DNA from: Asterias rubens | Taxonomy: Eukaryota | Assembly (NCBI RefSeq): GCF_902459465.1 | Contig: NC_047062.1 | Location: 21,576,001-21,640,000 of the forward strand | Direction of reading: 5' to 3' | Length of the DNA stretch: 64,000 bases | Shown: positions 1 to 64,000 of the stretch, piece by piece | Numbering within the stretch: the first letter of the stretch is position 1 | Layout of the letters: each line of letters starts with the position of its first letter | Program-made: the position numbers and the translations under genes | The notes under the pieces: model-generated | The model's input: the letters and a program-made list of their open reading frames with translations, nothing else | What the model was told of the DNA's origin: nothing | The model's database searches: none

Positions 1-583
1 GTTGAATCAGTGAAAATTATGTCACCAAAAACGTATCTGACTGTTTAAGAAATAAATGTTCAGTACCATCATCAATAAAATCGTTCAATCACTTTCACTG
101 CATGCTACGAATTAACATACGGCACACGCGGTAACTACCGTGGTGTGGTGCATGCAAGGTTTCAATAAAAAAGTTCCCCATAGAAGTGCCCCTAAGTTCA
201 AGACATGTTAACTGAAACATTCTCACATTGCCAAACTTACTATACTATTGAGTTCTATTTACTCACGAAATATACAGATTAATTTACAGGAACAAAGAAA
301 ACATTCACAATACATTCTAGACAATTTACATAATGTTACCAAATTTATTGAGTCGTCTATTCAGAACAATTTTGTCGGTATATGAAACAAGACAACATGA
401 GATAAACTGTTGAATTCTGTTTCCAGGATAACCAAATAAATGCTTCCGTTGCATGATGTCCATAAAATATTTTCCCCTCTTCTTTCCATAGTGTTGATTT
501 TGACAGTCGGGGCAATGGTAACTCAAACGTGGCGGACCAAAGATTGTTGCTGAGAAAGAACAAAAACTATACCGTCCAAAACA

Positions 584-997
584 ATGGAAGATTCGATACC
601 ACCGGCAGACGTAGAGGAGGCCTTTATTGGCAAATGGAAATCCGTCAAAACGGAAGGAATGGACGAATTTGCCGAGGTATTCAACATCGAAAAGAGCAAG
701 ATACCGGAGAATCCTTATTGTGAGTTGGACATCACTAAGGACGGTGAGGGCGCTTACATCATCGTGAATAAATCCGACGGAGGACTAAAAACTCAGCGAC
801 ACGAGCTTGGGAAGCCTTTGAAAGACAACATCATGGGACGGGAGGTGGATATTGTAACGATGTGGAATGGACGGAGGCTGGTCACGTCTAACGTCAAGGG
901 GGATTCGTCCCTGTCAAGGAGCGTTGTGGACGGTATGCTCGTGTGTGTTGTGATGACCAAAGACTTTACCATCACCACGACCTTTGAAAGATGCTGA
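584..997 (+). CDS. Fatty-acid-binding protein / intracellular lipid-binding protein-like, divergent, intronless CDS (137 aa)
   Basis: Single ATG ORF. It has FIGKWKSVKTEGMDEF (iLBP GxW motif plus helix I) and a C-terminal SRSVVDGMLVCVVM...TTTFER that aligns with the last beta-strands of FABPs. The length is typical of the family. Confidence 0.8.
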   Translation: MEDSIPPADVEEAFIGKWKSVKTEGMDEFAEVFNIEKSKIPENPYCELDITKDGEGAYIIVNKSDGGLKTQRHELGKPLKDNIMGREVDIVTMWNGRRLVTSNVKGDSSLSRSVVDGMLVCVVMTKDFTITTTFERC

Positions 998-2501
998 TCT
1001 TTTTATATATGAACCGTTATCCAAGACAGCGGTTCCAATAACATCGGGTGGCCCTATAGCTCAGCAAAATGCTGAATCTACCTGCACCCCTTTTTCATAA
1101 CTCGAAGAAAATAGTGCTCATTTGGGTTTCTTTTGCCAAAGATTGGCACAGCGTTTAAATTATGGGAACTTGTGATATTTTGTCCATTTTCGAAATGGAC
1201 ACAGGCATGATATTTGGTCAAAGGGGGGGGGCATTATTAGTTTTCAACTTTTTATGATTTTTCCATGGGCAAAAAAGTAGAAAGAATATCATGCCCGTGG
1301 ACGTATTGTTGATTTGCACTGTACAAACCAAACAGTCTGGTTTTAATGTCACTGTTTGCTATTAGGAATTGTGCTGAAATGGATCAAAATACATGGAGGT
1401 TTGTGACGTGCAATGTCAAGTTCACACGATACAATTTTATAGTCACATTATTTGTTACACTCCCAAACAAGAACAAACAAGTTTCAATGTTCGCATAATC
1501 TTCGGAAAAGTTTACGGGAATTACAATTTGGGTGGTTTCTTTTTTGCATTCAGTTATAAAGGGCCAGTTTCGGTCCAACAAAACCACTTTATGCGTTCAC
1601 AGGATGCCAGAATAGACTGCACTTTGAGCTGTGCTACAAGTGGACCGAAAATGGCGCCAGCAACCACGTGACTCCATGCCGCAATATTCTCAATACAAAG
1701 CTCTTGATTTTTTTGTAATTACCGGATTACGCCCCGTTATTGTATACTAGGTCACGACAATAATGTCAACTAATGTCTGATGATAGACATAATTACCAGA
1801 GGATACGGGTATTGACGTTTTTAGTCTTGCAAATATTGTGTTGTTGCTTCGAGGGTTGACCCTCTGGATTATAATCAGCTGTAAAATCAATAGCTTTGGC
1901 TTTGGTAAATATTATTGTTATCGTGTTCCGAAGGTGAAAGTCTATATAATTATTGACCTCAGATAACTGTGTTCTACTTTGTGTATACGGCTACGTACCA
2001 ACTCGTAAATGAAAGAAGAATTATTAATTGGACTATTAATCAAACATTATTTTATTGTACCTTGAATAATTCCATTTGGCGACATATTATGACAAGGGTA
2101 CAGATAGTTTAAAATCAACATGGAATAATCAATAAATATTGCGTATTAAACGAACAAAATTATTCTGTCATCAAAAAGAATGACGCCCCGCTAAATTGAA
2201 CAGAGTGCTAAAGGAATTTGACTCGACCCAAAACGAAATTGAATGGCCGAATTCTGAATTTGAAACGTAGTAACAACTGGAGAGGCAAAACAGCTTTAAT
2301 TCGAACGCATGAAAATGAAATTGACTGCTCATGTGCCGAATTTGACCGAGAAAGCCTATACTAAACGCAACATTTTGTGTGTCGGAAATTATCATATTTC
2401 AGATACAGCCTATAAGATAATTTGTCCGAAATTCGGTCAAAACCAAACCAAAATGGAAAAGTGTGTATATAAAACATTCTTATTGATTTCTGATTACAAG
2501 T

Positions 2502-2531
2502 CACAACAACAACAACAACAACAACAACAAC
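2502..2531. repeat. (CAA)n microsatellite, about 10 units
   Basis: Direct run of caa units. It explains the poly-Q end of ORF 2309-2536. Confidence 0.95.
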
Positions 2532-3070
2532 ATTAATATGCCTACCGGTAGGTCGGCCCTTCTATACTCGATTTGTTTCCCCATGGGAAATTGTTATAAT
2601 GCCTGTGTCTAGATGGTATAATAATGAAATCATTATAATGAGATAAAACGTTGTCAATTCATCGGTTCCTTTCAGTTTGTCCATTGCCTACATCGTGTCT
2701 CTGCAAATAAATCTCACCATAGATTGTATTCCGATGCCTCCCATCCATGCAAACTTTCAAGTCTTTAAACTCAAGTTTTTAATTCAATACGTTTTAAAGT
2801 TGCTGAGAAGAAAATTACTGTAATAGTTTTCGTGTGACAATTTGACAACAGTATGTGAAGTGAACCTTTCCTCATTCGTAGGAAAACGCTGTAGATCACG
2901 ACGTTTCGATAGCTTACTCTGCTCTTTGTTCAGTTCTGATTATGAGAGTTCACTGTTTGGAAAAGTAGCCCCATCAGTTAGTCACCAAGTTTTTGGAAAA
3001 GTCACCATCTAAGTTGATATTAAGGGTGAGTCTTGAAACTAAGCACCTGCTCATTCATGTGCAACATTGT

Positions 3071-3556
3071 TCAGTTAAGTTCCAATGGTTTTGCTGCAGG
3101 TTTTTCATCACTAACTTGTACAGCTTCCTCGAGTTTCTTGAAGTACCTCTTGGCTACCATCTCACCCAGTACCATGGTAAGCACAAGCTCCCCGTCTACG
3201 ATTTCACGTTCAAAACGCATCGACCTGCCCTTCGGAGCCGTATTCACGTTTTGCACCAGCTTCCCACCGTCAAAATCGGCCAGGACACGGTGCTCCCTCT
3301 CGCCCCACATCGGGTTGGTCTCGGGGTAGACCACGCCCAGCGTGAACGTCGTCTGCCGTGAGCCGAGCGGCGTCTTGGTGAGGAACTTGAAGTCGTCACC
3401 GGTCTGGGTGACCTCGATGGTGGTAGGGAGGGAACTGATGAGCTTACGTTTGATGAGGCCGACGCCAGCATTTTTCATGTACTCGTCGAAATTCTCATTT
3501 CTGTCCAGTTTCCATTTGCCGCTCAAATCTACATCAGTTGTATTTGCTTCAGCCAT
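3071..3556 (-). CDS. Fatty-acid-binding protein-like, intronless CDS (161 aa; start at MAEANTTD, not at the upstream 3652 ORF start)
   Basis: DLSGKWKLDRNENFDEYMKNAGVG...EREIVDGELVLTM...AKRYFKK are classic FABP/CRABP signatures. The ATG at 3556 lies in an AAAATGG context. A possible 5'UTR splice acceptor (tttctacag) ends at 3622. Confidence 0.92.
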   Translation of the reverse strand: MAEANTTDVDLSGKWKLDRNENFDEYMKNAGVGLIKRKLISSLPTTIEVTQTGDDFKFLTKTPLGSRQTTFTLGVVYPETNPMWGEREHRVLADFDGGKLVQNVNTAPKGRSMRFEREIVDGELVLTMVLGEMVAKRYFKKLEEAVQVSDEKPAAKPLELN

Positions 3557-4462
3557 TTTGCGAAAATGTATATCATTGGTGCAGCATGCGCTCAGGTTTG
3601 TGTTTGGTTGCTTCTTTACAACTGTAGAAATTTTGCAATGACCACAGAACAAAGTACAAATTGATAAAAATAGCTGAAAAATAGGAATATTGTTACCACG
3701 TGATTATCTATGTATGTCAATGGCAGGGGCGTGAATGCACCGTTTGGTCCTTGCTCTTTGGCTTGATAAACACAAATTGATGAACTTCGAAAAGACTTGC
3801 AAAGCCTTTATTTTTGTATGGCGCCCTCTATTGGTTGTTGGTGTTTATTGTCGCTCTGTAACGAATGGCTCCTAGCTTTCGAGGAAGCGAGTTGGGTTTT
3901 TCAAGAATATTAATTCTGTGTGTCACGGTTATGACACTAACAATAATTATTGCATCAGCCGTTGAAGGAAGATCTCATTTTGTGGGTTAAGGACGAACGA
4001 TCTTCAAAACCTCCTCCTCGACCCGGGTCAAGGTCCCGTGAGCCTCTGAACAATTTCTGGGTCAGTATGATCCAAGTCAAAATGACGCCAGAAAGTAGTC
4101 AGACACACGCAGAATAATCCTCTTTTTGAAAACCAGATTTAGGGTCAGCCTGACTCGAAAAAGGGTAAACATTTCACACTACCCCCTGGGACTCTGAATC
4201 CGGGTTAATTTTGACCAGGGAGTTTTTTAGAGTTTATTTCAAACCCTCTGAAGGTTCCAAAGTTATCCGGACCATATAATATATACTTGTAGTCGTATAA
4301 TATTGACGCTTTGAGCCGCCCCACATGTGACACTCCATGATATATATATATAAACAGAAAACATTCATTACAATAATAATTTCAAGAGCATTGAAATTTT
4401 ATTCAATATTTCTCAATGAAGGTTACTACTAGTCTACGCAATTTGCCAATAATAGTTTAAAC

Positions 4463-4790
4463 TTAAAAGGGGAGGTATACGTTTGGTATCACTCATAAAA
4501 TTTATGGCACAAAAACTGTTGGTTCAAGACGTCGTCATTGGCTTTCGATAATATGAAGCCTTCTGAGAAACGTTTCACTTTGAAGTATTGTGGATATTTA
4601 AAACGATAATGTTTTATGGTTGAATCTGAGAAGCGTTACTGCAGTAACACTTGTAAGATCCGGGTTTTAGACGAATTCTAAAAAATGCGACCACCTTTTG
4701 AAATGAAACTTTCTCAGACATCTACCATTTGTACAGGATTTTAAAAGCAATCGAACAGTTTGAAAGATCGAAGGTACACTTTGACTTTAA
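4463..4790 (+). mobile_element. Possible distant TTAA-flanked MITE
   Basis: TTAA at both ends with weak TIR similarity (GTATACGTTTG versus GTGTACCTTCG). The internal tgagaaacgtttcactttgaagt resembles family A. Confidence 0.4.
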
Positions 4791-4989
4791 ACAATAGGCC
4801 TACAGTCCTTCTGAAAACATTCAGAAATAAGTCAGTGTAAAAAACGTTTGGAAGCATCCACATAATGGCATATCCATCTAACACATTGGTTTGGTTGATT
4901 TTTTTTTTTTGATTTTTTTTTACTTTATTTTTTTATATATATAATATATATATATATATATATTTTTTTTTTTTTTGGGGGGGGTCATC

Positions 4990-5545
4990 GTTCGAAATGT
5001 CTTCTGCAAAACACATCAGTGTACAAAATGGCGGGTTGATCACGCCGTACGGCCGGAAGCATTCATGTCGTCACCATAATAACAAAATAGAGGTCAAAAT
5101 CCATGTATACACACAATCAAAGAGTTGGTTGCTTGAGTTATCAGTGCTTTCTATACTTTCAAAATGTAAATTAATATTCTGAGTGCAGAATACATCAGTG
5201 TATTAAAAGATGGCTGGTTCACCCCGCACGAAAGCATTCATATTGATTACCATACAAAAGTCAATATCCACACAAGCATAATAGACTTTGTTGATTGCAT
5301 TTTCATTGCTTTCTACGTTCGAATCCTGTCTGCAAAATACATAAGTGTAAACCTAGAAATGGTTGACTACCCGTACGGAAGAATCCATTATTGTAACCAA
5401 TGGTTAAGGATAGGGTTAGTTTGTATGGATACAAAATAAAGGTCAATATCCATCTACATGTAATGTATACAACCATAGATTTGGTTGATTGCATATTAAG
5501 TGCTTTCCCACGTTAAAAATGTATTCTGCAAAATCACCAGTGCAC
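4990..5545. repeat. Old tandem repeat of about 150-190 bp, 3-4 copies, between the second and third FABP genes
   Basis: Recurrent ctgcaaaa(c/t)acat(c/a)agtgta, gtcaatatcca and tttg(g)ttgattgcat blocks. Confidence 0.65.
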
Positions 5546-6214
5546 ATGGACACAAGCCAGTGCAACTTATTTATTTTTAACTGTAAAAAAAAAACGTAGA
5601 CAAACAAGAACCTTTGGCACTGCAAGTGTTTCTCCCCCTGCCTTGGCCCGCTTTGTTGACTCTGTGCAATCCTCATTATGATGGTGATTTTGTCCTTGTG
5701 GATAAACCATGGAGGATAAACCATGGATACACATCCCATGTGCATGCAGCCACAACACAGTGGGAACCAGCATGGAGGCAAGCCCCGTGTTATTGCAACC
5801 CATGACCGTGCATGCATGAACCTTCACACTCCATCCAATTATTAAGGGTTTCTAATAATATTTGCATGACTGTATAGAAGCCATTAGAAAAGCACCATTG
5901 CACCACTGGTTATAATTATATGACTGTGCCTTGATGATTTTAGCAGGCATCAATTTAAACTCTGTCTTTTTTGTTGTATTGATTTGAATATTGTATGGCA
6001 GAAAACACAATATAAGATGGCTACACACTACTAGATTATGGACCCCTATACATGTATAACTTACATAGAGACAAGACATTGTTCCTTTCTCTATGCGGAG
6101 TGATATTGGGACTAAGCTAGCCCTAAGACAGTTAGTGTCAATATCTGCTAAAGAATTCCACTGATTGGGAATGTTTTGCTTTCATTTGATAGTAGCTTAC
6201 TGTTTTGTGACTAA

Positions 6215-6470
6215 AATCAATCAATCAACCAGGAGACATTATATAGCGCACAGATCAACAACACAAATTCAAAGGCGGCTCAAGACAGTCACATGAAATT
6301 AATTACAAAATACACTTGTTGAAAAAGATAACATCAATTGACAAGTTTCTCGAAAATTATGAATACTCTGAGGATCCTTGGTCCATAACATGCAGGAGAG
6401 TGGGCGATCTGCAAATGACACATCATGGATTCTTGGCATGGCCTCGATAAACTGATACCATGTAGGAAGA
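6215..6470 (-). mobile_element. Degraded LINE 3' end downstream of the third FABP gene
   Basis: The minus strand gives the frameshifted fragments SFADRPLS and GPRI..FEKL, then gcgctatataat and a (GATT)n tail. Confidence 0.4.
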
Positions 6471-6597
6471 GATGTAATGTCCGGCTCCTGATTGCCTTCA
6501 TTGCCATGATGGTTAGTGGCAATAGCTGCTGAATGAGAATGATGTACTCTCCTATAGTATGACAGTGGGGTACTGATGTGAGATGCTATACCGACCG

Positions 6598-7041
6598 TTA
6601 TTGTGACGGTAGCTTCTTGAAGTATCTCTTCGCCACCACGTCCCCGTTAGTCATGGTGATAACCAGCTCTCCGTCGACGATCTCTCGTTCGATTGACATC
6701 GGCTTGTCCTTTGGGGCCGAAACCACCGTATGGACCAGCTTACACCCCCGCCACTCCGCCAGGACACGCTTCTCGTCAGTGCCTCCCATCATCGGGTTGG
6801 AGTCGGTGAACTCAACGCCCACCTTGAACGTCGACACGATGGGTCCGGCGACGGGTATCTTGGCTGTCACTTTGAAGTCATCGCCGTTCTGCTCCATCTC
6901 TACTACGGGTGTCATTGAGTTGATCATCTTTCGTTTGATTAACCCAATGTCCACGGATTTCAGGTAGGCGTCGAATTTCTCGTTTCTGACGAGTTGCCAT
7001 TTGCCGTTCAGATCCGCAGGTGGTGATGATGCGTCCGCCAT
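6598..7041 (-). CDS. Fatty-acid-binding protein-like, intronless CDS (147 aa)
   Basis: DLNGKWQLVRNEKFDAYLKSVDIG...EREIVDGELVITM...AKRYFKK. It is a clear paralog of the 3071-3556 gene, and the ATG has a CCACCATGG Kozak context. Confidence 0.93.
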   Translation of the reverse strand: MADASSPPADLNGKWQLVRNEKFDAYLKSVDIGLIKRKMINSMTPVVEMEQNGDDFKVTAKIPVAGPIVSTFKVGVEFTDSNPMMGGTDEKRVLAEWRGCKLVHTVVSAPKDKPMSIEREIVDGELVITMTNGDVVAKRYFKKLPSQ

Positions 7042-8514
7042 GGTGGAAATCTTACAAAGGAATGACCGTCTTTCTTTGTATAGCCATCTTTAGGCATAGA
7101 GGGCGCACTTTAAGTGACTCTCAATTTTAGGATCGCAATAGCCCAATGTACCTCCATGAATAGTAAACCAAGCATTATAAAACCTCGACTTTTTGGTGTA
7201 ATCTGTTACCATACATAATTGCCGTAAAAAATGTTTAATATTTTTCTCAAACTCTGACATCGAACCTTCAAGTTAGTGATCTATCTCCTGACACACAATT
7301 TCCTTCCTCCATATACCCAAGTTAACTCGTACCCTCTAAGTCATGTATGCGGGACTTGCGTACAATATTTTAATAATATAAAGAATTGCCATACTCAAAA
7401 CAAAATTCAGTGTTCCCTTTTTAAAACGATTTAGAAGAACAATAAATTCCCCATTGAAAAGCACTACAGTGGCAGTGTTGATGTACCGAGAACACTATTG
7501 CGACCCGTCCCTCACACCAACCTCCACTCTCCGCCCGACTCCCTGCTGCACCCCAACCCAAAACCAATACAGTCAGCTGTTATGGATTTGCATATTTTGG
7601 AGCTCCTGGTAATTTGGAGTTCATTAAATCAAGAGTCGTCTTCAAAGTTATCGTTTGGCAAAAAGAAAACAATGAATTCTCTTTTTTTTTTAAACCGTTC
7701 TTCTTATGGATTTTGATATAAAGGTTTCTGCCTCATAGATGGTTAAACAGGACGAGCAACAAACTGCTACAAACACCTCATACCACACAAACTGAATCAA
7801 GTTTTGTATGATCCGTATTTTCATGAAAGCTAAATAATTAGCCCATAATAAAGCTTGTGGCCAAACATTCCTGGTAGACAAACTTAAAAACGGCAGAGAA
7901 AGTTACAAGCTTCCATTTGAGCCATAACTCGAAAAAGTCCGCCAATTATTTGTAGCAGTGAAAAAAAGTGCTCAAAATTAGTTTTCGTCGGGATCCCGAC
8001 AATATATCACGTGACCAATTCTTATTTGTTTTAAAAGAAACGTTTTAAATTTGTGTCATGGTTCCTAACCATTAAAAGTAAAAGTTTAATTTTTTTTTTC
8101 GTTAGAGCGGGTGATACTCTTTGAAATATCATTCACTCGAAAAAAATCTGTTTTTTAATGTTTGGGGCCAAAAATCTGACATAGCATCTTTATTCTTTAA
8201 GTTGATGAGCTTGTGTTTTACGGATTGTTGATACACCACACACTCCCGATTAACTCATTTGCTCAAAGAATCATGAACAATGTATTATCATAACCGACAT
8301 AAACTCCTCTATCAGTGCGCCTCAATAAATTTGACAGAATAAATTATATTAATTTTGTCTGTGTTCAACACGAAATCATTAACAATTTACAGTCAGTTTC
8401 CCATGTGGCTTATTATAATTTTTTACATGAGAAAAATAGTTTGCAACATAAATTTCCACGTCATGGCCATGCAGGCGAATTCATCGGACTTCAGTTCAGA
8501 TGGCAAAGTCACTT

Positions 8515-9180
8515 TTAAGGCAGTGGACACTATTGGTAATAACTAAAAATAATTATTTGCATAAAACCTTTCTTGGTAGCGAGTAATGGGGAGAGGTTGA
8601 TAGTATAAAACATTGTGAGAAACGGCTAAAGTATTGTAGTTTTCGAGAAAGAAGTAGTTTTCCACGAATTTGATTTCGAGACCTCAGATTTAGAACTTGA
8701 GGTCTCAAAGTCAAGCATTTGAAAGCACACAACTTCGCGTGACAATAGTGTTTTTTCCTTCATAATTATCTAGCAACTTCGCGACCGATTGAGCTAAAAT
8801 TTTCACAGGTTTGTTGTTTTATGTTGTTTTTATGCAAGTCAGTGTTGTGATAGTTTGTTGGCGTGTTTGTTTGTTTGTTTGTTTGTTTGTTCGTTTTTTG
8901 TCTGTCCGTAGGTACGGGAACAAAAGCCTATGCCTAGATCTTGTCCCGTTTGTCATTATTTACTCAACTTCGGTGTAAATTGTTATTGTCTCGACTACAT
9001 CTGTGGTTTGCCATTATTTATTCATTATCATGTATATTAACTTTAATGATGTACACGTGTACACAAATGTAACTTTATGACATTGAAATAAATGTATTGA
9101 AATAAATTATGCATATGTCGAGATACACCAACTGTGAAGACTAGTCTTTGACAATTACCAATAGTGTGCAGTGTCTTTAA
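8515..9180 (+). mobile_element. TTAA-flanked MITE family A (Kolobok-like) with an internal insertion of about 270 bp
   Basis: Begins TTAAGGCAGTGGACACTATTGGTAAT and ends ATTACCAATAGTGTGCAGTGTCTTTAA. The body matches the copies at 31467, 34620 and 51460. The extra segment 8837-9106 sits between two TTATGCA repeats. Confidence 0.85.
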
Positions 9181-10265
9181 CTATAATTGCTTCTCTTCAC
9201 CCAGGAGTAAACGGTTACGAATGAGGGTAGAGATCGCCACACACCCATGTTGCATATTCCAAATGAGTTGAGATGGTTTCAGGAATGCAAGACTCAAATG
9301 AACAAGGGGAGAGGGTAATATTTTAGGCGCCTTGATACATTGCAAACGAGTCATGTGAAGTACGCCTTTAAGCTAAACAACAAACAAATTGAAAATTATA
9401 GCTGGGAAAATCGGGGCAAATCAGGCGGGTTGGACTCCACCCTTGAAACAGCCAAACAGTTATACTCTGCTTCTTTGGTTTTCACTACGAAACCATCATA
9501 AACAATCATTAGAAAAGACAACTTCAAAAACAATCGAGGCATGTGAATTAATAATGCTTTTTTTATTACTGACTAACACAGGTTTTAGTACATTTGAAAT
9601 TAATAAGACATAAATGTCAACATATTATTAATAAGTGGGATATATCTGTCTTCAGAAAAACCAAGCAAAGAACAAAGTGCAGAAATCGTGAACCTTCATC
9701 CAAGCAAGGTTCACTGTAGTTTCCAATCAAGTATGACCTAACCTAATTCTCACAATATAGGGGCGGCAAAACAAATTATTCCGCAATCTGCAAACAAATT
9801 GTCACATATTTTACTTCGAGAAAGTAATTCATTATCATCCGACACCAAAAGGTACAAGAAACAAAATAGATTTTCGAATCCTGAATACCTAATGGCTGTT
9901 TTCTTAAAATACAACTTCTGTGTATGTTAACACATCAACATCAAACTTGGAATATTACAGTGTAACCTTACATCTCCTGTTTATAATACTCCACATGGTT
10001 CCTAATACTGAGAAGAACTATACTAGTGAATTAATAAATCCATCACCCACACTTCAAGAAAACAAATCTTTCAAGACACATTTAGAATTTCTGTGAAATT
10101 TTTACGAAAAGAAAAGCAGCATACTTGAAAAACCCTGTATCCAAATTTTAAGTGATTACATCAAAATTTACGAGAGAAAAAAGGCTTCTATAACTACGCA
10201 GTGACTCAAAAAAAGAGCTTATGGTGTCAAGGCCATTGTAAAAATCAGGTTTTTCCGAGGAATTC

Positions 10266-13200
10266 TTAGGCTCTGAACTCCACCAGCACAGCCTCCCCAG
10301 GTGCCAGCTTAACACTATCCATGGACAGCTTGCCCTTCTTTGCGCCATTGGTGCTGAGGATAACCTTGCCCTCGGCGGGCACCCGCTCAGGGTCCGGGGA
10401 GTGGAAGTTCTCCATGACCTCGCCCGTGCCCACGTTCATGGCCACTAGGTAGAACGGCCAGTCTGGGAAGGACCTCTTGTATGAGATGACGCTTTCGGTC
10501 TTGATGACCTCGACGAAGTCACCGGCCACGATGGACGGCTTGCCATGGTATTCAGAGAGGACGCTGAACTGGTTGAGGGAGGACATCGGCTTTCCCATTA
10601 GAGTCTTTTGGGGGAAAACAAAAAAGAACAAGACTTTATAAAATTGGAGTTGCTTTGTGCTTTGTTTTCATTTGTAAGAAAACAATTATATTATAGTTAC
10701 AAAATATTGCCTTGTGCTTTAAGAGCTAAAAAAAAACTTTACAAGAAAGAGAATATGTATAGGCCTAAAGCTGATTTAATCAATTAAAATAAAAAATCAT
10801 ACTCTAGAGAAAGTTAGGTTAATAAATAACTTTTAAAAATACATATTAGGAAGATGTCTGTTATTTTACAAAGTAAAATACAAATCAGACAATCAACATA
10901 TAAACAACAACACCGGAGTACAAAAGCAAATATCAAATACATGAATGTTGTCATACATAAACCACAAATTAAACAGTGGTTTTTGGATGGTCATTGCTCA
11001 ACCCTCCAACTGTCTGATCATTCAACATAATCCAGCCAGCAATCTGATATAATGTGGTGATTTCACTATACATAGAGCAAAATATTATACACAGTTCTAA
11101 ACAGCCAAAAACACCCAACACAGTTTATGAATAATTTCAAATAGTTTACAAGTCAATGGAAAATGTTATCAATAGATGAAGAGTTATAAGAATCAAATTC
11201 AAAGAAGAACATTTCTGAATGCAATGACAACTATAAAACATATCAAATACATTGAAAGCAGAAAAATGCAATAATTATGTACAAGCATACCAATAATATG
11301 CAAGTATACATGTGAATATTTAAAAATGCAATAATATCTTCATCAGGGGAAGGAAAATAAGCAGATATTGAGAGGCAGTTAAGACAAGAAAAACAATGAA
11401 TTCAAAGCATTCACAGATGCTCTCTATAAATGAAAAAACAGAGATTAGAATACAATGCAGCTTTTGTCATTTTCCTCTAGATTGCAAGCTCAAATCTTTC
11501 AGGGAAAAATGGAAAAATGTGGCGATCTTTTGTAACAAATTTTGAAATCAGGAAATATCCTGGCAAATCACAAGCTTCACGTCAATTAAGTCCATCTGTT
11601 TTAATTACCTCGATATTAAGTTCTTGGATGTTAGCAGGCAGCGGTAGCCATGTAGAGTTGCCTTTAGTAAAGTTCCCATTGGTGGAGTTATCCCAGGCTA
11701 GTGGGGCACGCTCTGGGTCACGTGACAGCTCCTCCCATTTTGCCTAAAAGTAAACAAAAATTTCAAATATTGATTTGATGATCTAAAAATCTAAAACAAA
11801 AACAAGGTGACACAAACGTTTACTTAAACTTTCTTAAGATTCTCACACCAGAGCCCAATTTCACAAAGCTGTCTTTAAGCAAACAAATAGTGGGACACCA
11901 GTTGCGACAATGCAAGCTTTTGGAATTTTAGCTGGAAACCAGTTTTTGTAAAGCAATATTTTTCTGGAATTTCATGGCTCTGCTTACTGTGGACCTCTTT
12001 GTTTACCGCCCATAGACTCATATGCACTTACAGAGCTCTGTAAGCGCAGAATTTTGTGGTAAGTAGAGCCATAAAATTGGGCCCCGTTCATGGTGTGTTT
12101 TTGTTTGTGTTGTTTGGTTAATATATAGAGGCAATTCAAATTACCGAGAATTTGAGAGCCACGGGGTCGACGACGTCATCGATGGTTGCCTGCTCCAGGT
12201 TTTCCACGCCCAACTCGTCACCGTAGTAAGAGAACGGAGTACCGGGCAGTGTGAAGAGGAGCATGTTCATTGCATCAACGTAGGCTTTTCCAACACGGCT
12301 GGCAATACGCCCAGTATCATGGCTGCCAAACTGTCAAGAAGGGAACAGATAGTGTTGGTTAATAAAAATCAGAAATTTTTTTCAAATCAAGGATCTTATG
12401 AAAACTCACGAATAAAAATAAAATAAACTGTCCCATTTGAACCTTTTTATTAAGTACAAGTACGAGCCCTGATTATTGTTGCCTCTTTAACAGAACCACC
12501 CAAAATGTCCACTTACCATCCAAGTGTTCCATCGATTGCCAACACCAGCAGCCTCCTTGGCCTCCAGGAAGCCAGTGATGAAGTCCATGATCTTGAGTCC
12601 AGACAGCGGGGCATTCAGTATGTCCACGAGGCCAGTGTTGAGTGGAAGGTCGGCAAGGTAGAAGGAGTCATTCTTTCCATATTGCATGATGACCGAGTCT
12701 TGGTCAAACTTGGACTGGGTTATCATCAATCTGAAGGAATGAAAACAATAATATTCTTAACATTTCGTTAACTTTAATAAACTTGGTAAATTTGAATGGT
12801 CTCAACCTTTTGGTTGTCTTGTTTTTTGTTTTGTTTTTTTGGGGGGGGGGTTGTGTATGGTAACGAGGTACACCGTCTTAAATAATAATGATAATAATTA
12901 CAACATTTATAGAGCACTAAATACAGAACTTTATGGAGCGCTATAACCAGATTGACAAAACAGATGGGTTGAAAGTTAAGATTTAAAAGTGTCCAATGAA
13001 GGAGCTGCTTGAATGTGGGTTGGAAGCTTGTTCCAAAGTGTTGGAGCTATGACTGAAAAGGCCCGATCGCCATAGCGTGTCATGGTGCGGGGTTCCGGGG
13101 AAAGCTGGAAATGAGCGATTGAAGAAGAGCAAAGGCGTTGGGTAGCTAATGAGACGTCTTTGCACGGCAAAACAAAATAGACTTCCTTTGGCACATACCT

Positions 13201-16200
13201 GTACTTTCCGAGGTAGCTCTCATTGTGGAGTAGCGAACGCCATTCCTTCAGCACCATGGCTAGTTTCTCATTGCTGGCCATTGCTACCTCTCCACCGGAG
13301 TAGCCCTACAAAAACAAAAGGTGCTTTGTTCAATCAACTGTGTACAATGGAAAAAGTATCTTCAAACTGTTGGCCTATCTCTTTGCATAGTATGTACATG
13401 ACAATGGCTCATGTTGTCTTCATTATTTAAGAAAGCAAGATCTAGGGGAAAAAAGGAGTCCATTTCAAACGTCAACTAAAGTTACTTTAGTTGATGTTTG
13501 AAAAAGTTTTTTATATAAAATGCAATTTCCAATTCATTTGAAATCAATTCAATTCAATATTTTTGGAGTTAATTGACAAAAGAATACAGAACAGTAGTCC
13601 GAGGGTAAATTTTGTCACATTGACATGATAAATGTGTAAAAGCAATTAATTAGCAACAAAACTTTACAAATATTAAAATGAACGATTTAATAGAGGAGGA
13701 ATTATTTATAGTTAGAAAGTTAGAGACTATACTGCACAACCACAAACGAGTGCTACATGTACATTAAGATAAGTCACGAAATGGAATTGATTTGGGTAGG
13801 TTGGTATAAAATCTGAATTACAGAAATTATCCTAACTGAAATACTTACTGGTTCTTCACCGCCAGACATCATTGTAGTAGGTTCTGGTTCAGGCATTGGG
13901 ATCGTGGTACCCTCGGGAACCATGGGGGCAGCATTTGTTGGGGCTGCTGGCGCAGTGGCTGGAAACAAATAAAGAAATTCGCTTGTTGAGGAAACCACAA
14001 GTTCAGGTATAATTCCAAGGGTACATATTTCATTCTGGAGATAAATCCATGATGAAAACCCACCTTTCTCTCCCAACGTCTCCTACATGTACTTGCCCTC
14101 AGCCTAACAAAATTTGTAAAATATTTAAAAAAATATTTAAAAAAATTGAATAAATCAATTTCTGAAAAATTAATCAAAAACAGACACTTGGCAAATCAAA
14201 CTAGTGAAAAAAACATTCCTTGTCGAGTGTCAGAAACTATTGCCCAAGTTTCTGCTGACTTGAATTAAGCAGATGACTCACTTGTTGTGTTAACTTGTCT
14301 TCGACGACGGCCACCACCAACAGGGGCGACTACAACCTCGACCATCTGTGGATCCACCAAGTACTCAATGTTGCTGAAGACAAAACCATCAATCTTGCGA
14401 TCCAGCCAGAACTTCATTGCTTTCTGAAATCACACAGGTGGAATCAATAATTGTTAGAAAAAAGGCTTATTTGTTCCTGGATTTATTGCGTGCATCCTTA
14501 TAAAAACTGCAGTTATATTCAAATCGTCACTCAAAATACCTCAGAACTTACATGACAACAAAAAAAGTAGGAAGGCGAATGTAATGTGTTAATTTTTAAG
14601 TGCATTTCAAATGAGTAAAACAGGCATGATATTTGGTTCTTGGGACAAAAGTAGAAATAGTTTTTCGATTGCAAGGGCTGACCTACACTACATGTACACA
14701 TGGCGTAGGCTTTAATAGATATTTCTGGCTATTTAATGACAACAAAATACAAAATCAGACTAAAGCATATAATATGAACTGGTAATATGAACTGGGTAAT
14801 GAGCCGACCACTTCGGAAATCAAAATCATGCTTTATTAGCAGAGATGTCCAAGGTACAGTTTCTTAACCCTTTAATCCTTGCAGACAAGACCTGATATAA
14901 GACAGACAGAGGGTTGTCCAATCATCTTACCATTACTTCAGCATTCAATGACTCATTGTTGTAGTTCAAGTCTGGTTGAGACGACAGGAAACGATGGAAG
15001 TAGAACTGGCCACGCTCCGCCGAAAACGTCCAGGCAGATTCACCATAGGCATTTTTCTAGAGGAGTAAATAAAAAATGTTTTGCTACGATTATTGCTGTA
15101 ACCATAGGGAGTAGGAAATAACATAGCTCATCAATATTACTCGGACCAAGTATTTCCAAGAGGTCACACCAAGCTGTATCCCACGCTCCTAATTTGAAAG
15201 CTCAGCTTTATTTTAAGAAAAGTGTGTCCCTGCACAATCTCCAGGCTTTCTGTCTAATTGTTATACAAGAAACATGACAATTTATTATGTCTAATGGAGG
15301 AAATAATCAGGATTGAAGCTATCCCAACCACTTAAGAAATTTCTCACAGGAATTCCTGAGATTTCCAGAATACAATAAAGACACAATAGGAGGGCAGCAG
15401 CCACCTATCGAGCGCCAAACAGTAAACCAGACGATGCGTACATCCCTTCCCCCCATCTGCCTCCAAAGATGATCCATTATTATTACTCACGATGTCATTT
15501 GGTGGTTGGTCACCAGCGGCTCCCGTCCCATCAGCCCACACATAGAAGTCACTGTACATACTGTCATTGGACTTCATGCTGTCCAGAAACCAAGGATGCT
15601 TGTTACTGGAGTGGTTGGGCACAAACTCAAGAACCAACTTGATCTCTGAAAGAGCAGAAAGAAAAAAAACATCAATTCAATAAAAATAATTGAAAAAATA
15701 GCTTCATGATTTTCAAAAACTACGTCAAAATGCTTCTTAAATTGTAAACATCATTATATGTAATTACTGTGACGAGGTAAACAAACACATGAATGCATTG
15801 TAAGAGTTAGAGCTACAATTAAAAATTGCAAAGTAAGTACAGAATCGACTGTTAGTGCTAAGTTTCTCTATATTAAATTGGGCTCATGGTTGAAGTGCCA
15901 CAGTCTTAGGAGCGGGATTTTAGGCACCAGTTTGTATGCGCCCTCCTCAGAGTGTAATCATTGCAACAATTCTCATCACTGTAATCCAACATAAAGAGTA
16001 ATTAACTAAAAATAGAACTGAAACAATTTTGGGATGCAAGTTTCGACAGATTATCTGGCCAGTGTTTTTAAAAGGTATTTTTTTTTTTTTAATTTGCCTT
16101 TAATGGAGAGTCACTGTACAGACCAGTAAACCCAGTAAAGTGCACTTAGCTAGTCAGGGGTGAACTCAGCCACTTTCGAGGCAGACACAATAGGCAAGCT

Positions 16201-19200
16201 TTAGTGGATAAACCCCGTGTGAAAGAGTAGTGCTTTCATAAAATGTACATTCACCTCAAAGATTATGACGGTCTGAAATTTCTCAAATGTTTTTTTTTTT
16301 CTTTTTTTCTTTTTCTTTATGGTTTTGGGTTGTTTGATCAGGGTTATTTTGAGGTTGTTTGCTAATGGGGGTTGGTGGACTGGGGCGACGGAAATCAACT
16401 TTTAATCACGCACGAATGGTATGTTCTTTCAAGCGGATTTGAGGCTCCAGCTACTGTTGCTTTTACAGGTAACCTTTACATGCAGTGCTCTTGTCTTGAG
16501 CGTACAAAAGAGGAATCATAACTCTTAAAAATTTTCCCATAGTGTAGACATTCTAAGTAGTTAGACTTTCTGGATTTTGTGAGGAATTTTCCTTCTCTTT
16601 AGGGAAAAGGGTCTTGCCACAAAAACTAAGGAAGGAAATTTATTCCTATTCTTATTCTTAATTCTTATTCAAATGACAAAATTGAAGGCAATGAAGAGTT
16701 ACATGTAAATTATACTGTACGTAGTAGTTTCATTTAGCATTGTTTTGGGGGAAAGTTTTGGCCAGTGTTTGTTTTTTGCTCTGCAGGCTGCAGCACGACA
16801 GAATTGGTTGGCAACAAATTCTACTAAGATTGCACCATCTTCCACTTGAGTTTCCTGTTTTTTACATGTCGCTTAAAATAATCGGGCTGCACCAAGCAAT
16901 GCGGTCGGTCTATTCAATGGACACAGAGAGGTCGAAGCAAGGGACAAGGGCATATTACATGCTGGTCTGCTGATAACAATTCTGCATACAATGCAAGTAT
17001 GGTTGGTATAAATGTGTGCTTATAGCTGGCCACAGGTACATGTACAGTGTATTGATCCGGATCAAACTGGTTCTAACAATGGTTTATGGAAATACTCAAT
17101 TGTATACATAGCCACACTTTGTGAGGTGAGAAGTGGAAAGTGAAAAGCAGTGACTAAGCAATTATTCACTTTCCCAAATACTATAAGAGATCCGGTATGC
17201 ACTAAACCAAAACGTATGTCAGATGAAAAATGAAGTAGGTTTTAAAGGTTAAGCTAATGACTCCGAAGATCTCTTTTAATTGTTTCCTTCTTTAATTTCT
17301 CAGAAGGAAGACATCCTGTTAGAATCAAGGTTGGGTTTGCCTTGTATTTTCTTCATTGACTAGACAGCTTTTGAGTGATCCATGTTCTAAGGTTTTCCAT
17401 CATCATTGTCAGTAATTGTCATTATGTCATAGAATTGTGTGTAGCCAGTAGTTTACAGTTTGCATGTTACAATGGAAACACACAGTTTTTGAATTGGTCA
17501 TTCGGTGGTCCAACTGGTGATTTAATGGCTAGCGGACAACTGTATTACCTGAGGGTGAACACTGCATACGGTACACAAGATTTATACCAGGCAATTTTAC
17601 CACGCCACAGACTAAGTCACTTTGGATAGCTGGTTCAAATTTCCTTCTCCTTATTGTAAATGAACATACTATCCCAAATCCTTCTAAATCCTTATGTGTT
17701 TATGATTTAGTTTAGAGCTCTGTTGGGGCCCTTGGTGTATTATATTTGATATTTGCGCCATTTTGAATAGGTTAGGGTTAGGGTTACCCATTGACCTATG
17801 TACCTCACTGAATTTGGCTTATTGTTATTGAAATAAATTTATAATTTTACATAATATTACCCTCAACCAAATGGAAGTGCCCAGCTGTATTATGGCCAGG
17901 ACAATGCCCTTGAGAAATTCCAAAGATTCCAATGGCATGGATGGTGTGTTTACAAAGCCTGTGTGGCATACAATGAACACCCTATGCATGTGAACCCTAA
18001 AACAATGACCAAGCTAACAAAGAAAATTTCAGTTGCCAAACAAAATAATATGTCTCCACCAGTAAGAGCCCAAAACCTTCACAATCCTGTTTTGGCCAAG
18101 CTACATGAGACCTAATACCTTCAAAATCCTCCTTTGTAAAAATAGCTTAATAGCCCAAGTCCTTCTTAAACCTCATCCTCATACAAACTCATAGTGTCCC
18201 AAAGCCTTCAAAATCCTCCTGTGCTGCAGATCACTAAAAACCCAAATCCTTCTTTGTCATACACTTCAGCAATGAGGATATTGAAGGAGTTGGGCCCCAT
18301 AGAATCCTTGAATTCTGTGGCGCTTCTTCATAACAGGGATGATTCCTCCCAAATGTCAAATCGTTCCGGGTTCACACCCCACCCAAGATGCCTGGAGATT
18401 TGTTCCAATGTTAAATCATGAGAAAGCACTGAGTATAAGTGTTTGTGTTGGTTGGCCAAAAAGTAAAATCAGAAGCCATCAGAGTATTTTTAAAACTAGG
18501 CTGATCATTATCTGTTCCACAATCACAGAGCTGCCTCAGCATGAACAATTATTGCTTATTCTGCTAAGCAAAAGTAGACCAGGTACCAGTCACAGATCAT
18601 TGAGATAGTCAGTGTTGGAGATACTACATGTGACATGCAAACTTTGGCTGGTAACCTGATTCTGGTAAGCAAGATTCTATTGCGCTAAGAAACTTTTTAA
18701 TGCTTATTATCAGTATTCTTAAATCAGGCCCTGATCCTTATAATTCACCAAACCCTCTCATTAAGATGAATTGCTTTTCTTGCGGAGAACTTAATTGATT
18801 TCAGATTGGAATAAACTTCAGGTCATGAAACACTTCCTTATCAACTCAACTGGCACAAAGATGACTCGGAAAAAAATGTCAAGTATGATGAATATGTAAA
18901 CAAGCAGTGTCTTGGATAACACAAGATTTCTCAATGACAATGATTCAGCAAAACTACACCGCATTTCCTTGAAACTTGAAGCATGATTCAGCCATAAATT
19001 ATAAATGCACCTTGTAAACACACTGCACGAACATGCTTTATAATTCAAGGTACTCTGTTAAGCCTACATTTTGCATTTGCTGGTAAACATGCGAAACCAA
19101 TGGATATATTTAACTTGTTTTTTTGTACACCAAAAAAAGAATGTTTTCAGCAGACAAAACTTTACAAACAAAACTTTTTAATTATTGAAGAAATATAACG

Positions 19201-22200
19201 TATGCTGATATGCGGATATATGACAAGTTTGACAGTATTATACTAAATTCCCCGCCCCTCTTGCCCCTTCAAGTCAGTTCAATGAAATCAAACTTGAATA
19301 AAGGCAGAGGAGCCCCCATTCAGCTGGCTGCCCCATTATTTTTCTTGTTTCGGCAAAATGAACACACAAGCTAAAAACAGTGTGTAAACAAAAAGCCAAA
19401 AACCACATGTCAGGCTTATTTGTAATAGCTTACCTTTCTCTTGCAGTGCGATGACCAACTCATCAAAGTGGGTGAGGTTGCCAAGGAGGGGATCCACATT
19501 GGTGAAGTTGATGATGTCATAGCCAATGTCAGTCGTCATCTCGGGCTGTTCATAGATGGAGGTCAGGTACAGTACCTTCACCCCAAGGGTCTCAAGGTAG
19601 TCCAAGTTCTTGGTCAACCCTGAAAGAAAGAAAGAAATTAAATGGAACTGTTATTTTTCCTGCTCTTTATTATTCAACTTGCCCTAGTTTGTTACTTATT
19701 TGGACATAATGACAGCCAATGCAATGTGGTACAAGATGTAATGCAACAATCTAGCCTCCAACTAAAGTAGAACAATGTAGAAGGGATGCTTTAAAAAAAT
19801 TGCAGGGTTAAATTAGACCTACAAAGTTATTGCTTTGTTTTATATTTGAGACTGCTTACATAATAATTTTGTTTCATTTTGAGAATGCTAATTGACAATA
19901 ATATTATTAATAAGCAGGCGACGAATTACACTGAGGCCACAGACAAGAGTGCCTTTGTTGCCCTGGTCTTGGCATTGGTGTCCCTTGAAAAGTTTTTTGA
20001 TGGAAGTGCCCTGTTGCAAAATGAAAATTCCATGCCTTTTAAGTAAAAGACACATTTTCCCCCATCCCCCCTGCGGACCCAGACACACAATAACAGTGGA
20101 ATAACAAAATGTTGGATTTCAATTGATGGGATTAATGTTACTGCACTTTACTCTCCACCTATCTCCAGGGGGGAGGGAGAGATTAACTCCAGGCCTCAAA
20201 TTTCCCGATTTTTAGGGCAAGGCCACTTTGGCCTTGAATTTGTCAAATTTTGAAAGGGCACCAAGGCCATGGGGTAGGGCACCAAGGCCAACTTAAAATT
20301 TCAAAAAGGGCATCAAGGCCATAAAAAATAAAGATCATGAAACAATTTCTGTTCAGGTCCATGAAGGCTATTTTAATGAACCATTTCATTACTTTTGCTT
20401 TCCTTTAACAAAAAAACATCAAGTATTTTTAAATGTATTTAATTTTATTGATTAATGGGAAGTAAAAGTAAGCATCCATTTTTTGTTGCGATGGCCAGAC
20501 GTAAACAATGAACTGTCACTTAACTGTGTGCAGCGGAGATTTTGTTGCGACGGCCGGCCCGGACGTAAACAGTGGGCTGTCACTTGACTGTGTGCAGAGC
20601 GGAGATTTATTCAACGGACATACATGTACATGTACCATACATGTACATGTACCTTTCATGTACATGTACATGATGCGTGATTTACGTAACATGGCCCACG
20701 TGCACAAACATGTATGAGTACCAGTGAACAAGCACAATACCAGTGGAATAGGCGGACGCCCAACCTCGAATGGAACCGAAATTGTGATTAGCTGGTACCC
20801 ATCATGGACAACCTTGCGTGGGTACGCGTGTTGCAAGATGAGTACCAGTGCGATTGTTCTCAAATGGTCGTTGCAAGTACATCCGGCCCGTGTATAAACT
20901 TCGAGTACACAATGTCTATGATGGATGCACGTCTGTCGTTCGTTCTGCATCGTGCACACACACATGCACTGCATGGATATGCTGCCGTCCGTTTAAATTC
21001 CGTGTGATGAGCATTCAACCGACCGCGCTCTGTTGCGTGTATTAATATAGAATGTACATGTAAGTGTTTGATTTTATGTGCACACAGACGGATGGTGGTG
21101 TATCAAAACATAAATTTTGATCTCAAAAAGGGCACGGCGGCCATCAGAGAAAAAGGGCACGGCCTTTTTGGCCGCGAAAATGTCAGATTTTCTCGGGGCA
21201 CCACGGCCAGTAAGCAGGGCACCGGCGGCCATGGCCGTCGTGGCCGCCGGGAAATTTGAGGCCTGTAACTCCCCTGGCTGTGCAGATGTTTCTTTCTGGC
21301 TGTGGTTCAAAAGGAGACGCTGGTTGATTGACATGTTATTGACCTTTCCCCAATTCACTGGTAGTACTGCCAGTCTACGTACTACGTTGGGTGAATTACC
21401 ATGTCACCAATGAGCCTTGACTGATGATAATTTCAATATCAGGTTGGCATTGACTCAAAAGTTACAAAACATAACCTTGTGATGGAAAAGCACTTGTGCA
21501 TGAAATGAAGAACCAAATAGCGCCCTTGCAAATTGTACTCTTGAATCCCCTCTCCCACTACTAGCCACGCCCATTCAAACAAATTTATAAAAAAAGTTGC
21601 GTTTGAAAATATTAATTATTATAAATTTAACATTTAAGAAAATATTAACATGAAACTAATTTCTTAAAATAATATTTGCAACCAAAAATTGCCTAATTTT
21701 TCCATCAATTTTTAGAAAGGTTCTGGTTTTGTATTTGGTTATTAATAAAATATCCCAATTTTCCATATTTTCACTCAGTTAACCGTTTGATTTTGAAGAT
21801 CTCCATACTGCAGGCCTGATACTTCACGAAGGCAACGGAGGCGATTGCCTCCGTTGCCCCTTGTCATTGCCTAGGTGCCCTTGAAATGTTACAGAAGAAA
21901 TTTACAATTTCCTCATAGGGTGCCCTTTGCCAAAGAGAAAATGCCTTGGTGCCCTTGCCCTTTCAAAAACGAAGCATACAGCCCTGCTACTGGTTTATTT
22001 TGTTATTTCCTTGACCTTATTAATCACTGTGTAGAAAAAATATGCTGATAACACTTGTCCTGTTTTTAAATTAGAATATTATAATGATCGCCCCCACACA
22101 CAGGAGCGATCTACCCACGCGAACAATATATCATTATACCACAAATGATAGCTAGCCACACACAGATAAATATTCAGAAAATAGCAGATGGTTTTGTTTG

Positions 22201-22967
22201 CGGCTGATTGATACCAATGCAATATGCGGGTGGATTATAACAATCATGTAGATGAGATGTGGCTCTGAATTAAATATGTATAACAACATGGAGCGTATCT
22301 TACTTTCAAATCAAATGAGATATTGCCTGCTTTTTTGACATGTTTGATAGGGGCCTAACCATGCTAATACACATGCAATTCTTCAAATCAATGAAGAAAA
22401 AACGGATAACTTTCCGTATGGCGCCAACACTTTTTCACTCATTTTTACAAAAAGGGATAGGCCTATCCATCAGGTAAATTAAATTAGATACTATATTATT
22501 TTATTTCGAATGAAAAAGTGGTGGCGCCATACGGAAACTTTTCCGGCCTATTTAATATAGCTTAGAACAGCAATAATTATCATGAATACTCTTTAAAATA
22601 GTCTTAAGATATATCTACCTTTGATGTCTCCAAAGCCATCGCCGTCCGAGTCGCGGAATGACCGCGGGAAGACTTGGTACATGGCGCTCTTTTCCCACCA
22701 TTCTACGTTGGGACATCGCGGCACTTTGACAACAATCACAATGGCTGCAATCAGCATAGCAATCCAGGCAACCCAGAACAGAATCAGGAGGATATTGCGG
22801 GCCCAATTCCATCCTGGGGTGTTCGCTACTTTAAGCAATTCCTCCTTTCCAAGCCCGGTCCATTCGGCTTCTTGTTGTTGCTCCATTTCACCGCCGCCGC
22901 CTTTTTCTGGATCGGTAGTCGGTGCCATTTCGTATTTGTCGTAGTCGGCTTTTCTGGAGTCCCCCAT
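10266..22967 (-). CDS. SLC3 family heavy chain, paralog 1 (4F2hc-like N-terminus, rBAT/maltase-like GH13 ectodomain, probably non-catalytic), 11 exons, 682 aa
   Basis: Exons: 22967-22619, 19619-19434, 15645-15491, 15056-14931, 14423-14282, 13958-13849, 13305-13199, 12730-12517, 12330-12145, 11743-11609, 10604-10266. All introns are GT-AG, phases are consistent, and the total is 2049 nt. Motifs: [18 protein letters not shown], a TM helix, VPRC (light-chain Cys), [60 protein letters not shown]. Confidence 0.92.
11849..12086. mobile_element. GCCCAATTT-terminal MITE in SLC3 paralog 1 intron 9
   Basis: Ends CAGAGCCCAATTTCA and TAAAATTGGGCCCCG, with the internal inverted pair catggctctgcttac / gtaagtagagccat. 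A related sequence begins near 63805. Confidence 0.6.
12881..13110 (-). mobile_element. 5'-truncated L2/CR1-group LINE 3' end in SLC3 paralog 1 intron 7
   Basis: The minus-strand translation [38 protein letters not shown] matches the L2 ORF2 C-terminal pattern, and an (ATT)n-type tail follows. Confidence 0.8.
20190..21265. mobile_element. Non-autonomous hAT-like element, 1076 bp, with 6-bp TSD
   Basis: Perfect 18-bp TIRs CAGGCCTCAAATTTCCCG / CGGGAAATTTGAGGCCTG, TAACTC directly on both flanks, and subterminal GGGCAC / GGCC repeats. Confidence 0.85.
20616..20672. repeat. (CATGTA)n self-complementary microsatellite inside the hAT-like element
   Basis: catacatgtacatgtaccatacatgtacatgtac..catgtacatgtacatg. 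Confidence 0.85.
21811..21986 (+). mobile_element. Short CAGG-terminal hAT-like MITE
   Basis: CAGGCCTG at the start and CAGCCCTG at the end, with flanks ATACTG / CTACTG (5 of 6 match). It has GTGCCC subterminal repeats and reverse-complement relatives at 32176 and 44578. Confidence 0.8.
22404..22544. mobile_element. GG-terminal MITE (about 140 bp) in intron 1 of SLC3 paralog 1
   Basis: TIRs GGATAACTTTCCGTATGGCGCCAACACTTTTTCA and TGAAAAAGTGGTGGCGCCATACGGAAACTTTTCC. Nearly identical to 29683-29814. No TSD is visible. Confidence 0.85.
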
Positions 22968-24505
22968 GGTGGTTGCCTTTTTATACCCCTCAGTCAGGAC
23001 GGGAAAATTAACGGAATTGGGCCTTCCTGCAGTGGGAGCAGAGGTCTAAGATGACTAACAGGTGCTTGGGATTGCAATCTTCGAATTTGGGGGAAGGTTA
23101 AGCCTTGTCAGCGGGTTCACTTCCCGAGAGTGTGCTGGCAATGTTTATGTTGCTAATGTATTCTGCATTAAGATTTACTACGTCCCGTTGTTATGAATGA
23201 TTGCCGCGCTCTAATCGATGCCGGTTTTTGTGTTGTTCTAGGCGGCTTCGCCACGTGCACGCACGTACCGCGCCTCTGCTTCTGGAACCGGATTTATCCA
23301 GATCCAAATCAACTTGTTCAAGTCCTTTCAGTTGCAACGCTGTGGACGCTTCAAAACCCGTTGTAATTACCCAGACGTCACCGACGGCATTTCTCCACTA
23401 TCGTGCAAGGTAACTCATACTTCCCCGTAAAACCGAGGTGTAACTGCAATGAGACTGTTTAGCGTGTTTATGAAGTAATTATTTATACAAAGACGAGATG
23501 ATTTATCAGGAGGGGTTACCTGCGAGAAAGGACAAATGAATTGAAAATTTAATTACGATATTGATTAAATTTGTAATGAAAAGATACTTCCAATGTAACT
23601 AATGTACAAGTATTTTGTGTTCAAAACTAAAAATATTGTTTACTTTTTTCTTTTAATTGAAAACTTTAAGCAGAGTTGAAATTATGTCCACCCATTTTTT
23701 ATGGAATAGCCCACTTTCAGCACGCAGCGTTGCATCATTTTTTTTACACAGGGCGCGGATTATGTGGACAAATTTGGAAAGCTCGCCTGCCGTGTGGAAT
23801 GCATACCTTTCATTCACTTCAATACCAATTAGTAAATATTGATAAAAATGATATTCATTTTAAACATTATCACAAAGAGAGAGCGAAGTTCCTTATTACA
23901 CTTATTTATTTATTTGCCCCACTTTCTTTCAAAATGAGTACACACATTATTCTCACACCTTTAAAACTATCTACCACATGTTTATTATATTCAATACTTA
24001 GTTTCAAAAATAAAATATATATTGTTTCAACCTGAAACTTTGTCCAATTGTTATGGGTAAAAAGCCAACACGTGCTTTGGAAAGGTTGCCTCAACTGTGT
24101 TTAATGTTTTTAACGTAAATTAATACATTTATGATGTACTGCACAGGTTTAACCAAATTAAAGGTGGCCGTCAATACAGTCGCCAATGCTGTGCATGGTT
24201 GGACTTATAGGGGCTACTGTAGCGCCGGTCACCGGCATTAATTCTGAAAAAAATGCACATTAATACTACAGTACACTAGACTGCATCCAGTTTACAACAT
24301 TTCTATCAGGAAATTGTTTTGCTAAAAATAAAACATAAAAATCGTGGGAAGTGCTTAAGAAGACAGTTGTATTTCTCGTTTAAAATTAGACCAACAGTTT
24401 TGCAAATTGCTTATTACCGTTTGTTAGGGGTTCGTAATAGGCCCACGGTCCATACACGTATAATACTGGACGGTACAAAACCCGACGATGCCACGGTGGT
24501 AAAAG

Positions 24506-27500
24506 TTAGTACCATATTGATGGTTTATACATTAATACAATTGCCTCTCCCGATCGTAGAAAAATACTAGAAAATTCAACAGTCTTCCCTATTCGAGTTT
24601 GGTCAGAAGCCACAACGACCGTACCATCCATAGGAATTCCTTCAGATGAGTTCTCGAAGTCCTCAGTCACTCCATAGTTTCCAACGTTGATGGCAGCAAA
24701 CACAGCTAACGGTGTCCCACTGTCGCTGTCGCCGCTGTGCCTTGTAAAAGCGAAGATTTCTTTGAATGTTTTATGCAGACGAAACTCATTGATTCCAAAT
24801 AGTTCTGGATTGCCTCGACGGAAGTGAATTGTTTGCTGAATGAATGCGAGGTGGGAGGTGTTGACTTGTCTTTGGATCTATCAAAAAAAATCACAATATG
24901 TGAAATAAAAGTTTTGAAATTTTTAGTGCTCGAAAATAATTAATTTCTTGGGATTTCTCTGGCTCAGAGGACCGGTCGCTGTAACATCATGAAACGTGTT
25001 TCTCATTATAAGAAGTTACCCCCAATTTCAATCAATGTGTCAATATTACGTTTTTTCAGATTGTGTCATAAACTATTGAAATGTTGAGAATGGCTGCATC
25101 TGTAAATAGATATAATGAAATAAATAAATATAATATAATGTAACCGTTATTTGTTGTACCTGTACGTTGACCTGGCTTGCATTCACGCCGACTGGTATCC
25201 ACGGTTCTGTCGAAGCATCAGTAAAACCAGCATTCGTATCCGTGGACCACTGCATTGGTAACCGGGTAAGCTCTCTGTCTGACTCCATCTAAAATGAAAA
25301 TATGATTATAATCAATTGAATTTCTTCTTCTTTAAGTATTTTTCTTCTTCCAATTTATTTTGAACAAACAATGATATTTTGGTGTTTGGGCAATCGTTTA
25401 GGTCATCATAGTTCTCATTAAAACATTTACCCTGCTGGAACCAATTCCCTTTTCCTACAATGCCCTTTGTCGCTACATGTGGAAGAAATTCCCCCAAAGC
25501 AAGTCTCAGAAGGAAGATTAGGCTACCATTTCATTTTTGTTTTCGATTTCATCCGTTTTGACACTAATTATAAGGAACACGTAACACGTGCACGAGAGCA
25601 GTTTTACATGCAACCAGTTCCATCTCCAAGAAGAAAACAAAGATCTTGAATCCTCATGTCAATTTCAACATACTATCTTTGGAGACTATGTGGTCGACAA
25701 ACTTTGTGTACTTCAAAGTGCTCCTTTTTGTGCTCCTTGGAGCGCCTCCAAGTTGCCTGTCAAAATTGCCATGTGTGACAAAGCATTATTGCATTATTGA
25801 GTATTTTTCTGTGCATGTCTCGATTATCTTACCAATATCGTGGCAGGATCATTGGACGATGTGTTCATCTTCACTCCGTCCACCATACCAATCTCATCTC
25901 CGTAGTATATCACAGGGGAGCCTGGGAGCATGACCATCAAGAACAGCAAAGCTTTGGTAAAATGGGCTCCAGTGCGTGATGCGATGCGGCTGACGTCTGC
26001 AGTGCCAACCTGTATGATGAGTGGAGATTGTTTGAAAGTTTCAAATAATAAAAGTTGATTCAAAATGAAATTTGGGTAGTTAGAAACTGAGTTGCACATT
26101 ATTGTGAACAGATTATTAGTTCTTAACAATGTACAAAGACACCTACACCATGCACCAAAAAATTAAATGTTTTAATTGATTTTGTTTACCCTTTTCAAAA
26201 AACTATATTAAAAAAATATGATATCACACCCTGACGGAACATTCTGTTGATTTTCACTCACTGGCATGCATTCACTATTATTTATGCTGTTTTCAAGAGT
26301 GTTTTTGTTTTGTTTGTCAATTCGACGCAGAAGAACAATTCCGAATTCGGCAAAACGAAAAGCAATCAGATTGGAAATGTCCTTGGATTGTTCTTTTCAT
26401 CGTCCCCGAGTTAATAATTAAACATAAACTGTAATAATTTACAATTGTGTTTAATATGACGAAATAAATAAAATAATCGCACTCTCATGAAACGGCCAGA
26501 ACTTACAGCCCAGTTTCGGGACACCGAGGAAGGTCCAGCAGCGATCCAGTTCTCGACGGCCGCCCGTATCTGATGCCCGTCCAGCGGTACGGACAAGTCC
26601 AAAAACATGAAGTTAAATGGATATCCAGCTCGCTTCACCTCAACGTCCATAGATGCATTGCTGTAAATCGCTGCAGCTAGGCCGAGATCAGTGCCAACAT
26701 CAACCACAAGAAGTCTGTAAGTTCGGAAATATTATTAATTAATCTACAATGTCACTTCATTTTGTACCTGTAAAAATAAGTGCAGATAACGGCAATAACT
26801 ATAGACGAGTTTTATACATGGACCTTCAAATAGTTTTACTTAGATCCACACCATGCAAAACCATTCAACCATTACTCAATAAAATAATATTCAAAACCAC
26901 GTTTATTGTCATAACCTTATCGGTTCCGACTCGGGACACTAAACTTTTAGGAACCATTTTCTGATGACGTGAAAGAGATGCGAACTGAACTGACTTACTT
27001 CGATTTTGATTTCGGTCGACCAGGGGCATCATTTTTGTATTCATCCATAAGTTGGCGCCATCCTCCTACTACATCCTGTACATGCATGTTGTTCGGTTCC
27101 TGTCAACAGAAATGAGAGAAATCATCTTTTAAAATTAAGGTTTTGTTTTCCCCTCACGCGAATGTTACTTCATCCCTCGCTTATTTCCATTCTTTCATTG
27201 CAATTTTTGGGGTACAGCGATTACTCAAAGCGGGGTCGTGCTGACGATATTTCACGGTAGATCCGATTTGCCTAAAATGTTGAAGTGGAAATTATAATAC
27301 AGTGAGTTTTCCGTTCTGCAGCGAAACTCAAATTTTTAAGTCGTTCGTTTTGCAGTCATTCTGAAATATAGGGAAATGATTGAAAAAATGCCCGGTCTGT
27401 AAAGTCCTCGGAAAGATTGAAAGACAAATTTACGACGATAAAAAAAAACATCTTGTACTTTTCTTACCGGCATATCACCAGATGAGCTAACACTTCCATC

Positions 27501-30352
27501 GTTATTATCTGAACTGTACGGCGCCATCACTGTTTCGAAGATGCGATCTGTATGACGCATGTAGAAACCATCAACTCCCCTGCCCAACCAGAATGACATA
27601 GCAGCCTACATTGTGCAAAGTATTCAAACATGGATTATTTTTTCCACTCTTTTAAGCTTGATATATCAAATGTGTTATGCATGTAGAAAACTATGCGAGC
27701 ACGTCCAATGCAATGGTTAGACTGCTGGACTTGTGATGGCAAGGTTATGGTTTCAAACTATCAAGCTATAACCACGGATTTCACAATTACTAGAATAAGT
27801 GTCGTTTAGTTAAACTGAATAAAAACGTATTGATGTGTGCATTTCGTATGAGAGAGATTTGGCTGTTGCCAGGTTGGTGTTTATATCAACTTGTGGGAGT
27901 TTGCCAAGTTCCATTGACGGGAAGATCATCTAAAAATAAAACTTTAAAACTAAACAAAAAACACCCGACAAACAAACAAACTAACAAACAAGCAAACAAA
28001 CTGATAAACGAAAGACATAGGCCTAATCAAAGTTTGGTAATGCCTCGTTTTGGTTACAGTATAACTAGTCGAACGTAAACAAAATGGCTGCAAAAAAAAG
28101 TTTTTTTTATGGACTTGGTGGAGGCCAATTCAGCGAAACTTTACCTGGATGTCCCTGACGACCTTCGGGTTGTGGTAATTCAGATCGGGTTCCTCCGTCA
28201 TAAACGTATGGAGATACCACTGCTGTCTGTTGGAGTCGTACTCCCACGCCGAACTGCCCTCTGTTGACAACTGAGTAATTAATTAAATTAGGCGGTCGTT
28301 AATTAAAAGAACCTAAAAATGAAGTCGTCGAGATTGAAATGGCCCTGTGTTGAGGGACGAAATGAATGTAAAGTTCGACAGCAATAATGGCGTGGGAAAG
28401 GGATTTGGGACAAGGGATTGGGACAAAGGTTGGGAGCCCCCCCCCCCCAAGTATTTCTTTGAGAAGTTATTTCAACTCGGACACATAAAACAATGCATTA
28501 TTATTTTCGTATCGAACCATTTCTGTTGGCGGTCCCCCATCCAGACCGTCAGCCCAAACGTAGTAGTCGCTGTAGGCGTTGTCATCACTCTGTCGACTCT
28601 GTTGAAACCATGGATGCTGGTCACTAGAATGGTTCGGAATGAACTCCAGTATTAACTTCATACCTTCCAATCAAACAATAAGACAAAGGGTTATTAAAAA
28701 GCACACCTTTTTAGACACAAAGCCCGTTTAATATCAAAGTTTGTGTTTTCTTGTTTGGTAATGAATTTTAGGCAAGTCTGCGGGGAGACTTTTGATCTCA
28801 TGCGTTGACAGCTACTAAAACAATGAATTAGAATGATAGTTATTAAAACACATAGATCTTACTTTTGTTGTGCACTGCGGCCACGAGCTCTTCAAAATCT
28901 TGCAAAATTCCAAAGACTCCATCCACTGCAGTAAAATTAGTGACGTCCATCCATAAATCCAATCTAGAGGACTCGAATATTGGTCCCAGCCAGATGGCGT
29001 CCACTCCCAAGTATTCGAGATAGTCTAGCCGCGAGATAATTCCTGTAAATATTAAAGTATAAGTCACTGGACACGTTCGTATTTGTCAAAGACCGGTAGC
29101 CATATTCTCACTTGGTGTATTCCAACATTAGGGGCCTAAAATAACAAATCTGTGAAAATTGTGGCTCAAATGGTAATCGAAGTTGCAAGAGATCAATGAA
29201 AGAATAAAAACCCTCGTTGCACAATCGGTATGCTTTCAGATGCCCGAGAAAGGCTTCAGTGCTCGAGTCTTTCTCAAATTTTAGTGAGAAATTACATCTT
29301 TCTCAAAGTTACTTAAAAGGTATTATAGTTGTTTCCGCCAATGTTTTACACTATCAACAGCTCTCCACTGCTGGCAAGTGAGTTTTTGAGTAATATCAAA
29401 TGTGTCCAGTGCATACAGGACACAAAACAGGATAGAAGACGTTGAGCTTTTAGCGGCGAGTGGGCGGGGCCGATCGTCCCCCTTTACGGTGTTGTCTTTA
29501 CGAGTAAACCACGCCCCCATTGAGGTCATGATCAAAGCGACTGCTGCGAAGAAAACATCCAGTTCGTTGAAATTGACAGTGAAACCATGGAGGACTTCCT
29601 TCCTCCATGGTGGAACCAACCACACAATACACTGCAATTTTTCGTTTATGGGTTTTGTTGATATAGACTAAGTAAATTCATGGGATAACTTTCCGTATGG
29701 CGCCACCACTTTTTCACTCATTTTTACAAAAAGGGATATATCATTGAGGTAAATTAGATACTATATTATTTCATATCGAATGAAAAAGTGGTGGCGCCAT
29801 ACGAAAACTTTTCCAATTCATGCAGTGTTTATTTACATTTGGTGAGGAATAGAAATTTTCATCGCTGAATAAGTTATTATGAATGAAGGTCATGCATAAT
29901 ATTTGTACATGCACTTATGTCTCGTGTGCATAAATGCAAACAAGCCTACCTTTTATATCTCCCAAACCATCCCCATTACTGTCTTGGAAGGAAGATGGTA
30001 CAACCTGATAGCTGATGGCAGTTTCATACCAATGCCTCTCACCCGAGCATACAGTCTCATCAGTGTGTCCTCTGGCCAATATAACGATACACGCTATGAA
30101 CATAGCCAGCCAAACAACGCCAATCGAACCCAGCAAGACCCAACGGGTCACCCGCCAGACGGTGTGGCTGGACCGTACATCCACCTCGTACTGGTCCATC
30201 CCGGCCCAGCTGGCCTGGTAGAAGATGCCGTCATCCTCGTCGAATTTACAGGTGCTGAGGTTGCGAGGGATGCGCTGGCGGAGGTCTAGTTGCGGATTTG
30301 GCTCTGTGCTTATAATATCCGGACTGAACGACGGGTTTGCTGTGCCGTCCAT
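24506..30352 (-). CDS. SLC3 / alpha-glucosidase-like type II membrane protein, paralog 2 (probably non-catalytic), 10 exons, 659 aa
   Basis: Exons: 30352-29950, 29042-28863, 28663-28518, 28270-28145, 27605-27468, 27099-26999, 26714-26507, 26009-25833, 25288-25160, 24877-24506. Total 1980 nt with consistent phases. Motifs: WAGM, a TM helix, SYQVVPSSFQDSNGDGLGD, PNHSSDQHPWF, EPDLNY, GVDGF, WRQLMDEY, LPGSPVIYYGDEIGM, RLPMQW. The exon 3 splice sites are weak. Confidence 0.88.
29065..29307 (-). mobile_element. Partial family A-related MITE in intron 1 of SLC3 paralog 2
   Basis: cactggacac..tttgtcaaagacc..ttctcacttggtgtat..tgtgaaaatt..gaagttgcaagag is the reverse complement of the family A 3' half. 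Confidence 0.7.
29683..29814. mobile_element. GG-terminal MITE (132 bp) with 8-bp TSD in intron 1 of SLC3 paralog 2 (Merlin- or hAT-like)
   Basis: Same TIRs as 22404-22544. A perfect direct repeat AATTCATG lies at 29675-29682 and 29815-29822. Confidence 0.88.
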
Positions 30353-30869
30353 TTTTAATATACAGACGGTTACTATTCGGACTGCAGGCCTGCGTCAGTC
30401 TTTTGTATTGAACTTCTTTTTTTTTGCAGTAGCCGGGACAGGACTATGTACACAAAGAGTAACATAACAAAAGCCACTGTGGTTGAGTTATGCAGCCCGG
30501 CTGAATAATCATTGACAATAATGATTGAGTTGTATACTCAATGAAGATGTCATAATGGGCACTATAAGTACGTTACCTAGGTTGGTTCACTCATAAATGT
30601 GACCTCAGACAAGCTATAATGATATTATTTTCTAAACTGTCGCAACCCCAGGCTGAACCCCGTGCATTTTTAAATTCGGACAAAGGTTGCAAATTGAATT
30701 GAATTAAAACAAAAAATTTGCCGCTCAATATTTTGTGTATTTTTCAGTTATCCTCTCAATTTGCAACTCACAAAAAGCTATGATGTACACCATTTATCGA
30801 CAGGCGTTATCCGGTATTGCCGTCTAATACACATAATACAAAATTATCGCGTTGAATCTTTGGGCACAA

Positions 30870-31290
30870 CGTTTTCAGGCTCGTAATAATTGGGAACTTT
30901 GCGATTCAAAAAGAAAGTTCCAAAATGCCAAGATTAAGTTTGTCCTTTTGTCAAAATTATGGATCTTTGCAAAACACAGGTTTCAAGGCTCTCGTAAAAA
31001 ATGCATGGGAGCCAGAGCCCCGTTTCGAAAATACCAAGGGTTTTTTTCTTTTAACAAAAGATCTTTGCAAAACGCAGGTTTTCAGGCTCATAAAAATAAC
31101 TGTGGGAGCTTGGTAATTCCAGTACCCGTTTCGAAAAAACAAGGTATTTCCTTTTGTTAAAACTAAAGATCTTTGCAAAACGCAGGCTTCGGGCTCGTAA
31201 AATAACTGGGAGCTTGGTAATTCAAGAACAATGTAAACCGTTTCGAAAATACCAAGGTTTTCCTTTTGTTAAAACTAAAGTCTTTTCAGT
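30870..31290. repeat. Degenerate tandem repeat of about 100-110 bp, 3-4 copies, upstream of SLC3 paralog 2
   Basis: GATCTTTGCAAAAC recurs near 30962, 31060 and 31168. CCGTTTCGAAAA and GGGAGC also recur. Confidence 0.85.
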
Positions 31291-31466
31291 CTCAGAAAAG
31301 GCATCCGGAAGCTTTGTATTCCAGACCAGTAATCTACATTTAAAATACCCAGGCTCATCAATTTTGGATTTAAACTCAACGTCTAGTATCTCTTGCTGCT
31401 GATGTCATGATTTATTTTGTTAGTTTGGTAAGGCAACAACAACAATGTTATCATAAAAAAAAACAA

Positions 31467-31803
31467 TTAAAGGCAGTGGACAGTATTGGTAATTACTCAA
31501 AATAATTGTGAGCATAAAAACATGGTAACAAGCAATGGAGAGCTGTCGAGTATAAAACATTGTGAGAAACGGCTCCCTCTGAAGTGACGTAGTTTTCGAG
31601 AAAGATGTTATTTCCACAAGTTTGATTTTGAGACCTCGGAATTAGATTATGAGGCCCCGAAATCAGGCATCTGAAAGCACACACCTTTCTTCCATTATTC
31701 GACTACCAATTGAGTTCAAATTTTCACATTTTGTGCATATGTTGAGATACCATAGTGAGAAGACTGGTCTTTGACAATTACCAAAGGTTTCCAGTGTCTT
31801 TAA
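31467..31803 (+). mobile_element. TTAA-flanked MITE family A (Kolobok-like)
   Basis: TTAA|AGGCAGTGGACAGTATTGGTAATT at the start and AATTACCAAAGGTTTCCAGTGTCT|TTAA at the end, with the shared internal sequence. Confidence 0.88.
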
Positions 31804-32175
31804 CACAAAACTCTATCCTTTAGAGCATCCACTTATTTCTTGACAAGATTGTTACACACTTTGATTAAAACATATCCTGCAGCAGACAAAACCTTCACCC
31901 CTTCACAATCTGATATCAATATTAGATTCTCAATGCGATACGCGCTAATCATTACACAAAATGTGACGTCTCTTTTGAATTTCTTTCTTCAGTGTATGTA
32001 ACTTTCTCTTCATTTGAACATGGGTGTGTACATTTCTCTGCGACTTGCTGAGAGAAATGATTTTGTTGGGTAACTGGCATACAACATATAAACCTACACG
32101 ATGTTAAGCGTAAAGTCTGATTCTCAAAAATATGTTTTAATATCAACAAGTCAAAAAACATGCTTCGTATTTGAT

Positions 32176-32326
32176 AGGGCCAGGGCACCAAGGTATTTTC
32201 TCCTTGGTAAAGGGTACCCTATGAGGAAATTGTAAATTTCTTCTTAAGCATTTCAAGGACACCAAGGCAATGACCTGAGGACAGGGAGGCAATTGCCTTC
32301 ATTGCCTCTGTGAATTATCAGGCCTG
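32176..32326 (-). mobile_element. CAGG-terminal hAT-like MITE, partial
   Basis: Reverse complement of most of 21811-21986, ending ATCAGGCCTG. Confidence 0.75.
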
Positions 32327-32406
32327 CACTTTTGTGAATACTGGCAATAAAGAAGACCTCATTATTATAATTCAAATGTTGTGACACCTAAATTCCTCTG
32401 TTGAAA

Positions 32407-35400
32407 TCAACTCTCCTCAGGCAAGCGCTTATTAATCCAGTCTTTAAGCATGTACAGTTCTGGAGCACTCAGCTCATGGTATAGTTTGGGGAAGGTGTGA
32501 CAGTCACACTCTACATTCAAGTCCGATAGCTGCTTAATGGTTTCATTTGTCCAGTCACTCAATACAAGTTGGTCCCTCAGGCCTTGACAGGCAAACAGTG
32601 GAGGTGACGATGGCTTCGATTTTAGGGCCTGTTGGGGGGGGGACAAACAAAATTAATAACTTTAACACAAAAGGCATATCTCAATTATTCATTTCAATTT
32701 GATTAAACTTTATATTCGATTAAAGTTTTTCTTTGTTCAACCAAAATTACAAAGTAGCTCCAATACATGTTTTAAACTTCAGAGTTTATCAGAATAGACC
32801 GATCCAGTAGGCTCCGCCCACGACGCACGTGTGAGCAAGAACATGTGGGGCTCTCCATTGCCTTTCTGCACAACTCTGCCGCGCGCGCCAATATACGCGC
32901 ACGCATGTCGGACCTTATTTGTCGGAACTTCGTTGCATTGTGGTTGGTCAATTAGCAATGGGGCAGAGCTTAGTGGATGGGTCTATTGAATTGAATTTAA
33001 TTTAATGGTTTATTCGTCAAGTATATAAAAATACATGAAATTTATAATCCCTTTGTACAGCAACACAAAATTATTAAAATGAAAGCTTTCTCTAACTGAA
33101 AAGTCTGTTATGTAAACTGTTCAGAGGAGGAAAAATTAATCAAACAAAAAGTCTTCAACAAAATATCATTATTGTGTTAACTGGTGACCAATGCAAATGA
33201 TAAATACCACAGAAAGTGCTCTTAAATTTATGCAAGTGTCATATGACTTACATTGTATACAACTGAGTTGTCATTGAGGAAGCTCGATAGAGCAAACACT
33301 CCGGCGACATCCTGGTGGAACCGATAAGCTAAATGCATTGCCATTCCTCCACCCATTGAAAATCCTCCTGAATGAGTGAAAACAATGCACATTTATTTCT
33401 TAGCCTCTGTAAATAATAACATTGAAAATAATACAGAAATATCTCATCAGATTTTCAACCAAAAATCCTCCCTCCTCAAAAGAGCATATTGATTTTTACT
33501 GATTAATACAATAACTTTCAATTTGGTTGAGTATTGTAGTATTCTTTTCTTAGTGCTTGTTCCAAAAATAGCTTGAATGTTAAACTGTGTAACGATTCTA
33601 GTCTTGAAACAAATACTCTACAAGCCTTGCAGTCTTGTCGAATAATATAAAAATAATATAATAATTTGAGCCCTGGTTATTGAAAACCAATATTCCCCCC
33701 AAAGTGCGGGAGAACCCAATTAGGATTTAGTGTGTCTGGGCACGTATTCGGCCAATTTTCAAAGGTTTTTTCTTTCAAACTGTAACTTACCCAGAACAAT
33801 CCTCTGCTTGTCGATTCCGCCATCCACCTCGTTCTGGATGATTGCTCCAAGCTGCTCACAAACAGGATCAGTGGTTTTAAGAAGCTCAGGAACATTGGGT
33901 GATATCCTTGTTCTGTCATACCACACTGAGCTCAGCGCACCTCCAGAGGGTGTGTAAGGTCTGGAAAGCAAAAAGCAGTTGTTGTAAAAAGTTGCAGATA
34001 TTCATTTACCACCCTTAACCCTTCAAAACCCAACTGCATTTTTTGTTTGATTCTGTTGAACTGGACACGATAATCAGTAAATTTAATCAGTGCAGTGCAT
34101 ATGCCAAAGGAGCCTTGAAAGGAGCATTGTTGGCTAATAAGAAGATACACAAAAGATTCAAATAGAGTTGTGCATCTATGTTAATTGAACTAACAGTTGA
34201 AATGGAACTTGTGACTTCCTTTTAACAAAATTGTCCACAAAATACAATTCAGCAGCATTACAAACTTTAAGTTTACATGGGTCTATCTAAAATATGAAAA
34301 ATAAAAAATAAAAGAAATGTTGCATAATTATTTTATAAAACAAAATCTGCCCACAATTTTGTTTCTCCCCTTAGATTTCCAACCCTCAAATAAAACAAAG
34401 CCTACAATAAGCTTGAGGTATTCCTAAGCTAGGATTTTGTAGTCCCCCAAGTCTTTTTTTATGGGATAATTGAGGCATTTCCTTTACTGTCATAGGAATA
34501 AAAAAAACACATGTAACTGTGTTTTTTCTCCTAAGATGGCTGAGGCATTTCCTTCGAAAAAAAAACAGGTATAGTGACTATGTTTTTCCGTATAGGATAG
34601 TTCTTGGATGTTTTTCCCTTTAAAGGCAGTGAACACTATAGGTAATTACTCAAAACAATTATTAGCATATCACCTTACTTGGTAACGAGTAATGGGGAGA
34701 GGTTGATGGTATAAAACATTGTGAGAAACAGCTCCCTCTGAAGTGACGTAGTTTTCGAAAAAGAAGTAATTTTCCACGAATTTGATTTCAAGACCTCAAG
34801 TTTAGAATTTGAGGTCTCGAAATCAAGCATCAGAAAGCACACAACTTTGTGTGACAAGGTGTTTTTTCTTTCATAGGTTTGTTATTTTATGCATATGTTG
34901 AGATACACCAAGTGAGAAGACTGGTCTTTGACAATTACCAATAGTGTCCACTGTCTTTAAATAATAAGTCAGACATTTTCTTCAAGGTGTGATGTAAGTT
35001 CTACGGAAGTCAGTGTACAAAACAAGTACACAGGACCTGCGGCCATCAATGTACCATCCAAAAGGATGTTAAACTACACATTTTGATAATCAAGGTCAAC
35101 ACAGGTAGATTTGATCAAAACGGTCACAAAGCTGAGCCAATGTGAGAAATAAGGCATTAATTTTAGAAGTGTTGGAAGCTACAGGCCTAGGTGTGATGTA
35201 CTGCAAAGCATACAGGCCTGAATTGCTGTGGGTGGTGTGTGTTATATCAAGGCCTGCATTCTCATTCTCTTTTGTTACTGTTCTATTATACCTCACACCT
35301 TGTAGGAGCTGTTGGGAAGATCACTTTGATGTGAGGGAACTGGAAATCATCTTGAACCAGAGACCGGATCCATTCTAGAACACCGTCTGCTGTATCACCT

Positions 35401-37513
35401 AAAGGGGTCAAAGGTCAAATCAAATAAAAATTGTGAACCGTGGAGGAAGGAAATTTGTGAACTGAGTAAAAACTCCCTCTCGGACTGCAAATTGTCTCGG
35501 TCTCGGAGGGCTGGTCTCAGTCTCGGAAGGGCTGGTCTCGTTCTCAGTACACTGCACAATACTTCAGAACATGGATTCATTCAATTAGCTTTACCATCTA
35601 AACAGATCTAGCATGACCCAAGGATGGAAGTACAACACATACTAAGAAATGGCAAAGTAACACTAATATAGTAATAACAGTAAAATCTAACCATGGAATC
35701 TGGATGGAAATTCCATTCTCTCTCTCAGACCTGAACTTGAAGGTAGCTCTTTTCATGAAATATTGTTAGAATAGATTCTTTGTATTTATTCAAAGACAAA
35801 TTGCTCCCTCTGAAAAGTGTTAATCTATAGATGCGCTGCTGTCACTGCCTTCCTGTAAGGATTTTTTTAGGGGAAAATTTCCTCATCCCGCCGCCACTTT
35901 TTAATTCGATTAAAATAATAACTAATTAGAAGTAAACTGCGCCAATAAAGTATCTAAACACTTACACTTGGTCAGATTTATCGGAACCTGAAATAGTATA
36001 CAAAAATTTAATTGTTCGTTTCTATTCACCGTTAATTTCTGCACGTTGTGACACATCTTGTGTTGCGCTACGATGTTGTTTGGTGGATTTATGGACACTT
36101 GGGTGGCTTAAGGTCGAATTTCAAAAGTTGCAAAAGCCCCTATTCACCCCAATTCCAAAAGGGAACTCACATAAGCATCACACTCAGACAAAATCAAGAC
36201 AAAAGACACAAACTTGTTTCGTTTACATGACCATGAAATTAATTGCCGTATCTTTAACTCTAAAACTGCTGTTATCCTGTCCTCCATCATTGTCCTGAAC
36301 GGCAAGGGGTCGTCTTCTCATACTCTCAATGAGACCTCTGATCTGTCCCTGGTCAATCCCCTGCCATTTCCTGATCAGGATGCGTCGCAAACCCCTCGAG
36401 AGTGGTGTCAGGCTTTAGAGACTTGTTCACTTTCTTCTTCTGCTGCAGAAGTCACCCCCAGACGGCCACTCCTTGGCAGGTCGTCCACATTTCCCTGAGC
36501 TTGGTAGCGATTCCACCATTTACTGACCGTCGCTGGTGACGTTTTTACCTGATGAGCTGCAGCTCACATCGACGTACCGGCTTCTATCAAACCAACGATC
36601 CTTCCTCTTTCCTGTTTGGTCGTTTGAGCCATCTTTCCTGTTATCTTGAAACACCTTTCCCTGTCTTACCATTGTTGTATGCCTCCCATCTTTGACCCCT
36701 TTGCTTGGTTACTGACAATTATTGGTGAGTATATTCATCGCAACCGATTTATCCAAAACGCGACCAAAAAAACATCATTATTTTATAAAAGGCGAGCAAA
36801 AAAAAACCGCAGATCTTACTCGTCACAATACAACGATTTAACTTGAATAGGGGCTTTTGCAACTTTTGAAATTCGCCCTTAAGCCACTCAAGTGCCCGTA
36901 AATCCACCAAACAACATTGTAGCGCAACACAAGATGTGTCAAAATGTGCAGAAATTAACGGTGACTCGAAATGAACAATTATTTTTTGGCATACTGTTTC
37001 AGGTTCCGATATATCTGACCATTTGTAAGTGTTTAGATACTTTATTGGCGCAGTTTATATACATGTATCTAATTTACCTTGCAATCATCAATGAGATATC
37101 AAAAGATAGTGGGGGGATACGGAAACGTATCCCTTTTTTTATATGCTGAGCAAGTTACTGTGCTTACTAGCACTAAACTTACTAAATGCCATAAATAGAG
37201 AAGGGACCCGTCCCTGCCTGAAATTGACCCTTGCCACTGCCCTGTATCATGGAGGTAGAATCCCATGCCTGTATGTACACAAAAATATCATCTGGGTGGA
37301 CACATCACATGGCAGGTGACGGTGCAGCACTGCAGGTACTACCTGAGGTAGACATAATGGTTAGGAATGGGGAAAAGTTTGACAACTAGAGTAAACCATG
37401 AACAAATACTGAATGTATTTACCTGATCCATGAAGAAAAATTACACTTGCAGTGTGTCTTTTCAGCGGGGCTAGAATGGTAGTTTTTAAGCTTGCCACCT
37501 TCCCAGTCGCCAT
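32407..37513 (-). CDS. LYPLAL1: Lysophospholipase-like 1 (acyl-protein thioesterase family alpha/beta hydrolase), 5 exons, 232 aa
   Basis: Exons: 37513-37423 (91 nt), 35398-35299 (100), 33960-33791 (170), 33367-33252 (116), 32628-32407 (222). Motifs: [30 protein letters not shown] (nucleophile Ser), [27 protein letters not shown] (Asp), YHEL (His). The catalytic triad is intact. Confidence 0.95.
32795..32985. mobile_element. TAGACC-terminal MITE in LYPLAL1 intron 4
   Basis: TIRs TAGACCGATCCAGTAGGCTCCGCCC / GGGCAGAGCTTAGTGGATGGGTCTA around a GC-rich core in an AT-rich context. Confidence 0.75.
34620..34960 (+). mobile_element. TTAA-flanked MITE family A (Kolobok-like) in LYPLAL1 intron 2
   Basis: TTAA|AGGCAGTGAACACTATAGGTAATT at the start and AATTACCAATAGTGTCCACTGTCT|TTAA at the end. 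Confidence 0.9.
35935..37055 (-). mobile_element. Tc1/mariner internal-deletion derivative, about 1.12 kb, with about 215-bp TIRs and TA target duplication
   Basis: TA|AACTGCGCCAATAAAGTATCTAAACACTT at the left end and AAGTGTTTAGATACTTTATTGGCGCAGTT|TA at the right. The inverted repeats (about 35935-36148 and 36845-37055) enclose the transposase remnant. Confidence 0.88.
36280..36632 (-). pseudogene. Tc1-like transposase remnant: N-terminal paired-like HTH joined to the C-terminal tail, DDE core deleted
   Basis: My translation is [56 protein letters not shown], with an internal TGA. After a deletion and frameshift it continues [35 protein letters not shown], matching the Tc1 C-terminal W..I...LI.SMPRR..AV...GG pattern. 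Confidence 0.85.
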
Positions 37514-39320
37514 TGTTGAACCTCTGTGAACTTGCGCGTCCTGGACTAGAGAGGGCGGTATACCACATCAGCGGTGTTCCAATCTGGGAGCAAAAACAAG
37601 TCTGATGGCTGGGCCCCCATGCACCAGCCTTTGTTAGCTTTCCATCAAATGAAAATTTTGGACTTCTCAAGTTTCCGAATTTATGTTGGATTTTGAAGAA
37701 AACACAAGGACTACCCGTGACTACACGTAACGCTGAGTAAAAATTGAAATGACCCGATTGTACGTTCCATGGCTTTAGAAAGATTTTATATGAAAGCCTA
37801 ATAATAAATATTAAAAAAAAACATATTCGTAAAAAGGTTTTACATCCATTTAAATGTTTACATTTTACATAATTAATCAAAACACTAGTGCAGGGTGGGT
37901 GAACAGATAAAACGATTGAATGAATGAATGCTACAACAAGACGTTTTATCAAAAATATAATTGGCCTTAGTAAACAAATAAGTTAATACGTAACAGTTAG
38001 CCTCTTTAATAAAGAATAGTTATTATTCCTTGCTTGCCACACTAAAATAGGAATGTCAAGTCTACAAAAAAACGGACATAGTTGGAGAGTCACTGTTCGC
38101 CTACCCTACCCGAGTGTACCCATTTTTGTTTGCATAATGACACTCACCCTGCCCACCCACGCACTGGGAGAATACCTGGCTGACTCGTCTACTTCTACCT
38201 CCATGGACTCCTGCAAACCTCTTCCTGACTACCCACCCCCCCCCCCCCCCCGCCAATTCCCGAAAACCATCCCCATACCCCCACCTTACCAGCTGCACAA
38301 GAAAACAAACCACTATGATGATTTAGTAAACGTGTTTTTATTCTGTTCATAATGGCCAGCATATTTTGCCAACCAATATTAATTCCTATAATACCATTAT
38401 GGCAATTATCGTCCTGCGATTGATCGTTTAAAATACCTGTGGTCAATAGGGGACAACAAACCCGTAATACCTCATGCTCACCTACAGGCCTACCACCCCA
38501 AGTGGAGTGAAAATGCGGCTAACCGTGCAGACTTCCGATAACAATACGTGGTGGTCCACCACCACAAACATTTTGCTAAAATGTTGTTTTGTAATTTAGT
38601 ACGACTGTTGGTGAAAATAAAGGTAGGCCACCAGCCTATACTTGATGGGCCATATGGAAAACCAATTTATTTTATTATGGAGTAACCGATGAGCCTGACC
38701 CAAGTACAAGTCGCGGTTTCGAAAAGGCCCATCTTGCCACCACGACTTTGCTGAATTGATGAAAATCAAAACTTGTAAATCAAAACCACCCCCAACTCAT
38801 TCAGAGATGGTCATTACATGGTGTTACCGCAAACCTTTCCACATCGTATTTCCACCATGCAAAGTTTCAAAATCCTACTCAAAACTTTTATTTGGGGTCC
38901 CTAACCCTTAATGAGTTCGACGTTCGAACGGTTAGAGCACGCGTCCAATATTGGTGATAATTGTCAAAGACCATTATCTGCTATTAGTGTGACCCATCAT
39001 TACATGAAATAACTACAGCTTGGGCAAGTTTAAAACCAATCGGTCAGCCCCTTAACCGTGCCTTTATGCCCCGCCCCCATGGAATTATCTGGTTACGTCA
39101 CTGCATGACCGCCTTTGAAGGATTCTAATTATTCGCAACGAAGCGAATGGAACCATGATCATTAACGCTCTCTTACTAACCCATTTTTAGAATGAGTGAC
39201 AACTATTGGTATCTTACAACTACACCATGTTCTGTTTACATCCACATTCCCGGTTGTCACGTCAGTGTGTATCTCCCTCTCCCACCAATCGAGGTGAAGG
39301 TTTTTACTTCTGATTAAACC

Positions 39321-39352
39321 CACTTCCACTTTCACTTTCGGAAAGAGGAAGT
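39321..39352. promoter_or_regulatory. IRF plus ETS/PU.1 motif cluster between LYPLAL1 and TGFB
   Basis: CACTTCC, ACTTTCACTTTC and AAAGAGGAAGT all fall within 32 bp. Function is untested. Confidence 0.4.
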
Positions 39353-42300
39353 CCTGTTTGAATGTTTGTCTCCTTGCAAACAACACTCAACAACCAAACA
39401 AGAAAAGAAATTACTCAATTACTGAGATGATTCACGTGTATTGTATCTATTCCATTGCTCATCACTTTAAGTTGTTCGCAGGACTTCCCTTTTACAATAA
39501 AAATGTTAAACTTATACCTGTTTGTATGTGTTGTGTTGTCATTTTTGCCTTCGAGGTTCGAAACGTTAGGCCGATAACTATTCTTCCAGCGAGAACGTCA
39601 TCAACAACACTCAATATGACTGTCTTGATATGAAGCTGACGTGTGTTTGTTTAAAATTTTAAACCTCATAAAACAAACACAGGTGTTACTGAAATTTTAT
39701 CACAATGGTTTTACACTAGTTTGGGCCTGTTTTTCGGAGATATAAAGTATGGTCAAAGTCACAGTGCAAAGCAACCTTTTACTAAACGGTGAGTTAGTTC
39801 ATTCCAACAGTCACTGACTTCTTGACAACCACAAAATGCTACGAATCGTGAAAATCAACCAACACGGGCACAACCTTGCGTGGGCGATCCGTCTATACAT
39901 AACTTCTCATTTTCAGTCAGTCCGTCAAATTATTATTTTATTATTTTTATTATGGGAATAACAAATTGCTTCCGGAAAATCGACGCCGCAAAAACTAAAA
40001 TAAATGGAGAAACAAATAAACGCATCAATCAGACGTCTAAGACTATTAATTAAGACAGCTTAAACAAAATGTGTTTTAGTTATAAACTTATTGTTTTTCC
40101 CACAACTGTCGCACACTGTTCCGGTTTGGGCCTGTAAAGATGTCGTAGTGACGTATTGTTTGTATTGACCCAACCTTCCTCAAGTTGGTTATCAACAAGT
40201 TATGTAGTCTAGAATTCATCTTGGAATTCTCGGATGAGGCGTGTGTGTTTTAAGAAAGGAGTGGGTGCAGATCGGCCTGAAATAACAGTGGTGGGCTTTC
40301 TGTTGAAGGCTAACAACAACAAGACACGTCAGAATAGAAAAGTAGAAAACACCGGTGCAATATTTTGTTCGATTTGTCGGCAAAATGCAAATACTTGAAA
40401 AAAATGAAAATTCTTTCTAAATGTATCTATAATAATATCAAAACAAAATTATTGATTTGAATTAATATTATTTTCTCATTTCAGAAAAGAAAGGCGGTTG
40501 TGTTCATTAACATTAATCGTGAAATAATCCAGAAGTCTGTCCAGACCTTCCACGATGTACCACCCACAACTGTCACCCCAGTCTTCAGCCCAACCCTTCC
40601 CAAAACCAACATTTGAAGAGAAGAGAAAAGGACCCCTTCTTGGAACTATTGTTGCACTCATAAAAATAAAGCACCAAGGCACATTGCCATGGCCAGTCTT
40701 CATGATTTCGCCAGACGGTTTGGACACAGGCCAAAATCTTACTTATTATCCAAACTTCCAAGGGTTTCTCGGGAAGTCGATCTCCCGACCCACTCCCCAC
40801 GTAGCTGGTGGCCGTGTCAGGTGCGCCAAAACACGGGTGAGTCATCCTCGGGGATATACCTCAAAGACCGTCAACAACACCGGGGTCCCGGAAGTCAACT
40901 CGACCGCACACTCTTGTCTGTTTACCTCTTGGGATAATCGCACACAGAAACCACAACAATGCTGATTTTGGCTTCCTGATGACAAATTCCAAACTCGGCA
41001 AGAATACCCTGCTTGGTGAATAATAATCCCACATAAGGTTCATAATTTATGACTGGCTAGGTGAAACTTTTGATTTACTGTCTGTGGGTAAACGTATATA
41101 TGAACCGGAAATGTCATGGGCGAATTTTGTCTGACTTTTACTTTTATTGGGGATGCATTTATCTTTCATCAACGCTGATTAATGGGCAGTTGTTCTAGTT
41201 TGGTATAAATTAATGGCATCCGATTGTGCTGTGGGCGTATTTGGGTTAATGCACCGAGTCCAGACCCGGCCAGTACTTTGGTGGACGTGAAGGTGACCGC
41301 TGTGGGAGGGGGAGGAGGGCACGCGCCCACCCTACTGAAGTTGATGTCCACACCCCCGTGCCAATTTAAAATCTGCAACCTTGAGATTAAAAATGACAAG
41401 AATGAAATGTACTTTTGTTTAGTACAACTCAATAATGAAAAATGTTGTTTGCTTCTACGCAGACAATGTATTTGTTTTTACCTGCACGTCAGGTTATCTT
41501 ACAATAAGGCATAACAAGAGCTGATGAAAAAGTGTCTCGTTTATTAGATTAAATAAAACACAATTTTTGAAATGAACAAAAAAGTGGGGTTCCTCTTGCG
41601 CCTATTATTAATTAACTCAGTTCACTGCTTGGGTGAGAGATGTTTAAGAGAGGGTGTGAAAGCTGGCGGAATAGATAGTGGACATCGCAACTCTTCTGAT
41701 ACCAATGTGTCGTATACTTTACACTCATACCCCAACCAAGATCCCATTCTTGAATGAATTAAAGCCCATCTATTGGCTAGACTAGTATCTTGACCAAAAA
41801 AAGTTATTCCTCTTTACTCTGTCAACACATTTTTGGTGATGTGACCCACAACGAACATTCCAATGATACTTGCTAACTATGTTGACAGTTTCATAATAAA
41901 TTACGGATGATGTTCTCTCATTGCGAAATGTGTGAAGTTTCAAAGAAAAAACTCACTTTGTTATAAATAATGCGGATTCTTCCTCACGGCTCTCACATTT
42001 TTGTATAGCGCCCTCTACCCAATGTTTTCAAACGGGACAGTTCGTGTGCTCCATTATCTTCTCGTCTGTTTTGAGTTTTTTTTAAACATCCCTAAGGCCT
42101 ACCAACATTCACACCAAGTGTATTCCAATTAGCTTGATACCGATAATAACGTTGTCGGCCTAGAGGGAGTTCATTGCCTTTAGTCCATCTGAACAGAGGT
42201 GCTACAAAACTAATTAAAGATTGATATTTTCTTTTTACAAAACAGATGAAAAAGTAAAAGTAAAAAGAATTAACAAAATAACAACCGTAAAAGCTGGAAC

Positions 42301-42771
42301 TGAAAAAAAGGAACCGAGAAACATAACAATTGTTGATATTTTTACTGGACTGACGATTTTGTGATTGGAGAGGCAACAAGAGTGCCTGTTTCTTATTTAC
42401 GTCACAGACACTGCATCCGCCATGTCGACAAAAACTGTGTCTGTAATTGGTCAGTGTTGTTTGACATTGGACAACGAAGAAGAAATGCCATTTTTACCAA
42501 ATCAACTTTAACCGAAATAAATATTTCAGATAAATCTATAAGTCAGTTATATTAAGCACGAATCCACAGTAATCCACAGTTCTTCATTTTGGCCTTTTTG
42601 GCCCGGGAATACCTGGATATCACCAGCTATCAAGTTCCGGCAATAAGCCGGATAGATAAGATAAGGATATACTGTACTCAAATTTGATCGGATTATCGGC
42701 AAGGCAGATTAGAACCTAAAACGTCTGTCATGCTAGACGCTCTATCTGACCATAGAGCATGATCTGACCAT

Positions 42772-42786
42772 AGGTCAAACTGACCC
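42772..42786. promoter_or_regulatory. IR3 (ERE-type) element AGGTCA-AAC-TGACCC upstream of TGFB
   Basis: Perfect GGTCAnnnTGACC core, with extra TGACC half-sites near 42747 and 42765. Function is untested. Confidence 0.4.
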
Positions 42787-43184
42787 TCAGCTATTGGGGT
42801 AGGGTGATCTTGTGAAATCATCGTTTTATTGATTGATATTTTGTCAGCTTAGAGGTACGTCTCCTAAGAGCATGCCACGGGCTGTTTCGTCTCGTTAACA
42901 CTTTGATCAGCGAGAGTACGGACAGCCAGCGCACACAGACCGGGCCGTCAGGAAACCTCTACGCCCCCATGACATCCAGCCACCCCAGTCCCGTCCCTGT
43001 TCGGTGGTGGTCTAGACTCTAGACCGAGTAACAGAAATAGCTATCGTCTTCGTCATCATCCCCGATACCGCCAAAACACCGTCATGACGCGTCACACCAA
43101 AACATACATGTGTTGCGTCTAACAACATAAACTGTTATAGTAAACTTTCCTGCAAAGGTTAATAATCACAGTTCCATAGTAGAC

Positions 43185-43290
43185 CAATCCGGACGTCCGT
43201 CATATATAGCCAGCCAGCCGAGCACGCGCCGACTCTTGGCTAGTCAGTCGTGGTCCCCCCTGTCGGTGATTTGGACGTATATATAATACG
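43185..43290 (+). promoter_or_regulatory. Candidate TGFB core promoter
   Basis: CCAAT near 43185, TATATA near 43203 and 43278, an Inr-like TCAGTC at 43244-43249, and a CpG-rich context about 350-450 bp upstream of the ATG. The TSS is not determinable from sequence alone. Confidence 0.4.
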
Positions 43291-43629
43291 AAGGTGGACG
43301 CATAATCGCTGTTAGATGGTTGTATGACTTGTGTGTGGAAGGTGCAACACGAATACATCAGTAGTGAATATTGAAGCGGTATCAGACAAGTCTATGAGCA
43401 GTTCATCACCATGAGAGTTTATTATAGGAGTATGCCTCGCGTGTCAGTGCAGTCTACTCGTTGAGTTACACAAGAACCGGAACCCCTGTGGTTGTATGTT
43501 GTATACGCTGTTGCTTCCCTTCTATATCCAACGTGATTGAATCAACCTGACGGACCTCATGTGTATTGAGTGAAGGGATACAGTCTAACAAGAGATAGTT
43601 GCATTGCGAGAAGAATATACCAACAAAAA

Positions 43630-46600
43630 ATGCATCCGTGTGTACATCTCACTGTGATTTGTCTGGTGGTGTGTTCGTTACTAAGGATGGCCATGTGTGG
43701 ATCCGGCCAGTGCAAACTCAATTTCTCGGAGTACCAGAACCGGAGGAGGTCGGCGATCAAGGCGCAGATCCTGAGCAAGCTGGGTCTGACGGCACCGCCG
43801 GATGACAACGGTCCGGAAGAGGTCCCCGAAGACGTGCTCGCAATGTATAATGAGACGGTGCGTATCTTGGAGGACAGACGGGAGATGATGCAGGCCAAGT
43901 GCCAGGAGGCTAAATCGGAGGAGTATTTCGCGAAGGTGCCGATTGTGTACACGTTAGACAGAACACGAGGTGAGATGGGTTACAAGGGTACTCCCCTTTA
44001 ATACATAGTATAATCAGGTGAAGGCCGTTTGTATTACAAGAAATGTTTGTAAACATTGTAGCCATCGATTTCACCAAACTTTTCTCAACTCACGATTAAT
44101 CATGAGACTTAGGACGAGTTAATTACCGTATCCACAGACGTATTGAACCCATTGTAAGTTAGGACTAAGTTACTCGTCCTAACTGTCGATAAATCCTAAC
44201 GTTTAGTGTAATCTGTTGCAGTATGTAGTTCACATCTTAAATTCCTCTACCCCTAAAGATTGCCTTTCTCAGTATGGCATCCGTTTACGTTCCTTCTTGG
44301 CAATTAACTTATTAAACTGCCCGACAGAATATGCCACAATCCGACAGTTAGGTTATCTCATTGAGATGTATTAGCTGTCAGAAGGTGACAGTTGAAGATT
44401 GGCAAACCCCTGTTTGTGTACCCCCCCCCCCCCCCCACAAGTGCTAGGGCAGCTTGTTTACTATGCCGAACCCTTTCGTTTTTTACCATGAAAATATCTT
44501 ACATGATAGTCATTAATAAGTTATGCTAGGTTCTGTAAATAGCTATAACGTAGCAGGCATGTATGCTTAGTTTTTTAAAGGGCATGAGCACCAAGGCATT
44601 TTATCATTGGTAATGGGCACTCTAAATTTTAAATTTTCCACTGTAGCAGTTCAAGGGCACCAAGGCAATGACCAGTGGGCATGGAGGCAGTCACCTTCGT
44701 TGCCTCCGTGAAGTGTGTCACGTAGAAGTGGAGTACCATGACATTTCCTTCCTCCCTGGCACGCCGTGATCTCGCTGGGTGTCGCGTACCCGGTGAAGGT
44801 CGACCAAATCTTGCTACAAATAAACAAACAAAAGAGGGTGTCGCGACAACTGTGTAGTAGTAGACTGTAGTTCGATACCATTTGTCTTTTTTTTTTTTTG
44901 TGACAGATTCGTATACAGTAGCCGACATTTTGACGAGACTGTTGTTATGTTCAGGGAATTGTTACATATTATTTTTTATTTATCATTACCCAATGTTGCA
45001 TTACGATGCAGTTGTAAGAAAAAATGTTTTTCGAAATGATTTTTGTTGTTGTAGGGCACTGTAATTGTTTGAGAGTGAATGAATGTAAGTTGACATCGAT
45101 GTATGAGTGTCTATACGTGTCATGAATTAAAGAGGAAAAATTACAAACGTGCAGATGTAGCTATAAACTAGGCTGCATTGTGTAGGCCTAGTATGTGGGG
45201 TTCGTTCCATGGTTCCTCTATTATGTTCATGAAGTTAGTGGGGACAGTAGCGGATCGAACCCCAGTCGGAGTTTTAGCTAGAACTGCTGTACAACCACAC
45301 TGTTCAATGTAGCTGCAGTTCTACTCAATGCAACAAATTTGGAGCTAGAAAATATGGTAAAGCTACTCATTTTACTAGAAATGGTACCAAATCTGTCCTC
45401 ACTATGAACCACTAGCTGAGAATGGGCGGCCTTAAAACGGCAACATTCAAATATGGATCAAAATGTTTCATTTATAGTGCTACAGTTTTAGCGATATCAC
45501 TCGGTATAACCAGTTATGACATGCATGATTTCCTTCCTACTTTAGTCTGTTTCGATTCTTGCTCTTGGATAAATATTAAGCAAAAATTAATCAGACCATG
45601 GAGGAAACCTGCACTGCTTGTACTAGGTAAAATGTTCCTACTTTTTGTCCAAGGACCAAATATCATGCACGTTATGGACTGTCAAGCATATAATGGTGGA
45701 AGAAGACATGGTAATATTTGGGAAATGTGTGAAGTGCCACAGGCACTGGGTGGGTTAACAACCTGATCCTCCTTAGACCTCAGCCCTGCAGCACCCATAA
45801 CTTAAATTAGGCCAGCTGGGTGTTTTGTCTCGTTGAAATAGGGTGGACTAAAAAGTTCTACAAGGCCCGAAGCTAAATATAGCTGAATTTCACATTCGGA
45901 AGAGCTCTTTTATTTTCCCTGGAGTGCAGAAATAGCAACGTAACAATTCTCTCGGAGCTATTAGGTTTTCCGTAAGATCAACCACGGAGCTTTTGATCTG
46001 GTTTTGTAACTGAATGGAGTCTGTAACCTTCGCATTTAGAGAAATCCCCAAAGTAAACCTGTCACACAATGGCATCGCCAGCGGGAGACTTTCCCTTTGC
46101 CTTGCCGGGGTGTTGTGAGCTCAGGGTTTCACTGTTGCAAAGTACAACAAAAAGCTACTTAGTAACGGTCGGGTTTGCACGCCTAAACACTGCTACTGCA
46201 CCGGGGAGGACCGAACGATGGGGAGAAATTAGACCACTTTGCCCCGAGCACGAACCCGGTATCTAACCCTCGAGACTTCGATCCCGGGGATAAACTGGAA
46301 ATCCCGTTCTTAAAATGATGTTGTCAGGTCGAATAAGGACGACAGGAAACACCCCCTGTATTATTTTCACTGTGTAAGAGTGTGCAATGTTTGGCCATGC
46401 GTGTTTAATGAGCAGAGCACTGATTGGTTCGAAGTTGGTCTGGTGCCAGAAGTGTTTTTGGCGCCTAAATCTGGTTGTCCGTGAAATTACGTGTGAGGTT
46501 GTGTTGATTCGGGCACCTATTAACGTACAGCTGCCCGAATTCGGCCGCGATACACAGACATGTTTAATTATAGCATAGAGCATGAACCTTGCTCTATAAT

Positions 46601-49600
46601 TACAACTCTTTGTCCCAAAACAAACACAAACCATCCGAAAGGTTGAAAATTTAATGAACTGACAGAGAGCTTTAGACATTTTATTCATTATGGGTTTCAA
46701 TTTCCAGCGTTGATGATTACTTGTTATTTTATTTTTTATAAAAACAACCGACAAGAACACAATATAGATGTTATCAACTTGCAAGTTGGTTTTAGGATAC
46801 AATAGGCACTGGTCCACTACCAATCAACTACAAATACCACCATTGTTGTTCGTCCCAAACTATTCTTGGGTTTGTCCCCAAATAGACGCCTGTACCCCCC
46901 CCCCCCCCTCCTAAAAGTCGTGTGGTCATTTCGGGATTCGATCAAAACCAGGAGTTGATATTTTGGGCCACTCAGAGATGACTGACCACAAGGCTATCAC
47001 ATTATTGGGATCATAAATTGTGGATAATGATACAACCACAGCTTAAAGCAATCATACACTTTAAGCCACACGGCCTTGTCTTATACCCATACTGGACCAG
47101 CCCAATGGGATATCCTGATTTTGTTGGGTGAGCAGTTGCTCCTTTATGTCTTTTATTTTGTGCAATGTGCGAAATATGGCTTTGATTTAAAGTAAGTAAA
47201 CATGTCTGGTTTACATCGACTTGAGGAATGCAAGTGCAGTTTGTTTTCTTGAATAAAAACCCCAAAGTCAGTTTGAATCATCAACGATGCTCAAATACAT
47301 GGATAAGGCACACCAAAACATAACAGTATTTTGCATTATATTTATACCCGACCACAAATTTGAAGTGCATTTCTTTCAACGTGGCACGGGAGTGCGTTTG
47401 TAAATTGCCAATTTGCCAAAGAAAAATCTGTTAGTAATGGTTGAAGCTTTGCATGGGTGAATAGTAAAGATGAATGATAAATAAAAGTAAACCTCCTGGT
47501 ATAACCATAATCTCTTTTGGGGGAGCCTTGGCTCTGAAAAGAGCCGGTGTGGTATCGACGCTTCGAACAGACTCTGCTCGTCATCAGGAGAAAGAAAGCA
47601 CAAAATAATCTGCAAGTTTGACTCCACACCGAAGAGACCTACAATCATTGAAAGTGCGCACCTGTTAGTTCGTTTTCAGTCAAGTTCACTCCAGCATTAT
47701 CAGCATACCATTAATTATAATCAAACACCATCTAGAAATTCCACACAAAACTGCTAGAACTATTGAAAACGAAAATATGAAATAATCATTTGCTATACTC
47801 GCGTGGGTGGTATTATATCATGGCTGTTCCGAATTATCACAACGCAAAACATTTTTCCACGCCACAAAAAATAATCCCTAAATTGACACTGTAATTTTAA
47901 GCCCTTGGGTGTTGGTCAAGGTTGTTCATGTCAGTCATTAAGGATCGTTCTGACTGCCGCGTCACAGAAAGGTAGAAACAGACACAGAGACAGACGGACG
48001 GAGGGGGGGGGGGACACAAGAAGGGACGCGAAAGTTATGATCACTTTCGGTTGTGTGTGTGGGGAATCATTTCTAGATTTGATTGGTTTTTAAGTCGGGT
48101 TGGGACGTCTTAAAGCACGAATCAAGTCTTCTCACCTTGAGCTCTGGAGTTTGCGAGATCATCAAACGGGGGCCTCTGGTAATGGCATCATCTTCCCCCG
48201 CCGTCCAAGCCAGCCGCGCGGGGTGAGTGACAACATTTAAACGGGCAAGGTTACAGGTATAAACTTGCTTGGAGTGCATTGCCACTCGCTCTGCAACATT
48301 TAACAGAATCGAGAATGAAAAAAAACCCTCAACAAACCAATAGATGAATTCAAGTTAAATTCTGAAAAAGAGTGGCACCACCGAGCACTTAAGTTCAGGT
48401 CAGGCAATTTCGTTTTGTGATGTAGGCCTCACACTTTGAGGCTCGTGAATTACGCCAGATATCTCACTATTTTTAGCGCACGTCCATAATCACCTTTGAC
48501 CTCCCATTCATCTCACACGGCCATTGTGGTTCTGGAGATTCACAGTTAAATGGGACGTACATACATGAAGCTAAAAGCTGTCTTTATTCTTTGCGGATAA
48601 ATAAAGGGGACCAGTCTAGGTTTGTAGCAACAGTGGGAGACATGGGACTATTCGCAGACGCTGGAGGGCTTTTTGATCTTGAGATGTCCAGAGTGCCCCT
48701 CTCCTAAGGCTAAGAAAGTCACAAATGTTAAGCTGCTAAGGAGAGGATGTGTGGATGTACTAAAAAGGGACCAAACTTAAAGAGACACACTTGGAACTCC
48801 GAACAAGCTTACTCACTTTGCACTCTCAGAAACACTCGGCACGTGTTTTTCTTCGGTGACGCACTTTAATAAGTCCGCCATTCTAGCTTCTCCAGACACC
48901 TCAACTCTTCAGTTTACCGCTAGTCCAATCATTGTTGAAAGGGTTGATGTAGCTATAAACACATCGTACGCAGCACATAAACCTGCAGCGAAATTGCTCT
49001 CAGTACCATCTGGTGATACACCATTAATTCTGGTAGAAACATTTAACCGTATAAAGAAGGGCTTTAAACAAGCCACAGACAGGCCCTGACGATTATGTCA
49101 AGTATTCAACACAAATCACACACATTTGTTATGATACTTAAAGCGGCCGTCCTGTACACTTTTGGCAACGACTAGAAACGTTTTGTGCTAACTGTTTTTT
49201 TAACTTAAGGTTGTATAATGGTGAAGATGTGCGATGGTTTAACTACTCTTCTAAGTACATTGATGACTTATCCACCTGGTGTGTGGTGTATGACAGAAAA
49301 TATGAAGACATACATATTTTAAATACGATAACCATAACTTGATATCGGTTTTCCAAAAACTCTTCAACAAAACTCAAGTTCACAAGACTATGATCTTGTC
49401 ATCAATGATAAGTTCCGAAGGAAAACAAAATATATATGCTATGATTGATTTATAAGCATTTTACAAACGGTAAACCAGACCAGACCAGACTCGTTGCATA
49501 AAGAAGTTGACATGAAGTAACGGCTGGAATAAATTCCAATTCCTTATTGGAATGAATGCAACCACGCCCCCACTAAAACTAAGAGATTGACGATGAAACC

Positions 49601-52600
49601 ATGACACGCAAACCTTCACTGTGTATCTACGATGTGTAAACTCTGTCTAGAGTTTGAAACGCAAAATGTTGTACCCACTTTTGTAAAATGTTTGAAGGAT
49701 AAAAAAAACTTAGCATTTTGACACCTGCTGAAATGGTTTGTAGCATTCGAACACACACAAAGATTTTAAACGTGTTTTAGGTTATAAACATGGGGGAAAA
49801 TGGTTACAAATCCTACGCTGTTTTGACGGTGTACGGTGCTCAAAGGAAAAAAGGAAGGCAAATTCTATTGATATCAAAATATGTTTTAAACTAGTTTAGG
49901 TTAGCGATCCTTTGTTTCTGTCATTGATTGTGAAAAGGTGTTGGGGATATAGAATAGACACGTCTTGTTGACGAATGTTTATACTCAAAGATTATTGGTG
50001 CTAATTTTCGGTACCTTATGGAGAAGAACAAAACATAAAAAGGGAAAATAAAAGGACCCCACAGGGGAATTCTAAATACTGGTGTGCCCCACAAGGAAAT
50101 GAGTGTATAAAGTTTGTAAGAAACTTTTGCGTGCAGCGACAAGGAAAGAACAACATAATGCTGCACAAGGATTCATTTTTGAGAATAAATATAACCATGT
50201 ACACAATCAGTGCAACAAAGTTATACCTAAAAACTACAATTACTTCTTATACATGGTAAGCCATAACACGTAGATTTGTTACCGTGTCCTACAGCTTTAT
50301 TGCAAACACAGCCACAGACAGATGGGAGTAACCTTCAGGTTGACCTGAACCCACTCAGGTCAAACATTCAGATCAAAAAGAGCCCGCAGCACAAGACGTT
50401 ACAACTTGAAGTGTTACAAGATCTGCTGTAGGGAAAGTGTAACTGTACTTTTTTTGCAGTCACATTTTGGGCGGTCGTTTTGCAATCTGGCCAGATTGTC
50501 AAACTTCTCTTGAAAAGCTGTTGAGAAGTTACATCTTTTCTTAAGTTTAACACCTGCTATGAAAAAGGGGTATTTCAGGAAAAGAAAACATAAACCGGTG
50601 ATTTAGTTTCCGTACTTGATGTATTTATATTTAACATTTTGAATGACTTCTTATAAAATAATGTCAAGAGATATAGCGCTTCTCTTGTAAGCTGTTGAGA
50701 AGTTATACATTGTCTAAAGGCTAACCCATGTTCTGAGGGAATAAAAAGGTATTGGGAAAAGAAAATATAATACTGTAATTCAATTCATGTTCCGATGTAT
50801 TTATATTTAACATTTTGAATGATTTGTGTATAAAATAATATCAAGTGAGTGAGCTGGAAAAGTTCCAAGGCCGGCTCATTATGTAAAGTAAATGTCATGA
50901 AATGTCAGTATAGCCGCATCCAGAAGATGTGCTAGGAATTTAAAGCAGTTCGAAGGTTCTTCAGACCAACGTTTCCATAGTTTCCAGGACATGAATTTAT
51001 TTCAGTCACGAATGCACAGCTTGAGATCCACAATTGAATTATTGTTTATTTTATTTGTAAGAGAGGGTTAATTGTACACGCCAATCCGAGACATTAGTGT
51101 TGCGCATAATGCAGGAGCTTCTTTGCACAACACACAGCTTAAAACAATGATATGAAATGTATAAAGCAATAGTTCAAAAATAAAGATTCAAGCAAATGAG
51201 TCTTTAACAGTCCCTTGAAATACACACATTCAAATATTGAAAGCCCTGATAGGCAAAGTTACATAAAACTGAAAATAACCAATTTCGAAGAGAGATGATT
51301 TTTGTGCTTAAAAGCACAAACCGTAACTAAGCACATTCACAATCAATTTTGCATACCAGAATACGGTTACCAGCCAAAATAGCTTTTCCCATGTACCATG
51401 TGCAACTGATATCCAGTTTATTTTTCCGAATCAGAAATCTTCCAAGTAATGTTGACTGTTTAAAGACACCGGACACTATTGTTATTGTCAAAGGCCAGTC
51501 GTTTCACTCGCTGTGTCTCAACATATGCATAACATAACAAACCTGTGAAAATTTGAGCTCAATTGGTCGTCGAAATTGCGAGATAAAAAAGAAAAACCAC
51601 CTTGTCACAGGAAGTTGTGTGCATTCATCAGATGCTTGATTTCGACACCTCGAATTCTAAATCTGAGGGGTCTCGTAATCAAACTCTACTTCTTTCTCGA
51701 AAACTACATCACTTCAGAGGGAGCTGTTTCTCACACTGTTTTATACTATCAACTTGTCCACATTACTCGATACCAATTAAGTTTTTAATGCTAATACTTA
51801 TTTTGAGTATTTATCAATAGTGTCCACTGGCTTTAACAACAAGCACCTGTGTAATCAACTTGACATTTATGAACCTATAAAGAGTGAAAAACCTCACAGC
51901 TGATTCTTCAGAAGTTAATCTGTGTCCTGAAAGGTTTTTGATCAAAGCATGGATGTTCCTCCTCGATCAAAGCTTATCATGATCAGTTGATTAAATCATT
52001 GCATTATAACCAATTGGATAAATACATCATAAAGCTATTGGGTTTCCTTGGAACAGCTGGATTATGTACTATCTTTCTATAGGGTTTGTATACACATAAT
52101 ATAACCAGATACATGGACCAGGATATTAAACTAATGCGTTTTCCATTCATAACATGATCTGGTGTGATTAACAGCCTCTATAAATAAGTCATTCCACACG
52201 GCACCAAAAACAAGTGCGGCAGTCATCAAAGGGGAAGAGTGATTTATTTGTTTGTTTATTTATGTATTTATTTGTATACTTATTTATTGTAAAATAAATC
52301 AACTAAACAAACTTTTTGTTTATTTGATTTAAATAAATAATTAACTAGCTATTTTTCTTCTTTTTATGTTTTTGTTTTCTATATATTTTTATTTTATTGT
52401 ACACTTTTTAAATTAGTCCAGTGAGTATTTGTTCCGCTATTAACGCTTCCATGGACAATACAGGCCAGAAACGTGCAGTCTGTTAAAGGCCTGCGCTATG
52501 CATAATGATAAATGTTCCTCAAAATATTTATAATTATCGAAAGCTGTTGAGGCTTCTAAGAAAAATATTTGTGTGCCATTCATTTTATAAGTGATTGTGA

Positions 52601-55600
52601 TTTTTATATCAAATGTATACCTTCCCTTAAACGTGAAACGAAACACCAACTTGTACATGGGCCATTTTACAGTTACTATAAAGCCTTTTAAAGTAAGAAT
52701 GTGAGTTATGAAAGTTAACACATTAGTAGAAACTATATCGTACTGAATCCAAGAAGAAAACTGTATGTTTATTTGTTTTCTTTAATTCGTGGGAATTAGA
52801 ATAACGTGAATTACTTTCGGATGGAAGTGCGGTTACACGAAGGTCAGATATTATAAAGACAGGAAAACACACTGTGTCTACTGGCATCAGGTTCCCACGA
52901 CTCTTAATATTTACCACACGTTTTAAATTTATAATTTAATGATTTGTATGCAATGCATTTATTTTGAAGATGTGCATGTACTTTTGTTTAATTTTATTTT
53001 TTAAATATTCGCTACCTTGGAGTGAGGACAAAACAGAAAAGGAAAACAAAAAATGTCCTCTTTATAGGGGAATTCTAAAGACTGGGGTGCTCCAGAAAAA
53101 CATGTGTGTATAGTCTATATAGGGGGAAAGTACAGCGATAAAGCAATGAACAAAATATGTATCAACAGGCATGTACAAATAAAATAGAATGCAAGCCTGA
53201 AATTTCATCTTTGAGAGGGCAAAGCAAATGGTCATTTTGCAAAGGGCACCATATAAGTCTATGGGAAACTTTTGAAAGGAATCACGGCCAAGACAAGGTC
53301 AACAGAGGCCAAATGTGTGTGTGTTTTTAAATGTGTTGAAGTCACAGACCAGCCTTCACAAGATCCATATGCCTCCACACATCTCTCACTTTCTTTCAAA
53401 ACATTTGAAAGCGATTGGCCTTTGTATAGTGCCTAATTGGTAATACAGAGTATACCTTGCTGTTATTTATACCCTACACTTGTTGATAAAAGTGTTGCTT
53501 TGTAAACAATAAAGCACATGAGTAATCCTTTTGCTTTCCCTTTAAATATTCAGAAGACTCATCGGACAACTACCAGCCCACTAAAGCCGGGATGTCCAAG
53601 TTCTTCCGATTCGACCTCTCCTCCTACTCCACCGAAGTCAACTCCGAGGAGGTGTTCGAGGCCGAGATGCGGCTCTACCAGCTACCCAACACCAACATGA
53701 ACATGGAGCAAAGGATTGACGTGTTTCAACTCCTCCCAAAACCAAACGATGATCCAGATAGGAAACACATTTACAGTACCATACTCAGTACAACCAGAGA
53801 AGGCTGGATCAAATTTGACGTCACAGCAGCCGTCAGGGACTGGGTGATTATACCGGGTAGGTTTTAGCGGAGCCACGCACCAATATTAGCCCCCATCCCC
53901 CGGTGAAAGTAGGGACAGTGGGGGAAAGAAAAGTTCAAGCCAATTAGTGAAAGATATACCACAACAATTTTGAGATAGATTATGCACCATTTAAGGCACT
54001 ATTGATAATAGTTACTTAAAATGATTGTTAGCATAAACACTTAGTAAGGAGCAACGGAGAGCTGTTGATAGTGCAAAACATTGTGAGAAACGGCTCCCTC
54101 TGAGGTCACGTAGTTTTTGAGAAAGCAGAAATTTCTCACTCAAATCTGTATTAAAATACTTCAGGCCTGAAGCCCTTTGTTGGGCATATGAAAACACACA
54201 ATTAATTTGTGCAACAAGGGTGTTTTACTTCATTGTTTTCTTGCAACTTCGATTACCAACTGAGTCCAAATGCTCACAGATTTATTATTTTATGCATATG
54301 TTGGGATACACCAAGTGAGTGGTCTTTGAAATAAATTCTTTTAGAATAATGTATTTTAATGGTGTTGATCTTTGCACCGAATGGCTACCAGCCAGAAAGT
54401 CAGTCTAGTCATAGAGCTATGAAAATACTCCATGGTCAAGTATGGTATGACTATCTTCAAAGACTTTCCCAGTTTCTAGATACACTCCACATGAGGTATA
54501 ATGCCAGCTTGGCATCGCTCACTAGGAATGCCCCCGGTTCGACGCGTCAAACGCCCCCTCACTGTATCGCACCGAGCTGGTAAGAAGGCAGAAGAATCCT
54601 GAAAACCAGCCGTAGTGACATTCCTCACAATCACACGATTTTAGATCACACTTAAAATTCCTCGCGTGGATTCCAAGGGAGGGCGGTAAATTAAATATTA
54701 TTGAAGGATAATTCTAGAAACAACTTTATAATGACTTGGTGGTGGCAGTTAGCTGAGTTGAGGAAGAGCGGAAGACTAGGTTTAGTTAACCATGGAACAT
54801 GAGTTAAAGGAACACGTTGCCTTGGATCGGTCGAGTTGGTCTTTGAAAAGCGTTTGTAACTGTTTTTTAATAAAATGCATATGGGTAGAAAGATTTTGTA
54901 AAAGTAGAATACAATGATCCACACAAACATGCCTCGAAAATGCACGGTTTTCTTTTTACCTCGTCGACTAACACGGTCGGCCATTTATGGGAGTCAAATT
55001 GTTGACTCCCATAAGTGGCCGTCCGTGTTAGCTCGCGCAGTAAAAGGAAAACCACGCAATTTCGAGGCAAACTTGTGTGGATCATTGTATTCTACTTTGA
55101 AAACATCTTTCCAACCGTATGCGTTTTATAAAAAGCGGTTACAAACGCTTTTTATAGACCAACTCGTCCGATCCAGGGCAACGTGTTCCTTTAACTCGAC
55201 TCTGCATTTACAACCGATCATTGGCCCATAGAGATCGGCAGTTTCAAATGCTGTTTTCATAACACCATGACTGCTTTAGCAAAACTTATATGTCCATAAC
55301 ATCATGCCTGCTCAGCAGGTCCTTGGCTGCTAACCAGAAAGCTGTTTGCATTACATCATTAACTGCATTATGACTGCTTAGCAGAAAGCTGTTTCCATTA
55401 CATCATGACTGCTTAGCAGAAAGTTGTTTCCATTACACACTTGACTACTTTTTAGCAGAAAGCTGTTTGCATTACATATTTGGTGGCTTAGCATGCAGAC
55501 AGCTGCATTGCATTACATCACGACTGCTTAGCAGAAAGCTGTTTAAAATCAATGACTGTTTTGTTTTCCACTCTCAAACAAAAATGTAAACAACCTCGGA

Positions 55601-57580
55601 GTCCTTCAAGGTTCCAAAACAGAAAGCTTCAAGATTTCCACTAAGATCAACAATACTCCCAATATTCCGTCCTCTACTTCCTGTTTGCAATCCCTCAAGA
55701 TAAAAGACATGACTCATTCCAGGCTTTCATGCCTCCATTCACAAAGCAAAATATGGTTGTCTAAGTTCTCCATCGACGAAATCCTCCCCAAGCCGCGAGG
55801 CTCAAGAGGATGACGATAAAGGATAATAGATGAGCTGACAACTGTTTGTGTATAGAGTACCAAGTCGACCTTGATGTGAGAGTTCCGAGTCATTCCGAAT
55901 GATGTAGTCATTCTTGTATAATAAATCCCTGACTATCTGACCCTTTTCTTTGACTCAGGATTTTGTCACTGTAATGCAAGCTGACTTCCGGTCACAACAA
56001 TTACAAAACACATTCCAGAAGACGATCAGAGCATACTGAACGAAACGTCGAGTTGAAACCAGCGATTCTTTTCAGAACCACCCCAACTCGTACTACAAAA
56101 TGAAATAAATAAATTTATACCATGACTTGGAAGTCATCGATAATTAAACTGGCACTGTGCCAGAATAGCTATATATATTTTTTAAGGAATATAAAATTTG
56201 CCTCGTGACACTTATGTCGTTTTTAATTATGATGGAATACAACCATTTCGTTTCTTCCCTTTCGACACAGGTTCAAACCAAGGAATTGAGGTCACAACAG
56301 CGTGTGACACAAGAATCCATGTCCTTTTTGCGGGTAAGTTTCCATCTACTTTAAATCCACTTAAAGGCACTGATGTACACTATTGATTTACTCAAAATAA
56401 TTGTTTAGCATAACTACTGACTTGGTAACGAGCAATGTAGAGCTATTGCTAGTATAAAGCATTGTGGGGAATGGCTCACTCTGAAGCGTAGGTTTTGAGA
56501 GAGAGGTAAATTCTCAATCAAATGCATCTTGAAGCACACAAAGTAACGCAACAAGGGTGTTTTTCCTTTCGTTACTCTCTTGCAACTTCGATGGCCAATT
56601 GAGACAAAATTTTCACAGGTTTGTTGTGTATGCATGTTGGGATACACCAAGTGAGAATACTGGTTTTCGACAATTAAACCAAACGTGTCCATAGTGCCTT
56701 TAAAGAAGGGATCTAGTTAACGTTGGGCGGTCGGGTGTTCAAGGGTCAAATAATTTGTCAAGTCACTCGGAATTATAATTGTATCAATCCACGCCCTAAG
56801 TTCACAGAGGTGGCGGCAAGAGAAGGGCGGGCTTATCAAGGAAGGGTTCACGATGATAATGACCGTTGGGGAGTTGGCCATTATTAAAGCAAGATATCCC
56901 ACAAGGGTGGGGCTCTGACATGGCTCTTTGATAACAACCCATATAGCCCTTGTTGTGAAGGTCATTGACCTCATGTATCTACGTCAACCCCACCATTTTG
57001 TTTTTGGTGTCAACTCGCAGTTCTAGTTACTTAACGATTTTGGTTTATCGTCCTTTGACCAGATCCAAGGGGAACTATGCCAAGTGTTGACATGCCGCCG
57101 AGAGGTGACCAGATAATGCCAGAGAAGAGCCCAAAGGAACAGCACCCACGCCTGGTCGTCTTGGCCCCCGCCAACGACACCCTCGGCCCCAATGGAGGAG
57201 GCCACAACCGGAGACGCCGAAGCACCTCCACTTACGGACAAAACACATGCGCCGATCAGACGCAGCCTAGCTGCTGCCTACGACAGTTCTATGTCAACTT
57301 TAAACACGACCTAAACTGGTCTTGGATACGACAGCCCAAGGGTTATTACCCGAACTACTGTGCCGGGTCGTGCTCGTACGTGAACGGCAGTGTGTGGAAC
57401 TCACAGACTCACCACGCTCAAGTTTTAGACACATATAGGAAGTTAAACCCGGATGCGTCCCCGTCGCCCTGCTGCTCCCCAAGAAGTTTTAAACCCCTTC
57501 ATATTTTGTTTTACGATAACGGTAGGCCACTGTTTAGAGAACTTCCCAATGCTATTGTTACATCATGTCAGTGTAGCTAG
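43630..57580 (+). CDS. TGFB: Transforming growth factor beta proprotein (TGF-beta sensu stricto), 4 coding exons, 407 aa
   Basis: Exons: 43630-43969, 53554-53856, 56271-56333, 57063-57580, all introns phase 1, total 1224 nt. It has a signal peptide, QCK...AIKAQILSKLGL, EEYFAK, FRFD and GWIKFDVTAAVRDW. The furin site RRRR is at 57209-57220. The 119-aa mature domain has 9 Cys and carries CCLRQFYVNFKHDLNWSWI, PKGYYPNYCAGSC and NPDASPSPCC. The 43570 ORF start is a GTG, so 43630 is the first in-frame ATG. Confidence 0.95.
44064..44215. mobile_element. Degenerate TAGGAC/GTCCTA-repeat interspersed element in TGFB intron 1
   Basis: Repeated ttaggac / gtcctaa motifs occur in both orientations. I recognise the pattern but have not verified it by search. 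Confidence 0.4.
44578..44713 (-). mobile_element. CAGG-terminal hAT-like MITE fragment in TGFB intron 1
   Basis: aagggca..gcaccaaggcatttt..caagggcaccaaggcaatgacc..cgttgcctccgtgaag matches the 21811 family. Confidence 0.7.
50515..50848. repeat. Two-copy tandem duplication, period about 174 bp, in TGFB intron 1
   Basis: aagctgttgagaagtta and gatgtatttatatttaacattttgaatga each occur twice. Confidence 0.85.
51460..51836 (-). mobile_element. TTAA-flanked MITE family A (Kolobok-like) in TGFB intron 1, reverse orientation
   Basis: TTAA|AGACACCGGACACTATT at the left and AATAGTGTCCACTGGCT|TTAA at the right. The body is the reverse complement of the 34620 copy. Confidence 0.88.
53991..54330 (+). mobile_element. 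Degenerate family A-related MITE in TGFB intron 2
   Basis: Shares aaaacattgtgagaaacggctccctctga, acaagggtgtttt and ttatgcatatgttgggatacaccaagtgag with family A. The termini are eroded. Confidence 0.75.
54804..55194. mobile_element. Foldback (long palindromic) TTAA MITE, 383 bp plus TSDs, in TGFB intron 2
   Basis: TTAA|AGGAACACGTTGCCTTGGATCGG at the left and CCGATCCAGGGCAACGTGTTCCT|TTAA at the right. Arms of about 190 bp pair across the centre ATGGGAGTCAA-ATTG-TTGACTCCCAT. Confidence 0.92.
55330..55547. repeat. Degenerate tandem repeat of about 35 bp, roughly 6 copies
   Basis: Recurrent GCAGAAAGCTGTTT(G/C)CATTACATCATGACTGCTTA. Confidence 0.85.
56361..56703 (+). mobile_element. Family A-related TTAA MITE in TGFB intron 3
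   Basis: TTAA|AGGCACT at the start and AGTGCCT|TTAA at the end, with internal family A blocks. Confidence 0.82.
56959..56971. promoter_or_regulatory. Perfect IR1 nuclear-receptor element AGGTCA-T-TGACCT in TGFB intron 3
   Basis: Exact match to the FXR/RXR- and EcR/USP-type consensus. Function is untested. Confidence 0.45.
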
Positions 57581-57972
57581 TACAGAAAAATACGAGGTGA
57601 ACTGTTAGAGGATGAAACTGTTGAACTGGCCGGACAGTAATGCCAGCGTTGAAGGACAACATGAGAACTCAAACTGTCTTGGGCCGGTGTCCGTCAGTTA
57701 GAATGAGTGGGTTTGTCAGAGGGGTGACAACCTCAGGGGTGGACAGGAGGACGAAATGAGGAAGGAAACAAGCCGAGTCCAGAACTCCGGGAATGAAGCA
57801 TCGTTTTTGAAAAATGATGGTACTTTTTTTTTTTTTTTTTACGTGTTTAGTTTTTGCAGACAATGGACGTTTGTCAAGTTTTTAAGCGACACTCAAAGAT
57901 TTATATCTGCGTGACTGGGAACGGCCGTAGTTTTTCAAGATCTGAAAATCAAAAGCCTTGGCTGCGTTTGCG

Positions 57973-58004
<32 letters not shown>

Positions 58005-59894
58005 TTTTCAAGTACAATTTTTGTTGGTTTTATAATCGATATTTGGATTATAAACTCACCACGAAGCGGAATTTACAGGGTTAAGAAAAAGAATTTTAAA
58101 TAGAAGGGAAGTATTGATATGTAGAAGCGATCCAATCGCAGAGTAAAACGGACACGGTAAAACATTAGTTTCTAAACGATGTAAAATTGGATTTGGTAAA
58201 TCATTTGTTTCTAAACAATGTAAAATTGAATTTGTTGTAAACAGTGAAATAAACCTGATGGAATGCCTCATTGTTCCACGTCTCACCAAATCAAGAGTGA
58301 GTGTGTGAAGTTTAAAACAGGTAAAGCTACGAGAGATACCGTGTCATGATGTATAGAAGACGTCACACCGGTGACGTCATTGGAAATGCTAATTATTATT
58401 ATTCTAAACAAGGCACAAAGTGCCGTGATTTTTTTGTTGAATGAACTCTTTAAAAGGCTTGTTGTGTAAAACGGGGGAATCGCTACTTACTACTCTTTTT
58501 TTATCAATTCAATTTTAGAAAGTACTCCCGCTGTTTTAACAGTTTTTAACTTATTTTGGGATTGACCAAAAACAGTAGCCTTGATTTTAATAAGTATGGT
58601 CGTGGGTTTAATCTTGTGACGGGGCGTTAATACCAAAGACAGCAGAAGCACAACGTTCGCCAAGAAAATAAACAAAGGCAAGCATTTACATAATAATGAC
58701 TAATTGGTTGGACATGGGTCACGTGACACAGTGGTGTCGTTGTTTCGACGCATTGCAGAATGCATTTTAATGTTGACAAGGTTCATTATTTCAAAAATGA
58801 TGATAAACATAAACATTTAAAAAACTTAATATAAAGATTACAATTTCTTAAAAACTTTATATAAATTATTGTGATTTTTTAAAGACTACAAATAAGCGGT
58901 TAGTAAGAAATAACTTTTTAAAGAAAATCTTAATTTTGTAATATTATCACTAATTCTGAACAAAGACCTAGGTTGAAAAGTCACTCAAATATTATGACCA
59001 TTGCATTTTTTTAAAATATTATATAATTTATATTATTAAATATTTTTTGTGAAGAAAAAACCCAGACTTGTCTGAAACTGTTGTCAATGTTTGCATTCTA
59101 ATTTAGGGGAAAACAAAATGAGGATTTCTACCATTTTTATGAGCACAGCTGAAAATAAAAACCAAAAAATAAAAAAATACTATGCTGAATGTGACTTGAA
59201 AACCCAAAGCACAAATTAAACTGTATGGGGCGTTGAGCACCGTCCAACATGAACTGTTCTTTTCAACCACCCATGAAATGAAACTTGCAAATTTGTAAAT
59301 AAAGTTGATATTATTGATACTTTGCCCGCTTTTACTCTAATTAAAACAAATGCTCTTCAGAACAATAAAAATGTGTGATGTTTTTAAACTATTTTTTAAA
59401 CAAGCGGGGAGGGAGACCTGGTATTCATGTTATTTATTTATAAATATGTATCACATGTATTATAATAATAATATAAGCAAAACTATTTTTGTATGTGCAT
59501 TGAGACTGGATTTGTAGTAAGCAATATACTAAAAACTGTTGCTTGAAAAAGGAAGGGGTGTGTTCCGGAGAAGGGTGGTCGCGTCAAGTCCAAATAACAT
59601 GATAGGCGTCTACATGTAGTTAAACCATTAATGTACTTTTAGAGGTCAGGCGCCAGACCTGTACTCATTGAGGAGGCCGACGGCTATTTTATGTGGACGC
59701 ATTAATGGCTTGGTCGGCGGCTATTTCATGAAGACAGTTTTGTTGTGGATAATTTCAGTAAATTGTTTGTGATTTGACCTTATTTACGATGTTGTGTGTT
59801 CTGGACACAAGGCACAATAAATTATTATACTGTTACCATGAAACTTATTCCAGTTTTTCCTTGGTCTTATTTGAGTGAGATATTAGATATGGTG

Positions 59895-60140
59895 AAATCA
59901 GTCAATCAATCAATCAATCGTGGCGATAGCAAGGCGATCAATCAAGGAAATCAATACAAAGACCAATCAATCTGAATGTCAATCATGAAATTGATAACAA
60001 TCAATCGATATATCAACCATTCAATTGATACAAACCAATCAATCATGCAACTGATAAAAATCAATCAATGTATCAATCACAATCATGCAATTACTAAAAC
60101 TCAGACAATCAAACAATGATTCAATCAATCAATAAATCAA
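59895..60140. repeat. Degenerate (ATCA)n low-complexity tract
   Basis: Dense tcaatcaa / aatcaat repeats. Confidence 0.8.
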
Positions 60141-60974
60141 CCCAATAAATCAAGTGACGCGCACAGTGTTCAATGAATAAATCTGTATAATTTATTCACA
60201 AAACTTACAATCATAATATAAGAAATAGCTTATTAACAATATATATATTAACACATTTTAAAAACTTCTGAAAAGTAAATACAAAACGATCTAAGCTTAA
60301 ACAAAATAAATTTATTTACAAAGTAAAAACATAAGACATAACTTTAGGGGTGGGGATAGTGTTGGGGTGGGGGATGGGCTGCCAGCCCATCCCTGGGTAG
60401 GGGCGGTGTTGGGTGGGGGAGGATGTGTGTGCTGGCTAAGGGTGGTGCAAGGGGAGGGGCCAAATTTCCAGTGGGATGCTGATGCCCAAAAATCATGCAT
60501 TGTACTTGTACATGGCTCATTCAATTTATATAACTTTGTCATTTAAATAAAATGTGTTCAATAGGCCTAAAACAAAATTGTAAAAAAAAACACAATCCAC
60601 ACAACTCATCTTAAATGCAACATGTGTAACAGTATCCCCAATGAGATACACATGGTAAACATACCCAAAGGAAATAAAGGACTCAATTTCATGGCTATTC
60701 GGTATGAAGAAGAGTTGGTGCTTATGGTATGCTTTCATCAAATGTCATGTTTACATGATAGTGTTTCATGTTCAGGGAAAGTGTATGCACTCAACATACT
60801 TGATTCAGCATGCCACTTAGAAGTGATAAGCAATGCATAGTCAACATTATTGTCAAGTGCTGTATGAGAAAGTATAGAACTGACCTGAGAACACTCTATG
60901 ATATATACCCCTCTAGTGGAGAGGAACTACCGTTCTAGAAAGAGGGCAAACTGTTGTTCTTTCAACCAAACAAG

Positions 60975-61876
60975 AAAGCTGAACCATAAATTGAGTGCTA
61001 TAGATTCAAGTTTGTGAGAAAAGAACCCTGAATTGAGTGCTATAGGTTCAAGTTTGTGAAAGCTGAACCCTGAATTGAGTTCTATACATGTAGGTTCAAG
61101 TTTGTGAAAGCTGAACCATAATTTGAGTGATATAGGTTCAAGTTTGTGCAAGCTGAACCAGAAATTGAGTGATATAGGTTCAAGTTTGTGAAAGCTGAAC
61201 CAGGTATTGAGTTCTATACATGTAGGTTCAAGTTTGTGAAATCTGAACCATGAATTGAGTGATATAGGTTCAAGTTTTTGAAAGCTGAACCAGGAATTGA
61301 GTTCTAAAGGTTCAAGTTTGTGAAAGCTGAACCCTGAATTGAGTGCTATAGGTTCAAGTTTGTGAAAGCTGAACCCTGAATTGAGTGCTATAGGTTCAAG
61401 TTTGTGAAAGCTGAACCCTGAATTGAGTGCTATAGGTTCAAGTTTGTGAAAGCTGAACCCTGAATTGAGTGCTATAGGTTCAAGTTTGTGAAAGCTGAAC
61501 CCTGAATTGAGTGATATAGGTTCAAGTTTGTGAAAGCTGAACCCTGAATTGAGTGCTATAGGTTCAAGTTTGTGAAAGCTGAATCATGAACTGAGTGCTA
61601 TAGGTTCAAGTTTGTGAAATCTGAACCATGAATTGAGTGATATAGGTTCAAGTTTGTGAACGCTGAATCATGAATTGAGTGATATAGGTTCAAGTTTGTG
61701 AAAGCTGAACCCTGAATTGAGTGCAAAAGGTTCAAGTTTGTGAAAGCTGAATCATGAACTGAGTGCTTTAGGTTCAAGTTTGTGAAAGCTGAACCATGAA
61801 TTGAGTTCTATGCATGTAGGTTCAAGTTTGTGAAAGCTGAACCTTGAATTGAGCCCTATAGGCTCAAGTTTGTGAA
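60975..61876. repeat. 42-bp minisatellite, about 21 copies
   Basis: Unit AAAGCTGAACCCTGAATTGAGTGCTATAGGTTCAAGTTTGTG. Units are near-identical at 61321-61560 and more diverged at the edges. Confidence 0.97.
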
Positions 61877-63364
61877 GAAGAATTAAAGCTACTCATAAGT
61901 TTCTGTGAGAAACTTTGTCCGCCATGACAGATTTCCCACCATGGAATGAAATAGAACCGTCTTTTCACCAAATCAAATTCATTTAGATCTGAGGGATAAG
62001 CACAAGTTCAACATACTGGGAAACTCTAACTGTGCTAGTTTTTGCTGTCTTTTGGGCTTGGCAAAAGAATGCCAGCATTTCCTGAAGTAATCTAACGGAT
62101 CAGCTGGCAGGAAGTCAAGATCAGGGACTTCTCAAGTGATGTAAACAACACAGACTGGTTTCATGCACAGACATTCATTTTTCAACCATTGTTTCTGTCT
62201 GATATGTGGGTCCCGCCTGTAATGGCTACCATGGTAACTGGTCAACAAACGGCGACCATGGTCTTCTTTATAGGTTTAACTTATGTAGCATTGGCATAAC
62301 ATTGTGATTTCCTTTCAAGTTCATGACAGTGAGTTTTTGTTTGAAAGCATACATATCAAATTAAATAATTTGGAAAATAATTTGTTTTGCCGAGCATTGT
62401 GATTGATGGGATTTTGCTCTTGTGTGAATTGTTTCAAAATATAGCGAGAAACAAGAAAAGGGAGAAGTATGGGACCATGGCAGGGTGCTTTTACAAAGTC
62501 AATGGCAATTGGGGACTGGTGGTTTATAACTCCACATGGAGCCTTGGCTCGGACTAAACTCAGGTTGGACAGCTTCGTTACAGCCTTAGACTCCCCTTTC
62601 CTAGAAGGAAGAAGGTCAAATGGACACAGCAATTCGAGAAGCAATCTCCCATATATTGAGTAAATTCAATTGAGCCTATAATAAAAAAGACCTCAAATTT
62701 GAAACCAAATTCCTTCTAATAATAATCGTGATCTGAACCCTGTAATTGCTCAGACATTAAAAAAAAAAAAAAAGTTTGCCTGAACCATCCTTCACATTTA
62801 GCTCGGGACCTCTCTTTGACCTTTCCTTGTCTCTTTCAATCGGTTCCCACCCCTTATGAATGAAAAAATAAAGGAAAAAAATTAACCATATCTCAAGCCA
62901 CCCCCACCCATGGATTACCCATGTTGTTTTAATTGCCACAGTTTATGTATTTGTTTCATTTCTGGTTTGGTGTCACGTAACATATTCTTGGCTGCCACTT
63001 CATTACAGGTGTCTTGTGGTGGGCTAGACTTTTGTTACTTGGGTTGGGTACACATGCCCCTGCGAGGGATCCGTTTACATTGTTGTTGTCTGCGGTAGAC
63101 TGCCGCTCTCTCCTGATTGACTCTTCTCAGGAGTTCACAAGGAGTACATGAACATGAATGGTTTCCACGATGGAAGGTTTATGTTAGCGACTGGAAACCA
63201 TGTAGTAAACCATAGAGCCAGTGACAGTCTTTTTCTTTGAAATCACACACAAATATAAACCACCAGAATATGGTTTTGAGCGGATGTGAATGAACGTCCC
63301 ACATTTTTACACTGTGCCCAACTTATGTATTTATTGTTAACATGGCCTTTTTGTTGAAAACAAG

Positions 63365-63500
63365 CCAGGCCCCGAAATTCCTTCTTGAAGGGGTACAGTA
63401 ATTTTGCTCTGGTAAGGGGCACTTCTATGAGGAAAATGTAAATCTGTATTGAAACTTTGCAAAGGGGCACCACAGCAAAAGCAAGGGGCACCACGACAAC
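63365..63500. mobile_element. Degenerate GGGCAC-repeat hAT-like MITE fragment
   Basis: ccaggcccgaaatt..gtaaggggcacttctatgaggaaaatgtaaat..aggggcaccac resembles the 32176 and 20190 families. Confidence 0.55.
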
Positions 63501-63804
63501 TGCTGTGTGTAGTCGCTGCATAAACAAAAGTATAAACTGGTTTTGAGTGAATGTGAATGAACACGCTGCTTTTTCGACCCTACAACATGATGTTTGGTCA
63601 AGCGAGCTATCAAACCATTTTTTGTTTTATTCCTGGAAGAAACAAAAGTATTAACCACATTGGAGTCTGGGTTAGTGTGAATGTGAGTGGCGGGCACCGC
63701 CCTGGTTTCAACACAGTGCACATCCTATTTGTTACAAAGTTATGCATAACTCCTTTTCAAGACCAAAGCTGTAACTGTGGCAGGAGGGTCTCTATGTGTC
63801 ACCA

Positions 63805-64000
63805 GTGCCTAATTTCATAGAGCTGCTTCAGCAGAAAATAGTTCTTAACGAGTTTCTGCAGAGCAGAAATGAGCAAGAAACAAGTCACAAATAGCTTAAG
63901 CAGAAAATATTGCTTAACAAGTTTCTACTTATCGTAGTTTGGCCTGTAACCTTGTTCTGGTAAGCATATTTGTTCTGCTTAAACAGAAAATATTGCTTAA
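63805..64000 (+). mobile_element. Related AT-rich MITE running off the window end
   Basis: cagtgcctaatttcatagagctgctt followed by repeated gcagaaaatattgcttaa. It shares blocks with 11849-11960 and 18640-18700. Confidence 0.5.

What the first reader, a model, noticed from the sequence alone, without database searches (positions are those of the whole stretch)
32407..57580. LYPLAL1 directly beside TGF-beta: candidate ancient deuterostome microsynteny
Seen: LYPLAL1 (minus) and TGFB (plus) are adjacent and head-to-head, with start codons 6.1 kb apart and no gene between them. Established, from recall and to be verified: human TGFB2 and LYPLAL1 are neighbouring coding genes on 1q41, separated by a gene desert with trait-associated non-coding variants, and they lie in the same orientation there. 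Inference: the linkage predates the echinoderm-chordate split, which would fit a genomic regulatory block with a developmental ligand and a housekeeping bystander. It would also mark TGFB2 as the vertebrate copy that kept the ancestral neighbour. The compact interval here makes any shared enhancers tractable.
Basis: partly seen in the sequence, partly recalled or inferred. Interest (0 to 1): 0.75.

Follow-up and report, generated by a model that had tools for sequence, protein, structure and literature searches.

The report
Sea-star TGF-beta, LYPLAL1, TTLL neighbourhood

Summary
The window is Asterias rubens LR699092.1:21,576,001-21,640,000. A 5-exon LYPLAL1 (minus strand) equals the NCBI protein exactly. 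A 4-exon TGF-beta sensu stricto gene (plus strand) lies head-to-head with it. The start codons are 6,116 bp apart, and the interval has no annotated gene, no domain-bearing ORF, no known RNA family and no RNA cover apart from a dispersed repeat.

Direct adjacency appeared in no other invertebrate I could check:
- Patiria miniata has no TGFB within 10 kb of LYPLAL1.
- Apostichopus japonicus has the two genes 17.1 Mb apart on one chromosome.
- Two hemichordates have a long TTL-domain gene head-to-head with LYPLAL1 instead.
- Styela shows neither gene beside LYPLAL1.

A third gene ties the data together. A 1.3-1.5 k-residue TTL-domain gene lies tail-to-tail with TGFB in Asterias and amphioxus, and spans it in the sea cucumber. 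Vertebrate TGFB3 is linked to TTLL5, and TGFB2 flanks LYPLAL1.

The most economical reading is an ancestral block TGFB> <TTLL LYPLAL1>, with one inversion in the Asterias lineage. No species outside Asterias was shown to hold all three genes together. I found no conserved non-coding elements, so the regulatory-block idea has no support. I rate it a new member of a known kind, of moderate interest.

The parts
32407..37513 (-). LYPLAL1 orthologue: 5 coding exons (37513-37423, 35398-35299, 33960-33791, 33367-33252, 32628-32407), 232 aa
   Evidence: The spliced model is 100% identical to NCBI A. rubens LYPLAL1 P0125. Against solved structures, human LYPLAL1 scores E 9e-76 versus APT1/APT2 at about 1e-25. 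Pfam Abhydrolase_2 hits fall on exons 3-5. The GFSMGG serine, the Asp in CQGLRDQLV and the His in YHEL align with the human protein.
37514..43629 (.). 6,116-bp interval between the two start codons, holding both 5' UTRs and promoters and otherwise silent
   Evidence: No annotated gene. No Pfam hit in the 8 longest ORFs. No Rfam or tRNA hit. RNA cover is limited to 37440-37639, to the stretch from about 43237 onward, and to the repeat at 38790-38871. No conserved non-coding match to loci of 6 other species.
38790..38871 (.). Short dispersed repeat inside the interval
   Evidence: 97-99% of raw reads laid here run on into unlike sequence, and depth is in the thousands. Copies lie at window 56023-56080 and in a Patiria LYPLAL1 intron, L002 14892-15032.
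43630..57580 (+). TGF-beta sensu stricto gene: 4 coding exons (about 43630-43968, 53553-53858, 56273-56332, 57062-57580), 407 aa
   Evidence: Exact match to the NCBI A. rubens protein P0243. Pfam TGFb_propeptide and TGF_beta hits. Against solved structures, TGFB3 scores 1.5e-66, TGFB2 1.9e-62 and TGFB1 9e-52, versus activin and GDF8 at about 1e-20. The sequence shows RGD, an RRRR cleavage site and nine cysteines in the ligand.
57581..64000 (.). Spacer downstream of TGFB. The third member of the neighbourhood, a 1,366-aa TTL-domain gene on the minus strand, ends about 894 bp beyond the window end (window-equivalent position about 64,894).
   Evidence: the look-up of encoding contigs for P0243 shows the TTL-domain gene at L007 31265-33951 and beyond, convergent with TGFB and 7.3 kb past its stop codon.

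Best explanation
The locus carries the starfish orthologues of LYPLAL1 and of the single invertebrate TGF-beta (sensu stricto) gene. They are neighbours because both descend from a small ancestral deuterostome neighbourhood of three genes: TGFB, a long TTL-domain (TTLL5-like) gene lying tail-to-tail with it, and LYPLAL1 lying head-to-head with that TTLL gene (TGFB> <TTLL LYPLAL1>).

In the Asterias lineage one inversion of the TGFB+TTLL pair, or an equivalent move of LYPLAL1, brought the 5' end of TGFB to face the 5' end of LYPLAL1. This gives <LYPLAL1 TGFB> <TTLL.

After the vertebrate genome duplications the block was resolved reciprocally. 1q41 kept TGFB2 and LYPLAL1, and 14q24 kept TGFB3 and TTLL5.

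Shown here: the gene identities, the Asterias order, TTL-LYPLAL1 adjacency in two hemichordates, and TGFB-TTL adjacency in amphioxus and sea cucumber.

Inferred: that the TTL-domain genes are all TTLL5 orthologues, that the ancestor had all three genes together, and the direction of the inversion.

The two starfish genes most likely have separate promoters about 5.6 kb apart. Nothing indicates shared regulation.
For: - Asterias has all three genes in a row.
- Ptychodera flava and Glandiceps talaboti have a TTL-domain gene (1,524 and 1,331 aa) head-to-head with LYPLAL1. Neither has a TGFB exon within 10 kb.
- Branchiostoma floridae has TGFB followed 2.2 kb downstream by a convergent 1,523-aa TTL-domain gene.
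- Apostichopus TGFB lies inside the range of a 1,487-aa TTL-domain gene on the opposite strand.
- Vertebrate TGFB3 is consistently linked to TTLL5, lamprey included (PMC8931421).
- TGFB2-LYPLAL1 is named as a flanking pair in human (PMC3494872), and the two genes are close in chicken (PMC9823035).
- My own rough estimate: assuming about 13 TTL-family genes (a recalled figure) among about 20,000 genes, the chance that a TTL-domain gene is LYPLAL1's immediate neighbour is about 1e-3.
- From my memory of the human map, TGFB2 and LYPLAL1 share one strand. That is what the TTLL-in-the-middle order predicts after loss of the TTLL copy.
Against: - No species other than Asterias was shown to have all three genes together. 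I could not obtain TGFB positions for the hemichordates or Patiria, nor the LYPLAL1 position for amphioxus.
- Orthology of the TTL-domain genes to TTLL5 rests on size, Pfam domain and position only. The catalytic exons were outside the fetched flanks.
- The Patiria head-to-head neighbour (1,421 aa) has no Pfam hit on record. Its first exon resembles the hemichordate TTLL first exon only in composition.
- The linkage is absent in sea cucumber (17.1 Mb apart), in Styela and in a wasp.
- Lytechinus shows no gene within 10 kb of TGFB.
Confidence: 0.6

Rival explanations
1. Coincidence on a shared ancestral linkage group. LYPLAL1 and TGFB simply stayed on the same ancestral chromosome and became neighbours independently in Asterias and in vertebrates.
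For: The genes are 17.1 Mb apart on one chromosome in Apostichopus. They are not adjacent in Patiria, the hemichordates or Styela. Among roughly 20,000 adjacent pairs, a few tens could match human neighbours by chance within linkage groups (my estimate).
Against: This needs a second coincidence: a long TTL-domain gene beside LYPLAL1 in two hemichordates, and beside TGFB in Asterias, amphioxus, sea cucumber and vertebrate TGFB3 (PMC8931421).
Confidence: 0.2
2. Direct LYPLAL1-TGFB adjacency is ancestral and is held together as a genomic regulatory block, with TGFB enhancers in or around the bystander LYPLAL1.
For: Head-to-head adjacency in Asterias. TGFB2-LYPLAL1 flank a large human interval that carries GWAS signals (PMC3494872, PMC8374389).
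Against: Direct adjacency was seen in none of the five other invertebrate deuterostomes in which LYPLAL1's surroundings were read. No conserved non-coding match was found between the Asterias interval and any fetched locus. The vertebrate ultraconserved-element cluster with TGFB2 extends toward ESRRG and does not list LYPLAL1 (PMC3436827).
Confidence: 0.08
3. The three-gene block is ancestral, but the Asterias order (LYPLAL1-TGFB-TTLL) is the original one and the hemichordate TTLL-LYPLAL1 adjacency is derived.
For: Asterias is the only species in which all three genes were seen together. Vertebrate TGFB2 is next to LYPLAL1 with no TTLL between them.
Against: This needs more steps: a rearrangement shared by two hemichordate families and probably Patiria, plus an inversion to reach the same-strand arrangement in vertebrates.
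Confidence: 0.12

Closest known systems
Vertebrate TGFB2-LYPLAL1 neighbourhood (human 1q41, chicken chromosome 3)
   Same: The same two orthologous genes are neighbouring protein-coding genes (PMC3494872, PMC9823035; orthology).
   Different: Hundreds of kb separate them in vertebrates, against 6.1 kb here. In human they lie on the same strand (from memory), here they are divergent. TGFB2 is one of three paralogues, while the starfish has one gene.
Vertebrate TGFB3-TTLL5(-ESRRB) linkage (PMC8931421)
   Same: TGFB lies next to a long TTL-domain gene. This is seen here in Asterias, amphioxus and sea cucumber.
   Different: TTLL5 orthology of the invertebrate genes was not tested. The published comparison covered vertebrates only and did not connect the linkage with LYPLAL1.
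Ancient metazoan microsyntenic pairs and genomic regulatory blocks (Irimia et al. 2012, cited in PMC4729200; hundreds of deuterostome micro-syntenic clusters in PMC4729200)
   Same: A developmental signalling gene kept beside housekeeping-type genes across phyla.
   Different: No conserved non-coding elements or chromatin contacts are shown here. The LYPLAL1 link is broken in several lineages. The best-conserved partner is the TTLL gene, not LYPLAL1.

Membership tests
LYPLAL1 (lysophospholipase-like 1, alpha/beta-hydrolase) | Closer to LYPLAL1 than to the paralogues APT1/LYPLA1 and APT2/LYPLA2 | tested here: met
   Against solved structures, human LYPLAL1 scores E 9e-76 (257 bits) versus APT2 at 2.4e-26 and APT1 at 5e-25. 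The database search returns proteins named LYPLAL1 across animals. In the tree it groups with Patiria LYPLAL1, far from a fungal APT1.
LYPLAL1 (lysophospholipase-like 1, alpha/beta-hydrolase) | Abhydrolase_2 fold with a Ser-Asp-His triad | tested here: met
   Pfam PF02230 hits on exons 3-5. The GFSMGG Ser, an Asp and the YHEL His align with the same residues of human 3U0V. That these are the catalytic residues is from knowledge of the family.
TGF-beta sensu stricto (TGFB1/2/3 subfamily) | Closer to TGFB1-3 than to activin, GDF8/11 or BMP over both the prodomain and the ligand | tested here: met
   TGFB3 1.5e-66, TGFB2 1.9e-62 and TGFB1 9e-52, versus GDF8 and inhibin beta A at about 1e-20. The alignment spans residues 29-407.
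TGF-beta sensu stricto (TGFB1/2/3 subfamily) | Prodomain (LAP) with RGD, a basic cleavage site and a nine-cysteine ligand | tested here: met
   PF00688 and PF00019 hits. RGD, RRRR and nine Cys after the cleavage site are read directly in P0243. RGD in invertebrate deuterostome TGFB is reported in PMC8931421.
Conserved deuterostome microsynteny (gene pair or block retained from the common ancestor) | The same adjacency in lineages on both sides of the echinoderm-chordate split and in outgroup ambulacrarians | tested here: inconclusive
   Direct LYPLAL1-TGFB adjacency was seen only in Asterias and as flanking genes in vertebrates. The chain TGFB-TTL (PMC8931421) plus TTL-LYPLAL1 supports a three-gene block. 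All three together were seen only in Asterias.
Genomic regulatory block (target gene plus bystander) | Conserved non-coding elements spread through the interval or the bystander gene | tested here: not met
   Sensitive blastn of window 37514-43629 against the Patiria, Lytechinus, Apostichopus, Ptychodera, Glandiceps and Branchiostoma loci found only one repeat. The test was limited to 10-kb flanks and to distant species.
Genomic regulatory block (target gene plus bystander) | Physical enhancer-promoter contacts across the bystander | not testable with these tools
   Needs Hi-C, 4C or ATAC data from sea-star embryos.

The most novel reading that the evidence does not exclude
TGF-beta sensu stricto, a deuterostome novelty, has sat tail-to-tail with a TTLL5-like gene since the deuterostome ancestor, with LYPLAL1 at that gene's other end. 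The TGFB-TTLL5 pairing has survived in echinoderms, cephalochordates and vertebrates because TGFB regulatory elements lie in or beyond TTLL5. On this reading TTLL5, not LYPLAL1, is the bystander. The block would then mark the birthplace of the TGFB gene and would give an anchor for assigning the TGFB1/2/3 paralogous chromosome regions.
Probability: 0.3. Interest if true: 0.6.

Novelty: new member of a known kind. Interest (0 to 1): 0.42.

Why it matters
TGF-beta proper arose on the deuterostome stem (PMC4729200). A neighbourhood traceable from starfish to amphioxus to two different human chromosomes would give a positional anchor for its origin and for how TGFB1/2/3 were sorted after the vertebrate genome duplications. 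It would also point to TTLL5 introns and flanks, rather than LYPLAL1, as the place to look for ancient TGFB enhancers. For the human 1q41 interval between TGFB2 and LYPLAL1, which carries lung-function and hernia GWAS signals, it suggests the two genes are neighbours by descent and not because they share regulation. The compact Asterias interval shows no conserved elements, so it is a poor proxy for the human gene desert.

Tried and rejected
- Literature searches for LYPLAL1 with TGFB2 and synteny, LYPLAL1 with microsynteny, TTLL5 with LYPLAL1, and TTLL5 with microsynteny found nothing relevant.
- The first look-up of sequencing runs attempt failed because the machine was busy. A repeat succeeded.
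- The protein-atlas search returned no usable protein ids.
- A search with the TGFB last exon alone gave only 4 short hits because of the length window. I used one of them as a scaffold for a profile search. That search still returned no hemichordate or Patiria TGFB, so their TGFB positions remain unknown.
- No amphioxus or sea-urchin LYPLAL1 id was recovered among the top 120 hits or the 20 representatives whose names I looked up.
- tblastx between the window's ends and the other loci, and between TTLL gene fragments of different species, gave nothing beyond low-complexity matches.
- A motif scan found no TTL catalytic exons in the fetched flanks, so the TTLL paralogue could not be assigned.
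- The Patiria neighbour's first exon is not significantly similar to the hemichordate TTLL first exon once composition is controlled.
- The contexts of Lytechinus TGFB, Styela LYPLAL1 and wasp LYPLAL1 were uninformative or negative.
- A related sea-star contig carrying P0239 had no DNA available.
- I rejected a classical bidirectional promoter. The transcribed ends are about 5.6 kb apart.
Full report
**Where the window comes from.** A 25-kb public locus fetched with the LYPLAL1 protein is 100% identical to window 22407-47513. A second locus fetched with the TGFB protein fixes the strand. The window is therefore Asterias rubens assembly GCA_902459465.3, chromosome LR699092.1, positions 21,576,001-21,640,000, plus strand.

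**Observation.**
- On the minus strand I assembled a five-exon gene: 37513-37423, 35398-35299, 33960-33791, 33367-33252 and 32628-32407, with GT-AG at every intron.
- Its 232-aa product is identical over its full length to the NCBI A. rubens 'lysophospholipase-like protein 1', P0125.
- On the plus strand, the 407-aa NCBI A. rubens TGF-beta protein P0243 maps exactly to four coding exons at about 43630-43968, 53553-53858, 56273-56332 and 57062-57580.
- The start codons face away from each other and are 6,116 bp apart.
- The public annotation lists nothing between them.
- The eight longest ORFs of the interval have no Pfam hit, and there is no Rfam family or tRNA.
- In four RNA data sets the only cover is at the LYPLAL1 5' end (37440-37639), at the TGFB 5' UTR (from about 43237-43330 onward) and at an 80-nt dispersed repeat at 38790-38871. 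At that repeat 97-99% of reads continue into unrelated sequence.

**Gene identities.**
- The hydrolase matches human LYPLAL1 (3U0V) at E 9e-76 over residues 5-231, against about 1e-25 for APT1 and APT2. It keeps the GFSMGG serine, the aspartate and the YHEL histidine.
- In a maximum-likelihood tree it pairs with Patiria LYPLAL1. All animal LYPLAL1 proteins are separated by a long branch from a fungal APT1, but the deep nodes are unresolved.
- The ligand gene matches the TGFB3, TGFB2 and TGFB1 proproteins at 1.5e-66, 1.9e-62 and 9e-52 over both the prodomain and the ligand, against about 1e-20 for GDF8 and activin.
- It carries RGD, an RRRR cleavage site and nine ligand cysteines.
- The 'would refute' clause about hydrolase orthology is therefore not triggered.

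**Gene order elsewhere.** I used annotated public contigs with 10-kb flanks.

| Species (group) | What was seen |
|---|---|
| Patiria miniata (another asteroid order) | LYPLAL1 has a 1,421-aa product with no Pfam hit on record head-to-head 8.8 kb upstream, and an SNF transporter downstream. No TGFB exon by tblastn. |
| Ptychodera flava and Glandiceps talaboti (two hemichordate families) | The head-to-head neighbour is a TTL-domain protein of 1,524 and 1,331 aa. No TGFB exon within 10 kb on either side. |
| Apostichopus japonicus (sea cucumber) | LYPLAL1 follows an MTA-like gene. TGFB lies 17.1 Mb away on the same chromosome, inside the range of a 1,487-aa TTL-domain gene on the opposite strand. 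|
| Lytechinus pictus (sea urchin) | The TGFB gene is 34 kb long, with no other gene within 10 kb. |
| Branchiostoma floridae (amphioxus) | TGFB is followed 2.2 kb downstream by a convergent 1,523-aa TTL-domain gene. |
| Styela clava (tunicate) and a wasp | LYPLAL1 has unrelated neighbours. |

**The third gene.**
- The hemichordate result, together with my recollection that human TTLL5 abuts TGFB3, predicted a TTL-domain gene on the far side of TGFB in Asterias.
- The look-up confirmed it. A 1,366-aa TTL-domain gene on the minus strand, convergent with TGFB, ends 7.3 kb past the TGFB stop codon. That is about 894 bp beyond the window's end.
- Human GWAS literature names TGFB2-LYPLAL1 as the flanking genes of a 1q41 locus (PMC3494872). 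It also places a TGFB2 intronic SNP at 218.52 Mb and a LYPLAL1-AS1 SNP at 219.68 Mb (PMC8374389).
- In chicken, TGFB2 is at chromosome 3 position 19.45 Mb and LYPLAL1 lies between 19.12 and 19.26 Mb (PMC9823035).

**Model.**
- Two adjacencies are each seen in more than one phylum: TGFB tail-to-tail with the long TTLL gene, and that TTLL gene head-to-head with LYPLAL1.
- If one gene, TTLL5, is involved in both, the ancestor had TGFB> <TTLL5 LYPLAL1>.
- Loss of one paralogue on each duplicated vertebrate region then gives TGFB2> LYPLAL1> on one chromosome and TGFB3/TTLL5 on another.
- One inversion of the TGFB+TTLL pair gives exactly the Asterias layout <LYPLAL1 TGFB> <TTLL.
- TGFB2 is only one of two vertebrate copies that kept an ancestral neighbour.

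**Weak points.**
- I could not obtain TGFB coordinates for the hemichordates or Patiria, nor LYPLAL1 coordinates for amphioxus. The search tools returned no ids for them.
- All three genes were therefore seen together only in Asterias.
- The TTL-domain genes are equated on size, domain and position. Their catalytic exons lie outside the fetched flanks, and their terminal exons are too divergent to match.
- The Patiria neighbour's acidic, serine-rich first exon resembles the hemichordate one only in composition: 28 and 59 of 500 shuffles reached the observed score.
- The LYPLAL1 link is clearly dispensable, because it is broken in sea cucumber and tunicate.

**Regulatory-block idea.**
- The 6.1-kb interval has no detectable sequence conservation with the corresponding flanks in Patiria, Lytechinus, Apostichopus, the hemichordates or amphioxus. 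The single hit is a repeat.
- The two transcription units start about 5.6 kb apart, so this is not a bidirectional promoter.
- In vertebrates, the ultraconserved-element cluster that contains TGFB2 is assigned to ESRRG, RRP15, SPATA17, TGFB2 and USH2A, and LYPLAL1 is not listed (PMC3436827).
- If any neighbour is a regulatory bystander of TGFB, the more persistently linked TTLL gene is the better candidate. This is untested.

**Novelty.**
- Conserved micro-synteny is common: hundreds of clusters are reported in deuterostomes (PMC4729200). TGFB3-TTLL5 linkage within vertebrates is already published.
- I found no paper connecting LYPLAL1, TTLL5 and TGFB across invertebrate deuterostomes.
- I rate this a new member of a known kind, of moderate interest, and worth a quick check on complete chromosome annotations.

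Noticed in passing
window about 22400-30352 (minus strand), extending further toward the window start: The gene downstream of LYPLAL1 is annotated as a 1,400-aa product with an SLC3A2 N-terminal domain and two alpha-amylase domains. That is about twice the size of a usual SLC3 heavy chain. Its first exon ORF at 29915-30352 hits PF16028.
   Followed up: partly
window 35933-37057 (LYPLAL1 intron 1): Two copies of about 214 bp in inverted orientation, 91.6% identical (35933-36146 and 36844-37057), flank ORF fragments that look like a Tc1/mariner helix-turn-helix region (about 36411-36665). This is probably a decayed DNA transposon.
   Followed up: no
window 38790-38871, 56023-56080; L002 14892-15032: A short dispersed repeat of about 60-80 nt is present in very many transcripts, with depth in the thousands in RNA contigs and reads. 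It is shared between Asterias and Patiria and often occurs as inverted or tandem partial copies.
   Followed up: partly
window 43630-57580; L005, L006: The echinoderm TGFB genes of Asterias and Lytechinus have 4 coding exons, with the whole ligand in the last one. Amphioxus TGFB shows 7 separate tblastn matches, and zebrafish TGFB3 has seven exons (PMC8931421). This points to intron loss in echinoderms or intron gain in chordates.
   Followed up: partly
L009 (Apostichopus japonicus CM075705.1 6.57-6.61 Mb): The sea-cucumber TGFB gene lies entirely within the annotated range of the TTL-domain gene on the opposite strand. It is either nested in an intron or the gene model is over-extended.
   Followed up: no
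window 57101-57109: An RGD motif lies in the TGFB prodomain just upstream of the RRRR cleavage site. This is consistent with integrin-type activation motifs reported for invertebrate deuterostome TGFB (PMC8931421).
   Followed up: partly
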